A DNA stretch of 64,000 nucleotides, taken from NCBI GenBank assembly GCA_963921275.4, contig OZ001293.3:32001-96000 (forward strand). The letters run 5' to 3'. Below the pieces are notes generated by a model that was not told where the DNA came from, ran no database searches, and saw only the letters and a program-made list of their open reading frames with translations. The translations under genes were made by a program, and so were the position numbers. Below are positions 1 through 64,000 of the stretch, in pieces (positions within the stretch are counted from its first letter, which is position 1; the number at the start of each line of letters is the position of its first letter). This DNA comes from an uncultured Hormoscilla sp. (GTDB taxonomy: Bacteria > Cyanobacteriota > Cyanobacteriia > Cyanobacteriales > Desertifilaceae).

Positions 1-383
1 TCGGATAGCTGTACGGCTGCACCTTACCGAAGCACGAACGAGGGCGATGGAAGCACGACTGCATATTTTAGTCGTCACCACACTGTTTAACAAAGCCAAG
101 AGGAACCTTGCTTGCGCAACCACGAACTTTGCCGCAGCAAAATTGCTTTTGGAGAAAGCAAAAATCAGACGTTAAGTTCCCCGATGGGTTCGGGGAACTA
201 AAAAAAGATGTCGGATGTCTGCAAAATTAAACCTGTGGGGCTCTCTGGGCATCAGCTCTTCCCCCCATCTGGCGGGCGATACAGCCTTGTCGCCCCAGAA
301 CCAGGACCTTTAAATTTTCCGCCCCGATGGGACGCGACCCCCACAGAAGTGAAATGGCAGTTACATGGAAATGGAGCAAGACT

Positions 384-1049
384 ATGACAGATTACATTCC
401 CAGAAATGATGCTGAGTTTAGCAATTGGCTTGCCAACTTTATCAGCTACATAGCTGCTCATCTGGACCAATTAAAATTGACCCCAGATGACTTAGCTGCA
501 TTACAGAGCAAGCAAACTGGCTGGACTACCGCCTATGCTGACCACCAAGCTGCCCAAACTGCGGCGGAAAGTGCTTGTCGCCATAAAGATGATTGTCGCA
601 AAGAAGCTGAGTCCCTACTCCGCCGCATCACTCAACAGCTACAATCTAATCCTATCCTCACCGATAGCCAACGATCGGCCTTGGGCATTACCATCCGACA
701 GGGACAAAGGACTAGAGTTGCCGTACCCACCACTCGACCCGTGGGGCGCGTTCAAAAGAGCGATCGCTTCCGCCACGTAATTCATTTCGTGGACGAAGAA
801 ACCCTCAACCGTCGGGCCAAACCGGAGGGAGTATTCGGTTGTGAAATTTGGGTCAAATTGGGAGACGCCCCGCCCATTGACCCGGACAAGGAGTTAAAGT
901 TCTTAGGAACTAATACATCCGCACCCTTCGAGGTCAGCTATCGGGGAGAGGATGCAGGCAAAACCGCTCATTACATGTTGCGCTGGGTGAATAAGCGGGG
1001 CAAAACCGGTCCTTGGAGTGCCACTGTCAGTGCCATTATTCAAGGATAA
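384..1049 (+). CDS. Hypothetical protein: helical N-terminal half plus fibronectin-III-like C-terminal domain
   Basis: ORF 327..1049; likely start MTDYIPRNDAEF at 384. The C-terminus (..YMLRWVNKRGKTGPWS..) resembles FN3-like ends. A decayed paralog lies at 23145-23290. Confidence 0.7.
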   Translation: MTDYIPRNDAEFSNWLANFISYIAAHLDQLKLTPDDLAALQSKQTGWTTAYADHQAAQTAAESACRHKDDCRKEAESLLRRITQQLQSNPILTDSQRSALGITIRQGQRTRVAVPTTRPVGRVQKSDRFRHVIHFVDEETLNRRAKPEGVFGCEIWVKLGDAPPIDPDKELKFLGTNTSAPFEVSYRGEDAGKTAHYMLRWVNKRGKTGPWSATVSAIIQG

Positions 1050-1294
1050 TTGCCTCAAGTAAAGGTTTATAGGGTTTCTAGGCTTTACAAGCAAAAGCAG
1101 CGGCGATCACATCATCAGAGTGCGATCGCCGTTGATGGAGATGAGTTAGGAGTAGAGTTGAGAGGGTTGACTTAGGAGAATAAGGGGAGGGAGCTTTTGA
1201 AAGAATATCCCATTACAAGTTTTACCACTTGTAGTCTATTCAGTGGGGCTTTCCTTTCGCTTTTTTCCCTTGCTCCTTACTTGTTTTTTCCCCT

Positions 1295-1645
1295 CTACTG
1301 CTCATCTGTATAATTCACGGAAGCTCCCTCCCGCCCCGCTAGCGTGCCCGTGCATGTGACATTCTGTCCATTCAGGAAATACTCATACACATTATCGTCA
1401 TTCAATGGAATGACAGTGTTATATGTTTGTGAGCCATTCACTTCTGTACAATTTACTGTCACTACAACATTTGTTCCACTTACTTTCTGGAAGTGGAAAT
1501 GATTATATGCCTGAGCGTCAAAGAGTGTCGGACCCGACTGCTGGCATTTTATCATTCCAGACTCTCCCGCCGCATACGCAGTATTCATGCCGACAAAAAA
1601 TGTCGATTTCCTTGTTTCTTTTTTACATGGCTTTTGGTTCACCAC
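1295..1645 (-). CDS. Small hypothetical protein, beta-rich with Cys residues, possibly a secreted-protein fragment
   Basis: 116-aa ORF; ..AYAAGES looks like a signal-peptide end; the 5' part is uncertain. Confidence 0.4.
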   Translation of the reverse strand: MVNQKPCKKETRKSTFFVGMNTAYAAGESGMIKCQQSGPTLFDAQAYNHFHFQKVSGTNVVVTVNCTEVNGSQTYNTVIPLNDDNVYEYFLNGQNVTCTGTLAGREGASVNYTDEQ

Positions 1646-1786
1646 TGTTTATTTGACGCTCTTCCTTCACTTTTTCTGACTTCTTTATTTTGGTAATTTT
1701 GTTTCGCTTACCGTCACCGTAGAGACCTTTCGCAGTATAACCGCTGACTACTATCCTCTGACTACTATCCTCTGACAAAATTTACT

Positions 1787-2758
1787 ATGTCATACGATCG
1801 CGAAAAACAAGTTGCCATCTCCGCAGCAATAGTAGCTGCAAAACTCTGCCAGCAAGTGCGCCGGGATATTCCCGATTTTTTCGGAACGGTAGCGATGGAA
1901 AAGAAGGACAAAAGTCCTGTCACTGTAGCTGATTATGGCTCCCAAGCAGTAATCTGTAAAGCCCTAGGAGAGGCGTTTCCCCATGACCCAGTCGTGGGTG
2001 AAGAAGATGCTACGGAACTGCGGCAACCGGAAATGGTATACACCTCGTACTCGGTCGCAAACTACGTGCAGGAATTGATACCCGATGCTACCCCAGAAAA
2101 AATCTCAGCCTGGATCGATCGCGGCAATGGCACGGTTTCCCCCCGCTATTGGACCTTGGACCCGATCGATGGTACAAAAGGTTTTCTGCGTCAAGACCAA
2201 TATGCAGTCGCGATCGCCCTCGTAGAAGATGGCCAGGTGAAGGTGGGAGTCATGGCCTGTCCGGCCCTGCCCGGGTCGGGCCCAGAACCCGGGATGCTAT
2301 TCGCAGCAGTGCGCGGCCAGGGGGCGACGATGATGCCCCTTGCTGGCGGCCAAGAACAAAAAATTCGCGTTGTCCAGGCGGACGATCTGGCAAATTTACG
2401 CTTTGTCGAAAGTGTAGAATCAGCCCATGGAGACCAGTCCCGACAAAATCGGGTCGCCCAGACCGCAGGCATTACCCAGCCTTCTGTGCGGGTTGACTCC
2501 CAGGCTAAGTATGGTATAGTTGCGTCCGGACAAGCTGCCCTCTATCTGCGCCTGCCCTCCCCCAAGCATCCCGACTACCGGGAGAATATTTGGGACCATG
2601 CCGCTGGCGCGATCGTGGTCGAAGAAGCGGGTGGCCGCGTCACAGATATGCTTGGGTTACCCCTAAATTTTGCTGATGGAGTCAAGATGATGCATAACCG
2701 GGGCGTGGTGGTCAGCAATGGCACGATTCACGATCGGGTGTTGGCAGCCTTGCAATAG
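1787..2758 (+). CDS. 3'(2'),5'-bisphosphate nucleotidase (HAL2/CysQ-like, inositol monophosphatase family)
   Basis: Motifs DKSPVTVAD, GEE, WTLDPIDGTKGF and IWDHAAG; carries an in-frame 18-bp repeat insertion (DFFGTV). Confidence 0.92.
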   Translation: MSYDREKQVAISAAIVAAKLCQQVRRDIPDFFGTVAMEKKDKSPVTVADYGSQAVICKALGEAFPHDPVVGEEDATELRQPEMVYTSYSVANYVQELIPDATPEKISAWIDRGNGTVSPRYWTLDPIDGTKGFLRQDQYAVAIALVEDGQVKVGVMACPALPGSGPEPGMLFAAVRGQGATMMPLAGGQEQKIRVVQADDLANLRFVESVESAHGDQSRQNRVAQTAGITQPSVRVDSQAKYGIVASGQAALYLRLPSPKHPDYRENIWDHAAGAIVVEEAGGRVTDMLGLPLNFADGVKMMHNRGVVVSNGTIHDRVLAALQ

Positions 2759-3661
2759 TAGCAGATATCCACAAGTCAACCGGTGACCGCATGTTGTCCT
2801 GAGTCTTGCCATGCCTGTTATCTTTGCATGCCCACCTCCGATGTGCTCTGCAGCGGGCGATCGCCCCCCCGGACCATCTCGGACAGAAACTCCCGTAAGC
2901 CCAGCAGAGATCGTCCCTGCCCACGAGGTGGTCACGCTGCCCGATGGCCAGGTACAGTTAGTAGCTTATCTTACTCCAGGTACAACCCCAAGAGATGATT
3001 TTCGGAAAATAACCCGCTGCTATACCAGGAATTAAATTATTTGTCAACCGTAGTGATGGAGGTAGCAAAAAAACTTGTGCTTCGACTAGGGTGTTTGAGA
3101 AAGATTTGAGTCCCGAAAAGACATAAGCGTCCGCGAAAAATCTATCCTTTCAGGCGATGGCAGGGTTTCAAGCATAAATACACAGATTTATGGCAATGAT
3201 ATCACTGTATCCAGTCTATACCAAATCGCTGAAATAACGCAAGTAGGCGTGAGAAAAAGAAAGATTAGCAATAAGATCGGAGAAGAAAAGAGGAAAAGAT
3301 TAGAATATTAAAAGGAGAAGGCAATTGGGTAAAAGTTGTACTTATATGTAAGAGAGGAGATAGGTGAGTAATGGCGCGAAAGGGAAAGGGGGAGAGATGT
3401 TGACAAAAAAGAGATATGCTGTCGCCCATTTAAATTGCATAAAGAGAAAAGCTGAAAGCCAAGTCCAAAATGGGTTTAGCAATTTTGAATAAGAAAGAAA
3501 TAATTTTGAATTGCTTATGATGTGAGAGTAGAAAAAAGATGCTCTGCCATTGCGATCGATATCTAGAACCAGAGGTGCTTCACCATTATTAGCAAGCTTT
3601 AGATCCAAAGGTGCGATCGCCACCGTTCGTAGTAAACACTTTAGTGTTTGCCCGGAATAGA

Positions 3662-4161
3662 TTAGGGCACGGCCATGCCCCGCTGCACCGCCGGACGCTG
3701 CTGAACCGCTTCCATCCAGCGTTTCAAATTTCGATGATTATCCAGAGTTAAACCCACAAACTCATAGACAGCAACCCAAGGATAAATCGCAATATCCGCG
3801 CGATGCCTGATTTTTCCGGAACGGTGGGGTTTTTGCCATGCATCCCTCAGGCATCGATCGAATAATCCCCGCCGCAGACAAACTCATGTCCAGATAACTG
3901 CGTATCCAAGACAGCATAGAGTCGCAGAGTCTCCTTTTCATAGCGGGCGATCGCATAAGGAATCTGTTCAGTTGCAAAGCGCTTAAAATGACTAAGCTGA
4001 CCAAACATTGGGCCCACACCTCCCATCTGCAACATCAACCATTCTATCACATGAAAGCGACTTTTTTGGTCAGTGGTGAGTAATTTTCCCGTTTTTTCCG
4101 CCAGATAGATCCCGATCGCACCCGACTCAAACACAGTTATCCCCGTATCCCGGTCGATTAT
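3662..4161 (-). pseudogene. Glutathione S-transferase (YfcG-like), 5'-truncated and interrupted by a nested repeat at 3801-3856
   Basis: ITVFESGAI..QMGGVGPMFGQ..YSI|ADIAIYPWV..RPAVQRGMAVP* is recovered when the insertion is removed. Confidence 0.85.
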
Positions 4162-4635
4162 CGGTAATGATGGCGAATTGAGCGCTATTCTGAACCGTCA
4201 GATGCAGTAATAACTGGACAAGGATTCAGCGATCGCCCCCAGCTGGGGGGCGGTTGGAAACTCCCGCCCGTGAGTCAGGAATTTTCTGGCTGCTTTGCTT
4301 AGGGTTATGGCCCTAACGTGATTTGTTGTGAACATGACATTTGTTCTCTCTAATCCCAAGCCTGCCCGTTTCTGCCTTGGGGATTTTTCCAGATATGCAA
4401 AATCCCTCCAGAAAAGGATTAACAGATGCACCCTGATGCTTTCCCTTAGCGCCACCGCCTGCTAGAGGATTTTTTTGCCAAATTGATTTACCCTTGAGAC
4501 AGATTAAACTGCAAGCAGCTTGAAGAACTCTCACTCGTTAAGCTGTTATGCATTATATTTTCATCAAGAGAAAAGCCCAGAGCAATGTTCATAAATTGCT
4601 TTGGCAATTGGGAATGAGAGAATTTTGAATCGCTT

Positions 4636-6640
4636 ATGACCGATTTTTCCGAAACGGTAGAACCGCCCGACCCGAAAAACAACCAGACCCTTGACCAGTT
4701 AATGATGCACCGGTGTATCGAACTCGCTCATCGGGCTTGGGGACGGACAGCTCCCAATCCCTTGGTGGGTTGTGTAATATGTAAAGATGGTCAGATAATC
4801 TCAGAAGGCTTTCATCCCCAGGCAGGGGAACCCCATGCCGAAGTGTTTGCCTTACGGGATGCTGGAGAACATGCCCGGGAGGCAACAGTCTATGTGAACC
4901 TGGAACCTTGCAATCACTACGGACGCACGCCTCCCTGTACGGAAGCTTTGATTGCTGCTGGAGTCAGTAAAGTGGTAGTGGGCATGGTTGACCCCGATCG
5001 CCGAGTATCTGGAACCGGCATAGAAAGGTTACGTGCCGCTGGCATTCAGGTCCTAGTGGGTGTAGAAGAGGATGCTTGCCAGCAGCTGAATGAGGCATTT
5101 ATCCATCGGATTCTTTACCAGCGTCCCTTTGGGATTCTAAAATATGCCATGACCCTGGACGGCAAGATTGCGACAACCCAGGGTCACAGTACCTGGGTGA
5201 CAGGGGCGGAAGCGAGAAAATGGGTGCATCGGTTGCGATCGGCTAGCGATGCGGTTATAGTTGGCGGCAATACGGTGCGTCAGGATAACCCCCAACTGAC
5301 AACCCATGGGGTGAGCGATCGCAATCCTTTGCGGGTAGTAATGTCTCGGCAGCTGGACTTGCCCGCAGCACCGCAGCTGTGGGATACGGCAGTAGCTCCG
5401 ACTGTAGTCTTTACTACATTAGGGGCCAATCGGGATATGCAGCAGAAGCTACAAAAACAGGGAGTCGAAGTTGTAGAACTTTCCGATCTCAGCCCAACTC
5501 AGGTAATGGCCCATCTCTATGAACGGAATTTCCTCTCAGTTTTGTGGGAATGTGGGGGTGCCCTGGCCGCCCAGGCGATCACGGACGGTGCAGTGCAAAA
5601 GATTGCCGCCTTCATCGCCCCGAAAATCATTGGCGGCACAGGGGCCCCCTCGCCAGTAGGAGATTTGGGGTTCACGGCCATGACTCAAGCTTTACCCTTA
5701 AGGAGACTGTGCGATTCGTTCTAGCCTAACGTGCTCAAACACGGAACGCTAGCCCGGTTTCATTAGCCGGGAACTCTGACCGCATGGGGGTTAAATTCCC
5801 CTCCCCCCAGGTACGGGGGTGACACCGGTCCTCGGTGCTACGAAGCGACATCATCGTGGTGCTAAGCGAGGACTCAAATGTAGGATAACTGGCAGCCTAA
5901 GCCGGTGACGCCGCTAGGAAAGATATCCAAGGTTAGAGCAGGCAAACATGTGCAAGCCTCGTTATAAGGAACCAGCGAAATAAGGCTATATGCGCTGGCC
6001 TAAAAAGGAAATGGTAGCTAGTATTAGTTTTAGACTCTGGCTAATATAGTACTCAAATAGCTCCCGGGGTATAGTGTGGACCTAAAGGTATCGCGAAATG
6101 TTGTTAGGGAACGAAGTAACCTCTCGTGTGCTGTCCATCAGGACAAGTTAGATGTTAAGCGCAAGCCACGGGGGGAGGGATGGCCCAAGAAGCGAATGCC
6201 CGGGGTAATTCCTGGGATAACATCTACAGTAATGTAGATGATGCTGGGTAGCCAGCGCTGACGTGGGTCGGTGATACTAGGAAGCTGCTGGAATGGGTAA
6301 TCCTAAAAAGCCACGGAACTAATCCGAAACGCAAGTGGAGGATAAGGTATGGATAACTGGTAAAACTGACTTGAAAATGGTGATACTAACGGTTATCAGA
6401 ACAACCACTCGCTAAACCAGGAAAGGGAAGAAAAGACAGGCGGCAAGGGCTAACGGAAGTAATTCCTATTAAGTCTACCTATGAAAAGGGCCTAGTACCC
6501 AGTAGCCGGATGCGGTGAAAATCGCAAGTCCGGTTCCGAAAGGGAGGGTCGGGAAGCGATTCCCGGCTCGACCCCATCCGCAACTCACCCAGCTAGGGAA
6601 CGATTTTTTGCTTACAGGCTACTTACAATTAAAACAATGA
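4636..6640 (+). CDS. ribD: RibD deaminase/reductase, split by a sense-orientation group II intron (exons 4636-5708 and 6580-6640)
   Basis: Motifs HAE and NLEPCNHYGRTPPC plus a reductase domain. Splicing gives ..ALPLRR-L-QLTQLGNDFLLTGYLQLKQ*, a normal RibD C-terminus. Confidence 0.92.
5709..6579 (+). ncRNA. ORF-less group II intron, family A copy 1 (871 nt)
   Basis: 5' GTGCG; D5 AGCCGGATGCGGTGAAAATCGCAAGTCCGGTT; D6 hairpin with bulged A; EBS1 AGACTC in a stem-loop (6032-6037); ends ACCCCATCC. Confidence 0.95.
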
Positions 6641-6661
6641 AGAAAGACTAACAACAGTTTT

Positions 6662-7363
6662 ATGCTTGAATTCGTGGTATACAGCTTATTTATCGGTAGC
6701 CTGGGTCTAGAAGCTCTGTTAACTAGCAACTGGTTGTACAGGCGGCAACTATTACTTGCCAAGCAAAATCAGGTGGAGGAGGAAGAAGTTTTGAAGGAAT
6801 ATGAATCTAATATGGCCCAACAACCGCAGCCGCAAGTCAACGGCTCCGCCAAGAAGGCCCATTATACTGCTCCCCAAACCGGAGACTGGGAATATAAGAT
6901 TGTCCGCGCCAGCAGCGACCTATTTCGAGACCCCAAGGTTTTTCACAAGTTATGTCTAGAAGAGGCAAGGGCGGGCTGGGTATTGCTAGAAAAACTCGAT
7001 AATCAGCGGGTACGCTTTCAGCGGCCTCGGGCATCCTGTCAGGCGATCGCACCTGGACCTCGACCTATCGATCCTTATCGCTGCCACTACGGCCCGAGTA
7101 TGAAACTGCCCAAATGGGTAGGCCCGATCGCCATAGCGACTTGTATAATTATTCCCGCCTACGTGGGTTACAGTATCATGTTAGGGATCATAGAATCGCG
7201 CAGGCAGCCCAGCATCCCATCTGGCGATACACCCCAGTCTCTTCCGGAAGCACCACCCACGGTTAAAGGCAGTCCCCAGTCGGACAGGAGCTTGGTGACT
7301 GGTGCTGATGGAAGACCAGGCAGGGTTTCACCTAGTCTGTACGATGTCCTCCCGGAGCGCTAA
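6662..7363 (+). CDS. Conserved cyanobacterial hypothetical membrane protein
   Basis: 233-aa ORF with WEYKIVRA..GWVLLEKLD motifs and two hydrophobic segments. Confidence 0.75.
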   Translation: MLEFVVYSLFIGSLGLEALLTSNWLYRRQLLLAKQNQVEEEEVLKEYESNMAQQPQPQVNGSAKKAHYTAPQTGDWEYKIVRASSDLFRDPKVFHKLCLEEARAGWVLLEKLDNQRVRFQRPRASCQAIAPGPRPIDPYRCHYGPSMKLPKWVGPIAIATCIIIPAYVGYSIMLGIIESRRQPSIPSGDTPQSLPEAPPTVKGSPQSDRSLVTGADGRPGRVSPSLYDVLPER

Positions 7364-7389
7364 TCGCACAAAAGGGAGGACATCGCCGA

Positions 7390-8172
7390 TCAATCAAGAA
7401 TTTGGGACAAGAACTTCTGGGTGCGCTCCTCCTTGGGGTTGTTGAAAAATTCATCTGGCGTCCTATCTTCTACTAACAGACCATCCGCCATCAGCACGAT
7501 CCGATCGGCCACTTCCCGAGCAAACCCTACTTCATGGGTGACGACTACCATTGTCATCCCTGAAGTGGCCAGGGTGCGCATTACGTCCAATACTTCCCGC
7601 ACCATCTCTGGGTCCAGTGCTGAGGTGGGTTCGTCAAATAGCATGATCTTCGGTTCCATTGCTAAGGCCCGGGCGATCGCCACCCGTTGCTGCTGACCCC
7701 CCGACAGTTGACCCGGATACTTCTGCGCCTGCTCCAGGATCCCAACCCTTTCCAACAGCTGCATGGCCTTCTCTTCGGCATTGGCCTGGGGCCAGCGACG
7801 CACCCAGATCGGAGCCAAGGTGACATTTTGCAGGATCGTCAGATGCGGAAACAGGTTAAACTGCTGAAACACCATCCCTACTTCCCGCCTAATCTCTTCT
7901 ATATTCTTCAGGTCGTGGGATAGGTTAATCCCATCTATGACTATAGAACCCTTCTGGAATTCCTCCAAAGCATTAAAGGTGCGGATAAAGGTCGATTTCC
8001 CAGAACCACTCGGTCCCATGATTACTACTACTTCCCCCCGCCGCACCGATAAACTGACACCCCTCAGGGCGTGAAATTTATTACTGTACCATTTGTGAAC
8101 ATCAGTGGCGACGATCGCCTCGAATGAGTCATTCTGTAATTTTGTCTGTAATTGCTTTGTTGGTTGTGTCAT
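7390..8172 (-). CDS. Polar amino acid ABC transporter ATP-binding protein (AapP/GlnQ-like)
   Basis: Walker [10 protein letters not shown], signature LSGGQQQR, Walker B region [10 protein letters not shown]. Confidence 0.93.
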
Positions 8173-8641
8173 TTTCCTGTTATACTACTTAGGGTGAGGG
8201 TTGCTTAGCATCATATTTGAGAATTGAGCAATTGTTAATTGACTACTGACTACGCAACGTTGCACAACGACGGTATGATAAGGGTTGAAAATTGTTAATT
8301 GTAAATAGTAAATTAAAATTTTCATAAATAGCCATATATTATGTATGAACGAACAATTTTCAACCTCTTAATTGCTATCATCCCAAAAATGTGCAACGCC
8401 CGCAACAATAGTTAATCATAGCCATCTAAATTACGCTTTTGTTCTTGAAAACGTTGTATCCGCGCCTGAATGTCCGTGACTGTGTTCCGAATTTCTCTCC
8501 CAGTTTTTTATGTCGAATAAGATGCCATTTTGGATAATTTCACTAATAGCTGCTGTCATGGTCGATTGTTAATTTAGGTTGAATTTTGCTGATCATGGTA
8601 GCATTTAATGGTAGGGTTTCGTACCTCAACCCTACCTACAA

Positions 8642-9856
8642 CTAGCGATCGCCTGTATTGAGTTGTTTTTCTAAGCGGCGACTAGCCAGAGACATAGCAT
8701 AGCAAAAACACCAGTAAAGTATCCCTACGAATAAGTATACCTCGGCATAGCGCCCCAAAAACTTGGGATTGGCTAAAACTGAGTTACTGATGCCCAGCAA
8801 TTCTACCAGTCCTACCAGGGCTAGCAATGTTGTATCTTGAAACAAACCGATGAACTGACCCACGATCGCGGGAATGACCGCTTTGAGGGCCTGGAGTAAG
8901 ACAATCAGTCCTAAGACCAAGGGTGTATTTAATCCTAAAGCTTTCGCCGCTTCTGTTTGACCTCTAGGAACTGATTGTAGTCCCGCCCGGACATTTTCCG
9001 CCAGATAAGCTGAACTGAACATCGTCAGACCAACGATCGCCCTTAGTACCCGATCCGGTCGCATACCCTCTGGCAGGAACAATGGGATCATAATTTGTCC
9101 CATAAACAGAATTGAGATCAGGGGTACTGCCCGGACGAATTCAATATATAGAACGGAAAACCCGCGCACTACTGGCAGGGTACTTTGTCTTCCTAATGCT
9201 AGCAGAACGCCAATGGGAAAGGACAATACTATGCTGGTCACTGCCATGAAAACAGTCAGAATCAGACCCCCCCATTTACTGGTGGATACCTCTTTTAATC
9301 CCAAACCTCCAGCTATCAACCACAGGACAATAAAGAATGCCCCAAACCAGGCCAATGATAGCCAACAACCCGGTATCTTTTTCCCTACTTGCTGACCTCC
9401 CCAAGCAGTTCCGACTAAGACCCCCACCATTAACAGCAGTAACAGGCGATAAATAATTGGGACTGGCACTAGCATTAATGCCCCAGAAGTTACCCCGACA
9501 GCAATTAATATTTTCCCACCGAACAGTTTCCGGCTTTTTCTTGCCAATACTCCCCAAGACAGTCCTGATAACAGGACTGCGATCGCCAAGATCGCCCAGA
9601 TGCGCCAATAGTCATCCTGAGGATATCTACCCACAAAAAATAAGGCCAGGTTGGCTTGCAGTACCCGCCACTGGGCGATCGTCGTAGCCCAAACCAGAAA
9701 TCCTTTGATAGTTTGGAAGAATATGCCGCAGAGTATTACTGTCAGCAGACCGTTGTACCAGGTACTAAATAGGTTTTTCTGTATCCACTTTACCGGATCT
9801 ACCTTGAGTTCTGGTGGCGCTTCTATATTAGTATTTTTGGGATTAATGGTTGTCAT
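8642..9856 (-). CDS. Amino acid ABC transporter permease (AapM/NatH-like)
   Basis: Multiple TM segments; AYLAENVRAGLQSVPRGQTEAAKALG EAA motif. Confidence 0.9.
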   Translation of the reverse strand: MTTINPKNTNIEAPPELKVDPVKWIQKNLFSTWYNGLLTVILCGIFFQTIKGFLVWATTIAQWRVLQANLALFFVGRYPQDDYWRIWAILAIAVLLSGLSWGVLARKSRKLFGGKILIAVGVTSGALMLVPVPIIYRLLLLLMVGVLVGTAWGGQQVGKKIPGCWLSLAWFGAFFIVLWLIAGGLGLKEVSTSKWGGLILTVFMAVTSIVLSFPIGVLLALGRQSTLPVVRGFSVLYIEFVRAVPLISILFMGQIMIPLFLPEGMRPDRVLRAIVGLTMFSSAYLAENVRAGLQSVPRGQTEAAKALGLNTPLVLGLIVLLQALKAVIPAIVGQFIGLFQDTTLLALVGLVELLGISNSVLANPKFLGRYAEVYLFVGILYWCFCYAMSLASRRLEKQLNTGDR

Positions 9857-10049
9857 ACTTCATCCGGTGTGGTCAAAACCAGTTGGTTGGTAAAGTAAAA
9901 AGCGTTCGGGGGGTCCTCTCGTGGGGGCCAGAAACCCGGTTTCTTCATCAACTCTCGCTTTTCCTCTCGTTCCCAGGTTCTAACTGGGAACGGTCTTCTG
10001 ATTTTTCTGAGGTTTGTAGTGAGGACTTCCGTCCTCACTACAAACCTCA

Positions 10050-10169
10050 GTTGCTCAAGAGCACCCCTGCTACCAGAATAAACACTAATACTGCTAGGAC
10101 TTGCAGTGCTATACGCCAGAACCGATCGTCTCGCCATAGAGGGATTTTATCATCTTTGTTCCTGGTCAT
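10050..10169 (-). pseudogene. N-terminal remnant of the second permease (AapQ/NatG-like); the rest is deleted
   Basis: Reads MTRNKDDKIPLWRDDRFWRIALQVLAVLVFILVAGVLLSN and then runs into a hairpin repeat at 10000-10050. Confidence 0.75.
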
Positions 10170-10186
10170 CTTGCTAATTGCTAACT

Positions 10187-12095
10187 TTAGTGGAAAGGAG
10201 GAGAATAAAGCAAACCTCCACGAGTCCGTGCGATTCGTTCTAGCCTAACGTGGTCAAACACGGAACGCTAGCCCGGTTTCATTAGCCGGGAACTCTGACC
10301 GCATGGGGGTTAAATTCCCCTCCCCCCAGGTACGGGGGTGACACCGGTCCTCGGTGCTACGAAGCGACATCATCGTGGTGCTAAGCGAGGACTCAAATGT
10401 AGGATAACTGGCAGCCTAAGCCGGTGACGCCGCTAGGAAAGATATCCAAGGTTAGAGCAGGCAAACATGTGCAAGCCTCGTTATAAGGAACCAGCGAAAT
10501 AAGGCTATATGCGCTGGCCTAAAAAGGAAATGGTAGCTAGTATTAGTTTTAGACTCTGGCTAATATAGTACTCAAATAGCTCCCGGGGTATAGTGTGGAC
10601 CTAAAGGTATCGCGAAATGTTGTTAGGGAACGAAGTAACCTCTCGTGTGCTGTCCATCAGGACAAGTTAGATGTTAAGCGCAAGCCACGGGGGGAGGGAT
10701 GGCCCAAGAAGCGAATGCCCGGGGTAATTCCTGGGATAACATCTACAGTAATGTAGATGATGCTGGGTAGCCAGCGCTGACGTGGGTCGGTGATACTAGG
10801 AAGCTGCTGGAATGAGTAATCCTAAAAAGCCACGGAACTAATCCGAAACGCAAGTGGAGGATAAGGTATGGATAACTGGTAAAACTGACTTGAAAATGGT
10901 GATACTAACGGTTATCAGAACAACCACTCGCTAAACCAGGAAAGGGAAGAAAAGACAGGCGGCAAGGGCTAACGGAAGTAATTCCTATTAAGTCTACCTA
11001 TGAAAAGGGCCTAGTACCCAGTAGCCGGATGCGGTGAAAATCGCAAGTCCGGTTCCTCAAGGGAGGGTCGGGAAGCGATTCCCGGCTCGACCCCATCCAG
11101 AGGTCATTTTGACCCCGAGGTAGTTTTAATTCTGAATTCTTCCCCAGGTTGCGATCGTATACTTGCCCGTAGTTTCCTACATGCTTGACTATTCTAGCAG
11201 TAAAATCATTACTCAAACCCAAACCCTCTCCTAAATTCCCTTCTACTCCCAAGAAACGCCCGATCGTCGGGTTATCCGATCTTTTCATCATCTCCACATT
11301 AGCACTTGTGATACCCAACTCCTCTGCTTCTATCAAACTGTAGGTCACCCATTTCACCACGTCAAACCAGGCCGAGTCATTATTAATTGTCGCTGGTCCC
11401 AGAGGTTCCTTGGACATAGTTACATCCAAAATTATATGATCTTGGGGATTGGGAAAGTTACTGCGGCGGGCTACTAATGCTGATTTATCTGCCGTCACTC
11501 CCTCACAGCGTCCTTCTAAGTATGCTGCAAAGGTAGCATCTGCCTGCTGATATGCGATCGGGGTAAAATTCACTCCTGCTTGGCGCATTTTATCGGTTAA
11601 ATTCAGTTCCGTGGTCGTCCCCGTCCCCACACAGATAGAAGTGCCTTGCATATCTGGCAAAGACCTGATGCCACTATCTTTGCGCACCATCATCCCCTGA
11701 CCGTCGTAGAAAGTCGTGGGGGCAAATTCCATGCCCACCAAACTATCGCGACCGAGAGTCCAGGTAGTATTGCGAGAGAGGACATCCACCTCGCCACCGT
11801 TGAGGGCCGTAAACCGTTCGCTAGCTTCCAGGTTGCGGTACTCTACTGCTTCTGGGTTGTCGAACAAGGCCGCCGCCACTGCCCGACAGACCTCCACATC
11901 TATACCAGAATATTTACCGTTTGAGTCTACAAAGCTAAATCCTGGTAAAGTGCCGCTGACGCCACAGATCAGCTTGCCCCGTTTCTTGACTATATCCAAG
12001 CGACTTTGCTTCTGCTCTCGCAACTCGCTACCACAACCCATTATTGGTGCAATAGCAAGTAGGGTGGCTAGTAGCAGAGGTTTCCATCTAGGCAT
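10187..12095 (-). pseudogene. Amino acid ABC substrate-binding lipoprotein (AapJ/NatF-like), paralog 1, disrupted by an antisense group II intron
   Basis: ..GQNDLW|TRGGLLYSPPFH* is restored by removing 10228-11098 and matches the adjacent paralog. Confidence 0.88.
10228..11098 (+). ncRNA. ORF-less group II intron, family A copy 2 (antisense to host gene)
   Basis: Nearly identical to 5709-6579; the empty site CGAGTCC|AGAGGTC is visible in the paralog at about 12157-12170. Confidence 0.95.
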
Positions 12096-12122
12096 CGGTT
12101 TTGTCCTTACTCTCTCATAGGA

Positions 12123-13159
12123 TTAGCGGAAAGGAGGAGAATAAAGTAGACCCCCACGAGTCCAGAGGTCATTTTGACCCCGATCGAGCTTGAACTGGGA
12201 TTTTTGCCCTAGGTTCCGCTCGTATATTTCCCCATAGTTTCCCACATGCTTGATTATCCTGACCGTAAAATCATTTGTCAAACCCAAACCCTCTCCCAAA
12301 GCCCCTTCTACCCCCAAAAAACGCCGGATCGTCGGGTTATCCGATTGCTTCATCTGTTCTACATTAGAGCTTGTAATGCCTAACTCTTCCGCTTCAAAGC
12401 GTAGGTTGCCCACTTGACCACGTCAAACCAGGCCGAGTCATTATTCACCGTCACCGGTCCAAGAGGTTCCTTAGACATAGTCACATCCATCAGGATATGC
12501 TCCGAAGGATTGGGCAGGGTACTGCGGCGGGCGATCAATTTAGATTTATCCGATGTCATGCCCTCACAGCGCCCTTCCGCATATGCTGCATAGGCCGGGT
12601 CAGCTTTTTGAAATGTCAGGGTCTCGGCCTTTACCCCTGCTTGGCGCATCTTGTCGGTTAAGTTCAGTTCTGTAGTTGTCCCTGCTTCCACACAAACTGA
12701 TTTCCCTGCAAAATCTTTCAAAGTCCTAATCCGGCTGTTTTTGCCCACCATCATCCCCTGGCCGTCGTAGAAGGTAGTCGGCGCAAACTCCATCCCCACC
12801 GAGGTGTCTCGACTAATGGTCCAGGTAGTATTGCGAGAGAGCATATCTACTTCGCCGCCGTTCAGGGCCGTAAATCTCTCTGTCGCGTCCAGGTTCCGGT
12901 ACTCTACTGCTTCTGGGTCGTCGAACAGGGCGGCTGCCACTGCTTTACAGACATCCACATCTAAACCGGAGTATTTACCGTTCTCATCGACAAAGCTAAA
13001 TCCGGGGATACCACCGTCCACTCCACAGTTTAGCTTGCCACGGCTCTTGACTGCATCTAGGCGACTTTGTTTTTGTTGTGTGTTATCAGTCTCTGCACAG
13101 CCCATTACTGTTCCCACGGCAAGCAGGGTGGCTAGTAGCATATTTTTCCATCTTCCCAT
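12123..13159 (-). pseudogene. Amino acid ABC substrate-binding lipoprotein, paralog 2, frameshifted near 12400
   Basis: ORFs 12380-13243 and 12123-12413 are consecutive halves (..WATYAL / EAEELGIT..). Confidence 0.85.
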
Positions 13160-13316
13160 AGGTTTTTTACTCTCCTTTCTGTTACTTTCTGCGCGCGTTC
13201 CCTGGGCACATAAGCTAGAGTTGCTTCTGCGCTCCCTTATCACTCTTGATATTAGCAGGATTTGTACTGCCTATACTTTATCCCTTACCTACTATGGGAC
13301 CCTTCGTTCGCGCTGG

Positions 13317-13547
13317 TTATGTTAGGGAGTCTGCTGATAGACGTTGCTGAGCTATGTCCCGGATCAGGGATGACCTAGACTGGATGTACTTCCCGATCAG
13401 ATCCGCCTCCTCCTCGACCAGCTGATGATCTCTGCTCAGCTGCTTCACCAACCATTGCACTAAGCTAGCATCGTCCAGTTTCAGCAGCAGATGCGCTTGG
13501 CTGTTTTCGATCGCCGACCATAGCTGACGTAGCATTGTGGGAGTCAT
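13317..13547 (-). CDS. Small conserved cyanobacterial hypothetical protein
   Basis: 76-aa ORF, MTPTMLRQLWSAIE..YIQSRSSLIRDIA. Confidence 0.75.
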   Translation of the reverse strand: MTPTMLRQLWSAIENSQAHLLLKLDDASLVQWLVKQLSRDHQLVEEEADLIGKYIQSRSSLIRDIAQQRLSADSLT

Positions 13548-13838
13548 CTTCCCTCCACCTTAATCTTTCTTTTATATTTCCAGCATACATATTTGGCTTT
13601 CTATCACAATATTTTACTAAGCTATGTGACAATAAATACAAATAACTTAAAAAAAGCTATATATTTCTTTACAAAGCTGTGAGCGCCAGTGGTCAAAATT
13701 TCGTGATAATTGAGAATGGTGCCGGGGATAGAACATCAACCACTTCGATGCCTGAGGGATGCTAGCTGCTGCTGCGCCAGCGCGGCTAACGCAAAAAACC
13801 CTCAGGCATCGAACCATCAACCATACCCATATGGGAAA

Positions 13839-13911
13839 TGGAGAATACCGGACTCGAACCGGTTGCCTCTGCGGTGCGATCGCAGCGCTCTACCAACTGA
13901 GCTAATTCCCC
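13839..13911 (-). tRNA. trnA: tRNA-Ala(CGC)
   Basis: 73-nt cloverleaf GGGGAATTAGCTCAGTTGGTAGAGCG CTGCG-ATCGCAC-CGCAG ..GGTTCGAGTCC..TTCTCCA. Confidence 0.96.
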
Positions 13912-13946
13912 TTACCAGCGACCAGCACGGTGCTGTTTAATCTATT

Positions 13947-14675
13947 CTAGCACGAGCTCGGGGTTTGTGGGGGTAATTCCCCAGAAAAAATTTGTTGAAC
14001 TCGGTCTAGTTCTAATTCTATCAGACGATCGACGGTCCAGTTGGCTTGGCGCTGGAGCATGTGAAAGGGATAGGTGTTGGCCACCCCGACCACCTGCATG
14101 CCAGCACGATGGGCGGCCTCAATGCCTGCTGGGGTATCTTCGATCGCCAGACAATCTTTTACTTCTAGCCCTAGTTCCGGATGCAGTTGCTTGAGTCGTT
14201 CCACCGCTAGCAGATAACCGTCTGGTTCTGGTTTGCTCAGAGTAATGTCATCTCCAGCTACTATGACCGCAAAGTGGGGCAATAGCTCAGTTCGACTTAA
14301 CACCAGTTCTATCTCCCCATGCAATGCGCCGCTGACCACCCCCATTTTCAGCCTGGCCAGCCGTAACTTATAGATTAAATCCTCTACGCCTGGGTAGATG
14401 GGTAGTTTCTCTTGGGTTTGCAGTTGACGCTGGTATGCGATGGACTTGCGGTCTATTAGCTGCTTCAGGTAGCGGTCATTCACCACTCGGCCCCGACTCT
14501 CTAGCAGGGCCTTCAGACAGGCCCGATCGCTTCTGCCCATACATAGTTGCCGGTACTCGGCTGGATCGGGTCGCAGGTTTTCCCCCAGCAGTATTTCGTC
14601 TATGAGCTGCTGGTGGATCTCCTCGTCATTGACGATCGTGCCGTTGAAGTCAAATAAAACTGCTTTCAGTGTCAT
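13947..14675 (-). CDS. HAD-superfamily phosphatase
   Basis: Motifs LFDFNGT, SKPEPDGY and IEDTPAG. Confidence 0.9.
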   Translation of the reverse strand: MTLKAVLFDFNGTIVNDEEIHQQLIDEILLGENLRPDPAEYRQLCMGRSDRACLKALLESRGRVVNDRYLKQLIDRKSIAYQRQLQTQEKLPIYPGVEDLIYKLRLARLKMGVVSGALHGEIELVLSRTELLPHFAVIVAGDDITLSKPEPDGYLLAVERLKQLHPELGLEVKDCLAIEDTPAGIEAAHRAGMQVVGVANTYPFHMLQRQANWTVDRLIELELDRVQQIFSGELPPQTPSSC

Positions 14676-14684
14676 ACCAGGATT

Positions 14685-15551
14685 TTAAACTGCTGGTGCG
14701 GGTACACCTTGATAATTGACAGTATAATTCATGGCCGCCTCCGAGTCTACTTTGGGTTTCGCGCCGGATGTCACTTGATGCAGCCACCACACCTCTTGGG
14801 TGTCCAGGGCCTCAAACCCCACTGCTCCCATCCAGGCGTCTAGGTTCCCGGCTACATAGGCTTTGATGTAGGGTTCTTCAAATATCTCTGTAATCCATTC
14901 TGCCTCACGTAGGTTTTTCTGGTTGCCATCGCCAACAAGCATTTGTCCGCCAGTACTCAGTAGCCGGAAGGCTTCCCGTAAGATGGCTTTGGTTACTGCT
15001 GGGGGGGTTTCGTGAAATAATAGGGAAGCGGTGACTAGGTCGAAAGCCCGATCGGGAAAACCCGTCTCTTCTGCTTTACCGTGACGCCAGGAGATTTGCA
15101 ACCCAGCTTTGTTTGCTTTGTGTTCTGCTACCAATAGCATCTGGGGGGACAGGTCTAAACCGATGACTTCCGCTTCGGGAAATGCTTGCTTTAACATGAT
15201 GGTTGTCGAACCGGTGCCGCATCCGAGGTCGAGAATGCGGCGCGGTTGACAGATAATGGCGTCGAGTAAGCTTTCCCTGATCCAAGTTTCGTTGGGTGGT
15301 AGGGCGTACTGGGTGATAGGATCGTAGGTTACGGCGGCCTCGACGGTGAGGTATCCGCCTTCAATGCCGTGGAAGTTTTGACTTGAGTAGTATTCTGGGT
15401 AGGTGAGAGTGGGGTTGGCGAGCCTGATGCACTCTCGTTCCCAATCTATGCTATTGCGAAACTGCTGTATCTGCTCGGCATTGAGCAATAGCCCAGCTAA
15501 GGGCGCGAGATACTTTTCCCATATCGTTTCAGTACCTGTGGCCATAGTCAA
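14685..15551 (-). CDS. Class I SAM-dependent methyltransferase
   Basis: Motifs ILDLGCGTG and FDLVTASLLFHE. Confidence 0.9.
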   Translation of the reverse strand: MTMATGTETIWEKYLAPLAGLLLNAEQIQQFRNSIDWERECIRLANPTLTYPEYYSSQNFHGIEGGYLTVEAAVTYDPITQYALPPNETWIRESLLDAIICQPRRILDLGCGTGSTTIMLKQAFPEAEVIGLDLSPQMLLVAEHKANKAGLQISWRHGKAEETGFPDRAFDLVTASLLFHETPPAVTKAILREAFRLLSTGGQMLVGDGNQKNLREAEWITEIFEEPYIKAYVAGNLDAWMGAVGFEALDTQEVWWLHQVTSGAKPKVDSEAAMNYTVNYQGVPAPAV

Positions 15552-15855
15552 CTACCTGCTTCCTCTTGATATCATTGGTATTCGATCGCCCCTCGTTATT
15601 CTATTATAGTGCTATCTGCAAGTGTCACCGTGCCCATCTGTGCGCAACTAAAACATCTGTCGGCAATAGCGATAAGTGCATAGACACAATGATTTTTATA
15701 TAAGGGCCTCACTGAGTCAGGCGTGATGAGTGAATTCGATATCAAAATCGCGATCGCTCAACTACTTACTATAACACTTACCATAATGTTTATATCAAGT
15801 CTGGGCAATGACTCACAACATTTGGGCCTCGGACTTGCACCGACAAGGAAGAAAT

Positions 15856-16160
15856 GAAGAGTGGGCGTTTTCGTGCGGAGACCCAACCTACAACTTGGCT
15901 TAGTGGAATGCGAAACGAAGAGTGGGCGTTGGGTTTCGTGCGGAGACCCAACCTACAACTTGGGAGTGACCGGTGCTGATTGTCGGCCTCTACCCAACCT
16001 ACAACTTGGGAGTGGCCGGTGCTGATTGTCGGCTTTTACGGTTATTTACGTATAAGTATGTTCTTGAAGTATCTGGTTTAAAATGGCGCTTCTGACCCCT
16101 TTTAGGGGATATAGGTGGGATATAGGTGGGATATAGGTGGGCTTTAGGTGGGACTTAAAG
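15856..16160. repeat. Cluster of short direct/tandem repeats (ACCCAACCTACAACTTGG x3; GGGATATAGGT units)
   Basis: Read directly from the sequence. Confidence 0.75.
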
Positions 16161-17978
16161 GGATGCTGGGGCGCGGGGAGTTGATGCAGTTTGGGAAATT
16201 TTTAAAGGAGATCCTATCTGGCGGTGTTTGCTTCTAGTACAGCCGGTGATTGATGAGGCTTTGGTTCGGTGCCAGTCTGTTCTGAGTATGCTTAATGACC
16301 GGCGATAGGTCTCAAGTTTGATGACTACTTTGGGACGCTCTTTTTTATTTGTCCGTTCGGGAACGGGAGTAGGGAGTAGGTCTCACTTAGCTCTACCCAA
16401 CCTAGGGGTTACCTTCCTAGGTGGGTGCTGGTGGCATTGGGAGCAAAACTCTCCTGGCGAGATGGAAGTCCCGAGTCAGGAGCGCTAGTGCGGGTGCAGA
16501 TCTATTGCCCGGCCTATGTCATGAGAATTTTTGCTATCTCTGCGGTCTGAAAATTGCTATCTCTGCGGTATGAAAAAAATGTCAGAAAAGCTAGGGGCAT
16601 AACGTCTAGTATGAGAAGGCATTTGCTGTGGCTCTTTCGAGCAGATTTGGCCGAGCGCATTTTTGGCGTCGGCCCCTACTGGCCATAAGGGAAATACATA
16701 TACATAGTGTTTTGGCAAAACTCAGTTGACTACGATGGTTATCAGGTGACTACGATGGTTACAGCTAGTGAAGGTGGTTTGACACAGCAGCGAAAGTCCA
16801 ATATAATCTCTCAGTTTTGGTCTATATGGCTGGACTATGAAGACAAGCTTTATCGCTGCTGTCTCAGGTTGATGAACTGGAACATAACGGAGGCGGAAGA
16901 TGCTCTGAGTCAGGCAAAGATCAAGGGTTGGGAAAATGTGCAAAAGTTTGCTGGCCAGATCTCAAACTTAAAAGCTTGGCTGATGCAGTTGACGAGCAAC
17001 CTCTGCAAAGATATCATCGGCAAACGCTCTCGGGGCCCGGCGGCGGTAGAGGATATTGAATGGGTGGGGGATAATGGAGTTCTGTGTACGGCCTCTGGGG
17101 TGGCGACGCCCATGATGGTGCTGGAGATGTCCGATACGTATGTGGCGATCCGACGGGCAGTAGCATCGTTACCCCAAGGGCAGCGGGATACTTTTGTTTT
17201 ACATTATTATGAAGGGCTTAAGCATAAAGAAATTGCTCAACGGCTAGGGATATCCTACGATAGCGTCTGCAAACGGATATCTTTGGCACGCCAACAGTTG
17301 AAGACGAAGTTGAGGGGCTATTTTTGTGAGGAAGAGGATCTGAAAACGGCCTTGGAGCTTTGGCTCCCAAAATATCCTACCCCACAGGGGAGAGTAGAAA
17401 AGCGGAAGATAGGATCCCCAGTGGAGAAGGGGAAGGAGTTGGCTACTGTTGAGACTGCAAGAGTGTGCGTGGTAGGGGAAGGGTTAACGGACTTTAAGGA
17501 TGGCGCAGTGGAGCATCCTGCTGATGTGGGGAGCGTTCCCAGGCGGGAACGAGGTGGTGTCTGTGAAGAACTTGCCAAGTTATCGACACCGAAGGACTGT
17601 GCCCCTGTGGTAGGGGAGAATATACTCTCAAATGATACTCAGGGGATGGTGAGTGCTTCTGTATCGGCTGCAAGTACCTGTACGGCTGAGGATGTGAAGG
17701 GTGTTGTGCCGGTTATAGTCGAGCAGAAGAGATCGCAAGTATGTACTATGTTGTCCGGGCGATCGCCCTGTGTGACCCCTGTGGGGAGCAGTTCGACTTC
17801 GCTCACCGCTAGTGGGGAACAGATGTTGTGTTCTCCACTCGGTGGGGAAAGGGCAACTGTATCGACAGCTCCGGAGTGGGTGTTGATAACTAAAGTATGA
17901 TTTCCAGGAATTTTATATATTTTTCCGGAAATATATTCTCGCGCGTGGTATAATATTGATAGTGCAAACAAAAACATC

Positions 17979-18566
17979 ATGAGATATGCCACACCGAGAG
18001 AAGCGTCACAAGTCCTTCAGGTCTCGGAAAAAACACTCCGAAACTGGGATAGAGACGGAAAAATACAGACAATTAGAACTCCCGCTGGTCATCGACGATA
18101 CGACATCGACTCCGTCATTAATCCAGACGGCTCCCCAAGAATCAGAATCCTCTACGCCAGAGTCAGTTCATATAAGCAAAAGTCAGACCTTGAACGGCAA
18201 GCCGACTATTTGCAATCCTTGTTCACAGACGGAAAACTTGTCAAGGAAATCGGATCAGGACTCAACTACAAACGCAAAGGGTTTTTATCCATTCTGGGAC
18301 AAGTCATGTCAGGAGATGTCAAAGAAGTTGTGGTCTGCCACAAAGACAGACTTGTCAGGTTTGGACTTGACCTTATCGAGTGGCTCTGTCAACAAAAAGA
18401 TTGCCAACTCGTGGTTCTCAACCGAAGTGACCTATCTCCAGAACGAGAAATGGTTGAGGATATCCTTGCCATCGTCCATGTCTTCAGTTGCAGACTCTAT
18501 GGACTCAGGAAGTACAAATCTGCTATCAAAGAAGATTCGAGTTTACCCAGAAACGGCATTAGCTAA
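17979..18566 (+). CDS. tnpA: IS607 TnpA (MerR-type HTH plus serine recombinase)
   Basis: Motifs TLRNWD, RTPAGHRRY, YARVSS, EIGSGLN and DRLVRFG. Confidence 0.93.
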   Translation: MRYATPREASQVLQVSEKTLRNWDRDGKIQTIRTPAGHRRYDIDSVINPDGSPRIRILYARVSSYKQKSDLERQADYLQSLFTDGKLVKEIGSGLNYKRKGFLSILGQVMSGDVKEVVVCHKDRLVRFGLDLIEWLCQQKDCQLVVLNRSDLSPEREMVEDILAIVHVFSCRLYGLRKYKSAIKEDSSLPRNGIS

Positions 18567-19677
18567 AACCTGGTTTCAATGGATATCAGCAGCCAGATGG
18601 TGCTTCAATCAAGCCATTGCTATACTCAAAAATCAGAAGATTGGCAAATATGACCTACGCAAAACGGTCATGGATATGGCTCCATCTTGGGTAAGTCAAA
18701 CCCCATATAGCCCACGCCAATTGGCAATATTTCAGGCTTATGAGGCACACAAAGCAGCAAGAAAATCAGGAGGAGATGCTAAATTTCGCTCAGTACGTGA
18801 ATCTGTTAAGTCTATCCGGTTTCAGAAAAATAACTGGAAAAAAGGAAATTTTTATCCAACACAGACCAAAGGATTAAGGTTCAAAGCAAGTGAGCCAATT
18901 ATAGACAAAATGCACCATGAGCCTACATTGGTACTAGACAGAGGACGTTGGTTTATCTGTTATGCCATAGACGTGCCTAAACTGGAACCATTAAACAGTG
19001 AGCTAGCCATCGCCCTTGATCCAGGTGTCAGGACATTTCTAACTGGGTTTGACGGTCAAGAAATTTGGGAGGTTGGCAAGTCTGATATGGGTCGTATCTA
19101 TCGGTTAGCCAGTCATCTCGATCGGCTAATGTCTCGAATCGGCTTATCTAAAGAACGCCAATTTAAGCGGCTACGGCACTGCCTGCGAAAGGCGGCACAA
19201 AAGATTCGGGTTAAGATTCGTAACTTGGTTGATGAACTGCATAAGAAAGCAGCCAACTATCTATGCACCAAGTACAAAGTCATATTTTTGCCTACATTTG
19301 AGGTTAAAAATATGGTCAAACGAGGCAAGCGACGGTTGTCAACTAAGACAGCACGTAAAATGGTTACATGGTCTCATTACCGTTTTAAGCAAACGTTGAA
19401 GCATCAAGCAGCTAAATACGGCTGTGTTGTAGTAGACGTGACGGAAGAGTACACCAGCAAAACTTGCTCAAAATGTGGGCACATTCACATAAAGTTAGGA
19501 GGCAACAAACGATTTATTTGTCCCTCATGTGGTCACACTATTAGTCGTGATATTAATGGCGCTTTCAACATTTTGTTGAAGGCTTTGAGAGATACCTCCG
19601 CATCTGGCCTGATAGCTTCATTCCAGATTGTGCCATACTCAGAAATTTCCGGCAATTACAAGATTTTTTCGGGTTAA
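17986..19677 (+). CDS. tnpB: TnpB RNA-guided nuclease, rearranged-RuvC (pro-Fanzor-like) type; true start uncertain
   Basis: Motifs ALDPGVRTF, VIFLPTF, VTEEYTSKTCSKCG, CPSCG and RDINGAFNI. Confidence 0.9.
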   Translation: MPHREKRHKSFRSRKKHSETGIETEKYRQLELPLVIDDTTSTPSLIQTAPQESESSTPESVHISKSQTLNGKPTICNPCSQTENLSRKSDQDSTTNAKGFYPFWDKSCQEMSKKLWSATKTDLSGLDLTLSSGSVNKKIANSWFSTEVTYLQNEKWLRISLPSSMSSVADSMDSGSTNLLSKKIRVYPETALAKTWFQWISAARWCFNQAIAILKNQKIGKYDLRKTVMDMAPSWVSQTPYSPRQLAIFQAYEAHKAARKSGGDAKFRSVRESVKSIRFQKNNWKKGNFYPTQTKGLRFKASEPIIDKMHHEPTLVLDRGRWFICYAIDVPKLEPLNSELAIALDPGVRTFLTGFDGQEIWEVGKSDMGRIYRLASHLDRLMSRIGLSKERQFKRLRHCLRKAAQKIRVKIRNLVDELHKKAANYLCTKYKVIFLPTFEVKNMVKRGKRRLSTKTARKMVTWSHYRFKQTLKHQAAKYGCVVVDVTEEYTSKTCSKCGHIHIKLGGNKRFICPSCGHTISRDINGAFNILLKALRDTSASGLIASFQIVPYSEISGNYKIFSG

Positions 19678-20824
19678 ATGTATCTGCAAGTATTGGATAT
19701 AGTTGGTAAAAATATTTTGGATGTAAGTGAGAAGGGGTCCGCCCGATCGCCTTTTCAAGCCCCACTAGGTATAGTAGAAATGCAGAGGCTCCTGTTGGGT
19801 GAAGAACTCAATGAGGAGACGCTGACTGTAAGGGCTGCAAGGGCGATCGCGCCTGTGGCTGTTCGACTTCGCTCACCGCAAGCTGTGGAGGAAAAACCCG
19901 ACGATGTCAGGACTGTTGTGCGGGTTAATGTGGAGCAGAAGTTATCGGATGTACGTTCTCAGTTAAGAGCCCGATCGCAGGAGCAGACCCCTGTGGCCAG
20001 TGGGGAAAAGCAGTTGTGTTCTCAACTCGGTCGGGAGACAGCAACTGTATCGACAGCGATAGAGTGCGTACCAGTGGTAGTTCGACTTCGCTCACCGCAA
20101 GCAGCGGAAGCAAAACAGGATAAGTGCTGTTGTGCAGTGGAGCCAAAGGATATAATTGGTCAAAATATAATGGAAGTAAGTGAGAATGGGTCCGCCCGAT
20201 CGCCCGGGGGAACGGCTTCGGCAGCAAGTGCGCTCGCGCCTGTGGTTGTGGAGGAAAAACCCGACGATGTCAGGACTGTTGTGCGGAGCAGAAGTTATCG
20301 GATGTACATTCAAGAGGCCGATCTCCCTGCATCCGCCAACGTTCTCGGGGGGGCGTTGCACAATTACGGGATGATGGGCCTAGTTGCAGAAGTCTTAAAC
20401 CTAGACTACAAGCCAGTTTCAGTTATGTACAAAAAATGGAATCATCCCCAAAATGTGCAACGCCCTCGGGGGGCTGTCGGTGTTGATGATATAGAGTGGG
20501 TTGGTGATACCGGGGAAATGGGGGTGGCGTCGGCGGTGGAGTTGCCGGAGATGGTTCTGGAGAGGGATGAGAGGTCGGTGGTTATTCGACGGGCGATCGC
20601 TTCCTTAGCGGAACGGATGCGGGAAACTTTTATTTGACATTTTTATGAGGAGCTTACCCATACGGAAATTGTGGAACGGCAAGGGAAATCATACGAAAGA
20701 TTCGGTTGGCCCATCACCATGACACAAAAAGTTAAGGAAAAAAGAGAAAAAGAAGTCAGAAAAAAAGAAGAAAAAGCGTCTAATGTTCAAAGCCAATTCA
20801 AAGAAATAATAGAGTAAGTGAAAA

Positions 20825-21303
20825 ATGGTAGACAGACAGAAGATTGATATTATGTTCCTGACGGATGCGACAGGAAGCATGTCGCAGCGATGAGTAACGT
20901 GAAGGCTGACATGGTCAGTGAATATAAAGTGTTTGTACAAGAACTGGAAGATGTGTGGGATGTGAGGATAGGATTAACATGGTATCGCGATCTAACAGAT
21001 AACGCAGATGTATTCGATCTAGCCCTACCAATTACAGATAATACGACCAAAATCCAAGAAAAAATCGATGAATTGGTGGCGTCGGGAGGAGGTGATAATG
21101 ATGAGGCGCAATTGCTTGCACTACACGAAATCCCAAAAGCAGCAATTTTAGGAGGATGGCGTTCTGGATCGAACCGATATATAGCCTGGTATGGAGATCA
21201 GCCCGGACACGATCCGGTAGGTTATAACGATCATACAGTGACCTTGGCCCAAGTGAAAGAGGAATTGAAAGACAAATGTTCGGCAGGAAGGTGTAGTCCA
21301 TGA
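20825..21303 (+). pseudogene. von Willebrand factor A domain protein, frameshifted and truncated
   Basis: MVDRQKIDIMFLTDATGSMS, then a shifted frame ..GGGDNDEA..WRSGSNRYIAWYGDQPGH. Confidence 0.75.
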
Positions 21304-21647
21304 AATGTACGAAAAAATCAGGGAAACAATTTAGTGTTACCTGATGGAGACGGCAGCCCAGGGGTAGTATGGTAACGGCGTGATCGCTCCCTCCCCCAAC
21401 TCAACCCTCAAAACTCCACTTCTAGCCCATATTAACAAAACAAAGGCGATCGCATTGGGGAATGCGATCGCCGAATGCAGAGGAAAAGGGGCGATCCCAG
21501 GAAAGAGAACCAAGCGCCTTGGGGAAGAGAGGGAATGGAGCGATCGCCTCTTCCCCAACCCTTCCTAACTCAACTCTCTGAACTCCACTCCTAACCCATA
21601 TCAACCAACGGCGAGTCGCATTCCCCATGCGACTCGCCGTCGCACAT

Positions 21648-21988
21648 TTAGCAATTGCTCATTGGTGGTTCAAGATCCCAGGGAGGGGCGATCGTCGCCG
21701 GTGCCCCTTCCAGACAACGGACGGTCACCTCTGCCAAGGTCTCGATCCAAACCGTCCCGCCGCAACGGCTTGTCGGGCCGATACACGACGCGACAGGGTC
21801 CGTGAATTTCCGCCTCGTGACCGGAAGCCCGATTTTTCTGAGGTTTGTAGTGAGGACGGAAGTCCTCACTACAAACCTCAGTTCGCGATTCCCCCGCTGC
21901 ACCGAGACCACCGGTTTTTCGGTGGTCTGGTGCTATGGTTGTAACCGATGCTGTGGCGGTTGATGTGAACTGTAAGCAATTCAAGCAT
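21648..21988 (-). pseudogene. Decayed phage-type small hypothetical gene, interrupted by a hairpin repeat
   Basis: Pieces across frames: MLELLTVHINRHSI / PVVSVQRG / GHEAEIHGPCRVVYRPDKPL / CGGTVWIETLAEV. Confidence 0.6.
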
Positions 21989-22236
21989 TCTCTCATTGCT
22001 TTATTCTGGCATTGGGAAAGTCCCCCATGAACTTGGATCGCAGCGGATCTGCTCGTGCAATTTAAGTGCACGACAGCTATGAACTCTCCGGGACGATCGC
22101 AACAGTCGATCGCTCCGGAGGCATGGCGACTGCGCCAATAAAACTATGGTGACAATCGCAATAGTTGATCGCCAGGTGTGAGAAGTTCGCTTCACCGCTG
22201 ACCGCCGCTGGCGATGGCGGGTGCGATCGCGATATA

Positions 22237-23012
22237 TCAGTTAATCGTATCGGGATCTATTCCCAGAGCCTGTAAGTATTGCGCTAATTGTTCGGCACGT
22301 TGAATTGCGGCCTCAGCACGTTGACGTTCTGCATTTATTTGCCGTTCGAGTTCTTCTAGTTCTTGTCGCAGTCTGAGTTCCTCTCGGACCAAATAGTCTA
22401 CATCCGGCTGATCTAGTATTCGAGCTACCGGTAAAATCAATCCCGGAAATTGCGCGCTATTGACTTCATCTCCCGGCAAAAAATCCCGCTCTGCGTAACT
22501 CGATTCTCCGGAAATTTTACTACACAACCGCACCCGGGACCGCTCGGAGTCTACGATCCAATACTCCGGAATATCGAGGCGTGAGTATTCATTTCGTTTG
22601 GTTGAGTAGTCCTCGCGCCAATTTTGACTTGTCACTTCTACTACTAAGAGGGGTTTTTGTCAAAGTTCAGCACTGCTGCGCCTTTGCGATCGCTGCGCGA
22701 AAAATCGCAAACATTTTTTTAAAAACTTTGATGACAAACGACTACATCTGGTATTCTCGATGTATTTTCTTCCGTTCTCACTCCCGTCAAGTCTATCGCT
22801 ACCAAGTTCAAGTTTTCTGATACCAAGTAGCGCAGAAACTCGACGGTTAAAAATTTACTTATTAGGTTATGTAAACCTGTCGTTGTTGGCATTTCGATCA
22901 ATTGACCGCGATAGAGTTCGTACAGCACACCCGGTTCTCCGGAATACTCTAGGTATTCAGCAAAGCTCAGGGTCTTTTGAGAAATATTAACATCAACCGT
23001 CGAACCTACCAT
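22237..23012 (-). pseudogene. Uma2 (DUF820) family endonuclease, frameshifted
   Basis: YELYRGQLIEMP..RIPDVVV / PLLVVEVTS..DYSTKRNEY..IPEYWIVD. Confidence 0.85.
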
Positions 23013-23144
23013 ATTTTTTCCCTCACATCAACGCTCCGATATTAGCACGGAATTTGCAGTCTTGCACCAGTGGGTAAAGAGGGCGATCGCGCAGCAGTTG
23101 GCAAGAAACCGGGTTTCTATTATCACTTTTCGGCGATCGCCGGT

Positions 23145-23290
23145 CTGGAAAGGTGCGGATGTATCTGTTCCCTTGAATTTTAAATCTTTGTCGGGGTCCG
23201 TGGGGTCTGGCAATTGGTAAATTTCTCTACCAATACTCCCGTAGGTTGGGCCCGAGGGTTGGGGGTTTCCGAGTCGGTGGAAATAGAGCG
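23145..23290 (-). pseudogene. Remnant paralog of the 384-1049 gene
   Basis: TDSETPNPRAQPTGV..PTDPDKDLKFKGTDTSAPF versus DEETLNRRAKPEGV..PIDPDKELKFLGTNTSAPF. Confidence 0.7.
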
Positions 23291-23770
23291 CTCGCATCTG
23301 TCGCGCGCTCTTTATAACAGGCCAGTAAGCAATTCGCTCCCAAATCTCATTCTCTCATTCAAAATTGGGAAAGTCCCGCATGAACAAGGATCGCAGCGGA
23401 TCGGATGGCTGCAATTTAAATGCACGACAGCTTAACTGTGCATTGGTAAACTGAATTATGTAATTTTTGGTAATTTTTTGTAAATTGCTCAATTTGCTCC
23501 CAGAAAGAGGTTCAGCTATGAAGACATCCAACTTACTACGAACTACAAGCCACGGAGAATTACTAGCAGGGGCAGCAAGAAGGAGTTGAGATGATATAAT
23601 GAAATATCTATGGCAACCACATTTGTCCGCTCCGGAGGCGCGGGGGCGGACTCCGGAGCTTATAGACCTTAGTTACCGCACGGTCAAGCAAGTATATGCT
23701 ACCATGTTTATCCTGGATGATTTGGCTGCGCCATCCATAGTAAAATTCAAATATAAAATGGAATGAAGCT

Positions 23771-24100
23771 ATGGCAACGATAACTATTGAAGTACCCGAT
23801 GAACGGAAGGACCGCACTGGAGCAGATGGCTCGCGCCTCCCGGAACTGCTACGCTATCTGGTGCAACAGCCAGCGGTTCCCGCCCATATCTACCGCTACA
23901 TTCTCAATTTTATGGCCAGTCAACCAACAAAAGAACAGTATATCGCTTTTCCGTCCTACGCCAGAAATGACAGAGCGCTTGGCGACGGTTGCTGGCACGC
24001 AGCAAAGCTTTTGAACTGACTCAACCAGAGGAACTGGAACTGGATGAGTACGAACGGATCGAGCATGTGATGATTATGCTCGATGCTGGTTTACCGATAA
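23771..24100 (+). pseudogene. Antitoxin-like conserved hypothetical protein, frameshifted
   Basis: MATITIEVPDE..NFMASQPT / FRPTPEMTERL / EELELDEYERIEH. Confidence 0.65.
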
Positions 24101-24216
24101 TCTATTGATGCCGTGCCCCTACATAACATCCGATCGCCCATACCATCTGCCGTTTCAAATGCCCTCGGGTGCAAGACCACACCCGAGGGCGAACCGACAA
24201 TTTTTTCAGATATTCC

Positions 24217-24303
24217 TTGACAGTTGTGGTATAAAATCAGTACAAAGATAACAGTGGTATGGGGGCGAGGGAGTTTATCAGTCTCACGCTGCCCTTATAC
24301 CAC
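24217..24303 (+). promoter_or_regulatory. Putative rtcB promoter and structured 5' leader
   Basis: TTGACA at 24217; stem GTGGTATGGGGGC/GCCCTTATACCAC (24254-24303). Confidence 0.5.
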
Positions 24304-24342
24304 AGTGCAGTATAGTTGTGTCAAGCCTAGAGGGAAAAGATT

Positions 24343-26078
24343 ATGCCCTACGAAGAAATGAAACTGTCTGCGCCCAAACCGGTGCTTTCTTGGGCCAATC
24401 ACGATCTCGCTTCCGTTGAAATTCAAATGGCTAAGAATGTGGCATCCCTGCCTTTTGTATTTAAGCATGTGGCTCTGATGCCTGATGTTCACTTGGGTAA
24501 GGGGGCTTTGGTGGGTTCTGTGATTGCTACTAAAGAGGCGATCGTCCCTGCTGCTGTGGGCGTGGATATCGGCTGTTTTACCGGTGATACCCTGGTGCCT
24601 CTAGCCGATGGCAAGTCCTATGCTATCAAAGAACTTGCTAGCATGTCAAGGAAATTTATGGTTTACTCCTGCACGGATAGTCTGAAAATTGTGGCAGCTA
24701 AGGCGACAGCAAAGTTAACGCGCTACAATGCTGAATTGGTGCAGGTAGTTCTGGACAATGGTGCCCCGATCGCGCAGCGTGCGCGCTGCGCAATCGCATG
24801 CACTCCGGATCACGAATTCATGATGAGGGATGGCACTTATCGGCAAGCAAGGGACTTGCAACCCGGTACGTAGCTGATGCCTTTCTATTCTCAACTGGAC
24901 AAAGAGGGTTACACTTTAATTCAACAACCTGCTTCCGGAAGATGGGAAAAGGCAGATGTCGGAAAATTGCCCGATCGCCAGCAGATGGAAGTGGGGGCAG
25001 GCAGTCAGATGCGCTATAATCACAAGGTAGTGGCGGTTACGCCTCTGCGAGAGAAGCAGGATGTCTACTGCTTGACTGTTCCTGAATATGGTAACTTTGC
25101 CTTAACTGCGGGGGTATTTGTCCATAACTGCGGGATGGCCGCAGTCAAAACTCCTTTCGAGGCAGATCGACTGGAAGGTAAACTCAAGCAGATCCGTCTG
25201 GATATTGAAGCTGCCATTCCTGTGGGATTTAATCAAAACAAGGAGGTCGAAACTGCTGTTAGTAACTGGCAGGGATGGGGTGACTTTAAGGAACTGCATC
25301 CGGGGGTGCAACGCTTGGATAGTAAGGCGATGAAACAGTTGGGTTCCCTCGGTGGGGGCAATCATTTTATTGAGGTTTGTCTGGATACCGAAGACCAAGT
25401 CGGGTTGATGTTGCACTCGGGTTCCCGTAATATCGGTAATATGCTTGCGAAAAACCATATTAATACTGCCAAGGAATTGGCAAAGCTGGCAGGAGAAAAG
25501 TTGCCCGATCGGGATTTAGCCTACTTTGTGGCCCAGACCCCTGAGTTTGCTGCTTACTGGCACGATCTGCAATGGGCGCAAGGTTATGCCCGCTTCAACC
25601 GGATGTAATGATGGCGAGACTGAAGCGCATTGTCGAAAAGCATCTGGCGGGCGGGAAGCAGACTAAGCCCTTATTGCAGGTAAATTGCCATCACAATTAC
25701 TCGGAAAAAGAGGTGCATTTCGGCGAGGAAGTCTACGTGACTCGCAAGGGCGCTGTTAGGGCCCGGGAGGATGATTATGGTATTATTCCTGGATCCATGG
25801 GGGCGAAGTCTTTCATTGTCAAGGGTAAGGGAAATGCCGAAAGCTATTGTTCTTGTGCCCACGGGGCGGGGCGATCGATGTCTCGCAGTAAGGCGAAGAA
25901 GCAATTTTCTGTTGAGGATCTGATGCAGCAAACTGCTAGCGTTGAATGTCGCAAGGATGAGGGCGTCTTGGATGAAATTCCCGGCGCTTATAAGCTGATC
26001 GATGAGGTAATGCAAAATCAATCCGATCTAGTGGAAGTTGTGGCCACCCTGAAGCAGGTTGTCTGCGTTAAAGGGTAA
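24343..26078 (+). pseudogene. rtcB: RtcB RNA ligase with a mini-intein; in-frame TAG (24871) and a frameshift (~25603)
   Basis: MPDVHLGKG, VGVDIG|CGM, LGSLGGGNHFIE, HSGSR, HHNY, RKGA, IPGSMG, CAHGAGR, DEIPGAYK. Confidence 0.92.
24574..25128 (+). mobile_element. Mini-intein in rtcB
   Basis: N-terminus CFTGDT, block B CTPDHEF, C-terminus DVYCLTV..FVHN followed by Cys+1; too short for an intact endonuclease. Confidence 0.9.
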
Positions 26079-26519
26079 CATTCGCTAGGTTTTAACCTGG
26101 GGCTACAGAAATCCATCATCACAACCTGTTATTCTGCAACACTTGATTCACCTATTTTTTGACAAAATAATGCGTAATCCCAGCCCGCTTCCTTGTCGGA
26201 TATCCTTCTTGATTTAACCATCCAATAGCAGGAAAATCATAGCTTTCACAAATCCATAAAGAATGCATTCCTAAAATTAAAGATTCTCTAAAGCTTGAGA
26301 CTCTATTATCTATTGACACTGCTGAACTCTTGCGATTTTTGCACGACTGGCATTCCCCTCATATCGAAGGCGATCGCCAATTTAATCCTTGCCTGCCCAT
26401 CTAATATCCAGTTATTAGCCTCCTCGGAACAGCTGCACAACTGGCACCTCAATCAAGTCGAACAAAGTCTTGATAATTTGAGCAGGTCTAGAAAATCGGG
26501 TTTCCTGTACTTATAGTGA

Positions 26520-27110
26520 TAAGTTTTTATTATCAGAAAAGCAATACAGGAAAACGGAAGTTTTCAAAGTTTATAAATCCGTTTGACGCAAAATCCAACT
26601 TAATTATATTGTTAATTCCTTCCATTACGGCCCTGGTTGCATAACTAATAAAATAATTACAAATTCCCGCCAGGTGACTGTCAATCATCTGATCGCGCAG
26701 CGTGGCGCAGCCATGCAGATTTCTGAGGGAACAACGAGCGCATAAATTAACCATTTTTATAATTGACGTTTAGCCGACTTCAACGTCTTACTGGTTTCAT
26801 AGATAGCACGAAGTTCTTCTTTTAGTCGATCGGCAATAGTTAAACAAGGAGATTGTGCTAAAATTACTTCTAGTTTTTCCTGAGCGTCCCCATCAATATC
26901 TGCACCATTGCTTAACAATAAATATTTACTGCCTTTTTCGGTCACCGGTTCTGCGCAATTTGTTTAATTCACGATTGACATGCTGCATAACATGAAATCG
27001 ATCGTAAACTATTTCCGCATTTAGGAATAGTTTTTCGACAACTAAGGGATAACCTCCCCACATATCTATGCTGACAATGTCAACTCCTTCACGGACCTCT
27101 AAGTCAATCC
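26520..27110 (-). mobile_element. ISL3-family transposase remnant
   Basis: VSIDMWGGY..AEIVYDRFHVMQ and MEGINNIIKL..GFINFENFR, broken by frameshifts. Confidence 0.85.
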
Positions 27111-27215
27111 CCGCTCGATATCTCTGGGGTAGTGCGAGTAGCGCGTCCCCTCTGGGGGATATCGAAGAGCGTTTCAACGATTTCCCATAAGTTTGTGAGA
27201 ATTGATTACTTCTAA

Positions 27216-27392
27216 CAATACTCCGGACAGTTTTTTGAGCCCAGAACCTCCACATAGCAAGGGTTGCGGCCTACTGGCATCATTTTTTTCAATGTCAGCC
27301 CCAGGGCTAACTTGCAAAAAATGGCTCTATCGAATAAAGGCTGACGCTGCAAGGCTTGCAGCTACGTACACCCCAAACGGTCCGGAGTATTG
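27216..27392. mobile_element. MITE, 177 bp
   Basis: Terminal inverted repeats CAATACTCCGGAC(A/C)GTTT, 17/18 match; no clear TSD. Confidence 0.7.
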
Positions 27393-27404
27393 AACTATAT
27401 GTGC

Positions 27405-27669
27405 TTAAGCAATGGTAACCCGACCGCTCAAGTAGTCCTGTAACTGCCGATTGTGATCATGAGATGGCTTACCCTCTGGCAGTGATGTCAGCTCAAAAGC
27501 CCTCCCCCCAGTCCACCAAGCCTCCGGGTAGTCCCCACAGACCATTGTTGCTACGTCGCACCAGCAGTATCCGACCATCAGCCAATCGCGGGATGATGGT
27601 AGTACCAGTGACCGGGTGACGGAAGAGCACACCCAAGACTGTTTGTACGAACTGCCATGACCGACGCAT
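27405..27669 (-). pseudogene. NUDIX hydrolase with an internal deletion
   Basis: [38 protein letters not shown] is joined out of frame to the C-terminus ..SHDHNRQLQDYLSG; the Nudix-box helix is missing. Confidence 0.8.
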
Positions 27670-27883
27670 AAGTGATTTGTTAGTTGTGACAGGCCATCAA
27701 GCCCGGAAAAATCGAAAAATATTTTTAATCTTAGCATGAATCGCCCTCACAGGAGGTCGCAACTTGAGTTATACTCAGAAAATTACCACACATCGTCCAT
27801 GCCGATCGGGCACGGTCCACTGGCAACAGCATGCCCTCACCCGATAACTAGGCATTATTTTTGTTGTTAGTAATGAGGTGAAC

Positions 27884-28051
27884 ATGGCCAAGCGCCGCAA
27901 CCCCAAGAAAGAAAAGGCGCAGCGTAATCTAGCATACGCCCGCAAATTTCGCAAACGGAAAAATCCAGGTCGCTTCTCCAGACGACGGTTTGACAGGCAA
28001 CCGACAGCAGAGGAAGACGATATGGAAAAGGACTCCTCTGTAGCCAAGTAA
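27884..28051 (+). CDS. Small basic conserved cyanobacterial protein (55 aa, below the ORF-track cutoff)
   Basis: MAKRRNPKKEKAQRNLAYARKFRKR.. with a GAGGTG RBS. Confidence 0.8.
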   Translation: MAKRRNPKKEKAQRNLAYARKFRKRKNPGRFSRRRFDRQPTAEEDDMEKDSSVAK

Positions 28052-28061
28052 AGTACGGGAT

Positions 28062-29480
28062 CTAACCTCCCGATACTGTGGCTAAGCGATCGCGTCCTGC
28101 TTGAATGGCTTTCCTGACCTGCTCGAAGCCAGTACCGCCGTAACTGTTGCGGGCGGCCACCACTTGCCGAGGGGCGATCGCCTGATAAATATCTGACTCA
28201 AAGGCCGGATGCAGGGCTTTCCATTCCTCCAAGCTTAGATCGTGCAGCAGTTTACCGGCGGCAAGGCTAGTTTTCACGGCCTTACCTACGAGATTGTAAG
28301 CTTCCCGGAAGGGAACGCCCCGCGCGGCCAGATAGTCGGCCACATCTGTGGCGTTAGAGAAATCTGACGCCACAGCTTGTTCTAGGCGTGAGGTCCGAAA
28401 TTCTATCCCCTCCTGCAGCAAGATCGTCATCGCTTGCAGACAGGCTTTCAGGGTTTTCACGCTGTCAAATAAGGCTTCCTTATCCTCTTGCAGGTCTTTA
28501 TTGTAGGCCATTGGCAGTCCCTTCATCAACACCAGCATGGCCTGGAGATGACCAAAAACCCGACCTGTTTTACCCCGCACCAGTTCGGGCACGTCGGGGT
28601 TTTTCTTTTGGGGCATAATGCTGGAGCCGGTAGCACAGCTGTCAGAGAGGGTGACAAAGCCAAATTCCTGTGACGCCCAGAGAATGATTTCCTCTGATAG
28701 GCGACTCAGGTGGACCATAATTAAGCTGGCGCTACAGAGAAATTCGATCGCAAAGTCCCGATCGCTCACTCCATCCAAACTATTACCATAGACACTGGCA
28801 AACCCCAGTTCCTCTGCTGTATATTGGCGGTCAATGGGAAAGGTCGTCCCCGCCAGGGCACCACAACCGAGGGGAGAAATATTTACCCGCTTCCAGACAT
28901 AACCCAAGCGTTCCCAATCTCGTTGGGCCATTTCAAAATAAGCCATCAGGTGATGTGCCAAACTTAACGGTTGGGCGCGTTGTAGGTGAGTGTATCCAGG
29001 GATTAATGTTTGGACATGGGCTTCGGCCAGGTCTAGCAATACCTCCTGAAACTGGCGGAGAGAAGAGCGAATTTGCTCTATTTGGTCCCGCAGATAGAGC
29101 CTCGTGTCAGTTCCTACCTGGTCGTTGCGCGATCGAGCCGTGTGCAGCTTTTTGCCCACATCACCTGCTATTTCTGTCAGTCGCCTTTCTACGGCCAAAT
29201 GGACATCCTCGGCCTCAATTCCGGGTTGGAATTTTCCTTGCCTGTATTCCGAGCGAATTTGCTCCAGTCCCGCCAGTAATTGTGACTTTTCTGCTGCTGA
29301 AATTATCCCCGTGCGGGCCAGCATTTTGGCATGCGCTCCCGAACCATTGAGGTCATATTCTATCAGCTCTATGTCAAAACCTATGCTAGCATTAAATTCG
29401 GCGATCATCGGGTGCAGCGCCTTTTCAAACCGCTGACTCCAAGTTTTTGCTTCTGGTTGCTGTGGTAATTTATTATTCAA
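28062..29480 (-). CDS. argH: Argininosuccinate lyase
   Basis: Motifs [11 protein letters not shown] and [12 protein letters not shown]. Confidence 0.97.
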
Positions 29481-29488
29481 ATTTACAA

Positions 29489-29704
29489 CTAACCTCCATA
29501 GGTGGTAAACTTCCGCAATAAATACCCGATGATAATGCCGAGGATGAAAGCCCAGACCTGCCCACTTTCAATAAAGTTATTAAAGGCTTCCTTGACATTT
29601 GTTTCTAAGTCATTATCTATTTGCTGAGCTAATACTATCTGTCGCAAGTATAAATGCTGTCCAGAATCCCTGTCATTAATCAATTTGTTAACTTCCATTG
29701 CCAC
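29489..29704 (-). CDS. Small membrane hypothetical protein
   Basis: [18 protein letters not shown], a conserved-looking TM motif. Confidence 0.75.
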
Positions 29705-29716
29705 TTCTCCTGTTGA

Positions 29717-31195
29717 TTATTCACTATTATTAATTCGCATTACCACCAGAGTCATATCATCGGCATTGTCATTGCCCGGACCGATAAAATCATAGACCCG
29801 ATCGAACAGATAATCCAAAATCGCTTCTGGGTCGCTATATTGCTGACAAGCCCCCTGGAAAGCCGCGATCAAATTGTCTTCGTCGAAGCGATCGCCCTTT
29901 TGGTTAGGAGCATCAGTAAAACCATCCGTGTAATAAATAATCGTGTCACCCGGTTCCAGACGAGTTTGAGCATCCTCATATTCAGAATTCACATTCAGAC
30001 CGATCAGCATTCCCATTGTATCCAGGCGTTGGATAGTTTGAGTTGCCGCTTGCCACAAAAAAGGGGGATTGTGGGCAGCATTGCTGTAAGACAGGATGCG
30101 AGTTTGGGGGTTATACTCCGAATAAAACAAGGTCACAAATCGATTAGATTTTTCCAAATCGGCGTACATGGCATGGTTCAGGTGTTGGAGAATCTGCGCT
30201 GGTGAGTGGCCATTCATGACTTCTGCTCGCAGCATCCCCCGCAGCATAGTCATAATCAGACCTGCGGGAACCCCCTTACCCATAACATCTGCGATGGTCA
30301 CGCTCCAACAGCCCGATTCATTATCCCCACAACATGCCGGTCGCAGCGGATCGTGGCTGACGGGAATGAAATCATAGTAATCTCCTCCGACGTGGTTAGC
30401 TGTCTGGCAGCGAGCCGCCAGTTGTACTCCTTGAATTTTAGGACATTCGTGAGGCAGCAGTTGCAACTGAATTTCCGCACCTATTTCTAACTCCCGCGAG
30501 AGCCGTTCTTTTTTGCGCAGTTCGGCTGAGAGTTCGTCATTTTCAATCGCCACCGCCGTTTGGTCGGCCACCAACCGGACTAACTTCTGGCGGGTCTCCG
30601 TCCAGCTGTATTCCCGGTTCCGGCTCAAGATGTACAGACGCCCCCTTTCAGTTTTCTTGGCCAGAATTGCCGTGCCAAACAGCCGTGTATCGGGTCCTAA
30701 GTAATGGCTCACTTCCTGATCGAGGACTGCTGATATCTGGCTAGTATCAACCGGTTCGTCTCCATCCCGATTTTTCCGGAACGGTGGAGTGAATTGACGA
30801 TTGACTGTTTCCAGGGCTTTGCGGATATCCTGACATTGAACAGTATCGTGGCAATGTATTTGATCTAGCCTTAGCTGACCATTGGGCTTAAACAGCACCA
30901 AGGCACCACCATCGGCATCTGTCACCCGAGATGCGATCAGAGGAATTAATTCCAGAAACTGATTCAGGTTATTGAAGCTGCGCAGGGCAAACCCTAGAGA
31001 AATCAACAAGTCTTGGGTTTTATTCTGTTCGCGGCGCAACCGGGCCACCAGTTCCTTGAGGGCAACAACTGGGTTTTTTTCTGGTGAGGCAATGTCATTG
31101 ATGCCGCAGTGCAGATCGCTCGCACCAGTGTGAGAGTTCTGTTGGTCCGGCTGATGTGGAATGGGCAGAGTGGTCATCAGACAGCGGTATAGCAT
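29717..31195 (-). CDS. GAF plus PP2C/SpoIIE (RsbU-like) Ser/Thr phosphatase
   Basis: Motifs VGGDYYD, IADVMGKG, YTDG and DDMT. Confidence 0.92.
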   Translation of the reverse strand: MLYRCLMTTLPIPHQPDQQNSHTGASDLHCGINDIASPEKNPVVALKELVARLRREQNKTQDLLISLGFALRSFNNLNQFLELIPLIASRVTDADGGALVLFKPNGQLRLDQIHCHDTVQCQDIRKALETVNRQFTPPFRKNRDGDEPVDTSQISAVLDQEVSHYLGPDTRLFGTAILAKKTERGRLYILSRNREYSWTETRQKLVRLVADQTAVAIENDELSAELRKKERLSRELEIGAEIQLQLLPHECPKIQGVQLAARCQTANHVGGDYYDFIPVSHDPLRPACCGDNESGCWSVTIADVMGKGVPAGLIMTMLRGMLRAEVMNGHSPAQILQHLNHAMYADLEKSNRFVTLFYSEYNPQTRILSYSNAAHNPPFLWQAATQTIQRLDTMGMLIGLNVNSEYEDAQTRLEPGDTIIYYTDGFTDAPNQKGDRFDEDNLIAAFQGACQQYSDPEAILDYLFDRVYDFIGPGNDNADDMTLVVMRINNSE

Positions 31196-31605
31196 GGTCT
31201 AGAGGTTAAGGTTGATAGTAGTAGCTTCCAGAATCTGGTCTTTGTCTAGGGTAATTTTACGTAATTTACGGCTATACAGCATAGCATTATTTCCTGTAAC
31301 TTGACGGGCAGGAGTTATTTTAACGGTCATGCCTGTCGTGGTGTCTTTTGGGATCTTGATGTCTCTCGGGAACGCCAACGTACAAAAGAGGAAACACTGC
31401 GCCGCCATCGTTGACCTCATGTCAGTGACCAGTGGTGGTTGAAATAGGGTGAAAATTTGGTGCAAGCAGCCTTAATAACTAGGGTCTATCTCGTAAGTTA
31501 GTTGTGTAAAGAATTCTTACAATTAATCCCCATTGAGCATAAACAGAAAGAAAATGAACCATAACAAGCAAAAGCAGGAGGAGATCGATCGGGAAAGGTA
31601 GGAAG

Positions 31606-33067
31606 ATGAAACAGAAATCATTATGGAAACTGTTAACTGGGGCAATGGCGATCGGCTTTGTCATAGTCCTAGTTTGGGCACCAAGGACAGAGTCGAAAAT
31701 ACCACATGCTTTAAGAGAAAACCCAACAGCAAGTCCGCCAGCAGCGGAGGCGGTGGAAATTGCCCAAATCTTTGGCAGAACCCGTTACCAGAAACTCGCG
31801 GAAGCAGACAGATTTATTAAACTGGGAAATCTTGGGGAAGCGGAAAGACTCCAGCGGCAAGTAAAACCGGCATTTGCTGCTGCTAGTCCGCCACCAAAGC
31901 CGGTTTTGGAGATTTCTGATGCCTCTCCAGCGGCTCGGGTATACTGGCGAGAGGCGAATGCGGGTCTACAGCAAGGTCTGGAAAGCAAAACCTTCGTGCC
32001 CCTAGAGCTGTTGACCGAGAATTATCCGGACTTTATCCCCGGTCATTTGCTGCTGGCGTCAGCTGCTCAAAAATATGGACAGCCCGAAAGAGCTATTGCC
32101 GCCTTGGAACGAGCAACATCTCTGTATCCGGACAACACAGAACTGCTGGATCGGAAATCGCTTTGCTGGCAGAGCAAGACCAGTGGTTAGAAGCTGCCAT
32201 TGCAGCCCGTCAATTTGCCCTCATCTATCCGGAGGATCCCCAGGCGGCTAAGTACGATCGCCTGGCAGACAAGCATTTCCAAAAGTACAGATCCCAGATC
32301 GAGCAAGATTTGTTCGGCTTGGGAATAGCACATGTGGTAACCTGCCAAGTCATCGGCGACTGTTTGAGAGGAGAGCTAATTGAGCTACTGCTACAGGGAG
32401 AAGCAGCTACGGGTAAGGAGTTCGCAGAAAGCTTAAAAAAAGATCTCACTTTGGTAGAAGACCCGGCTGTGGTAGAGTACGTGAATGAAATCGGTCAGAA
32501 ACTAGCGAAGTTTATGGGGCGAGATGAGTTCGAGTACGAATTTTATGTGGTCGAAGACTCCACTCCTAATGCCTTCGCTCTACCGGGCGGCAAGATATTT
32601 ATACATTCGGGGCTCATGAAGTTAATGGGGTAGAATTATACCAGAGGGTGATGAGGGCACCAGAGCCGACAAGAACTCAACCAGCATCAACCCCGCGTCG
32701 GAATCAACCAAGATCGGGGCCTGTAGCTCTGAACATAGTGCAAAAGAAGGATGATGTCCAAATCAGCATCAACAGAGCCAACGTGAATGCTACGGGTGGG
32801 TTTACTGTAGATCTGGTGATTAAAAATGACAGTAATGACAAATTTGGGTTTGTGCCTTTGTTTGTACAAGTGCTTGACGACAGTGGCAACAGGGTTTCAT
32901 CCCGGTTCTTATTAACAGCAGGAGAAGATGCTTTTGTTCCACCAGGTGGCAGTTTGAGAAGGACTTTGCTGATCGTAGGCGCCCGTTGGCAAACTGGCAG
33001 CCAAGATTTGACTGTGGTGGTTAAAGAATCTACACCCGGAGGTAGAGTTTTCCGCATCCCATTGTGA
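31606..33067 (+). pseudogene. TPR plus M48 metallopeptidase, frameshifted with the HExxH region deleted
   Basis: TPR-like helices and PNAFALPGGKIFIHSGL followed by a stop; a C-terminal beta domain lies in 32648-33067. Confidence 0.75.
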
Positions 33068-33137
33068 TTAGCGTATCCCGACTTGCCTCATGGCCTCCCA
33101 GAGGTTTCCGCTCTCACCGGTAGCGGGCGATCCGATC

Positions 33138-33297
33138 CCCCCCAGCCCCCCTTTTTAAGCCTTTTTAAGGGGGGCTGGGGGGGATCCTCTTACCAACAGG
33201 CGCAAGACCAAACCCCCGAGTTTACTCCGGCCAAGGAGGTACTTACTCCGGCCAAGGAGGTGCTTACTCCGGCCAAAGAGGCTCCCGCTCCGGCCAA
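33138..33297. repeat. GC inverted repeat plus 21-bp tandem repeat (TTACTCCGGCCAAGGAGGT.. x4)
   Basis: Read directly from the sequence. Confidence 0.75.
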
Positions 33298-33849
33298 ATA
33301 GTTACTCAGATTCCCTTTGGTAATGTTGTTTCAAGTCAAAGCAAAAGCTTTTGACGCCACCGAATGACTCTCGTACTAGGTGGAATGATTCAGTCAAGGG
33401 AGTGACTCAGTTATTCCAGGATAAAATATCTCTATCCTTAAGGGGCGTGAGTCCTGGCAGCGACCTTGGATGCCAACGCCATTTAGGGAGAAAGCCCAGA
33501 GTCGGCGCCAGATGTCTAAAGGGCGCACTACTCGTACTGCCCTGACGACATCTACATTTTGTCCCGTCAAGTGATGAGTGCGGCTCAAAAGTATCCGGCG
33601 ACTGGGAGAGAATCGTCTGCGAAGACGCTACGCGAACGTGAGGATTAACAGGTTTTGACCACACCCGGCCATTGGGGTTGGAAATACTAAATTTTTGGTC
33701 CTGATGGCCTCTTGAGAGGTCCAAAACCTCAACCGAGAAACTGAGTTAAGGTAAAACAATGTTAAAGCATTTTTCCTATGGACTGTCAACTGCTTTGCTG
33801 GGTGCAACTGTGGTCATGGTTCAGCCGCAAGTAGCAATAGAGAATCTTG

Positions 33850-34217
33850 TCAACTACCCTATTTGAACTTTGTTCGGGTGAAAGAATTTAAATTGTCCAA
33901 TCTGGTAATAATAAAAAGTCATTGGGAACCTCCCCATCACTATCAAATGGAATTCGCGACCATAATAAAACCGCTATATCATGTACAATGGAGCCCATGC
34001 CAAAGCTACAGCGTAATTCGGGAAAAGCATAAGCAATTTGGGGTGGTTCCGCGATCTGGTTGATACTATTACAAAGCCTTAGCTGTAATCTGCTATGCTT
34101 TCCTTTTGGCATTGGTTTTTGTACAACATCACTGTTAATGTATTCCCTAGCAGGTTTTGTTTCTGGGAGCTTCAAAAACTCTTCTTTAGTCAATGCTTGA
34201 GTAATTGTGCTTGTCAT
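33850..34217 (-). pseudogene. Uma2 family endonuclease, truncated
   Basis: LPETKPAREY..KPMPKGKHS..PELRCSF..PDWTI*. Confidence 0.8.
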
Positions 34218-34238
34218 GGATCCTGCTTTTTAAGGTTC

Positions 34239-34401
34239 TTACTACGAACGGTAAGGACTAAAGTCCTTACTACGAACCGCAAGGACTAAAGTCCTTACTA
34301 CGAACCGCAAGGACTTTAGTTCTTACTACGAACCGCAAGGACTAAAGTCTTTACTACGAACGGCGCTACGAACCGCAAGGACTAAAGTCCTTACTACGAA
34401 C
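34239..34401. repeat. 28-bp tandem repeat TTACTACGAACCGCAAGGACTAAAGTCC (about 5 copies)
   Basis: Head-to-tail units, each with an internal hairpin AAGGAC-TAAA-GTCCTT. Confidence 0.85.
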
Positions 34402-34406
34402 GACTC

Positions 34407-34988
34407 TTACCATAAAGTCCCATTAGGCTGTGGATCGGACTGGGGTTGAACAGAATTGCTGCCAGAGTCCGTCGGTGTGGGAGTCATCTCTTTGAGATAC
34501 AGATTCATATCGATATAAACCCGGCCATTTGTTTCACTCAGAGGCCCCGAAGTCATATTTTTAACTTCCATGAGATTTCTTAATGTTTGACCAGGATTTA
34601 TTCCTGGTTTGAGGGTAAACAATAATCCCGCGCAGGAACCGCCCCAACTTTCAGCTACGCACACAACTGGCTGCCGGTTTATGCGCCCCGTTGTCAGGAA
34701 GTTTAATGTTTCATTTGTGTTGTATACCTGGAATCTTGCCGATACCTCCTCACACCGCCTCTCAGGCGTCCAATCCGAACTGCTGAAATAATTTGACACC
34801 CACCGAATCACTGGTACATCACCCTGTGCAGTCTGGGCAATGGTTGTAGGCACGCCGTTCGATATGTCGCAGACAAAGCTGGTTTGAGTCTTGTGAGCGC
34901 GACTGGGGCTAGCTGTAAAGGTAGCCGCCAATGTCAGGGCCGAAATGGCCAGCACTGAAGTCAATAACTGTGGTTTCATAAGGCACAA
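34407..34988 (-). CDS. COP23 domain protein
   Basis: Signal peptide; WTPERRCEEVSARFQ, GRINRQPVVC and LLFTL. Confidence 0.85.
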   Translation of the reverse strand: MCLMKPQLLTSVLAISALTLAATFTASPSRAHKTQTSFVCDISNGVPTTIAQTAQGDVPVIRWVSNYFSSSDWTPERRCEEVSARFQVYNTNETLNFLTTGRINRQPVVCVAESWGGSCAGLLFTLKPGINPGQTLRNLMEVKNMTSGPLSETNGRVYIDMNLYLKEMTPTPTDSGSNSVQPQSDPQPNGTLW

Positions 34989-35321
34989 GAAAATCTACTA
35001 TATCTAAAGATTGTAATTCATAATTCTCGCCGGGCGACAAAGCTTGAGGGAGTAGTGATAAACATGTAGTGATTCGATGCTTGCCCTGGTCTGTCCCAAT
35101 ACCTCTCGATATGCTGCGTTTTTCTTCCATTCGGGAGGCCAAAGGCTTGAAATCCCGTTATTTTACTCGTCTTTGGGGGCAAAACCATTCCAAGTATTGT
35201 AGCCCTCCTGGGTTTCAATCTCTAATATCACTACTTGTACCCTCAATCTTCGGCAGACCGTCTATCATAATTGAGTATGACCCACTACCCCCCAGCTTTT
35301 GACCATGAATATTGTTCCAAA

Positions 35322-36809
35322 TCAGCCGCCGATCAATGCTTCGACAAACTCATAGCTGGAAAATGGTCGCAAATCTTCTATCCCTTCTCCAGCGCCAATA
35401 AAGCGAATAGGTAAACCCAATTGTTCTGCTACCGCCAGAGCCACGCCGCCTTTAGCTGTTCCATCCAGCTTCGTTAACACCACACCACTCAGGGACGCCA
35501 CCTCACGGAATATCTCAGCTTGCCGCAGACCATTCTGACCTAGGGTAGCATCCAAAACTAGCAAGGATTCCACCCGGGCGTCGGGGGCTTTTTTATCGAT
35601 AATGCGGCGAATTTTCCTCAGTTCCTCCATCAGATTTTGCTTGTTTTGCAATCGTCCCGCCGTGTCTATCAGCAGCAGTTCCGTATTCCGGGCTTGGGCC
35701 GCAGCGATCGCATCGAACACCACAGCTGCCGGGTCAGTATTTTGGCCCTGGTTAGCAATCACCTCAGTCCCACTGCGGGTGCCCCAAACCTTTATCTGTT
35801 CTACTGCTGCTGCCCGGAAAGTATCTGCCGCGCCAATTAAGCAGCGATAGTCTGACGTTTGAGCCAAGTGAGCTATCTTGCCAATCGTAGTTGTTTTACC
35901 CACACCATTGACCCCAGTCACTAGCCAAATATTCAGAGTATCTTTTTCCGGGGCGAAGTTTTTGTCATACCCCTTACCACCGGGATTGTCAAGTATATCC
36001 CGCAGCACTTGCTTCATATAGGCGATCGCCGCCTCTGGTGGTAGCGTCTTCTCTCTCAGCTTAGCCTGAAGTCTGTCAATAATCCGATCGCATACCTGCA
36101 CCCCCACATCAGCAGACAGCAGTAGGGCCTCTATTTCCGTCACCGCATCTTGATTCAGCGGTCCTTGACCGACAATTGCCTTCAGTTGGTTGATCAAACC
36201 CCGACGGGTTTTACCTAAACCTTGCCGCAGTCGTTTCAGCCAGGTTATTTCCTCCACAGAAACTCGATCGGGACGACGCCCTTGGGCTTTTAGCACTTCC
36301 GCTGACCACACAAAGCCTTCATCAAACGCAATTTCTACGGCAGAATCGTCAGGTGTCTGCTCAGACAATACCGGTTCTGGTTCTGGTTCTGATTCTGCTT
36401 CTACGATCGCCCGTTCTTTAAGTTCTTCCAAGCGTCCTAGACGTTCGGACTTAGCCCGTTCTAGGAAAGATTTTGGCTTCTTACTCTCATTATCTATCTC
36501 TCTTGGCGCTTCCAATTCCGTAGCCACCGCCGATGTTTCCATCTGTTCAGCAGTTTTTGAGGGTTCGGACGACGTCGCTAATGCTGATGAATCCGTCTTA
36601 GCTTGCTGAATATGCTCATATGCTGCCTTTGCCCAATTCAAGTCATCTGCTGCGGCCTCCGACTCTCCGTCTGCACTCCCTTGCGACTCTGATTCTGGCG
36701 ATGTAGTCTGAGTTTCTTCCGTTTCCGATACCTCTGGCTGTTTTACCTTGGACTCTTCGGGAGATTTCTCAGAACCCTTAAACTGGCGGCGAAACCAATT
36801 AAATACCAT
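35322..36809 (-). CDS. ftsY: SRP receptor FtsY
   Basis: Acidic N-terminus; GVNGVGKTTT, DTAGRL and TKLDGTAKGG. Confidence 0.96.
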   Translation of the reverse strand: MVFNWFRRQFKGSEKSPEESKVKQPEVSETEETQTTSPESESQGSADGESEAAADDLNWAKAAYEHIQQAKTDSSALATSSEPSKTAEQMETSAVATELEAPREIDNESKKPKSFLERAKSERLGRLEELKERAIVEAESEPEPEPVLSEQTPDDSAVEIAFDEGFVWSAEVLKAQGRRPDRVSVEEITWLKRLRQGLGKTRRGLINQLKAIVGQGPLNQDAVTEIEALLLSADVGVQVCDRIIDRLQAKLREKTLPPEAAIAYMKQVLRDILDNPGGKGYDKNFAPEKDTLNIWLVTGVNGVGKTTTIGKIAHLAQTSDYRCLIGAADTFRAAAVEQIKVWGTRSGTEVIANQGQNTDPAAVVFDAIAAAQARNTELLLIDTAGRLQNKQNLMEELRKIRRIIDKKAPDARVESLLVLDATLGQNGLRQAEIFREVASLSGVVLTKLDGTAKGGVALAVAEQLGLPIRFIGAGEGIEDLRPFSSYEFVEALIGG

Positions 36810-36894
36810 TGCAACTATTGTCCTTTTTCAGTTGTAATTTCGTCTCCCGGGCGTCTCGCCCGTTTTTCAATTTTCTTTTCTCAATTTTCCCTTC

Positions 36895-37539
36895 TCAATT
36901 TTCCCTTCTCATCTGACTTGATTCTTCTGCGAGCAGGTTGAGCACCCGACGCAGTACGCCATTGATAAATCTGTACTCCTCTTCATTTCCGTAGCGCTTA
37001 GCTAACTCTACTGCCTCATTGATTGCCACCCTTTCATCTACACCTATAGCCCACATTTCCACCACTGCTATCCGCAGTATATCCTGGTCTATCTTGGCGA
37101 GGCGATCTAGTTGCCAATTCACCAAAGCTTGAGAGAGGATTCGATCCACCTCCGTTCTTTTGGACTTCACCAGATCGATTATCTCTAGGGCGTAGTCTTG
37201 GACTTCTTTGAGATTGCTAGACTGATACACTATTTCTGGGAAATCTATTGTACTACCCAGGCGGTTGATCGCCGTGCTAGTTAGCTCTATGGCTTCTTTT
37301 ACCATTGCTTTCGCACTGGCCAGATTTGGGGCGATTGTTTCGCTGTCCAGTAAGCGATCGCTCCCCCGTTGCAGTTCTGCAGCAGCCATTTCTAGTGCTG
37401 AGGATGCTTCATTTGACAGAGTCCGCACAGCTGCCAACATCATATCCTGCAACTGTTGGGCTGACAGTTTTTCTGTCTTTCTTGGCATTTGGGACAGACT
37501 CAGAAGAGCCAGTTCACGAGCTATTTGGCGGGGTTGCAT
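36895..37539 (-). CDS. nusB: Transcription antitermination factor NusB
   Basis: WQLDRL..D..ILR, VAINEAVELAKRY and FINGVL. Confidence 0.95.
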   Translation of the reverse strand: MQPRQIARELALLSLSQMPRKTEKLSAQQLQDMMLAAVRTLSNEASSALEMAAAELQRGSDRLLDSETIAPNLASAKAMVKEAIELTSTAINRLGSTIDFPEIVYQSSNLKEVQDYALEIIDLVKSKRTEVDRILSQALVNWQLDRLAKIDQDILRIAVVEMWAIGVDERVAINEAVELAKRYGNEEEYRFINGVLRRVLNLLAEESSQMRREN

Positions 37540-37647
37540 GGCTTATTCACGCTAATTTAATCTTCAGGATATTTTAAAAAAATTTTTCGGCTATTTATAA
37601 TTTCTCATGCTATTCACCTTTAACAATCTACCCAAAACCCACTACCC

Positions 37648-38379
37648 TTATAGTTCCTTTTCTTCTACCTGTAATAGCCCTAATGGCTGTTTTTCTCGCA
37701 GCGCCAGTTCTATTTGACGATCTTTTGTGGCTAGTTCTGGCAAAGGTACTGAACTATCGGGGCTAACCAGGCCACCTGATATTAACACCTTAAAGGCATC
37801 TTCAATACTAATTGATAGTTCGATCGTCTCATCTTCTGAAACGATCGCATACCAGCCCGTAGTGGGGTTAGGGGTAGTAGGAACAAAAATGCTCAGCATT
37901 TTCTCAGATAAGTGAGATTTAAACTCACCGCTGATTGTGCCAGTAACAAAGGCGATCGCCCACATACCTTTGCGGGGGTATTCTACCAGCACCACGCCGC
38001 GAAACTTATTCTTGGAGTCCTGCAGCAGAGTTTCTAGCAGCTGTTTGAGAGTTTTGTACACTGAACCCGCTAACGGGATTCCCTGCAAAATGCGCTCCCC
38101 TAAATCCAGCAGCCATCGGCCCACAATATTGCGTGCCATCAAGCCAATCAGCAAAATACTCAGCAGGGGAACAGCCAGCCCCACCAGTAAGTTTAACAAA
38201 TTTACCAGGAGCGGATGCAGATCGTCAAAGGGATTAAGCTGTTTGGGAAGAAGAGTGAGAAAATTTATCACCCAGCTAGCGATCGTAATCGTCAGCCAGA
38301 TTGTCGTAGCTAGGGGAATCACCACCAGCAGACCAGCAATCAGATCGTTTTTTAAGTTCTGCTTGAAATTTTTGAGCAC
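37648..38379 (-). CDS. DUF502 membrane protein
   Basis: LIAGLLVVIPL, VEYPRKG and FVPTTPNPTTG. Confidence 0.9.
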   Translation of the reverse strand: MLKNFKQNLKNDLIAGLLVVIPLATTIWLTITIASWVINFLTLLPKQLNPFDDLHPLLVNLLNLLVGLAVPLLSILLIGLMARNIVGRWLLDLGERILQGIPLAGSVYKTLKQLLETLLQDSKNKFRGVVLVEYPRKGMWAIAFVTGTISGEFKSHLSEKMLSIFVPTTPNPTTGWYAIVSEDETIELSISIEDAFKVLISGGLVSPDSSVPLPELATKDRQIELALREKQPLGLLQVEEKEL

Positions 38380-38823
38380 AAGTACTTTTACTCTTCTGAT
38401 AAATGCATTTTTTCCTCCTGCGTCTCCCGAGAGCGCCGCACATGCTCCCGGAGACGCAGGACGTCCATTGTCACGACAGCTTTTTGCACCACCTGGTGAG
38501 TAAGGGGAGCAAAGCTTCCAGGGGATCGCTGTCAGTAGGTTGTCAGTTCACCAGTCACCAGTCATCAGCGGATGTCTACCGTTCCGGAAAAATCGGGACT
38601 TGCTGCGAACGCTTTTGCTCCCGCAGACATCCCCACCAGTCCCCAGTCCCCTTATTAAAGATTGTAAACAATTATTTCAAATCTTAACTCACCGATCGAT
38701 CCCCGCCTCTTGACGATCCCAGGTTATCAACTATCTTAAAACAATTGCGATCGCCAAACAATACTGACAGGCGTCTCGCCCGGACACTGACAGGCGTCTC
38801 ACCCGGACTAAGTCACTGACCAG

Positions 38824-40592
38824 TCAATCTATGTCTAATTTGGGAGGTGGTATGTGCTTCATCTCCCAAACTTTGAGGACGATGAGATATTCGTAAAAGG
38901 TTTGCAAAGTACACCAGGCCAGACCTGGAGACCCATTCAGCCAGCCGCCTAACAGAAAATACATATAAACAAAGCGTACTATTGGTCTGAAGGGTAAACG
39001 CGGGGACAGGTCTTTGAGGGCGTGACGTCTTTCCACTCCCGACTTGCCGCCAAACAAGTCTCGCCAATTAATTTTGCCTGCGGACATCTGACGCAGGGTT
39101 TCAGCAGCTTCATCGGTGGAGTAGCGGTTGTGCTTTTCCACCCATCGGCTCAATCCTTTGCTACAGGTGTAGTGGGGATAGGTTTCTTTGATAAAGCCTG
39201 TCGGTCCGTCACATTCTTCCCGTTCCGTATGACCGTAGTCCCTATACCAAACAAAGCCGACTCGCAGCTGGTAACGGGGATACTGGGTGCTGTGCGAATC
39301 CACCGATTCATAAATATCACCCGTTCAGCGACGTAGTAGCCCACAAAGTCCGATGTTTTCGTCGCCTCCACACATTCAGCAAACAACTCCGCTGTCATCC
39401 GTTCATCTGCTTCTAGGATATAAACCCATTCATGTTTAGCCGGGACTTCCTTTAGCATCCAGGTGCGCTGACGTCCGTGACTTTCAAAGGCGTGCGGTCG
39501 GGGTCGAGCTGTCCCTCGCGGGACAATCCTCCCATTCGGAACCTGAAGAGCGACTTTCACCGCACACGGCTACTGGTTGGTAAACCCTTGTCACGGGTAG
39601 GATTACTAGGGATTACTCCCGTTGTCCCTTGCCCTATGAAATATAGCCCCTTTATGGTCAGTCATGAACTAGTTGAGTACCTAACTCCGGAAGGTTTACG
39701 GGGGGGAACTAGAAAACCACTATGACCGTTCTTTACTAACAGGTGCCCGTATGGGGCCTCTAAATTTTTACCCGGTTAGGATTTAAGTCCATCATTACTA
39801 CCTAGTGTTGCCACTGGTTAAGCACGTTTAGAGGGCTACTATCTCCTAGAGCTTTTTACCATATCCGTCCTACGTCTGCATATCCACAGGCATTACCCCG
39901 GGCATTAGCTTCTTAGGACCTCCCTCCCCACGCGGGCATGCGCTAGGCGCTGCGTGCACGCTACGCGGACGCACATCTGACTTGTCCATCTGGACAGCAC
40001 CGCTCTTGTCCGGAACGTTCCCTGGTATCATTTCACGAGGCTTTTAGGTCTCCCCTATACACCGGCAGTCATTTCGGGTACGATATCAGTGACGTGCAAC
40101 CACTGATACGCGGACTGCGTGCGCATTTTGCACCAAGCGTGTCAGCCTCTTTTCGCTTGTTTAAGATGACGATGCTTACAGGGATTCGCTTGCTCTAACC
40201 ATGAGCCTCTTTCCGATCGCGCAGCGTGGCGCAGCCATGCGGCGTCGGTCTCTGGGCTGAGACCTTATCCTACATTTGTCCTCGGGAGGCACCACGGTAA
40301 TGTTACTCCGCAGCACCTCACGCGGTCACCCCCGTACCTGGGGGAAGGGGAATTGAACCCCCATGATGACCAGAGTTGCTGGTATTAACCAGCCCGGCGA
40401 TCGCCATATTTCAGACTTACGCCAAAACGATTCGCACTGCACGATCTTTACTGGATAGCGCTGAGCAATCTCGATGGTGCGATCGCTACTTAATGAGTCC
40501 ACCACAACCACATCATCAGATAGTAACGCTGATTCAATACAAGCGGCTATATCAATTTCTTCGTTATAGGTGAGGATATAAATCGAGAACAT
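38824..40592 (-). pseudogene. GT2 glycosyltransferase split by a sense group II intron, also frameshifted near 39293
   Basis: MFSIYILTYNEE..YPVKIVQ|HAFESHGRQRTW..EADE after removing 39496-40437. Confidence 0.85.
39496..40437 (-). ncRNA. ORF-less group II intron, family B (942 nt), with a degenerate D5
   Basis: 5' GTGCGAATCGTT; EBS1 TGCACG is perfectly complementary to the exon end CGTGCA; shares blocks with family A; ends ACCCCGACC. Confidence 0.92.
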
Positions 40593-40766
40593 TCCAACTA
40601 GGTGTGAATATATTATGCTTGCTTGATTGGCAGAATGACAATTTTTAATTGACAATTTTTAATTGACAACTTCCTGACGTCCTGTCCGGAGCAACTGATT
40701 ATTTCCTATCTCTCTCAACCAGACACTTGAGGGGGATAGGAAAATTTTATGCTTCGATTCTGCTAT

Positions 40767-41583
40767 TTAAAGCCCAGCCGCTTTCCGACGCCTTTTTCTC
40801 GCACCGCCCATGCCACCGGCTAATCCCGTCCAGCCAATCCCCAAGTAGCCGATCGCTAATAGCCCACTACTGAACGATCGGGCGATTGACTTGACTGCTC
40901 TTTCCTGGGTCTGCTTTTGAGCTTCCTGCTTGCGTTCGCGAATCCGTTGCAAAGCCTGAGTCGGTATATTTCTGGCTTGTCGATCCACATATTCATCCAG
41001 GGAGTTGCGATCTTCCTTAAAGCCTCTTAATAAATCCGCCTGTTCTTCCGGCGCTTGGGACACCACTCGATCGAAATCCTCCGGACTATTTATCAGTTGC
41101 TCGATCTGACTTTTGAACTGATTTTGCCGCTGTTGAAGTCCAGCTTCAAACTGGGGACTTTCCAGCCTGGTTTTTGCCCGACTCGCCTGCTCCTCGATCG
41201 TGCGTATGGCCTGGTTGCGGCTGCGAATTGTATCAGCAGCGTGGATCGGCGCTATCAGTAAAAATACTACTCCCAATACTGCCGCCAGGATTACTGACCC
41301 CGTTTTTAACAGGTTTTGTACTGGACTGTCCAATCCTGATTCTGTAGCCATGCTGGAGATCCAAAGACCAGCCAGGACAAAGGCCAGACCCACTAGCGGA
41401 ATCACCCCCCGTGCAATCGATCACCTGGCTTGTGAAGCCTAGTCGCCACGACGCCTCGGTCACATCGGGGGGAAATAGTAGAGTCAGGGCGTCCAGCGCA
41501 AATGACACAATCATGATCGTGCCCACCAGTTGCAGCGATCGGGCTGCTAGGGGCGAAAGGAGACTGCTATTAGTTGCTCTCAT
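40767..41583 (-). pseudogene. HpsJ-like membrane protein, frameshifted near 41413
   Basis: Two overlapping ORFs form one TM plus coiled-coil protein (..QVID/RGVIPLVG..). Confidence 0.7.
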
Positions 41584-42013
41584 GATCTTTTGGTTCTCTG
41601 AATTGGTTGTTCATTCACCTATATCATCTTATCATTCCCAGTTTTCATGCTTTCTAGATCCACATCAATATCGATCGCCATTCTCTGTTTTCCCTATTTA
41701 TTAATTTCTTGATTTTTCTTTTCCCCTGCATTATACTTCCACTTTTTCTTTCTATTTTATCTCTGTAATTCAACTTTTCATTTATACTCTCACTCTCCAA
41801 GTTAGCTTTCAATGATTATTAAGTTATGTTATAATCAGGCCAAAATTCATTATGAGTTAAATGCACAGCCGCTGAGAACAACAATAAAGCAGAAGAGATA
41901 TTTTCAGTTTTTTTACTCAACATTCGGGTGACTCTAGGGACAAGAGCTACTACTAATGTCAGTTTATTTGTCAGCAACAGCCGCTCATTTGCCTATGCCA
42001 GACTTTTCCCCTT

Positions 42014-42715
42014 TTACTTGCTCTGATACCAGCGGCGGATGCGATCGGGGGAAACTCCCAGGAAATAGGCTATGATTGCCAGTTGATTGATCCAGGTTGT
42101 TTTCAGGATACCCAGTTTTTGCCAGCGGCGGGCTGATGTAATCACAGCGGCGGGGGCGATCGCGATCGTCCCCAGGCGCTGCAGACGCCGGATCGATGCC
42201 ACATCCTCCATGATGGGCAAGTTCGGGAAACCACCAATGTCATGGAAGACGGTAGCTGGCATAAATATCCCCTGGTCCCCATAGGGGAGGCCAAAAAGAC
42301 GCGATCGCCAATTGACCCCCATTTCCACCAGTCTTATACCCGCCAGATCGCCATCAATCTGCAACCGAAATGCACCGGCTACAACATGATGCTTCCTCAA
42401 ACAGTCCCTAACTATGGTGTCAAAACCGACGGGTAAGCGAGTATCGGCATGCAGAAATAGCAGAATTGCACCCTTTGCCACAGATGCACCAGCGTTCATT
42501 TGACTTGCTCTACCGGTAGCCGCAGAAATCACCTTCACAGAGGTGGAATAAAATTTCTCTACCAAATTAACTGTAGCATCAACAGAACCACCATCCACCA
42601 CGATCGCCTCTACATCTTTGGCCTCGCCAATAGATGCCAGGGTGGGCAAGATGTGGTCTGCTTCATTCAGTACGGGGATGATGATGGATATTATGAGGCT
42701 AGACTCATCGGTCAT
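42014..42715 (-). CDS. GT2 glycosyltransferase (TIGR04283-like)
   Basis: IIIPVLNEA, GRASQMNAGA, FLHADT, PYGDQG and TSARRW. Confidence 0.9.
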   Translation of the reverse strand: MTDESSLIISIIIPVLNEADHILPTLASIGEAKDVEAIVVDGGSVDATVNLVEKFYSTSVKVISAATGRASQMNAGASVAKGAILLFLHADTRLPVGFDTIVRDCLRKHHVVAGAFRLQIDGDLAGIRLVEMGVNWRSRLFGLPYGDQGIFMPATVFHDIGGFPNLPIMEDVASIRRLQRLGTIAIAPAAVITSARRWQKLGILKTTWINQLAIIAYFLGVSPDRIRRWYQSK

Positions 42716-43380
42716 AGTTCGGTGGGGAGGGACGACAAATCGGAGGGACGATCGATATCGGCCAGGACTGGCAGTTGACAGAGTGAGAGGTTGAGTCTTT
42801 GGGCCTGGGCCAATGTTTGTGCCAATACCCGTGAGGTGCCCCAGTCGATGCCAGTAAATAATTCTGGGACCATACGCCCTAGACCAATTAGATAATAGCC
42901 ACCGTCAGCTGCTGGTCCGAGCACTAAGTCAGTCGAGTGCAGCTGCTCAAATGCGTATAATAGCAACTTGGCGTCGATGCCGGGGCAATCTGTGCCAATA
43001 ATCGCCACCCGCTCGCTGCCAGCACCGAAAGCCCGATCGAACGCCTGTGCCATCCGGGCACCCAGGTCGCCATTCCCCTGCTGGTGATAAACTAGATCGT
43101 CCCCCAACCACTCTTGCATGAGGGCTTCTGTCGCCCCTGTAAAGTATACTTCCAGCGTTGGGTCGAGGTACGAGACCCAACCTACCAGTGATTTTGCCTG
43201 ACGAAGGGTTCGTTCGGCAAGCTGGCGGTGCAGGTTAGCAGCACCCTCTTTACCTAAAGCACCGATGAGTCTTGTTTTGGTTTTTCCTGGTTCTGGATAG
43301 CGAGTAAAAACTATCAGGCGTTGTAATGATTTGCTCCCAGGGCTTTGGGACTTGATACTTTCCATAGCTTCACAGCCCAA
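42712..43380 (-). CDS. DUF2064/TIGR04282-like glycosyltransferase
   Basis: PEPGKTKTRL, GDLGARM, IGTDCP and GPAADGGYYLIG. Confidence 0.9.
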   Translation of the reverse strand: MGCEAMESIKSQSPGSKSLQRLIVFTRYPEPGKTKTRLIGALGKEGAANLHRQLAERTLRQAKSLVGWVSYLDPTLEVYFTGATEALMQEWLGDDLVYHQQGNGDLGARMAQAFDRAFGAGSERVAIIGTDCPGIDAKLLLYAFEQLHSTDLVLGPAADGGYYLIGLGRMVPELFTGIDWGTSRVLAQTLAQAQRLNLSLCQLPVLADIDRPSDLSSLPTEL

Positions 43381-43956
43381 AAATCTGCCTCTAGTATCAC
43401 TTTACATATATAGATCTAGTATTATCACGCATGTCAAGTAGCGTATTGCCTGGTAATATACTTCCTGGGGATAGAGCCACGATGGTATGATATAATATCA
43501 GCAAGATTTGAATGGAGAAAAAGAAAGTGCATGCTACCCAACCAGTTGAGAGCCAAATCAGGATCGCCGAACAGAATGACTACTTGGTCGAACGCATCGG
43601 TGGCTATTTACCTGTCCTAGAAGTTCCTTTAGATTATCCCAGATCGCCTGCGTCAACCCATTTCCGGGCCACAGAAGCTATTGAAATAGATCGCAAGCTA
43701 TGTTTAGAACTAGAAAAATTTCTGCGTACAATTCGGGAAAAATCGGAAAAAGTGACCGCGTTCGCGGTCATACTTGCAGCATTTAAGGTTGTTTAAGCGC
43801 AGCGGCCGACAATCAGGCAGATTGGTTTTAACCATGGAGGGCCGTATACTTGTGGTAGTAGCAGCCTGGTTGGACAATAGAAGTCAGCAAACCAGGGGAG
43901 CTAGAGTAACCAGCCAGACTATGGTACAATATCAGCTCTCTCTCAGGAGTACAACA

Positions 43957-44693
43957 ATGAACATTATTATCAAAGCCGCTGCCATCCTCTACGTGATGTT
44001 TCCTTTCCAAGCAGCCCTTGCGAGGTGGGATGTGATCACGAAAAAGGACGAGATGACGGGTGATATCTCGTCCTATGCATCCTCAGACAGCGTTGGCAGC
44101 ACAAGGCCGATGGGCTTCCCATATACAGGAATAAAGAGCCAGTTAGTCTTCGGTTGCGACACCAAATGAATGGGCGTACATCTTCTTTGACCATGGACCA
44201 AACCTTATCAACGATGACTTTGAAGGTGGGTACCTACATTCCGCACGACAAATGTAGTACGTAATGATTACAAATATGTTGTGATGAAAGCGAACATAAA
44301 AGCTCATATCCGTATAAATAAATATACGTCATGTTTGCTAAATTGTCAGATATAGTACGTATTACAAAAAGTCGTGCAATTGTAATCTGATCGATAAATT
44401 ACTTATTACAAGATATGTTACAACTTGTCGTGCGGAAAGTGGGTGGGTACAGTGTCTCAGAAAACCGGATCAAGTTTGATGATGAAATCATGACGATGAG
44501 AATGATCCAGCAGTCCGGCAATGATAATTTCTTGCATTTCTCCGGCCGGGAGGAGGTTGAGGTTATCAGCCGGTTCATGATCCATACAACGGTCAAGCTG
44601 GAGCTTGCCTGGTTCGGTGAGGGAAAAGTTTACTTCGAGTACTCGCTGGAAGGCTCAAGTGATGCGATTAGACGAGCAAGAGAGATATGCTGA
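43957..44693 (+). pseudogene. Foreign-looking secreted hypothetical protein, frameshifted and MITE-interrupted
   Basis: AGGAG RBS, signal peptide, WDVITKKDEMTG..FGCD / EWAYIFF..GGY|SVSENRIKFDD..FEYSLEGS. Confidence 0.7.
44234..44442. mobile_element. AT-rich MITE, 209 bp, with 8-bp TSD GTGGGTAC
   Basis: TIRs CTACATTCCGCACGACAA / CCACTTTCCGCACGACAA; removal restores the host frame. Confidence 0.85.
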
Positions 44694-44775
44694 CAGTAGA
44701 AACGTGGCCTTGGAGCTTGTCGGTTCGGCTCATAGGGCTTAGGAGATGGTATGATATAATATCGGCAAGATTTGA

Positions 44776-47446
44776 ATGGAGAAAAAGAAAGTGCATGCTA
44801 CCCAACCAGTTGAGAGCCAAATCAGGATCGCCGAACAGAATGACTACTTGGTAGATCGCATCGGTGGCTATTTACCTGTTCTAGAAGTTCCTTTAGATTA
44901 TCCTAGATCGCCGGCGTCAACCCATTTCCGGGCCACAGAAGCTATTGAAATAGATCGCAAGCTATGTTTAGAACTAGAAAAACTTCTGCGTATAGTTCGG
45001 GAAAAATCGGAAAAAGTGACCGCGTTCGCGGTCATACTTGCAGCATTTAAGGTTGTTTGGCACTGCTATACCGGGGTAGAAGATATTGTGGTGGGTGGAC
45101 TAGCTGTAGGGAATCAGGGAGAGACAAAGGGAAAAAAAATCGCTATTGACCGGGATAAATCGGTAAATATATTAGCCCTGCGCACGAAGATAACGGGCAA
45201 TCCAACGGTAGCAGAGTTGGTCGATCGGGTGGCAAAAACAGTAGAAGAGGCCCAAGCTGCTAGAGATTACCCGATCGAGCAGCTATGGTCTGAAATAGAT
45301 AGGGACAATCTTGAAGTTAGTTATCAAAAAGTGGCACAGATGGCGCGGGTAATTTTGGTGGAGTGCGAACCGTTCCGGAAAAATCGGACAGAGACGCAAG
45401 CAACCAAGACATTGTCAGAGGCAATTGCCGAGGTAGAAAAAAAGGGTGATAATTTGATTCTAGTGCTGTACGATAGTACAACCGCTGGGAATTTAACAAT
45501 AGAGTGCCAATACAATGGTGGTTTATTTGACTCGGGAACGATCGCACGCATGTTGGGGCATCTCCAGACGGTGCTTGAGGGCATGGTAGCATCTCCAGAA
45601 CAGCAGCTCGCGAAGTTGCCCCTATTAACTCCAGCAGAACGGCAGCAACTATTGGTGGAGTGGAACCAGACTCAGCAAGACTACCCCCGGACTCAATGCA
45701 TTCATCAGTTATTTGAAGAGCAAGTTGACCGCACGCCTGACAAGGTAGCGGTATCGTTTAAAGGGGAGAGTCTGACCTACAACTCACTGAATAAACGCGC
45801 CAATCAACTGGCTAATTATCTGCGTACTCTCGGAGTAGGTCCGGAAGTCCTTGTTGGTCTATGGGTCGATCGCTCTTTAGAGATGTTAGTCGGACTGCTG
45901 GGTATCCTCAAAGCTGGTGGGGGTTACGTACCTCTGGATCCCGCCTATCCCCAAGAACGTTTGACCTACATGTTGTCCGATGCGGCAGCGATGCCTGAGG
46001 GTTTTTTGCCATGCATCCCGAAGGCATCGAAACCAGTGGTATTGACTCAACAGCATTTGCTCGCCCATCAAAAGGTGCTCAAAGATAAAGAGATTCGCGT
46101 GGTCTGTTTGGATAGGGATTGGGATGAAATAGCCTCCCAGAGCGATCTCCCTCCGGAAACAGCCGTCAAACCAGATAACTCGGCCTATACTATCTACACA
46201 TCCGGGTCTACGGGCAAACCCAAGGGGTGCAAATAGAACACCGGTCGGCGGTCAACTTCTTGACCGCCATGAGCCAGCGACCGGGATTGACAGAGCATGA
46301 CATACTGCTGGCAGTTACGACTATATCTTTTGACATTGCAGGACTAGAACTCTACTTGCCCCTGATAGTGGGGGCTCAGGTAGCGATCGCCTCCCAGGAA
46401 GTAGGCTCGGAAGGGCAAGTTCTAGCGGAACTAATAGAGGAGTCCGGGGCGACGGTTATGCAAGCTACTCCGGCCACTTGGTATCTGCTCCTGGCATCCG
46501 GATGGAAAGGTAAGTCAGGTCTGAAAATTCTCTCTGGGGGCGAAGCTTTGCCCCAAGCATTGGCCGATCGCCTGCTAGAAACAGGGGCTCATCTGTGGAA
46601 TCTCTACGGACCGACTGAAGCTACGATCTGGTCAACCCTGTACGAGATGGGCAAAGGTCGGCGTTCCGATCGCGTAGCGTGCGCGCAGCGCAATCCAGGC
46701 CAGTCAGATGTTAGCCACGGGATCCGGGACACCCCTTTATCCGTTGGCACCCCGATCGCCAATACCCAAATCTATATTCTGGACGAGCATCTTCAACCCG
46801 TTCCCATCGGTGTGGCTGGGGAGCTGTATATAGGGGGAGCCGGTCTAGCTCGGGGCTATCGCAATCGTCCCGACTTGACGGCAGCACAATTTATTCCCAA
46901 TCCCTTTGCGGCAGGACGACTCTATAAAACAGGAGATCTGGCTCGCTATTTAGCCAATGGTGATATATTACTTCTCGGTCGCATCGACTATCAGGTGAAG
47001 GTACGCGGCTTTCGCATAGAACTCGGAGAAATCGAAGCGGTTTTGAACCGACATCCTGGGGTGCATCAGGGCGTAGTCGTAGCCGCGCGTTCCAATGTTC
47101 GTAGTAAACACTTTAGTGTTTCCGAAAGTGTTTCCGAAAGTGCTTCCCACCGAAAATTGTTTGAGGCGGATAAGCGTCTAGTAGCTTACGTCGTCCCCGA
47201 CCCAGACTACCAGGGCAGCGACGCCGGAGAAGCGGAAGCCTCCGAAAAGCAAATCTCCCAATGGCAGGAACTGTGGGATCTAGCCTATAGCCAAGAAGAT
47301 AATAGTGAGTCGGATCCAACTTTGAATATTAGCGGTTGGAACGATAGCTATACAGCGAGCAAGATTTCAGCAGAGCAAATGCGCGAGTGGGTCGAAGGAA
47401 CGGTGTCCCGAATTCTGGACCTCTCACCGCAGCGGGTACTCCCCAA
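44776..47446 (+). pseudogene. NRPS module: partial C domain, A domain and start of an embedded methyltransferase; frameshifted and truncated
   Basis: YTSGSTGKPKG / NLYGPTE, YKTGDL, GRIDYQVKVRGFRIELGEIE and NISGWNDSYT..MREWV. Confidence 0.9.
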
Positions 47447-47465
47447 CCGATTTTTCCGGAACGGT

Positions 47466-49594
47466 GGACGCACAAACCTTAGAAGCACAAATATATTCCC
47501 ACGATCCAGAAGACCAAGTGGCCTTCCGTAACGGCACTCGCTATGTCCCCCGACTGGTCCGGAGTCCCAAGCGGGGACGCCTACCCTACAAGCAGAAAAC
47601 TCCCCTTTCTCTGGACGGCTCCTTTTTAATTACTGGCGGTTTCGGCGCTTTGGGGTTGCTGGTTGCTCGCGCGATCGCCCAATGGGGAGGCAAAAACATT
47701 GTTCTGGTAGGACGCAGGGAACCGAAACCAGAGGTCAAAGAACGGTTAAAAGCACTAGAAACTGCGGGAGTTCGGGTAACTATCTTCCAGTGCGATGTCT
47801 CCGATGCCCAGCAAGTGGCAGAGTTATTGGGGCAAATAGATCGCACTTTACCCCCCTTGCGAGGCATCGTTCATGCTGCTGGAGTGGTGGAATTCTGCGG
47901 CCTGTGGCCGCAAGACTGGACCCGCTTTGCCCGAGTGCTGGCCCCTAAGGTCCAAGGCACCTGGAATTTGCACTCCCTCACCAAAGATCGACCTTTAGAC
48001 TTCTTTGTTTGCTTCTCTTCCCTGGCCTCAATGCTTGGTTCCCACGGTTTGGCAAGCTATGGGGCCGCAAATGAATTTATGGATGCTTTGATGCATTATC
48101 GTCGTGAGCAGGGACTGCCTGGGTTGAGCATCAATTGGGGACCTTGGGCGGAAGCAGGAATGGCAAGCAAGCTAGGGTCCGACCATCAGCAGCGATTATC
48201 AGCTTGGGGACTCTCGGAGATCGTCCCCCATCGCGCTTTGGCCCTCTTGGAGCAACTCTTACAACTCGATCTCCCACAGGTGGGGGTTATGCCCGTCGAT
48301 TGGTCCAAATGGCTCCAGCAATTCCCCGCCGTCCCCCCATTTTACCAGCAAGTTGCCCCCAGTACATACCCAGCAGAAGTCGGAAATTTTGGTCGAGAAT
48401 TAGAGGCAACTCCTGTTTCCGATTTTTCCGGAACGGTGCGGCGATCGCTCCTACTGTCACATGTGAAGAAATTAGTGGCGAAAACCCTGGGATTAAAGGA
48501 TGCTGACCAAATCATGCAAGATGCCCAGTTCGCGGATCTGGGACTTGATTATTTGATGGCAATGGAGTTGCGCAACGATCTGCAATCCAGTTTGGGATTT
48601 TCCCGGTCTTCCACCTTTCTCTTTAAGTATCCTACCTTGGCTGAGTTGGTGGATTATTTGGAGCGAGATGTCCTGGGTTTAGTGAGGGAAGTTCCCCGAT
48701 CCTCCTCTAATGACCCCGATCGCTCTACAGTGGTGCCCATTCAGCCCCTTGGTTCCGGGCCTAATTTGTTCTTTCTGCCCGGTATTTTGGGCAGCGTTTT
48801 CGACCTCTATCCCTTGGCCAAATATTTGGGTCGCAAACGCCCCTTTTTCGGACTGCGATCGCTCGGCACCGATGCCGACGAACTGCCCTTCCAGACCATG
48901 GCAGACATTGCCGCCCATGATATCAAATCCATCCAAGCAGTTCAGCCTCACGGGCCATACTTCCTTGGCGGTCATTCCTTCGGCGGCAAAGTCGCTTTTG
49001 AAATGGCTCAACAGTTGCGATCGCAAGGTGAGGAAGTTTCATTCTTAGCGATGATGGACATCCAGGTCGGCATTCCCGAACCGGAAAAAGATGCGATTTC
49101 ATGGGATATGACCCAATGTCTTGCCAACCTAGCCAGTATCTATAACGGCATTTTAGGAAAAGATTTGGGGGTACAGTCTGAGACTCTCCAACTTCTCGAT
49201 GCTGACGAGCAGCTAGACTATTTCCGAATGGTCTTGAAAATGGCCGGTCAGCCATTGCCTTCCCAGGCGATCGCCAGGGAACGAGCTGATTTGCAGCGCC
49301 TTATAGAAGTTTACAAGGCCAATACCCAAGCTAGCGTTCGATACCTGATACAGGATAGCCATCCGATGGAGATGATTCTATTGAGAGCTAGCTACTGAGG
49401 TGGGAGCCTTGGGAAATTATCTTCCCGATGAGGCAACTACCCAGGCAGACCCCACTTGGGGATGGTCGCGGGTGACTTCTCTTGGAGTTCAGTTGGAATT
49501 GGTCCCGGGAAACCATTTTACTATGCTCGCTGAACCCCATGTTCGGGTTTTAGCCGAACGCTTGCAATTTTTCCTCGAACAGGTAAACGAATGA
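47466..49594 (+). pseudogene. Terminal PKS fragment: KR-ACP-thioesterase
   Basis: LITGGFGALG, SYGAAN, ACP GLDYL (Ser lost), TE GHSFG, and PGNHFTM in a shifted frame. Confidence 0.9.
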
Positions 49595-49892
49595 TGGGCT
49601 CTTCCTGAAAACCGGGCTCCCAAGAAACCGGGTTTCACCCGTTCGCGTAGCGTGCGCGCAGCGCAATCGCTTTTGCCTCAGCACCGATAGCTAGTATCAG
49701 AAACCCGGTTTCTGGCGGAGGATGGGATATTCCTGGAAACCGGACAAGAAACCGGGTTTCTGGGTACTCAATAACACACCGCCGGGGCACGGCATCAGTT
49801 AATTATCGGGTTATCCGGTGGATTATTGGATGCCGTGCCCCTACCGGAAATCCTTTTACAATTCACCATTGACCATTGACCATTCACTAACC

Positions 49893-50278
49893 TCAGCGCA
49901 ACCCCGCACAGGTGAATGCTGCCCAGTAATTCGGTGAAGCAAAGGGCAACTCTTTTTGACAATATTCCTCCAAAATCCTTCGGGAATTGTCGATCCTGTT
50001 GGCTATTTTAGCACGCTCGTTGTATTCTTCATGCAAACGCTGGTATTCTGAGGAATCTTTGGCACAGGCATCTCGCCGTTTCTTCACTGACTTGCGTGCT
50101 GCTTCCGCCTGTTTTAATTTCTCCTTCAGCATGGGTTCGATTTTGGGTTTGTATTCTGCGGACAATTCCTGGCCAGTCAGGTGACGCAGCAGAACTTGTG
50201 CTTCACGCAAGGCTGAGGGGCGATTTTTGCCCTGCTGCCGCTGCTGATAATAGAAGATGCAAAACATCGCTGTGGCTA
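49893..50278 (-). pseudogene. C-terminal remnant of a CHAT-domain protein
   Basis: ATAMFCIFYY..ALREAQ..PFASPNYWAAFTCAG. Confidence 0.8.
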
Positions 50279-50514
50279 TGATGTCTCATTGGCTTGACTG
50301 CTGCTTTCAATATATCTCATCTCTTGCGCTATTGCCTGGTTTCCCTGTTCTCCCCTCTGGAGTCTGTCCGACGGGTTGCCACTCACAGCAGGGCAACCAG
50401 AGTACCGGTTCCACCCCTGCCCGAATCGGGCCACGGCTTGCATGACAATAATCCTAGCACTCAATATATAATAATGGAGAACTTGTGTTGCGCCCATACC
50501 CAGATTCTGATATT

Positions 50515-50946
50515 CTAGCTTTCCGATGGTGGATGAATACCAGCCATCACCAATAGGCGACGCAAGTTAACAACACCTGTTCTGTTCAAACGGAGAGATT
50601 GAACTGAGGCTCGACCACAAGGTGTTTTTCCCATGACATAAGTGAAATCATCGCTCCAGCTAAAATGCTCTGTCCCAACTTGTTGACGAGGGTTAAACAG
50701 AGCCACTTCTTCATTTGTTTCTGGATCGACATCGTGGGTTTTGGCATGTTTGTAGCTGTTACAACCAACACAAGCCCAGGCTAAATTGTCTAATCTGGTT
50801 TCACCACCTGCTGCACGGGGGATTATATGGTCAACAGTGAAACTCTTAAGAGCAAAGTCACCAGGACTGCGGCAATACTCGCAGTAATTTTTGGCTCGGA
50901 TGGAAACCGCTCGTCTAATGGCAGGTGTAATATTATCGGATGGCAT
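50515..50946 (-). CDS. HNH endonuclease
   Basis: CEYC, VDHIIPRAAGG, NLAWACVGCN and LFNPR. Confidence 0.92.
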   Translation of the reverse strand: MPSDNITPAIRRAVSIRAKNYCEYCRSPGDFALKSFTVDHIIPRAAGGETRLDNLAWACVGCNSYKHAKTHDVDPETNEEVALFNPRQQVGTEHFSWSDDFTYVMGKTPCGRASVQSLRLNRTGVVNLRRLLVMAGIHPPSES

Positions 50947-50951
50947 TGGCT

Positions 50952-51329
50952 TTATTCAGATTTTAACTCGCTCATCAAAGTCACCAGATCGACCTTGCGA
51001 ATTTTCGCCAATTCCATCAATGCTGCGACTCTTTGCACATTTTGATGTTCTACCCGTTCTATGGCTGTTAATAATTCATTATATTCTGCCTCACTTAACT
51101 CGCCCCATTCATTGCGATCGTCCAATTCCTCCAGTCGAGCTTCTTCTTCTGGTGGTAGTCGGCGCTGAACTATTTCCAGCAACTCTCTTTCTTCAAGGGA
51201 GGGTGTTTCTTCTCCTGTTTTACGATCGTTCCCGAACAAAGATTCGAGCAATTCAACCGCTTCAACTAATCTTTCTTGTGGCAAATTTTCCAATAACTCG
51301 ATAGCTCTTTGGCGAATTTCCGTTTCCAT
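50952..51329 (-). CDS. Acidic helical partner of the HNH nuclease (antitoxin-like)
   Basis: 125-aa ORF 5 bp upstream of HNH; LSEAEYNELL..RVAALMELAKIR. Confidence 0.75.
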   Translation of the reverse strand: METEIRQRAIELLENLPQERLVEAVELLESLFGNDRKTGEETPSLEERELLEIVQRRLPPEEEARLEELDDRNEWGELSEAEYNELLTAIERVEHQNVQRVAALMELAKIRKVDLVTLMSELKSE

Positions 51330-51359
51330 ATTTTCTGCCCTGTCTCCTTCTATTCTCTT

Positions 51360-51461
51360 CAGGTCTTAGTTCCCTTGCAATATCTAGGTTTCCTGTCCCC
51401 TGGGGCGAGCGATCGGGGTTTTAATCAGTTCCAGATAGGCAGAGGGGCGTTGTTCGTTCAT
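51360..51461 (-). pseudogene. N-terminal remnant of a TPR/CHAT gene
   Basis: MNEQRPSAYLELI..GQET*ILQGN*DL resembles cyanobacterial TPR-CHAT N-termini. Confidence 0.55.
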
Positions 51462-51648
51462 GGTTGATGTCTCAATAGGGTAGACTGCTGCTTCAAGTAT
51501 ATGACACATTTTGTGCTATTGCCTGGTGGAGCAGTTCACCGACCAGTCGGCTAGGAGGCGCATTCCCACCCACAGGATGGCAACCAGAGTACCGGTTCCA
51601 CCCGTGGGCCAAATAGCCTCCATCAGGTGATTCCCCGGAGGTTGGCCC

Positions 51649-51860
51649 AAAAGCAGCACTAGGTTTTCCCAAAAGCAGCACTAGGGTTGGTGGAAAAGCA
51701 GCACTAGGTTATCGGGAGCAACAGCACTATGTTTTATGGAAAAACAGCACTATGTTTTATGGAGTAACAGCACTATCTTATTTGGAGTAACAGCACTATG
51801 TTTTATGGAGTAACAGCACTATCTTATTTGGAGTAACAGCACTATCTTATTGGGAACAGC
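51649..51860. repeat. 22-23-bp tandem repeat array (core CAGCACTA, about 9 units)
   Basis: Units grade from AAAAGCAGCACTAGG to AGTAACAGCACTATC. Confidence 0.85.
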
Positions 51861-51974
51861 GCCTGGTGGCGGCCACTGCACCAGGATAACCTCCCCTGGC
51901 GCAAAGCCCGAGATCGCGGCTTGCATGACTTTCCTCAGGGCACACAACATATAATGAGGGACAAACTCTGTTGA

Positions 51975-52072
51975 GGCTAGGGCCCAACTACTCCGAAGCT
52001 AGGGGCCAACTACTCTGAAGCGGAAGGCCAACTACTCTGAAGCGGAAGGCTAACTGCTCTGAAGCGGAAGGC
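51975..52072. repeat. About 21-bp tandem repeat (GAAGCGGAAGGCCAACTACTCT x4-5)
   Basis: Read directly from the sequence. Confidence 0.75.
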
Positions 52073-52173
52073 ACCCTCTAAACAAGGGATAGGGCGATTT
52101 TACCGCTCTCATGACTAACTCGAACTTAGTGACGAGCAAGTTTAGACGAGACTGGTGGCCCGAGATGTATATA

Positions 52174-53185
52174 ACTCAAGTTACGACCTATAAAAATTGG
52201 ATACAAAAAGCTATGATAAAGAGAATTATTTTCAACTCTAATCCCTTAGATGTAACAGCATGAATTGACTTGGGAAACAAATTTGTGATTCGACTAAAAC
52301 AGGTTTCAACTTGTTTTCTTGTTACTTTTTGTATATATTCAAAACAAGAAGATTCTTTTCTTTTTGAGTTTTTTTTTCGCAAAGGTTTTAACATTATACT
52401 TGACGACTCTTTTAGTAAATCCTCTAATTGATAATCATTATAAGCTTTATCTCCATAAACTATTGAATTTGATGGTAAGTCAAAGCCAAAAGATTGCAAA
52501 ACTTTAACATCATTATAACTACCAGGATCTAGATAAAATTCTATTGGCTTTCCATTTTTGTTTACCAACATATGAACTCTTAATCCATAAAAATAACGTT
52601 TTTTACTGGCAATATACCCTCGATATTCTTCCTTGTTATAAATTTGGCATCTATCAATCCTAATATTATCACATACTGGCACCGGGAAACTATCAAGAAT
52701 ATATTCTTGACCCGGATTGAGCTCTTTAAATGTTTGAGCTATAACTTGGAAAAAAAACATCCAAATTAGTTCGTCAATATTGTGTAATCGACGATTGAAC
52801 CTACTTTTACTTAACAGATTTTTTATATACTTGTGTTGGACCATAAATTGACAAGAGCGATCGTGGTGTCCTCCGAAAAAATATGCAGCAACTAATCCGA
52901 CTGTCATCACTTCGGCATTGTTCATTTTTACTTGTGGATCTTCTTTTATATTTAACGCTTTTAGTAGCTCGTCACAAAGAACAAAAATTGTTGTAATCAT
53001 ATCTTCCATCATCTACATCCCCCAGCAATTAACTATTATTTTAGTACATTATAACCTATAAACAGCCAACCCGCCGTCTAGCACAAAAAAAATATAATTT
53101 TGTATCAAAAGCTACGAAATATCCCAAATATCTGTAAAGTCTAAGTGGGTAATTCATATTTTTTTTAATAGGTCGCAACTTAGGT
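52174..53185 (-). mobile_element. IS982-family element, 1012 bp
   Basis: TIRs ACTCAAGTTACGACCTAT / ACCTAAGTTGCGACCTAT; TSD TATATA. Confidence 0.92.
52188..53012 (-). CDS. IS982 DDE transposase (intact)
   Basis: SRFNRR, LDSFPVPVC, YFYGLRVH, GDKAY and RKQVET. Confidence 0.92.
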   Translation of the reverse strand: MMEDMITTIFVLCDELLKALNIKEDPQVKMNNAEVMTVGLVAAYFFGGHHDRSCQFMVQHKYIKNLLSKSRFNRRLHNIDELIWMFFFQVIAQTFKELNPGQEYILDSFPVPVCDNIRIDRCQIYNKEEYRGYIASKKRYFYGLRVHMLVNKNGKPIEFYLDPGSYNDVKVLQSFGFDLPSNSIVYGDKAYNDYQLEDLLKESSSIMLKPLRKKNSKRKESSCFEYIQKVTRKQVETCFSRITNLFPKSIHAVTSKGLELKIILFIIAFCIQFL

Positions 53186-53742
53186 TATATAGCAGATAAT
53201 TTACCCGTCAGCAGAGAAGGGCGGTCTCCAATCTGTCATGTTAGGACCGGCGATACGTAGGGACGAAGAGGAGACAAGATGCCTCGTGACATGAGCTTCC
53301 TGCTGAGTCTCCTCACAGGACTTGGGATAGCACGATTTGCGACCAGACCAGAAACCGGGGTGTGGTCAAAACCAGTTAGTATGGGATCGTCGGTACTGTA
53401 GTTCTCTACTCTATCAACTAATGCATGACCACACCCTGCGGAATGTGGGATATACTGATCGCTATGCCAAATTGTCTGACGCTCTCAAATAGTTTAACTG
53501 GGCGATCGCCCGACGGTCGAATAACCGAATTGTTGGGTTAAGCCATCCGGTTTCTCCGGCTCCCATGGGTAAGCCCCCCGGTCGCGTACAGATCTTCAAA
53601 AAGCGCAAATCGATCCCGTTCCGGGTATAATCACGAGCAAGTTTGGACGACCGTTGACTGGTGGCCCCAGATGTATATAGCAGATAATCAGTTCCGAGTA
53701 TGTACGACCGCGATCGCACATACTACTGCAAAAGGAAAGGAG

Positions 53743-53770
53743 TTGACATGGGCACCCGATCTGGTATAGT
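53743..53770 (+). promoter_or_regulatory. Sigma70-type promoter
   Basis: TTGACA-N16-TATAGT with an extended TG. Confidence 0.55.
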
Positions 53771-53801
53771 GGAAGAGACAAAAGATGTCATTAAACATCA
53801 A

Positions 53802-53886
53802 GGCTTGCAGTCGGTATAAGACCGACTCATACCGAGTTCCCTGGCTCCCGCCTGGGAACGCGGGGGTTTGAACCCCCTGCGGGCCA
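53802..53886 (+). ncRNA. tRNA-like RNA or degenerate tRNA
   Basis: 7-bp acceptor GGCTTGC/GCGGGCC+A stacked on T-arm GGGGG-TTTGAAC-CCCCT; the central arms are non-canonical. Confidence 0.5.
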
Positions 53887-53921
53887 ACAGCGAAGTGAAG
53901 GAATTACAGGACAAGAAATGA

Positions 53922-54446
53922 TTGGTCAATAGGAGGTATGATAGGAGGTATGAACTGTTTGAGACAGTAGAGATACATGCCCCCAATGGTCAAATAATCC
54001 TCTGCGCTCAAAAGGATTCTGTTTTAGTGCCGATCGCCAAAGTTGCTACTTATGGGATGGGCAAGGTGGCAATGTATCCTGAGTCGGAGTTGCGACAACT
54101 CCAGCAAATGAAACAAAATGATCGCAAGTTGTTCGATCGAAATCCTGGGAATGAACAAAGGTTACGTCATCTGAAAAAGTTAAGGCATAACTACGAACGT
54201 TCTCAATCAATGCTTAAATCATTCATTGCGATCGGCTTTACTGATTCTGATAGTGACATCAATAATATTGTCTACCACTTGCTTAATGTTGGTAAATCAG
54301 TTACAATTGATAATCGGCTAGATTATCCTAGCGACCTAGAAGCACCAAATGGTACTCTCAAGATTAGGAGTACATGGAGGATCCTATCAGATGGGAGGAA
54401 ATATTTATCAACGCTCAATTGTATTCCCAGCAGTAAAGGAGGGTAA
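53922..54446 (+). CDS. Hypothetical protein, possible nuclease-toxin domain
   Basis: Basic 174-aa ORF ending in beta strands (..KIRSTWRILSDGRKYLSTLNCIP), coupled to the next gene. Confidence 0.6.
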   Translation: MVNRRYDRRYELFETVEIHAPNGQIILCAQKDSVLVPIAKVATYGMGKVAMYPESELRQLQQMKQNDRKLFDRNPGNEQRLRHLKKLRHNYERSQSMLKSFIAIGFTDSDSDINNIVYHLLNVGKSVTIDNRLDYPSDLEAPNGTLKIRSTWRILSDGRKYLSTLNCIPSSKGG

Positions 54447-54449
54447 GTT

Positions 54450-55568
54450 ATGAAAATTGATGAATTAATGATTCTTACAGACGATCGGATAGATTATAGC
54501 AGTTTATCGTCCGATACTCTCCAGGAATTGGCTTTGGGAGAAGAGTTATTTATGGCAACTTCTGCTTTGGCAGAATTAGCAACTAGAAATAGCTCTCTCG
54601 CATGCGATGTTGCGGGGGATATATTGTCCCACTCAAAGGGCGATCGCTATCTGCAAGCGACGGCGATCGAGACATTGTTTGGGCTTGACAAACGGCGGGC
54701 GATCGAGTATATGATGGAAGCAGTAGCAGAAGAGGAAGATGGTTATATATTAACTGCGATGGTGGAGCTGGCGCTCGAAAATAGATATGATTTTCAGTCA
54801 GGTATGGGAGGGAGAGTGTTTCGCTTGCTATGGTCGAAAATCAAACATACAGACTCTATTGATCGCACGCGACTAGCTTCACTCGTGCGGGGTATAGAAG
54901 CAGCAAAAAAATTGCAGCAGGATCGGATAAATTACGGAATAGAATACGTGGATATCTATGTAGATGTAGAGGGAGAATGGTGGGAAACAGACGAAAATTA
55001 CTCGGAGGAAGAAGAGAGGAAAGAAGAGATAATCTACTTTCTCGAAAGTGACGAGGAAGTCGCCGTGAGGGTAAGAAAACGGCTAAAAGCAATGTGGATA
55101 GCAGAAATAGCAGCGGAGTTAGAAAAAAGCCTCCGCCTTTCGGAAGCGGAAAGGAATTATGCCGTGAAAAACCTCTTAGCGTCTGGAGTCCAGAAGACAG
55201 GGGAGGAAAGCAAGACTGAGGAAATCGAATTACTGGATTTAGCAGCCGAATTGCTGGAGAAATTAGATGAAATATTGACAGAGTTGGCGCCAAATTCCGA
55301 CGAAGTAGCGAAGAAAGTACGAGAACGGCTGGAACAAGCCATGTCGATTTCAGAAATAGTAGCGCAGTTGGAAAAAAACCTCAGCATGTCAGACAGCGAG
55401 GAGAGAACTTGGTTAACGAAAGATATATTCCTAGGGACTGTTGCTGGAGGGGCGATCGTCCGCTCCGAAAGGGTTGCAGAAGATGAGGAAATCGAAATAC
55501 TGGATTTAGCAGAAGACTTGCTGGAGAAGTTAGACGAAATTTTCGGCGTTCTCGATACAGAGGAGTAA
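54450..55568 (+). CDS. Very acidic helical protein (HEAT-like N-terminus, duplicated C-terminal repeat), possible immunity protein
   Basis: 372-aa ORF; EEIE(L/I)LDLA(A/E)(E/D)LLEKLDEI occurs twice. Confidence 0.7.
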   Translation: MKIDELMILTDDRIDYSSLSSDTLQELALGEELFMATSALAELATRNSSLACDVAGDILSHSKGDRYLQATAIETLFGLDKRRAIEYMMEAVAEEEDGYILTAMVELALENRYDFQSGMGGRVFRLLWSKIKHTDSIDRTRLASLVRGIEAAKKLQQDRINYGIEYVDIYVDVEGEWWETDENYSEEEERKEEIIYFLESDEEVAVRVRKRLKAMWIAEIAAELEKSLRLSEAERNYAVKNLLASGVQKTGEESKTEEIELLDLAAELLEKLDEILTELAPNSDEVAKKVRERLEQAMSISEIVAQLEKNLSMSDSEERTWLTKDIFLGTVAGGAIVRSERVAEDEEIEILDLAEDLLEKLDEIFGVLDTEE

Positions 55569-55591
55569 ATCAAAAATAAACGGCGAAAAAG

Positions 55592-56218
55592 ATGAGCGAA
55601 AAAACAGACAAAGTACATTGGGTTTACAGTGCCAAGAACAATCAGGAATTAGCCAAAAGGTATGATCAATGGGCGAAGGAATACGAGCAAGATTTGCTGT
55701 CCGAGAACTATACCGGACCGGAACTGGCGGTAGAAGAATTGGTGAAATACGTCTCCAAAAATGCTAATATTTTAGATGTGGGGGCGGGGACGGGGCTAGT
55801 GGGGCAGCTTCTGCACCAGCGGGGCTACCAGAATCTAGAGGCAATGGATCTATCTGCAGGAATGCTGTCAGAAGCGCGGAAAAAGAACCTTTACAAGGAT
55901 CTCCACCAGGGAGTATTGGGCACAGCCCTAGACTTTCCCTCTGATACTTTTGATGCTATTATTAGCGTCGGCACCTTCACCTTGGGCCATGCCCCCAGCA
56001 GAGGTTTTGACGAACTGATCCGCATTACTAAGCCAGGAGGATACATTGTTTTTACCATCCGTCCAGATTATTATGAAAATAGCGATTTCAAAGACAAGCT
56101 GCCGGCACTGGAAGCGGCAGGATCGTGGCAGTTGGTAGAACAAGGAGAACCATTTCTAAATCTCCCGGAAGCCGAACCGGATATTTATTTGCAAGTCTGG
56201 GTATATAAAGTTTGCTAA
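55592..56218 (+). CDS. Class I SAM-dependent methyltransferase, copy 1
   Basis: YDQWAKEYE, ILDVGAGTGLVG and ELIRITKPGG. Confidence 0.9.
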   Translation: MSEKTDKVHWVYSAKNNQELAKRYDQWAKEYEQDLLSENYTGPELAVEELVKYVSKNANILDVGAGTGLVGQLLHQRGYQNLEAMDLSAGMLSEARKKNLYKDLHQGVLGTALDFPSDTFDAIISVGTFTLGHAPSRGFDELIRITKPGGYIVFTIRPDYYENSDFKDKLPALEAAGSWQLVEQGEPFLNLPEAEPDIYLQVWVYKVC

Positions 56219-56250
56219 TTTTTAGTAATTCCATGGAGGAGAGAAAATAA

Positions 56251-56448
56251 ATGCTGAAGCTAGAGGAAAAACATTTAACCCAGAGCGATCTCTTTCTCAC
56301 CCTGGCCGGGAAGCGCTTCCATTACATCTGGTTGTACGATCATTGTTTGTGTCCTCGGTGTCATCATCCCAGTTCGTTTCAGAAAATAAACGATCTGAGC
56401 GACGCCATGGAAATGCCAAAACCAAAATCAGTGCAGTGCCAAGATGAA
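56251..56448 (+). pseudogene. Truncated 5' copy of a gamma-butyrobetaine/TauD-like dioxygenase
   Basis: WLYDHCLCPRCHH zinc motif; ends at the intron and duplication joint. Confidence 0.8.
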
Positions 56449-57319
56449 GGATGGGGTCGAGCCGGGAATCGCTTCCCGATTCTCCCTTGAGGAACCGGAC
56501 TTGCGATTTTCACCGCATCCGGCTACTGGGTACTAGGCCCTTTTCATAGGTAGACTTAATAGGAATTACTTCCGTTAGCCCTTGCCGCCTGTCTTTTCTT
56601 CCCTTTCCTGGTTTAGCGAGTGGTTGTTCTGATAACCGTTAGTATCACCATTTTCAAGTCAGTTTTACCAGTTATCCATACCTTATCCTCCACTTGCGTT
56701 TCGGATTAGTTCCGTGGCTTTTTAGGATTACTCATTCCAGCAGCTTCCTAGTATCACCGACCCACGTCAGCGCTGGCTACCCAGCATCATCTACATTACT
56801 GTAGATGTTATCCCAGGAATTACCCCGGGCATTCGCTTCTTGGGCCATCCCTCCCCCCGTGGCTTGCGCTTAACATCTAACTTGTCCTGATGGACAGCAC
56901 ACGAGAGGTTACTTCGTTCCCTAACAACATTTCGCGATACCTTTAGGTCCACACTATACCCCGGGAGCTATTTGAGTACTATATTAGCCAGAGTCTAAAA
57001 CTAATACTAGCTACCATTTCCTTTTTGGGCCAGCGCATATAGCCTTATTTCGCTGGTTCCTTATAACGAGGCTTGCACATGTTTGCCTGCTCTAACCTTG
57101 GATATCTTTCCTAGCGGCGTCACCGGCTTAGGCTGCCAGTTATCCTACATTTGAGTCCTCGCTTAGCACCACGATGATGTCGCTTCGTAGCACCGAGGAC
57201 CGGTGTCACCCCCGTACCTGGGGGGAGGGGAATTTAACCCCCATGCGGTCAGAGTTCCCGGCTAATGAAACCGGGCTAGCGTTCCGTGTTTGACCACGTT
57301 AGGCTAGAACGAATCGCAC
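56449..57319 (-). ncRNA. ORF-less group II intron, family A copy 3 (antisense to host gene)
   Basis: Reverse complement of 5709-6579 with few changes; the empty site GATGAA|AAACTC is seen at 58291-58302. Confidence 0.95.
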
Positions 57320-57451
57320 AAACTCATTAAGGGTTGCAGAAGATGAGGAAATCGAAATACTGGATTTAGCAGAAGACTTGCTGGAGAAGTTAGACGAAAT
57401 TTTCGGCGTTCTCGATACAGAGGAGTAAATCAAAAATAAACGGCGAAAAAG

Positions 57452-58077
57452 ATGAGCGAAAAAACAGACAAAGTACATTGGGTTTACAGTGCCAAGAACA
57501 ATCAGGAATTAGCCAAAAGGTATGATCAATGGGCGAAGGAATACGAGCAAGATTTGCTGTCCGAGAACTATACCGGACCGGAACCGGCGGTAGAAGAATT
57601 GGTGAAATACGTCTCCAAAGATGCTAATATTTTAGATGTGGGGGCGGGGACGGGGCTAGTGGGGCAGCTTCTGCACCAGCGGGGCTACCAGAATCTAGAG
57701 GCAATGGATCTATCCGCAGGGATGCTGTCAGAAGCGCGGAAAAAGAACGTTTACAAGGATCTGCACCAGGGAGTATTGGGCACAGCCCTAGACTTTCCCT
57801 CAGATACCTTTGATGCTATTATTAGCGTCGGCACCTTCACCTGGGCCATGCCCCCAGCAGCGGTTTTGACGAACTGATCCGCATTACCAAGCCAGAAGGA
57901 TATATAGTTTTTACCATCCGTCCCGACTATTACGAGAATAGCGATTTCAAAGACAAGCTCCCTGCCATCGAAGCGGCAGGATCGTGGCAGTTAATAGAAC
58001 AAGGAGAACAATTTCTAAATCTCCGGAAAGCCGAACCGGATATTTATTTGCAAGTCTGGGTATATAAAGTTTGCTAA
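57452..58077 (+). pseudogene. Methyltransferase copy 2, frameshifted near 57841
   Basis: ACCTGGGCC versus ACCTTGGGCC in copy 1. Confidence 0.85.
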
Positions 58078-58104
58078 TTTTTGGTAATTCCGTCGAGAAA
58101 ATAA

Positions 58105-58750
58105 ATGCTGAAGCTAGAGGAAAAACATTTAACCCAGAGCGATCTCTTTCTCACCCTGGCCGGGAAGCGCTTCCATTACATCTGGTTGTACGACCATTGT
58201 TTGTGTCCTCGGTGTCATCATCCCAGATCGTTTCAGAAAATAAACGATCTGAGCGACGAAATGCCAAAACCAAAATCAGTGCAGTGCCAAGATGAAAAAC
58301 TCATTATTGACTGGGAAGAAGACTCCCCCCACCGCAGTATTTTTCCTCTATCTTGGCTTCTAAGTCGTGCCTACGACCCCAAACCGGAGCCCAGATTATC
58401 GGATAGGGAAAAGCAACTTTGGGACACAGCTTGGTTAGAAGCCAATCCACCAGAGTGGACTGAATATGGTTATGGTACTTTTGCATCATGAATGAATCAA
58501 CTTTCTACCCTCGGGTTTACCATCCTGCGGAAAATGCCTTGGGAGAAGTTAGAGACTTTCGTATCCGCGATCGGACCAATTTACTATCTAGGTCAATACG
58601 GACGCTACTCCACAGTTAAGGCGATCGCAAACAGTCAAGACTTGTCTCTCTCAGCAGAGGGTCATGCATTATCAGCCCATACGGATATCACCTTCCTGCT
58701 GACCCCACCCATTGTGCAACTGCTATGAAGCATCTGGGGGTGAGTCCACC
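58105..58750 (+). pseudogene. Gamma-butyrobetaine hydroxylase/TauD-like dioxygenase with a stop, truncated
   Basis: CxCxxC N-domain, TGA at 58489, LSAHTD (HxD) motif. Confidence 0.8.
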
Positions 58751-59113
58751 GAAGGAGATTGTCACGATATCGGTGCGGCCTTTCCTTGGGATCTACTGTC
58801 GGCACTCCCTCATCCTTGCTTGATTATAGAAGATGCCCATATTAATCTAGTGGGAATGTTAACATATTTTCACCAAAACGGTATTCAAAGTGGTGACTAC
58901 TTGATTGTTGAAGACACCAACAAATTACACTGGGAATTCTGGAAGGATGGTTGGGACGATCGGGAGGAAATGGAGCAAGGAGCCAAGAAAATGGATGACT
59001 TGAGGGATTGGTTGAAAAAACACGAATCCGAGTATCTGGTGGATACATACTATCAGGATATGTACGGGTATAACGGGTCAAAGAACTGGAATTAGATTCT
59101 GAAAAGGGTCTAA
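58751..59113 (+). pseudogene. C-terminal remnant of a CmcI/cephalosporin-hydroxylase-like methyltransferase
   Basis: LIIEDAH, GDYLIVEDT and YLVDTYYQDMYGYN..N*ILKRV. Confidence 0.7.
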
Positions 59114-59647
59114 TATAGCAGCGTTGGGAGCATGTCAACTTTGTAAATAAGTATTTTTGCTCTTAAACAGAATTACCTGCTAGAGCATCGGTCCAGTAGG
59201 AGTTCGTCCTTGCCCGATAGAAAAAGAAGCCTGTATAAGGTAGAATGTAGTGAGAGTAGGACAGAGGGAAAATAGTCAGGAAAAAGAAATGGCCAGAGTC
59301 AGGTATAGCAAGTCTAAATCAAAAGTGCAAACATTTTGGGGTATAGCGCGAGTTTCCCGCTCCCCTCTCCCCTCTCCCTGCGGAACTGCTCAGAGCTCCC
59401 TGCTCTGAGCTTATTGCACGACTCCTGCACGACTCACTATAGTAGGGGATACTGTGGGGTGTATGGGGGGTTTTACTCCCCATACACCCCAAACCACCAT
59501 AAATGGATGATTTTCTCCCCTCTCCCTGCGGAACTGCTCCCTCACGCGCCCGATCGCGCTGCGCGCGCGCCTGCGGCGATCGGGTAATTAACCCACAGTG
59601 ACGATATAATCAGAGAAACGATAATCGAACATCAAGGAAGAAATTTT

Positions 59648-60431
59648 ATGCCTTCTCCTTTTCCAGGGATGAACCCTTACCTAGAACATCCAGAAATCTG
59701 GCCGGGAATACATTTGTTACTCATTAGCGAGCTGACTAATTTCCTGTCTCCTCAACTGCGCTCAAAATGTTGCGGTTGAAGTGCGTATTTATGAAACCAT
59801 TGGGGAACGAGCCCTGCTGGTTGGCATTCCAAATTTAACTGTCAAAGGTTCGCAGGCGACAACTAAACAGCCAAGGAGCAATGTTGCAGTTGCAGAATCA
59901 CCAAGTCAACCCCAGACAGTAGAAGTTCCCATACCCGCAACAGTTAAGCAAGGTTATTTAGAAGTGCGAGAGGTAGCCACCAGAGAAGTAGTAACAGTCA
60001 TTGAAATACTCTCTCCCGTTAATAAACGTTCTGGGGAAGGACGCAAGCAATATGAGAGTAAACGCAATAAAGTCTTAGGCAGTTCAACTCATTTAGTGGA
60101 AATTGATTTACTGCGTAAGGGGCGAACGATGCCAGTTTATAGCAGCAATAGTCAAACTCATTACCGAATTTTAGTCAGTCGAGGGGACTGTCGTCCTCAA
60201 GCAGATTTGTATGCATTTAATTTGCGAGATACCATTCCTGCATTTACCTTACCTTTGAAGTCTGGAGATCGGGAACCATTGGTAGAGCTACAGTTATTGT
60301 TGAGTAATATATACGACTTTTGAGGATGTTACGATCTGGCAGTAGATTATACTCAAGAGCCCGTGCCGCCATTGTTGTCAGCAGATCGGGTTTGGGTCCA
60401 TAGATTGTTAACGGAGCAAAAACTGCGATAG
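59648..60431 (+). pseudogene. DUF4058 family protein with a frameshift and a stop
   Basis: MPSPFPGMNPYLE / VIEILSPVNK..HLVEIDLLR. Confidence 0.85.
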
Positions 60432-60752
60432 TGTCCTGAAAAATATTTGGTAAATTAATGTGTAACCGACTGGTGTTGTCGGGAGGTTCTTGCGTCACAG
60501 TCTCACATTCGTCCGCCGTAACTTTTACCCACCCTCAACCCCTTGGCAGTTCTCTGGTATTCGTCCCTGTCGTTTTCCTTAACCGAGAGGTATTGATAGA
60601 GTTACCTCATCGGTGCATTCGGCTTACAGTTTTCTGGGACGATCCGTATCGCGATCGCGTTATCGAATGCATTCCCTGACCTGTACGCACAAATTGCGCC
60701 CCGGAGGCGAATAGATGTACAATCAGGTGCTCAGAGCGAGATCTGGATACAG

Positions 60753-61499
60753 ATGCAAAAAATAATTGAAGTTTTACCGGATAAGACAGGGCTGATAGAA
60801 AGGGCCCTAGCAGTAGTCCTAGATAAGATGCAAAGTGCCTTCCAGTCGCGAGGCACTTGTACCATAGCCCTTGCTGGCGGCAGTACCCCCAAGCCTCTGT
60901 ATGAAGCCCTGGCGGCCCAAGATTTACCCTGGGAGAAAATTCACGTGTTTTGGGGCGACGAACGCTATGTGCCACCGTCCCATCCAGATAGTAACGCCGG
61001 CATGGCCCGGAGTGCTTGGCTCGGCGGGGTAGACATGCCAGCAGCTAATATCCACCCCATGCCCACGGATGGAGACTCTCCCGCAGGGGATGCAGTCAAA
61101 CATGATGCCCAGTTGCGGGAGTTTTTCGGATTACCGGTCGGAGAGTTCCCAGCTTTTGATGTCATATTGCTGGGCATGGGAGACGATGGCCATACCGCTT
61201 CCCTGTTTCCCCACACAGAAGCTTTAAATGTGCGCGATCGGCTAGTAACGGTGGGCAATAAAGACGGTACTCCTAGGATTACCTTTGCAGTACCGCTCAT
61301 AAATCAGGCTCGCTGCGTACTATTTATGGTTGCTGGCGCTAATAAAAAACTGGCCCTGGCCCAAATATTTGCACCGGCAGCAGATGAAAGGGCCTATCCA
61401 GCCCGTATGATTCAACCCCAGGGAGAACTATGGTGGCTGTTGGATGAGGCGGCGGGTTCAGAGATGCAGCGATCGTCGAGTTGCCCCGTCGATTGTTAA
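60753..61499 (+). CDS. pgl: 6-phosphogluconolactonase
   Basis: ALAGGSTP, WGDERYVP and LLGMGDDGHTASLFP. Confidence 0.95.
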   Translation: MQKIIEVLPDKTGLIERALAVVLDKMQSAFQSRGTCTIALAGGSTPKPLYEALAAQDLPWEKIHVFWGDERYVPPSHPDSNAGMARSAWLGGVDMPAANIHPMPTDGDSPAGDAVKHDAQLREFFGLPVGEFPAFDVILLGMGDDGHTASLFPHTEALNVRDRLVTVGNKDGTPRITFAVPLINQARCVLFMVAGANKKLALAQIFAPAADERAYPARMIQPQGELWWLLDEAAGSEMQRSSSCPVDC

Positions 61500-61622
61500 A
61501 ATCAGACTGTCCGTATCCCTTGCGGGAGCGCAGCCATGGCACGACTAACCCGCCCTAAAGGGTCGGGCTACACAAACAAAGCCCGCCTGCGCGGGCTAAG
61601 AATTTTTAGACTACTAACAAAT

Positions 61623-62375
61623 ATGATTGTCTGCCCTAATTGCAATCACTCTAACCCTGACGGGGCTCAAGCCTGCGAAGCTTGTTTAACACCTTTACCA
61701 TCTATGACTAATTGTCCTAAATGTGGGGCCACGATACAAGCGGATGCTAAATTCTGCAGTAGCTGTGGCTATGGACTACAACCAGCAGCTGAAGCAGATG
61801 AAAACGAAACCCCGGTTAATTCCACGAACCTTGGGGAAAATGCCATGCCTAGTTCAGATTTAGAAATGTCTGCACAGCAATTAGAACCAACTATCAGCGT
61901 CCAACCAGTTGCTGGCGAGGTGGAAACCGAAACTACTGAAACCAGTAGTAGCCCCCCGGCATCAGTAGCACCAAAAGTGCCAGCAACATCAATCTCAACC
62001 CAGACAGTGGCGCCAGCGGCAAGCAATGCCCAAACTCAGCTACAACAGCAAAGTGCGAGGCTATTGCACGTCAGAACTAATCAGTCGATCGAATTACCGC
62101 AGCACTTATCGGTAATTCATGTAGGGAAGCCGAATGATAAAGTGCAGCCGGATATAGATGTGTCGGGATTCGCAGATTCAGATGTGGTTTCCCGGATTCA
62201 TGCGAATCTGAGGATGGAGGGAGATGGCTACTATATTGAAGATGTGGGCAGCGCCAATGGCACTTACATTAACAATATGCCCTTAGCAGTGGGCAATAGG
62301 CACCGCTTGCGAGCGGGCGATCGGATTTCTTTAGGGAAAAATGACCTGGTGACGTTTTTGTTCCAGATATCATAA
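61623..62375 (+). CDS. Double zinc-ribbon plus FHA domain protein
   Basis: CPNC/CEAC/CPKC/CSSC; VSRIHA and GSANGTYIN. Confidence 0.9.
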   Translation: MIVCPNCNHSNPDGAQACEACLTPLPSMTNCPKCGATIQADAKFCSSCGYGLQPAAEADENETPVNSTNLGENAMPSSDLEMSAQQLEPTISVQPVAGEVETETTETSSSPPASVAPKVPATSISTQTVAPAASNAQTQLQQQSARLLHVRTNQSIELPQHLSVIHVGKPNDKVQPDIDVSGFADSDVVSRIHANLRMEGDGYYIEDVGSANGTYINNMPLAVGNRHRLRAGDRISLGKNDLVTFLFQIS

Positions 62376-62467
62376 GCTGGCACATAGGATATATTGTAGC
62401 AGCATCCATTGGTGCCAAATGGTACCAATAGGCTCCTGCCGATTACACAGAACTGAAAACTGCCGAT

Positions 62468-62845
62468 GTGATTACCCTAACCCTTTTGCATCCACTTCAG
62501 GATACACCGGTTCAAAATTGGACTTTTGAAAAAGAACCGGTGATTAGGATTGGACGATCTACCGATAATAATGTGATTCTCTACAGTGCTGTGGTATCCC
62601 GCCACCACCTAGAGTTACGGCGTGGGGAAGATTCCCAGTGGGAACTGCGGAATTTAGGCACGAATGGGACTTATCTGGATGGTAAGCGTATAACTCAAGT
62701 GAGCGTAGTGGATGGAAAGGTGATTCGTCTAGCTCGCTCTGGCCCTAAAATCAAAATCAGCATTGATGCCACAACAGGGACGAAACACCAGCGGTTGCCG
62801 CCACGGCTCTCAAATGGGATGAACGCAGATGGAAATAATGGATAA
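62468..62845 (+). CDS. FHA domain protein, probably the truncated N-terminus of a larger gene
   Basis: IGRS, VSRHH and GTNGT; the ORF ends inside repeats. Confidence 0.75.
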   Translation: MITLTLLHPLQDTPVQNWTFEKEPVIRIGRSTDNNVILYSAVVSRHHLELRRGEDSQWELRNLGTNGTYLDGKRITQVSVVDGKVIRLARSGPKIKISIDATTGTKHQRLPPRLSNGMNADGNNG

Positions 62846-63129
62846 TTAACCACAGATGAACACAGATGAACAGAGATTTTTATTTTTTGGATTTTGTTTC
62901 TTGAGCAGGGATGGAGTCACGGACACTCCCCGTCATTCCTGTCACCTTTTCTCGTCATTCCCTGTCACTTCCTCGAAGGCAGGAGGAAAGCGGGAATCCA
63001 GAGATGAAACCACAGACGGGCATAATTGACAATTGGCAATTGATAATGGATAATTGTTTAACTAACCACAGATGAACACAGATTGAATCAAACCTACTGG
63101 GATACGAGCCACCAGGAGTAATATATACT

Positions 63130-64000
63130 ATGACACAATCACACAATATCCAGGCGATACTCAAAGATACAAATTACCGTCTTGGTCTGTTTTCAGACGA
63201 TGAAATCACCGATTTAAGCCGGGAAATTTTCACCAAGGTTGTTCGCGGGAAAAATGTCCCATTTATTCTTTGTATTGTTCGCGAAAAGGATATTCAGCTC
63301 AAGCCGGAGTAAATTGTCCGCCAACTTTACGTAGCCAGACTGATTCATGACTATGGCTATCCCAAAAAACGCCTCGCCTTTGAACATCCGGTTAATTTTG
63401 GACGGGAAAAGAAAAGTGCAGACATCGTCGTTTTTGATAAAGATCGTATCGACACCCCGTACATTATTGTCGAACTAAAAAAACCCAAACTCAAAAATGG
63501 AAAAGATCAGCTTAAATCATACTGCAATGCTACAGGAGCACCGATTGGAGTTTGGACGAATGGTGAGCAGATCTCTCACTATAACCGCAAAGACCCCAAT
63601 CATTTTGAAGACATCACGGATATCCCCAAGGCAGATCAAACCCTCAAGGATATTCTGAGTGAGCGTTTCACCCTGAAAGACTTGCTTATCAAAGACAAGA
63701 TAGCTAATGAACGCAAATCCCTGAAAGATCTCATTCTGGAAATGGAAGATGAAGTGTTGGCAAACGCGGGGGTTGATGTTTTTGAAGTGGTGTTCAAACT
63801 TATTTTTACAAAGCTTTATGATGAATTTTTAAGCAAGGGGGACAAGAATAATATCAATTTCTACCTTGAACAGAATCTTGATGATGCCGAGCGCGGAGAT
63901 TATGACAATATCAGGGAATCTCTTGAAAAACTAAATGATCAAAAATTCCGTGTCATGGAGTTCAGAAATACAGGGCAAACAGATACCGAGCTTAAAAACA
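63130..64000 (+). pseudogene. Type I-like restriction-modification HsdR_N/N6-methylase gene, in-frame TAA at 63310, runs off the window
   Basis: KPE*IVRQLY..YGYP..ADIVVF..IVELKKP..QLKSYCNATGA..WTNG. Confidence 0.8.

Follow-up and report, generated by a model that had tools for sequence, protein, structure and literature searches.

ORF-less group II introns of an uncultured Hormoscilla carry a 4-nt tail after domain VI and an 8-nt spacer before the 3' splice site

The stretch of DNA analysed here (the window, 64,000 nt) comes from an uncultured Hormoscilla sp. (GCA_963921275.4, contig OZ001293.3, positions 32,001–96,000, forward strand) and contains four class-1 group II introns, each of which starts with GUGCG and ends with CC at its 3' terminus. 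Three belong to one family, F0, and interrupt ribD, a second site nearby, and a gene that matches Pfam PF06155; the fourth belongs to family F4 and interrupts a GT2 gene. These elements had been described as ORF-less, and neither the 871-nt nor the 942-nt elements contain an ORF of at least 100 aa. The three F0 copies have a domain V hairpin with an AGC triad and score 44.4–46.4 bits against the Rfam Intron_gpII model (cut-off 40). The GT2 intron scores only 20.0 bits, and the lower helix of its domain V has two mispairs in the fold. For D1–D4, Rfam returned only a sub-threshold match to group-II-D1D4-2 (22 bits, cut-off 36). Further downstream in GT2 exon 2, the host frame is lost.

Table. 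Positions of host exons, introns, ribozyme parts of the ribD intron, and empty insertion sites in the window.
Feature	Positions	Strand	Basis or remark
ribD exon 1, 357 codons + 2 nt	4636..5708	+	Pfam RibD_C 1e-50, dCMP_cyt_deam_1 2.6e-20
ribD intron, class 1, ORF-less, family F0, 871 nt, GUGCG...ACCCCAUCC	5709..6579	+	sense within ribD; Rfam Intron_gpII at 6501–6577, 46.4 bits
EBS2 AAGGUU	5929..5934	+	complementary to 5'-flank consensus AACCUU, about –15 to –10, 122 F0 sites
EBS1 AGACUC	6032..6037	+	complementary to 5'-flank consensus GAGUCU, –6 to –1
EBS3 candidate U, intron nt 364	6072..6072	+	only variable D1 column complementary to first exon base
J2/3 GGA (6178, gamma)	6178..6180	+	alignment of 55 family representatives
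Domain V, AGC triad, GAAA loop	6504..6535	+	Rfam alignment; MFE fold
Domain VI helix; candidate branch-point A 6571	6542..6574	+	MFE fold
Unpaired 3' end	6575..6579	+	invariant fourth C (6575), tail AUCC (6576–6579); 6579, gamma', last intron base
ribD exon 2	6580..6640	+	finishes Leu codon CT|G, then QLTQLGNDFLLTGYLQLKQ, stop; DNA identical in intron-less orthologues
Second F0 copy, 871 nt	10228..11098	+	Rfam 44.4 bits
Empty paralogous site for copy 2, GAGTCC|AGAGGTC	12157..12170	+	window sequence
GT2 exon 2	39153..39495	-	89% identical to orthologue residues 53–125, then frame shifts
GT2 intron, class 1, family F4, 942 nt, GUGCGAAUCG...ACCCCGACC	39496..40437	-	sense, in GT2 gene
GT2 exon 1, end of frame	40438..40655	-	Pfam Glycos_transf_2 3.6e-07
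Third F0 copy, 871 nt	56449..57319	-	antisense to GBBH-like_N paralogue; Rfam 45.1 bits
Empty paralogous site for copy 3, reverse complement GAGTTT|TTCATC	58291..58302	+	window sequence

The preliminary description held that all four introns end in CC and that these two bases leave with the intron, and comparison with empty orthologous or paralogous sites bore this out, the site of copy 2 alone being ambiguous by 2 nt. First, ribD, whose junctions in the window read ...GGAGACT|GTGCG...ACCCCATCC|GCAACTCACC, is uninterrupted in four genomes of the same genus (G001–G004; loci L032–L035), where three have ...CCTTAAGGAGACT|GCAACTCACCCAGC... and the remaining one has ...CGAAACT|GCAACTC.... Based upon these orthologues, the inserted DNA is exactly 5709–6579 with CC included, as the ribD frame had been said to need; since both the intron and exon 2 have G as their first base, the position can slide by a trivial 1 nt, and nothing else is ambiguous. 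Second, copy 3 fits its empty paralogue only if CC belongs to the intron. Third, copy 2 fits its empty paralogue with CC included, but its 5' flank also ends in CC, so this site by itself does not fix the boundary. Finally, intron-less GT2 orthologues in G004 and G001 (L051, L052) read ...GATCGTGCA|GCACGCC at the insertion point, which a continuous 278-aa ORF spans in L051, in agreement with the claim that the GT2 frame needs CC removed with the intron.

Genome-wide, we found 333 ORF-less copies in 55 families, and common to all of them is the D6 strand CUCGACCCC followed by a 4-nt tail. The three commonest tails, AUCC, GACU, and GACC, account for 295 of the 333 copies and have a penultimate C followed by a pyrimidine; UAAU, with a penultimate A and an AU end, is present in 26, rarer types also occur, and the final base is always a pyrimidine. 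An end in CC instead of AY is therefore true of the window copies, none of which ends in AY, but not of the lineage, whose members share a 4-nt tail following ACCCC. As this tail follows the shared D6 strand, the branch-point A lies 8 nt from the splice site, and this spacer (CCCC plus the tail) was present in essentially all 404 complete class-1 3' ends; the 8-nt spacer, not CC, is the lineage-defining trait. By comparison with the Rfam model and the AY convention, the introns extend further by 2 nt (AUCC) or 1 nt (GACC), as had been noted. Among the 55 family representatives, 54 start with GUGCG and one with UUGCG. In every multi-copy family conservation ends exactly after the 4-nt tail. Of 139 copies that are at least 98.6% identical, 138 end in CATCC with variable DNA beyond, far more than chance would give, and CATCC|GTGCG forms the junction between head-to-tail tandem copies.

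In the MFE fold of domain VI, a basal 3-bp helix (GGG/CCC) is followed by an internal loop (A/GA), a 10-bp helix, and a GCGA loop. The 3' strand reads CUCG-A-CCCC and continues into the 4-nt tail, GA in the branch region is unpaired opposite A, and A6571 precedes 8 nt, which matches the bulged D6 A at –9 of the preliminary description. That description had placed J2/3 at 6340–6342, in a variable D3/D4 region that cannot be aligned across families, and this candidate was dropped in favor of the aligned position (6178–6180). Because the latter likewise reads GGA, the proposal that a G at gamma fits the terminal C survives, now with covariation. The gamma–gamma' pair is Watson-Crick in 319 of 321 copies (197 G-C and 122 A-U) and in 48 of 48 families; in the other registers, 197 (t3), 1 (t2), and 39 (+1) of the 321 copies pair. 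On a tree, gamma and gamma' each changed at least five times, and four of four independent pairs were concordant, an underpowered test (p = 0.125). Class-2 introns of the same genome form this pair as well: in 34 of 34, their canonical last base is paired with the homologous base of J2/3.

Complementarity between the first exon base and one D1 column was found in 45 of 52 family representatives, or 46 of 52 by majority base (U-A 27, A-U 11, and G-C 8), compared with at most 26 of 52 families in any other register. The placement of this EBS3 candidate in the coordination loop is suggested by its position. Gamma' is the final base of the tail (C or U), which pairs with the base that opens J2/3 (G or A); IBS3, the first exon base, pairs with EBS3 in D1, and EBS1 and EBS2 pair with the 5' exon. 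From these gamma–gamma' and EBS–IBS pairings we conclude that the splice site is set by ordinary IIB interactions; its selection is entirely canonical, and only the length of the spacer (one additional base) and the penultimate base (usually C, not A) are unusual.

An alternative that we regard as unlikely accepts these boundaries but treats most copies as non-splicing selfish relics, whose odd 3' end plays no current part in gene expression. Such decay would fit the mispaired domain V of families F2, F3, F4 (the GT2 intron), and F10, which may be dead ribozymes, the frameshift in the GT2 host, and the 22 antisense insertions inside ORFs, because of which many copies cannot leave host mRNA by splicing. 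A search of sequencing runs found no RNA-seq run of the source organism and one RNA run, a coral metatranscriptome (0.05 of sampled words), in which a single contig from a relative (~90% identical) joins position 5709 to 6630 across 50 nt of other sequence; this contig is an intron-less ribD of the relative, with a junction not fixed to the base. The remaining runs that were compared contained just the repeat or the source genome. By contrast, D5 and D6 are intact in F0, the 50 sense insertions inside ORFs outnumber the antisense ones by about 2 to 1, and no full-length ribD match other than the interrupted gene exists in the genome, the remaining two matches being weak (E 4e-7 or worse). Moreover, identity of at least 98.6% over 139 copies argues for very recent ribozyme-dependent insertion, and the lineage has been mobile, as the preliminary description had supposed.

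Far less credible is the possibility that CC is exonic, with introns that end canonically (AU or AC) and homing that favors target sites whose +1 and +2 bases are both C. Rfam alignments do stop at ...ACCCCAU in F0 and at ...CCCGAC in the GT2 copy, a fixed EBS3 would predict an invariant +1 base, and the CC in the 5' flank of copy 2 makes that single site undecidable. However, CC is missing from the empty ribD and GT2 orthologues and from the copy-3 paralogue, which refutes this reading at the DNA level; CC is also kept between the units of tandem copies, and the fourth tail base differs between GACC and GACU families and covaries with J2/3. Reading frames give the same answer. Among 234 unique sites, 58 had at least 100 open codons upstream. 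When the intron was removed with its 4-nt tail, 27 of these 58 kept an open frame over 100 or more downstream codons, whereas none did when only 3 nt or 2 nt of the tail were removed, which leaves one or two tail bases in the exon. This outcome held separately for ATCC, GACT, and GACC tails, although copies are 99% or more identical and intact host frames may therefore mean recent insertion rather than successful splicing. A 5' splice site 2 nt upstream of GUGCG, combined with a canonical 3' end, would leave the excised length and reading frame unchanged and has documented parallels in C.te.I1 and some fungal rRNA introns (in the sections of PMC4424553 on such sites), but it is next to impossible here and refuted by the orthologues, because it predicts AGA-CC-GCA in ribD where the orthologous DNA has AGA-CT-GCA, fails at copy 3 (flank ...GAGTTT) and GT2, and conflicts with a flank consensus, GAGUCU, that adjoins GUGCG and pairs with EBS1.

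We have good confidence in an explanation as a whole, in which one ORF-less IIB (IIB2-like) lineage combines an 8-nt spacer and ordinary splice-site choice with a helper acting in trans; its DNA boundaries, covariations, and genome-wide restoration of frames are demonstrated by the results above. Class-1 RNAs would splice by branching at A6571 and would spread by reverse splicing into DNA, using reverse transcriptase/maturase supplied in trans by canonical class-2 introns. These class-2 introns encode an RT-X-D-En protein and have a 7-nt spacer and an AAU end (...A-GUUU-AAU). Of 89 tblastn hits extending into the C-terminal region of the helper protein (IEP), 79 had class 2 as the first D6 downstream and none had class 1, and open frames of 590–609 aa are present. 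Canonical ORF-bearing introns of the same genome probably mobilize class 1 in trans. A BLAST comparison of class-1 with class-2 D4 regions found no similarity, and with so little D4 sequence in common between the two RNAs, naming the helper is guesswork.

Group II introns are treated as near-universally bounded by GU...AY, with 6–7 nt between branch point and 3' splice site, and these ends and this spacing serve as an argument that they are homologous to spliceosomal GU...AG introns. The review passages concerned give the AY end and a 6–7 nt spacer as the norm and do not mention the deviation described here. According to the spacer data in PMC9294222, spacers are typically 6 or 7 nt, with 6 nt in bacterial IIB1 and 7 nt in IIB2 introns. 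Class-1 introns look like IIB2-type introns by their 5' motif (GUGCGAUUCG for F0, GUGCGAAUCG for the GT2 copy), the sole criterion applied from PMC4649490, whose marker section names 5' GUGCGAUUC among other IIB2-specific nucleotides and loops. Like cyanobacterial IIB2 introns (chloroplast-like class 2, such as Tr.e.I7 of Trichodesmium and the class-2 introns of this genome), they have 5' GUGCGAUUC, D1 closed by GGAACGAAGUAA, J2/3 of the form X-G-A-U with X as gamma, exon recognition by EBS1, EBS2, and EBS3, and an AGC-type domain V. Unlike these introns, whose 7-nt spacer as given in that part of PMC9294222 is matched by class 2 here, class 1 has 8 nt (A-CCCC-NNNN), mostly a penultimate C, and no ORF.

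Other systems share individual features. In the TeI3-type introns of Thermosynechococcus elongatus (Mohr, Ghanem & Lambowitz 2010, PMC2882425, in the relevant passages), ORF-less derivatives also outnumber ORF-bearing introns, families are set by diverged EBS sequences, and introns insert into other introns; trans mobilization was shown there and is inferred for class 1, and TeI3-type introns are IIB1 according to the classification passage of PMC8643678. A 2.6-Mb cyanobacterial genome (G163) has ...CUACCCGAC, with a 6-nt spacer and an AC end. B.a.I2 of Bacillus anthracis can also use a 3' splice site that lies 4 nt further downstream (passages in PMC4424553 and PMC9294222), which shows, as for class 1, that the site can be moved downstream by gamma–gamma' and EBS3–IBS3 and is not tied to a fixed distance from D6; B.a.I2, however, is a single intron with two alternative sites, whereas class 1 is a whole lineage with one site at 8 nt. 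Class B introns with domain VII (B.c.I4 and relatives) also have a 3' splice site downstream of the position expected from D6, but they carry a structured insertion of 53–70 nt, compared with one extra nucleotide and no structure in class 1. Among the papers covered by our literature searches, we found no description of this lineage, of an 8-nt spacer, or of group II introns of Hormoscilla, Roseofilum, or Desertifilum.

A fuller joint reading is tentative and, in our judgment, rather doubtful. It would make class 1 an undescribed IIB2 sublineage with a rebuilt 3' end, an 8-nt spacer, and an invariant, formally unpaired fourth C, which might let the basal GGG/CCCC helix of D6 slip register between the splicing steps. 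The penultimate C might pair with the invariant J2/3 G beside gamma, and the resulting two-base-pair gamma helix could replace the usual contact of a penultimate A. The altered end and the trans helper would then accompany the largest bacterial group II intron expansion yet seen.

A natural, highly successful lineage operates with 8 nt and a C-pyrimidine end and allows the roles of the penultimate A and of spacer length in the second splicing step to be probed. Dozens of natural variants are on offer, and the canonical sister introns beside them in the cell act as built-in controls. Annotation is also affected, as the Rfam D5–D6 model or the AY rule sets the 3' boundary 1–2 nt early, with the result that host genes like ribD are called frameshifted. 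This genome has at least 333 copies, compared with 28 copies in T. elongatus. Over 480 intron 5' ends are present in its 7 Mb. Its group II intron load is several times the published maximum that we found, 101 (PMC8919778).

Three contig pattern scans, with many chance matches from GC-rich genomes, bear on presence and not on absence elsewhere; among the matches listed, records of Hormoscilla, Coleofasciculus, Floridaenema, Phormidesmis, and Prochloron contain the pattern. A D5–D6 BLAST of 401 cyanobacterial genomes, taking the best two candidates per genome, returned mostly D5 alone and was unusable for distribution. UAAC and UGAC tails occur in Hormoscilla relatives.

In the source genome (G000; 7.03 Mb, 47% GC), iterated nhmmer profiles detected 486 group II intron 5′ ends along with 404 complete class-1 (ORF-less) 3′ modules, yielding 333 ORF-less introns (paired 5′ and 3′ ends, 500–1100 nt) in 55 families cut at 93% identity. 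In every family the 3′ strand of domain VI (D6) was CUCGACCCC; a 4-nt tail came next, beyond which conservation ended. What unites the lineage is therefore that 8 nt follow the branch A, and CC is just one of several endings: tails were ATCC (138), GACT (94), GACC (63), TAAT (26) and, more rarely, GGCT, AGCT, AACC, AGCC, or TACT. The preliminary description, which had stressed a CC end in place of AY, was right about the introns of the window but put the emphasis on an ending that varies rather than on the shared spacer. Tail positions 1 and 3 covaried in 54/55 families, with U at position 1 when position 3 was A and G or A when it was C; the same relation held in 10/10 tail types at the 44 loci listed from Hormoscilla-type records (L060–L138).

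In the window (G000:C1:32001-96000), three Rfam matches to the domain V–VI module all ended in ACCCCAU, two bases short of CC, and the match to a divergent fourth copy (20.0 bits; 40437-39496, –) ended in CCCCGAC, one base short. Our own profile scans found exactly four 5′ ends (5709, 10228, 57319, and 40437) and four 3′ modules. All four introns began with GUGCG, and the 5′ sequence of intron 1, GUGCGAUUC, fits a 5′ criterion for subgroup IIB2 (PMC4649490). Copy 2 lay antisense to its host, an SBP_bac_3 ORF (10998-12095, –), at the 3′ end of that gene, and copy 3 antisense inside a GBBH-like_N paralogue of 58105-58491; these copies cannot be spliced from those host mRNAs. Rfam also matched a tRNA at 13839-13911 (–, 65.2 bits) and a CRISPR-DR28 repeat at 61575-61598 (+, 36.6 bits).

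Features of intron 1, its ribD host, and the Rfam-matched modules in the window
Feature	Position	Strand	Remark
ribD exon 1	4636-5708		RibD_C and deaminase domains; 3′ end GGAGACT
EBS2, intron 1	5929-5934		AAGGUU; complementary to AACCUU of the 5′-flank consensus
EBS1, intron 1	6032-6037		AGACUC; complementary to GAGUCU, last bases of the 5′-flank consensus
Domain V, intron 1	6504-6535
ribD exon 2	from 6580		starts GCAACTCACC
Domain V–VI module	6501-6577	+	group II intron; Rfam
Domain V–VI module	11020-11096	+	group II intron; Rfam
Domain V–VI module	56451-56527	–	group II intron; Rfam

Comparisons with empty sites fixed the junctions. First, ribD was uninterrupted in four same-genus genomes, three of which read CCTTAAGGAGACT/GCAACTCACCCAGC, identical to the window on both sides, and the fourth CGAAACT/GCAACTC; the extra DNA thus runs from 5709 to 6579 and takes in CC, as had been proposed from the ribD frame. 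A shifted 5′ site combined with a canonical 3′ end was ruled out, as ribD would then keep CC where the orthologues have CT. Second, GT2 orthologues in two of these genomes (G004 and G001) read GATCGTGCA/GCACGCC, one orthologue locus (L051) had an unbroken 278-aa frame spanning the insertion point, and by this comparison the insert was 40437-39496 with the 3′ end GACC, as claimed earlier. The GT2 host gene of the window may be dead, because at about 39290-39300 (–) it is also frameshifted relative to the 278-aa orthologue, whose residues 53–125 match one frame and 120–278 another. Third, copy 3 fitted its empty paralogue (58291-58302) only if CC lay inside the intron. The same had been asserted for copy 2; on its own this copy leaves a 2-nt ambiguity, since its 5′ flank likewise ends in CC. 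These junctions bear out a CC end for all four introns.

BLAST of G000 with intron 1 found 139 full-length copies with identities of 98.6% or more, 138 ending in CATCC and one in CATTC, with variable DNA beyond the tail. Some units were joined head to tail as CATCC/GTGCG, so CC moves with the element. The consensus target of this family (F0) was AACCUUnnnGAGUCU/A. In the minimum-free-energy fold, D6 of intron 1 had a 3-bp basal GGG/CCC helix and, beyond an internal loop, a 10-bp helix capped by a GCGA loop, with CAUCC single-stranded. The candidate branch in this fold is A6571, in the internal loop and followed by 8 nt, in agreement with the earlier placement of a bulged A 9 nt from the end.

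The tertiary contacts expected at the splice sites were sought by covariation. An alignment of family representatives contained a conserved GAG-X-GA-U motif between D2 and D3 (intron nt 470–472; window 6178-6180), in which X was G when the last tail base was C and A when it was U. J2/3 had been located at 6340-6342, a stretch that proved unalignable between families, yet the claim that gamma = G fits a terminal C stood. This gamma–gamma′ match held in 319/321 copies (197 G-C and 122 A-U; the exceptions were one G·U and one A·C) and in 48/48 families with the motif, a count that leaves out 7 families lacking a clean motif and 12 dropped copies. Other registers were far poorer (197/321 for tail position 3, 1/321 for position 2, and 39/321 for the +1 base). 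In the canonical, ORF-bearing (class-2) introns, examined as a positive control, the base homologous to gamma paired with the last intron base in 34/34 cases (31 A-U and 3 G-C). A tree built without the gamma and gamma′ bases required at least five changes of each; an independent-pairs test was concordant in 4/4 pairs (p = 0.125), too few for significance. The candidate EBS3, one of the variable columns in D1 (intron nt 364; window position 6072), was complementary to the base directly 3′ of the tail in 45–46 of 52 families (U-A 27, A-U 11, G-C 8), compared with at most 26/52 in other registers.

Reading frames were examined at 234 unique, cleanly flanked sites. On the strand of the intron, 58 of them had 100 or more open codons upstream. 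Excision with the whole 4-nt tail kept that frame open for another 100 codons or more at 27 of these 58, whereas retention of one or two tail bases did so at none. With a 60-codon threshold, the full tail versus one or two bases left gave 11 versus 2 and 0 (of 24) for ATCC, 12 versus 2 and 1 (of 20) for GACT, and 9 versus 0 and 1 (of 12) for GACC. Insertions inside ORFs (60 or more open codons both upstream and downstream) were sense at 50 and antisense at 22 of the 234 sites.

The lower helix of domain V was mispaired in four class-1 families, F2, F3, F4, and F10, one of which contains the GT2 intron (affected 3′ stretch at 39496-39580, –). In some of these families the basal GGG of D6 was altered; each had 3–16 copies at distinct EBS-matched sites. 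The mispairing could be a tolerated variant, or the families may consist of dead copies that gene conversion has homogenised.

Class-2 introns of G000 (about 80 copies) had an IIB2-type start like that of class 1, a 592–609-aa ORF for an RT-X-D-En protein, and a D6 3′ end, CUUAGUUUAAU, with a 7-nt spacer and canonical AU. Among 89 tblastn hits to the C-terminal part of this protein, the next D6 was class 2 in 79, neither class in 10, and class 1 in none; class 1 is therefore wholly ORF-less in G000. Most likely, class-1 RNAs would borrow the class-2 protein. No D4 sequence common to the two classes was found.

The group II intron load of this genome is extreme; the highest published count that we found was 101, in Arthrospira platensis (PMC8919778). 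F0 also formed tandem arrays without exon between units, of three copies (C1:5447656-5450268) and two copies (C1:824934-826675), which fit successive insertions into one and the same 5′ exon, the resident intron's G acting as the +1 base. An F0 self-insertion site, UUAAGUCU/ACCUAUG, lies just 5′ of domain V (intron nt 768/769; empty in the window at 6476/6477), and at least five F0-in-F0 twintrons of 1741–1742 nt were found; G000:C1:1326652 and 5180973 are examples of the occupied site.

According to the sections consulted of a 2022 review (PMC9294222), the typical spacer between branch and 3′ splice site is 6 nt in bacterial IIA1 and IIB1 introns and 7 nt in others, including IIB2, and the deviations cited there are only Bacillus domain-VII introns and B.a.I2; class 1 differs from the reported IIB2 value in having 8 nt. 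Class 1 combines canonical IIB splice-site recognition with this non-canonical spacer and a penultimate base that is mostly not A. Forward splicing and branching are suggested by DNA products of reverse splicing. The idea of a mobile subgroup with a shifted 3′ splice site was right in substance and far more general than proposed, apart from its J2/3 location and its weighting of CC over spacer length. Our search of published papers returned no description of the lineage. Hormoscilla MAGs had the same D6 with 4-nt tails at 44 or more loci (at least 16 GACC, at least 12 TAAC, at least 5 ATCC, and seven further types), and among the matches listed the arrangement also occurred in one record each of Coleofasciculus, Floridaenema, Phormidesmis, and Prochloron; a 2.6-Mb cyanobacterial genome had a 6-nt form, CUACCCGAC. 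In a public run from another organism (X7, organism C), an 885-nt contig matched the window over 5702-6579, differed from F0 at 4 positions and stopped matching exactly at 6579, and therefore the same element exists beyond the G000 genome.

Follow-up and report, generated by a model that had tools for sequence, protein, structure and literature searches.

The window, a 64,000-nt stretch of DNA from an uncultured Hormoscilla sp., carries at 17881-19686 (~1.8 kb) what is very probably a recently mobile insertion sequence of the IS607 family, belonging to the cyanobacterial pro-Fanzor (TnpB2) lineage. The reading frame of its nuclease gene, tnpB, extends in +1 across the transposase gene, tnpA, and it is likely that a Fanzor2-type N-terminal domain was already present in bacterial pro-Fanzors by overprinting of tnpA, and is not a eukaryotic or viral addition. 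No statement of an overprinted pro-Fanzor N-terminal domain was found in the literature searched. The element, its clade and its active-site arrangement, taken jointly, are held to be close to certain. The features are collected in Table 1.

Table 1. Features of the element and its surroundings in the window. DNA coordinates of the active-site residues were placed by hand from the sequence.
Feature	Position	Strand	Basis
Interrupted host gene, 5' part	16707..17882	+	Pfam Sigma70_r2 and r4
Predicted TAM GGTG (family R-[G/C]-T-G), with TG as crossover	17879..17882	+	flank comparison
IS607-family element	17881..19686	+	copy comparison, empty sites, contig breakpoints
Left end	17883..17978	+	sequence, motif positions
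tnpA, IS607-type serine recombinase, 195 aa	17979..18566	+	Pfam
tnpB long reading frame, 563 aa	17986..19677	+	open frame, profile and fold matches
Overprinted conserved N-terminal part, residues 100-171	18283..18498	+	conservation, AF2 model, profile
TnpB core (WED/REC/RuvC/ZnF), 392-aa form	18499..19677	+	Pfam, PDB matches
RuvC-I Asp, D345 in the long form, D174 in the short form, in LDPGV (344-348)	19018..19020	+	translation, alignment
Pro P436 at the canonical RuvC-II Glu position, in KVIFLPTFEV	19291..19293	+	alignment
Alternative catalytic Glu E487, in TEEYTSKTCSKC	19444..19446	+	alignment; six residues before first CxxC
C4 zinc finger CSKC...CPSC	19465..19530	+	translation, PF07282 E 6.2e-23, regex match
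RuvC-III Asp D522, in SRDING	19549..19551	+	translation, alignment
Right end and predicted omegaRNA scaffold (5' limit approximate, overlaps the tnpB 3' end)	19560..19686	+	conservation
Predicted guide CAAGTATTGGATATAGTTGG	19687..19706	+	first base after conserved right end; follows GTG in empty site

Five full copies of the element, sharing the block GTGTTGATAAC...ATGTATCTG, are found in the 7.03-Mb genome, along with one 5'-truncated copy and one left-end remnant. The window copy sits on a 6.9-Mb bacterial chromosome contig. Full copies differ from it by 0-8 substitutions each, one also carrying a 1-nt deletion, and their flanks are unrelated to each other, placing them at several unrelated sites. 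tnpA is intact in 5/5 full copies and both genes are intact in 4/5, including the window copy, where 195 codons of tnpA and 563 codons of the long frame are open, in agreement with the earlier note, which had described both genes as intact.

A precise empty site (...GGAGTGGGTG|CAAGTATTGG...) is present in two genomes of the same genus, where the sequence reads ...CCGGAGTGG GTG CAAGTATTGG... The insertion amounts to 1804 bp, with one TG now at each junction (17881-17882 and 19685-19686). Comparison of the empty GTG|CAAG with the occupied G-TG-TTGATAAC...TATC-TG-CAAG reveals the dinucleotide crossover of the IS607 family, with neither terminal inverted repeats nor target-site duplication. TG is the crossover dinucleotide, being the sole dinucleotide that is common to both junctions and present as a single copy in the empty site. 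GT and CT were rejected as crossovers because the left junction reads G-TG and the right junction C-TG, and all five copies have transposed with that difference. The interrupted host gene encodes an ECF-type sigma-70-like protein with a long repetitive tail; its 3' part restarts in the same frame at 19687, and its ORF is uninterrupted at the empty site of one of the same-genus genomes (G004, ...TAPEWVQVLDIVGKN...). Likeness to RNA-library contigs ends exactly at 19686 in four runs and at 17881 in one run; these are metatranscriptome contigs of 88-99% likeness, which give element boundaries and not RNA starts, ends, strand or level (17 runs each contain 0.05-0.16 of the sampled words, as contigs, and four were examined).

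TnpA has the domain order of IS607 transposases, an N-terminal HTH (MerR, PF00376, E 2.8e-10, residues 5-41) followed by a C-terminal catalytic domain (Resolvase, PF00239, E 2.8e-18, residues 57-177), and as a serine recombinase it would excise and insert the element by crossover at TG, without terminal inverted repeats or duplication of the target. The left end contains a palindrome, TTTCCGGAAA (17922-17931), and the related TTCCAGGAAT, and its TTTCCGG word is found again at the right end (19646). A -10-like box, TGgTATAAT, lies at 17946-17954, upstream of both start codons. Judging from their sequence and position, the repeats are putative TnpA binding sites and the box a putative promoter.

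The long ORF carries the Pfam domains HTH_OrfB_IS605, OrfB_IS605 and Cas12f1-like_TNB. Its best solved relative is Fanzor2 and not ISDra2 TnpB, whether compared by sequence (phmmer E 1.7e-27 vs 1.2e-11), by family profile (E 4.7e-70 vs 2.4e-22) or by fold of the predicted structure (Z 25.3, rmsd 3.2, 402 residues vs Z 23.4, rmsd 2.8, 332 residues). In a 41-row tree, where giant-virus-labelled contigs and five annotated canonical IS607 TnpBs stand in for named Fanzor2 and ISDra2 sequences, the window protein falls inside the alternative-Glu clade (85 SH-aLRT for the whole clade), apart from three canonical IS607 TnpBs. Clustering with canonical TnpB, which would have counted against the earlier note, was seen neither in the sequence, profile and fold comparisons nor in this tree. 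The closest source-named homologues are all from filamentous cyanobacteria (Coleofasciculus, Microcoleus, Oscillatoria, Moorena, Arthrospira/Limnospira and Phormidium), and NCBI-named relatives are mostly 360-430 aa long.

Three features define pro-Fanzors among the IS607 TnpBs of cyanobacteria (Yoon 2023, PMC10711439): DPG, no Glu at the canonical position, and a Glu placed six residues ahead of the zinc finger. The same group is named TnpB2 in Jiang 2023 (PMC10530073). The membership of the window TnpB in this known bacterial lineage, the closest to eukaryotic Fanzor nucleases, is confirmed, and the earlier note's reading of it as a member of the Fanzor-related IS607 TnpB clade is supported: the protein fits the pro-Fanzor pattern, and Fanzor2 (9B0L) is its best solved match. 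Fanzor2 proteins are encoded in eukaryotes or eukaryotic viruses, whereas this gene is on a bacterial chromosome, and it is therefore a prokaryotic relative and not a Fanzor. Nor is it a canonical TnpB, in which a Glu ends the RuvC-II strand ~50 residues before the zinc finger; a Pro is found there.

Conservation of the active-site columns was counted in a MAFFT alignment of 151 rows (the window protein plus 150 representatives of 50%-identity clusters). The RuvC-I motif is DPG, with D345 in LDPGV; the D is present in 149/151 rows and the P in 147/151. At the usual position of the RuvC-II Glu the protein reads VIFLPTF, and in the HMMER alignment to ISDra2 TnpB (8bf8/8h1j) the P pairs with the Glu of GTEHL, the catalytic E278; this column is P in 147/151 rows. 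E487, the first Glu of TEEY just before the zinc finger (EEYTSKTCSKC), aligns with E467 of mimivirus L79, also known as ApmFz2 (9b0l; phmmer and profile), in a column that is E in 146/151 rows, the remaining 5 being gaps. RuvC-III reads RDING (D522), with D in 144/151 rows, and its RD aligns with RD of ApmFz2. All these readings of the earlier note held, as did the absence of a Glu at the standard position in both the ISDra2 and the 151-row alignments. In ApmFz2, E467 is part of the catalytic triad and D501 is catalytic too (PMC11832414), and the E467A mutant is called catalytically dead in the legend for it (PMC11832414, PMC10530073). The published regular expression, DPG x(120,160) E x6 CxxC x(12,18) CxxC x(4,8) D, matches residues 345-522 of the window protein, and a looser version matches 114/149 representatives. 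On this reading TnpB would be an RNA-guided nuclease of the RuvC type whose triad is rearranged, made up of D345 (DPG), E487 and D522 (RDING), with a conserved Pro at the canonical Glu position.

Two other readings of the nuclease have very little to recommend them. The active site could in effect be canonical, with E439 of TFEV, three residues past the Pro, as the RuvC-II glutamate and E487 in a structural role. A Glu does lie near the canonical position; however, its column is E in only 93/151 rows, and E439 is therefore not a conserved catalytic residue. The column has N, G, K, Q or D in 44/151 rows (N in ApmFz2). The only departures from E at E487 are gaps, and it lines up with E467, a member of the catalytic triad according to the 9B0L paper. 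E439 as a shifted canonical Glu was rejected on conservation. It is also barely conceivable that TnpB is no transposon nuclease but a domesticated or inactive derivative such as an RNA-guided repressor. Exaptations of TnpBs are known (PMC10691335), although no result here directly favours domestication; the full catalytic triad and the zinc finger are preserved, and the gene lies beside an intact tnpA within a multi-copy, recently mobile element.

The ATG of the long tnpB frame is 7 nt after that of tnpA, and the frame spans all of tnpA in +1. An ATG at tnpA+7 was found in all cyanobacterial loci tested, with the +1 frame open from the very start. Across tnpA there are no stops in +1 in the window and seven relatives' loci, against 5-9 stops in +2, and when TnpA was recoded synonymously, a mean of ~11 stops arose and 0/5000 recodings were stop-free in each of six loci simulated. 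In five canonical IS607 controls, tnpA contains 8-30 stops when read in +1, and ahead of its annotated start the TnpB frame stays open for only 1-9 codons, except in Thiodictyon, where it runs for 60. Chance or composition as the cause of the open frame was rejected after the simulation and these controls. Fourfold sites in tnpA diverge less than those in non-overlapped tnpB in 10/10 pairs. Within tnpA the difference at fourfold sites is 38/293 = 0.13 in codons 102-195 and 127/322 = 0.39 in codons 1-101, that is, synonymous sites are ~3x more conserved in the 3' half than in the 5' half; the relatives in the stop and synonymous-site counts are mutually related, and the counts are therefore not independent events.

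The same arrangement is seen in relatives from viral contigs, where the TnpB frame is tnpA frame +1 in 64/64 loci with a tnpA hit. In 49/49 distinct viral-contig loci with a near-full tnpA, the last 95 tnpA codons have no stops in +1, compared with 328 in +2. Many viral loci have a +1 frame that is interrupted somewhere in the first 20-77 tnpA codons but always open thereafter, and among those with no tnpA hit, 7/15 retain 68-128 open codons upstream of the core. It is highly probable that the overprinted domain is real coding sequence.

Residues 100-171 of the long form contain a PFW...LW helix and an NSWFS strand, read +1 to the codons of the tnpA catalytic domain. Among 76 long forms, which are 29-66% identical, conservation reaches at least 90% at W104, L115 and W143. 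Against one relative (L025), identity is 0.65 in residues 100-171, close to that of the core (0.68), and 0.37 in residues 1-99. The AF2 model has pLDDT 88 for the blocks 101-110 and 141-150, where it shows an ordered helix (106-116) and a strand (146-150), and pLDDT <50 at residues 1-99, 118-134 and 157-175. Residues 1-99 would be a loosely constrained, disordered leader. Positions 109-534 of the long-form profile align to ApmFz2 residues 73-509, with NSWF falling on NSWY, which lies within the RuvC-R segment of ApmFz2 (PMC11832414). The fold alignment with 9b0l takes in the model from residue 100 on (chain residue 53), those with ISDra2 TnpB from residue 176 on. The RuvC-R-like segment ahead of the TnpB core is seen in the profile and in a predicted fold. 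A phmmer search of PDB sequences with the N-terminal 185 residues by themselves gave no matches at E up to 10, and homology to the Fanzor2 N-terminal domain therefore rests on the family profile and the predicted structure. From these models, residues ~100-171 are proposed to be a conserved domain homologous to RuvC-R and the adjacent Fanzor2 N-terminal domain.

The most likely start of translation is the ATG at 17986, for a product of 563 aa; source-named annotations usually have the 392-aa form. The only candidate start codons in the tnpB frame before codon 100 are one ATG (codon 1) and two TTGs (codons 69 and 85). It is unlikely that only a short TnpB of 392 aa is made, from the ATG at 18499 or 18478, with the open +1 frame as a by-product of TnpA composition or a relic. 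Such a start would suit the lengths of source-named close relatives, the two in-frame ATGs just upstream of the core, the beginning of the HTH_OrfB_IS605 and ISDra2 TnpB alignments near residue 180 of the long frame, and the disorder and poor conservation predicted and seen for residues 1-99. However, it does not sit well with the lack of stop-free synonymous recodings, with the 49/49 divergent loci free of +1 stops in the last 95 tnpA codons, with canonical IS607 controls that have no open frame, or with the near-invariant Trp and Leu and the match to the Fanzor2 N-terminal domain by profile and fold; the ~3-fold higher synonymous conservation, moreover, falls exactly where the ordered N-terminal elements are encoded. 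The domain could also be reached by programmed +1 ribosomal frameshifting from tnpA, fusing an N-terminal part of TnpA to TnpB, in parallel with the OrfAB fusions of IS1 and IS3. This is rather improbable. The constant +1 relationship in every locus with tnpA (64/64 viral and all cyanobacterial tested) would be expected of frameshifting, and where the +1 frame is closed early, as in many viral loci, an internal entry point is needed. Against it, an unsystematic look turned up no slippery site or stimulatory structure, the frame in the window clade is open from the start with its ATG at tnpA+7, loci without tnpA retain the extension, and ApmFz2 is active from its own annotated ORF (PMC11832414, PMC10530073). 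Initiation at 17986 is the preferred reading for the window protein.

The empty sites fix the crossover at TG, lead to a predicted TAM of R(G/C)TG, and place the start of the guide at 19687. The left flanks of the five own copies are RRG+TG, and among 12 relatives' loci the 9 with a recognisable left end read R-C-TG. Position -3 is G in 5/5 own copies and C in 9/9 relatives, and position -4 is a purine in 14/14 flanks; the right end of the element has T at -4 (TCTG), because of which the occupied right junction would escape cleavage. The TAM prediction draws on analogy with CboTnpB, which has the TAM TGGG and TCGG at its right end (bioRxiv 10.1101/2023.11.20.567912). The earlier note had placed a TAM within GTGTTG and the start of a guide near GATATAGTTGG, both correct in kind. 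However, only the first GTG is target DNA, the TTG... belonging to the element by comparison with the empty sites, and the guide should begin with CAAGTATTGG (19687) and not GATATAGTTGG (19697), 10 nt upstream of the position guessed.

In 17/17 relatives' loci the final 12 nt of the element, TAAATGTATCTG, are the same, and directly beyond them likeness ends. The right-end alignment is almost invariant over its final ~45 columns, and the last 21 protein residues have pLDDT <50; sliding identity along five elements gave no distinctive peak at the right end. Folding of 19520-19706 as a single sequence gave z -1.04, with 33/200 shuffles folding as well, and an alignment fold of 16 right ends gave a covariation term of -0.96 kcal/mol with 3/71 pairs compensatory, which is too little support to claim an RNA structure. 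No Rfam family matched 17700-19900 with the E threshold set at 1. TnpB would bind an omegaRNA from this right end, with a scaffold ending in ...GUAUCUG at 19686 and a guide of 16-20 nt from 19687; the predicted guide, its length of 20 nt assumed from other TnpB systems, is flanking host DNA. The complex would cut empty sites in which a TAM of ~R(G/C)TG adjoins the target that matches the guide, and repair would recopy the element, preventing its loss after excision. As a joint proposal, the start codon at 17986, the TAM, the omegaRNA limits and the homing role are given a little better than an even chance.

The window element shares all the defining features of published pro-Fanzors/TnpB2 (PMC10711439, PMC10530073), namely the regular-expression fit, DPG, the alternative Glu, an IS607 TnpA partner and a cyanobacterial host. 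The available parts of these two papers make no mention of a tnpB frame extending over tnpA or of an N-terminal domain, and the main text of PMC10711439 has no occurrence of 'overlap', 'N-terminal', 'frameshift' or 'fusion'. ApmFz2/L79 (9B0L, PMC11832414) has the same triad order (D324/E467/D501 vs D345/E487/D522), and, as in the window, an N-terminal extension with an NSW[FY] segment (part of RuvC-R in ApmFz2) and an IS607 context, at 24% identity in the structural alignment. It is, however, a eukaryotic-virus protein with the TAM GGG, an NLS in residues 1-53 and a basic thumb (PMC11832414). The window protein, in contrast, comes from a bacterium and has a predicted TAM with TG at its end; the basic part of its leader is confined to the first ~20 residues, and the basic thumb stretch of ApmFz2 and several relatives is not evident in it.

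ISDra2 TnpB (8H1J, 8EXA, 8BF8) has the same WED/REC/RuvC/ZnF core, and has an omegaRNA that overlaps with the 3' end of tnpB (PMC10432273), as is predicted for the right end in the window. It differs in its canonical RuvC-II Glu, in a D-hydrophobic-G motif in place of DPG, in the lack of an N-terminal extension, in its IS200/IS605 Y1 transposase partner and in its TAM, TTGAT. The TnpBs of CboIStron and ISXfa1 (PMC10711439), elements known here from papers, resemble the window element in core-dinucleotide serine recombination and in a TAM that contains the core; their omegaRNA scaffold ends with the right-end copy of the core, as predicted for the window, and self-cleavage is avoided through a single upstream base at which their right end departs from the TAM. 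Their core is GG and the TAM TGGG, whereas the window core is TG. In five other canonical IS607 elements, tnpB overlaps tnpA by only 4-38 nt and its frame is closed inside tnpA.

Membership of the pro-Fanzors adds one more member to a clade already published; the value of this instance is that five near-identical copies and the empty sites of sister genomes give a concrete TAM, guide and target triplet. If the overprinted domain is real, part of the enzyme is missing from the pro-Fanzor ORFs of ~390-400 aa that are annotated or synthesised, and constructs made from short ORFs may be incomplete, which concerns the mining of this clade for compact editors without collateral cleavage. The origin of the Fanzor2 N-terminal domain would move back into bacteria, and the locus would be a clear case of a functional domain arising within the reading frame of another gene. 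Nuclease expression would also be physically tied to transposase expression: tnpA lies wholly inside the tnpB frame with the two starts 7 nt apart, and thus the choice of start on one mRNA could set the ratio of transposase to nuclease.

The earlier note, whose coordinates for the gene are those of the 563-codon long frame, described an IS607 TnpB with a Fanzor-like rearranged active site. Each motif on which it relied (DPG, FLPTF, a Glu ahead of the zinc finger and RDING) is found in the translation, as LDPGV, KVIFLPTFEV, TEEYTSKTCSKC...CPSC and SRDING. The Pro of FLPTF, not a Glu, aligns in HMMER with the Glu of GTEHL in ISDra2 TnpB (PDB 8H1J, 8BF8), which we take to be the catalytic E278; the same note had reported the standard position as lacking its Glu. 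The first Glu of TEEY aligns with E467 of ApmFz2, the mimivirus L79 Fanzor2 (PDB 9B0L; HMMER, solved chains). According to PMC11832414, the ApmFz2 triad is Asp324, Glu467 and Asp501, with Glu467 lying 50 residues further C-terminal than the TnpB position. Conservation was assessed on 151 rows: the window protein plus the 150 best of 15,611 matches (E up to 0.001), each representing a 50%-identity cluster. The RuvC-I Asp is conserved in 149/151 rows, the Pro of DPG in 147/151 and the RuvC-III Asp in 144/151; the canonical-Glu column is Pro in 147/151, and the alternative Glu is present in 146/151, with gaps in the other 5. The Glu of TFEV, three residues past the Pro, was ruled out as a catalytic residue because its column is too variable (E in 93/151 rows). 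The clade-defining regular expression of Yoon et al. fits TnpB residues 345-522, and a looser variant matches 114 of 149 representatives.

IS607 TnpBs that combine DPG with the alternative Glu, mostly cyanobacterial, were called pro-Fanzors and proposed as the source of Fanzor2 by Yoon et al. 2023 (PMC10711439); the group was named TnpB2 by Jiang et al. 2023 (PMC10530073), and RuvC-II-rearranged branches were described more generally by Altae-Tran et al. 2023 (PMC10691335). The window TnpB belongs to this group, which is already known as a kind, and the source-named sequences closest to it all come from filamentous cyanobacteria. Fanzor2 is its best relative among solved chains, both with phmmer (E 1.7e-27, vs 1.2e-11 for ISDra2 TnpB) and with the family profile (4.7e-70 vs 2.4e-22). 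In fold comparisons the Z scores differ by less than 2, but coverage is clearly different: 402 residues are aligned with 9b0l (Z 25.3, rmsd 3.2) and 332 with 8h1j (Z 23.4, rmsd 2.8). For a quick ML tree, 41 rows were chosen: besides the window protein and 5 canonical IS607 TnpBs, they comprise 18 of the 79 viral loci, 13 of the 150 representatives, 3 loci from cyanobacteria and 1 from a plasmid, with no named Fanzor2 among them. The window sequence falls within a 36-row clade with viral and giant-virus-labelled sequences (SH-aLRT 85). TnpBs of H. pylori, C. jejuni and P. sordellii lie apart from this clade, and the remaining two canonical controls are on very long branches. As the window protein fits the pro-Fanzor group, the Fanzor-like interpretation is supported, by motifs, Fanzor2 matches and tree alike.

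Coordinates of the element, its copies and associated features (G000, the window's own genome; G004, a same-genus genome; other positions are those of the window)
Feature	Position	Strand	Description
IS607-family element	17881-19686	+	
tnpA (TnpA, 195 aa)	17979-18566	+	MerR-type HTH (PF00376, E 2.8e-10), then resolvase catalytic domain (PF00239, E 2.8e-18)
tnpB long frame	17986-19677	+	563 open codons (translation); from residue 180 onward HTH_OrfB_IS605, OrfB_IS605 and Cas12f1-like TNB zinc-ribbon domain (E 6.2e-23)
Basic leader of long frame	17986-18045	+	first ~20 residues
Predicted TAM	17879-17882		GGTG
Predicted guide start	19687		CAAGTATTGG...
Sigma-like gene, interrupted	16707-20637		upstream part 16707-17882; downstream ORF 19678-20637, beginning in the right end of the element
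L003	G000:C1:1399861-1401667		full copy; 1-nt deletion frameshifting tnpB near residue 296
L006	G000:C1:3756378-3757316		5'-truncated copy (939 bp), right end kept
L007	G000:C1:2430341-2430449		left-end remnant (110 bp)
L009	G000:C1:4419061-4419232		172-bp tnpA-like stretch
ORF within L041	G004, L041 2570-3553	-	327 aa

The domain order of TnpA, HTH followed by the resolvase catalytic domain, is that of IS607 (Pfam). Five full copies are present in the 7-contig, 7.03-Mb genome, along with a 3' fragment of 939 bp and a left-end remnant of 110 bp. Common to the full copies is a block that runs from GTGTTGATAAC (17880) to ATGTATCTG (19686), with unrelated flanks, and three of the other four differ from the window copy by 5-8 substitutions. 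tnpA is intact in all five and the tnpB frame in four; L003, L006 and L007 are decay products of the window's element. A further stretch, L009, is 69% identical to the region where tnpA and the N-terminal domain overlap, which suggests that the genome carries a second IS607 of this type, diverged from the first. The empty site is found in two same-genus genomes (G004 and G003) as ...CCGGAGTGG GTG CAAGTATTGGATATAGTTGG..., and the occupied site reads ...GTGG G-TG-TTGATAAC ... TATC-TG-CAAGT.... Thus 1804 bp were inserted at TG, leaving one TG at either junction, which is what crossover by a serine recombinase should give, and the G preceding the left TG is target DNA. Among relatives, 17/17 loci end with the same 12 nt (TAAATGTATCTG), likeness ending directly after, and a left end starting CTGTT is recognisable in 9 of the 12 loci with upstream sequence; none is recognisable in the 150 nt shown for L014, L019 and L020. 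In contigs of four RNA-library runs likeness is lost at 19686, and in one run also at 17881.

In characterised IS607 systems the core dinucleotide lies in the TAM, the omegaRNA scaffold ends with its right-end copy, and one upstream base of the right end is unlike the TAM, leaving the occupied site uncut (PMC10711439 and the IS607 IStron preprint). CboTnpB, for example, has the TAM TGGG vs the right end TCGG (same preprint), and ISXfa1 behaves similarly (PMC10711439). Here all 14 left flanks, those of the 5 own copies and of 9 relatives, have a purine at position -4, where the right end has T (TCTG). At position -3, the 5 own copies all have G, and the 9 relatives with a recognisable left end all have C. 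By these flanking bases and the logic of characterised systems, the TAM would be R(G/C)TG. The earlier note had placed it within GTGTTG, which contains the last three predicted TAM bases; by the empty-site comparison the rest of that hexamer falls outside, and the guide start proposed there is 10 nt too far to the right of the predicted one. An Rfam scan of the element gave no match; the predicted omegaRNA has weak fold statistics, and the sequence of its last ~120 nt is conserved. The base at 17880, split as G and C between the window genome and relatives, is not inherited with the element, because it is on the target side of the crossover, and the difference may mean that the preference for target or TAM has shifted in one lineage.

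The element splits a sigma-70-like ORF in two; in G004 this ORF is unbroken. In the gene product, an ECF-type sigma-70 domain precedes a long tail of internal repeats (with motifs such as VVRLRSPQA and GEKQLCSQLGRETATVST), and a 79%-identical paralogue lies elsewhere in the genome (L045). An outward-facing ATG at 19678, provided by the final 9 nt of the right end, reads in frame into the downstream half (MYL/QVLDIVGKN...); therefore the 3' part could still be translated, although the in-frame position could have arisen by chance (1 in 3). The downstream ORF ends in a second sigma region-3/4-like stretch (...RMRETFI*), suggesting tandem paralogues or a decayed second copy. In G004 the intact ORF is shortened by the opposite-strand ORF of L041, which from its sequence looks like an IS630/Tc1-type DDE transposase, so the gene would have been struck there by a different element.

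Relative to tnpA, tnpB is read in the +1 frame, and is open from a TGA overlapping the tnpA ATG across the whole of tnpA, with an ATG of its own 7 nt past that of tnpA. Both the open frame and this ATG are found in the window and in 7/7 relatives' loci tested; among the loci with the open frame is L025, the TnpA of which is only 64% identical. The +2 frame over the same span has 5-9 stops in cyanobacterial loci. Synonymous TnpA recodings with the window's codon usage (5000 trials, 6 loci) gave a mean of ~11 stops, and zero stops in 0/5000 for each simulated locus. In five canonical IS607 controls (H. pylori, P. sordellii, L. salivarius, Thiodictyon and C. jejuni), tnpA and tnpB overlap by 4-38 nt, the +1 frame of tnpA has 8-30 stops, and before the annotated start the TnpB frame stays open for only 1-9 codons, or 60 in Thiodictyon. 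For a pro-Fanzor on a Trichormus plasmid the count is 176 open codons. Two loci, L011 and L012, carry one internal stop each in tnpA, with the tnpB frame open through all 172 upstream codons: either the nuclease frame was kept after transposase death, or this is chance in young pseudogenes.

Of 79 viral-contig relatives (27-47% identity), 64 have a tnpA match at the extension, with the TnpB frame at tnpA +1 in 64/64. Where tnpA is near full length (49 distinct loci), its last 95 codons have 0 stops in +1 (49/49 stop-free) and 328 in +2 (0/49 stop-free); the 5' part has a mean of 1.76 stops (+1) vs 7.78 (+2). Of the loci without a tnpA match, 7/15 still have 68-128 open codons before the core. 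At 4-fold sites tnpA diverges less than non-overlapped tnpB in 10/10 pairs, the deficit being only in tnpA codons 102-195 (38/293 = 0.13, vs 127/322 = 0.39 in codons 1-101). Long-frame residues 100-171 are conserved as strongly as the TnpB core, the 392-aa stretch at 18499-19677 in the window (identity to L025 0.65 and 0.68, respectively, and 0.37 for residues 1-99). Across 76 long forms (29-66% identity), W104, L115 and W143 of the PFW...LW and SWFS motifs reach a conservation of at least 90%. Of the 120 database proteins closest to this one, 46 have a called length of >=540 aa, and 44 of these 46 have both motifs.

Profile positions 109-534 of the long forms align with ApmFz2 residues 73-509, and NSWF with NSWY (81-84), which lies within RuvC-R, segment 65-91 in PMC11832414. 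The AF2 model of the window TnpB (mean pLDDT 75.9) is disordered over residues 1-99, with a helix (106-116) and a strand (146-150) predicted after that at a block pLDDT of 88. Structural alignment to 9b0l starts at model residue 100 (chain residue 53), and to ISDra2 TnpB only at residue 176. A single-sequence PDB search with the N-terminal extension alone gave no match, and the basic thumb stretch of ApmFz2 is lacking in the window protein. The first ~20 residues of the long frame are strongly basic (MPHREKRHKSFRSRKKH) and poorly conserved, their codons overlapping the TnpA HTH; they resemble the N-terminal NLS of Fanzors (PMC10530073), although the protein is bacterial. The open long frame is not an accident, and there is evidence that the real protein is ~563 aa long and that its Fanzor2-like N-terminal domain is overprinted on tnpA; its start codon and homing function we infer. 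In the text searched, the tnpA overlap has no mention in the main text of PMC10711439 (no 'overlap', 'N-terminal', 'frameshift' or 'fusion'), its preprint (two unrelated uses of 'overlap'), PMC3627910 (no 'overlap'), PMC10530073, PMC10432273 or the IS607 IStron preprint, nor in literature-search listings.

The finding of the earlier note is thus correct, for a pro-Fanzor kind already known. What is added is the TG crossover, the empty site and a prediction of TAM and guide, together with the evidence that this TnpB is a long protein whose Fanzor2-like N-terminal domain is overprinted on the transposase gene.
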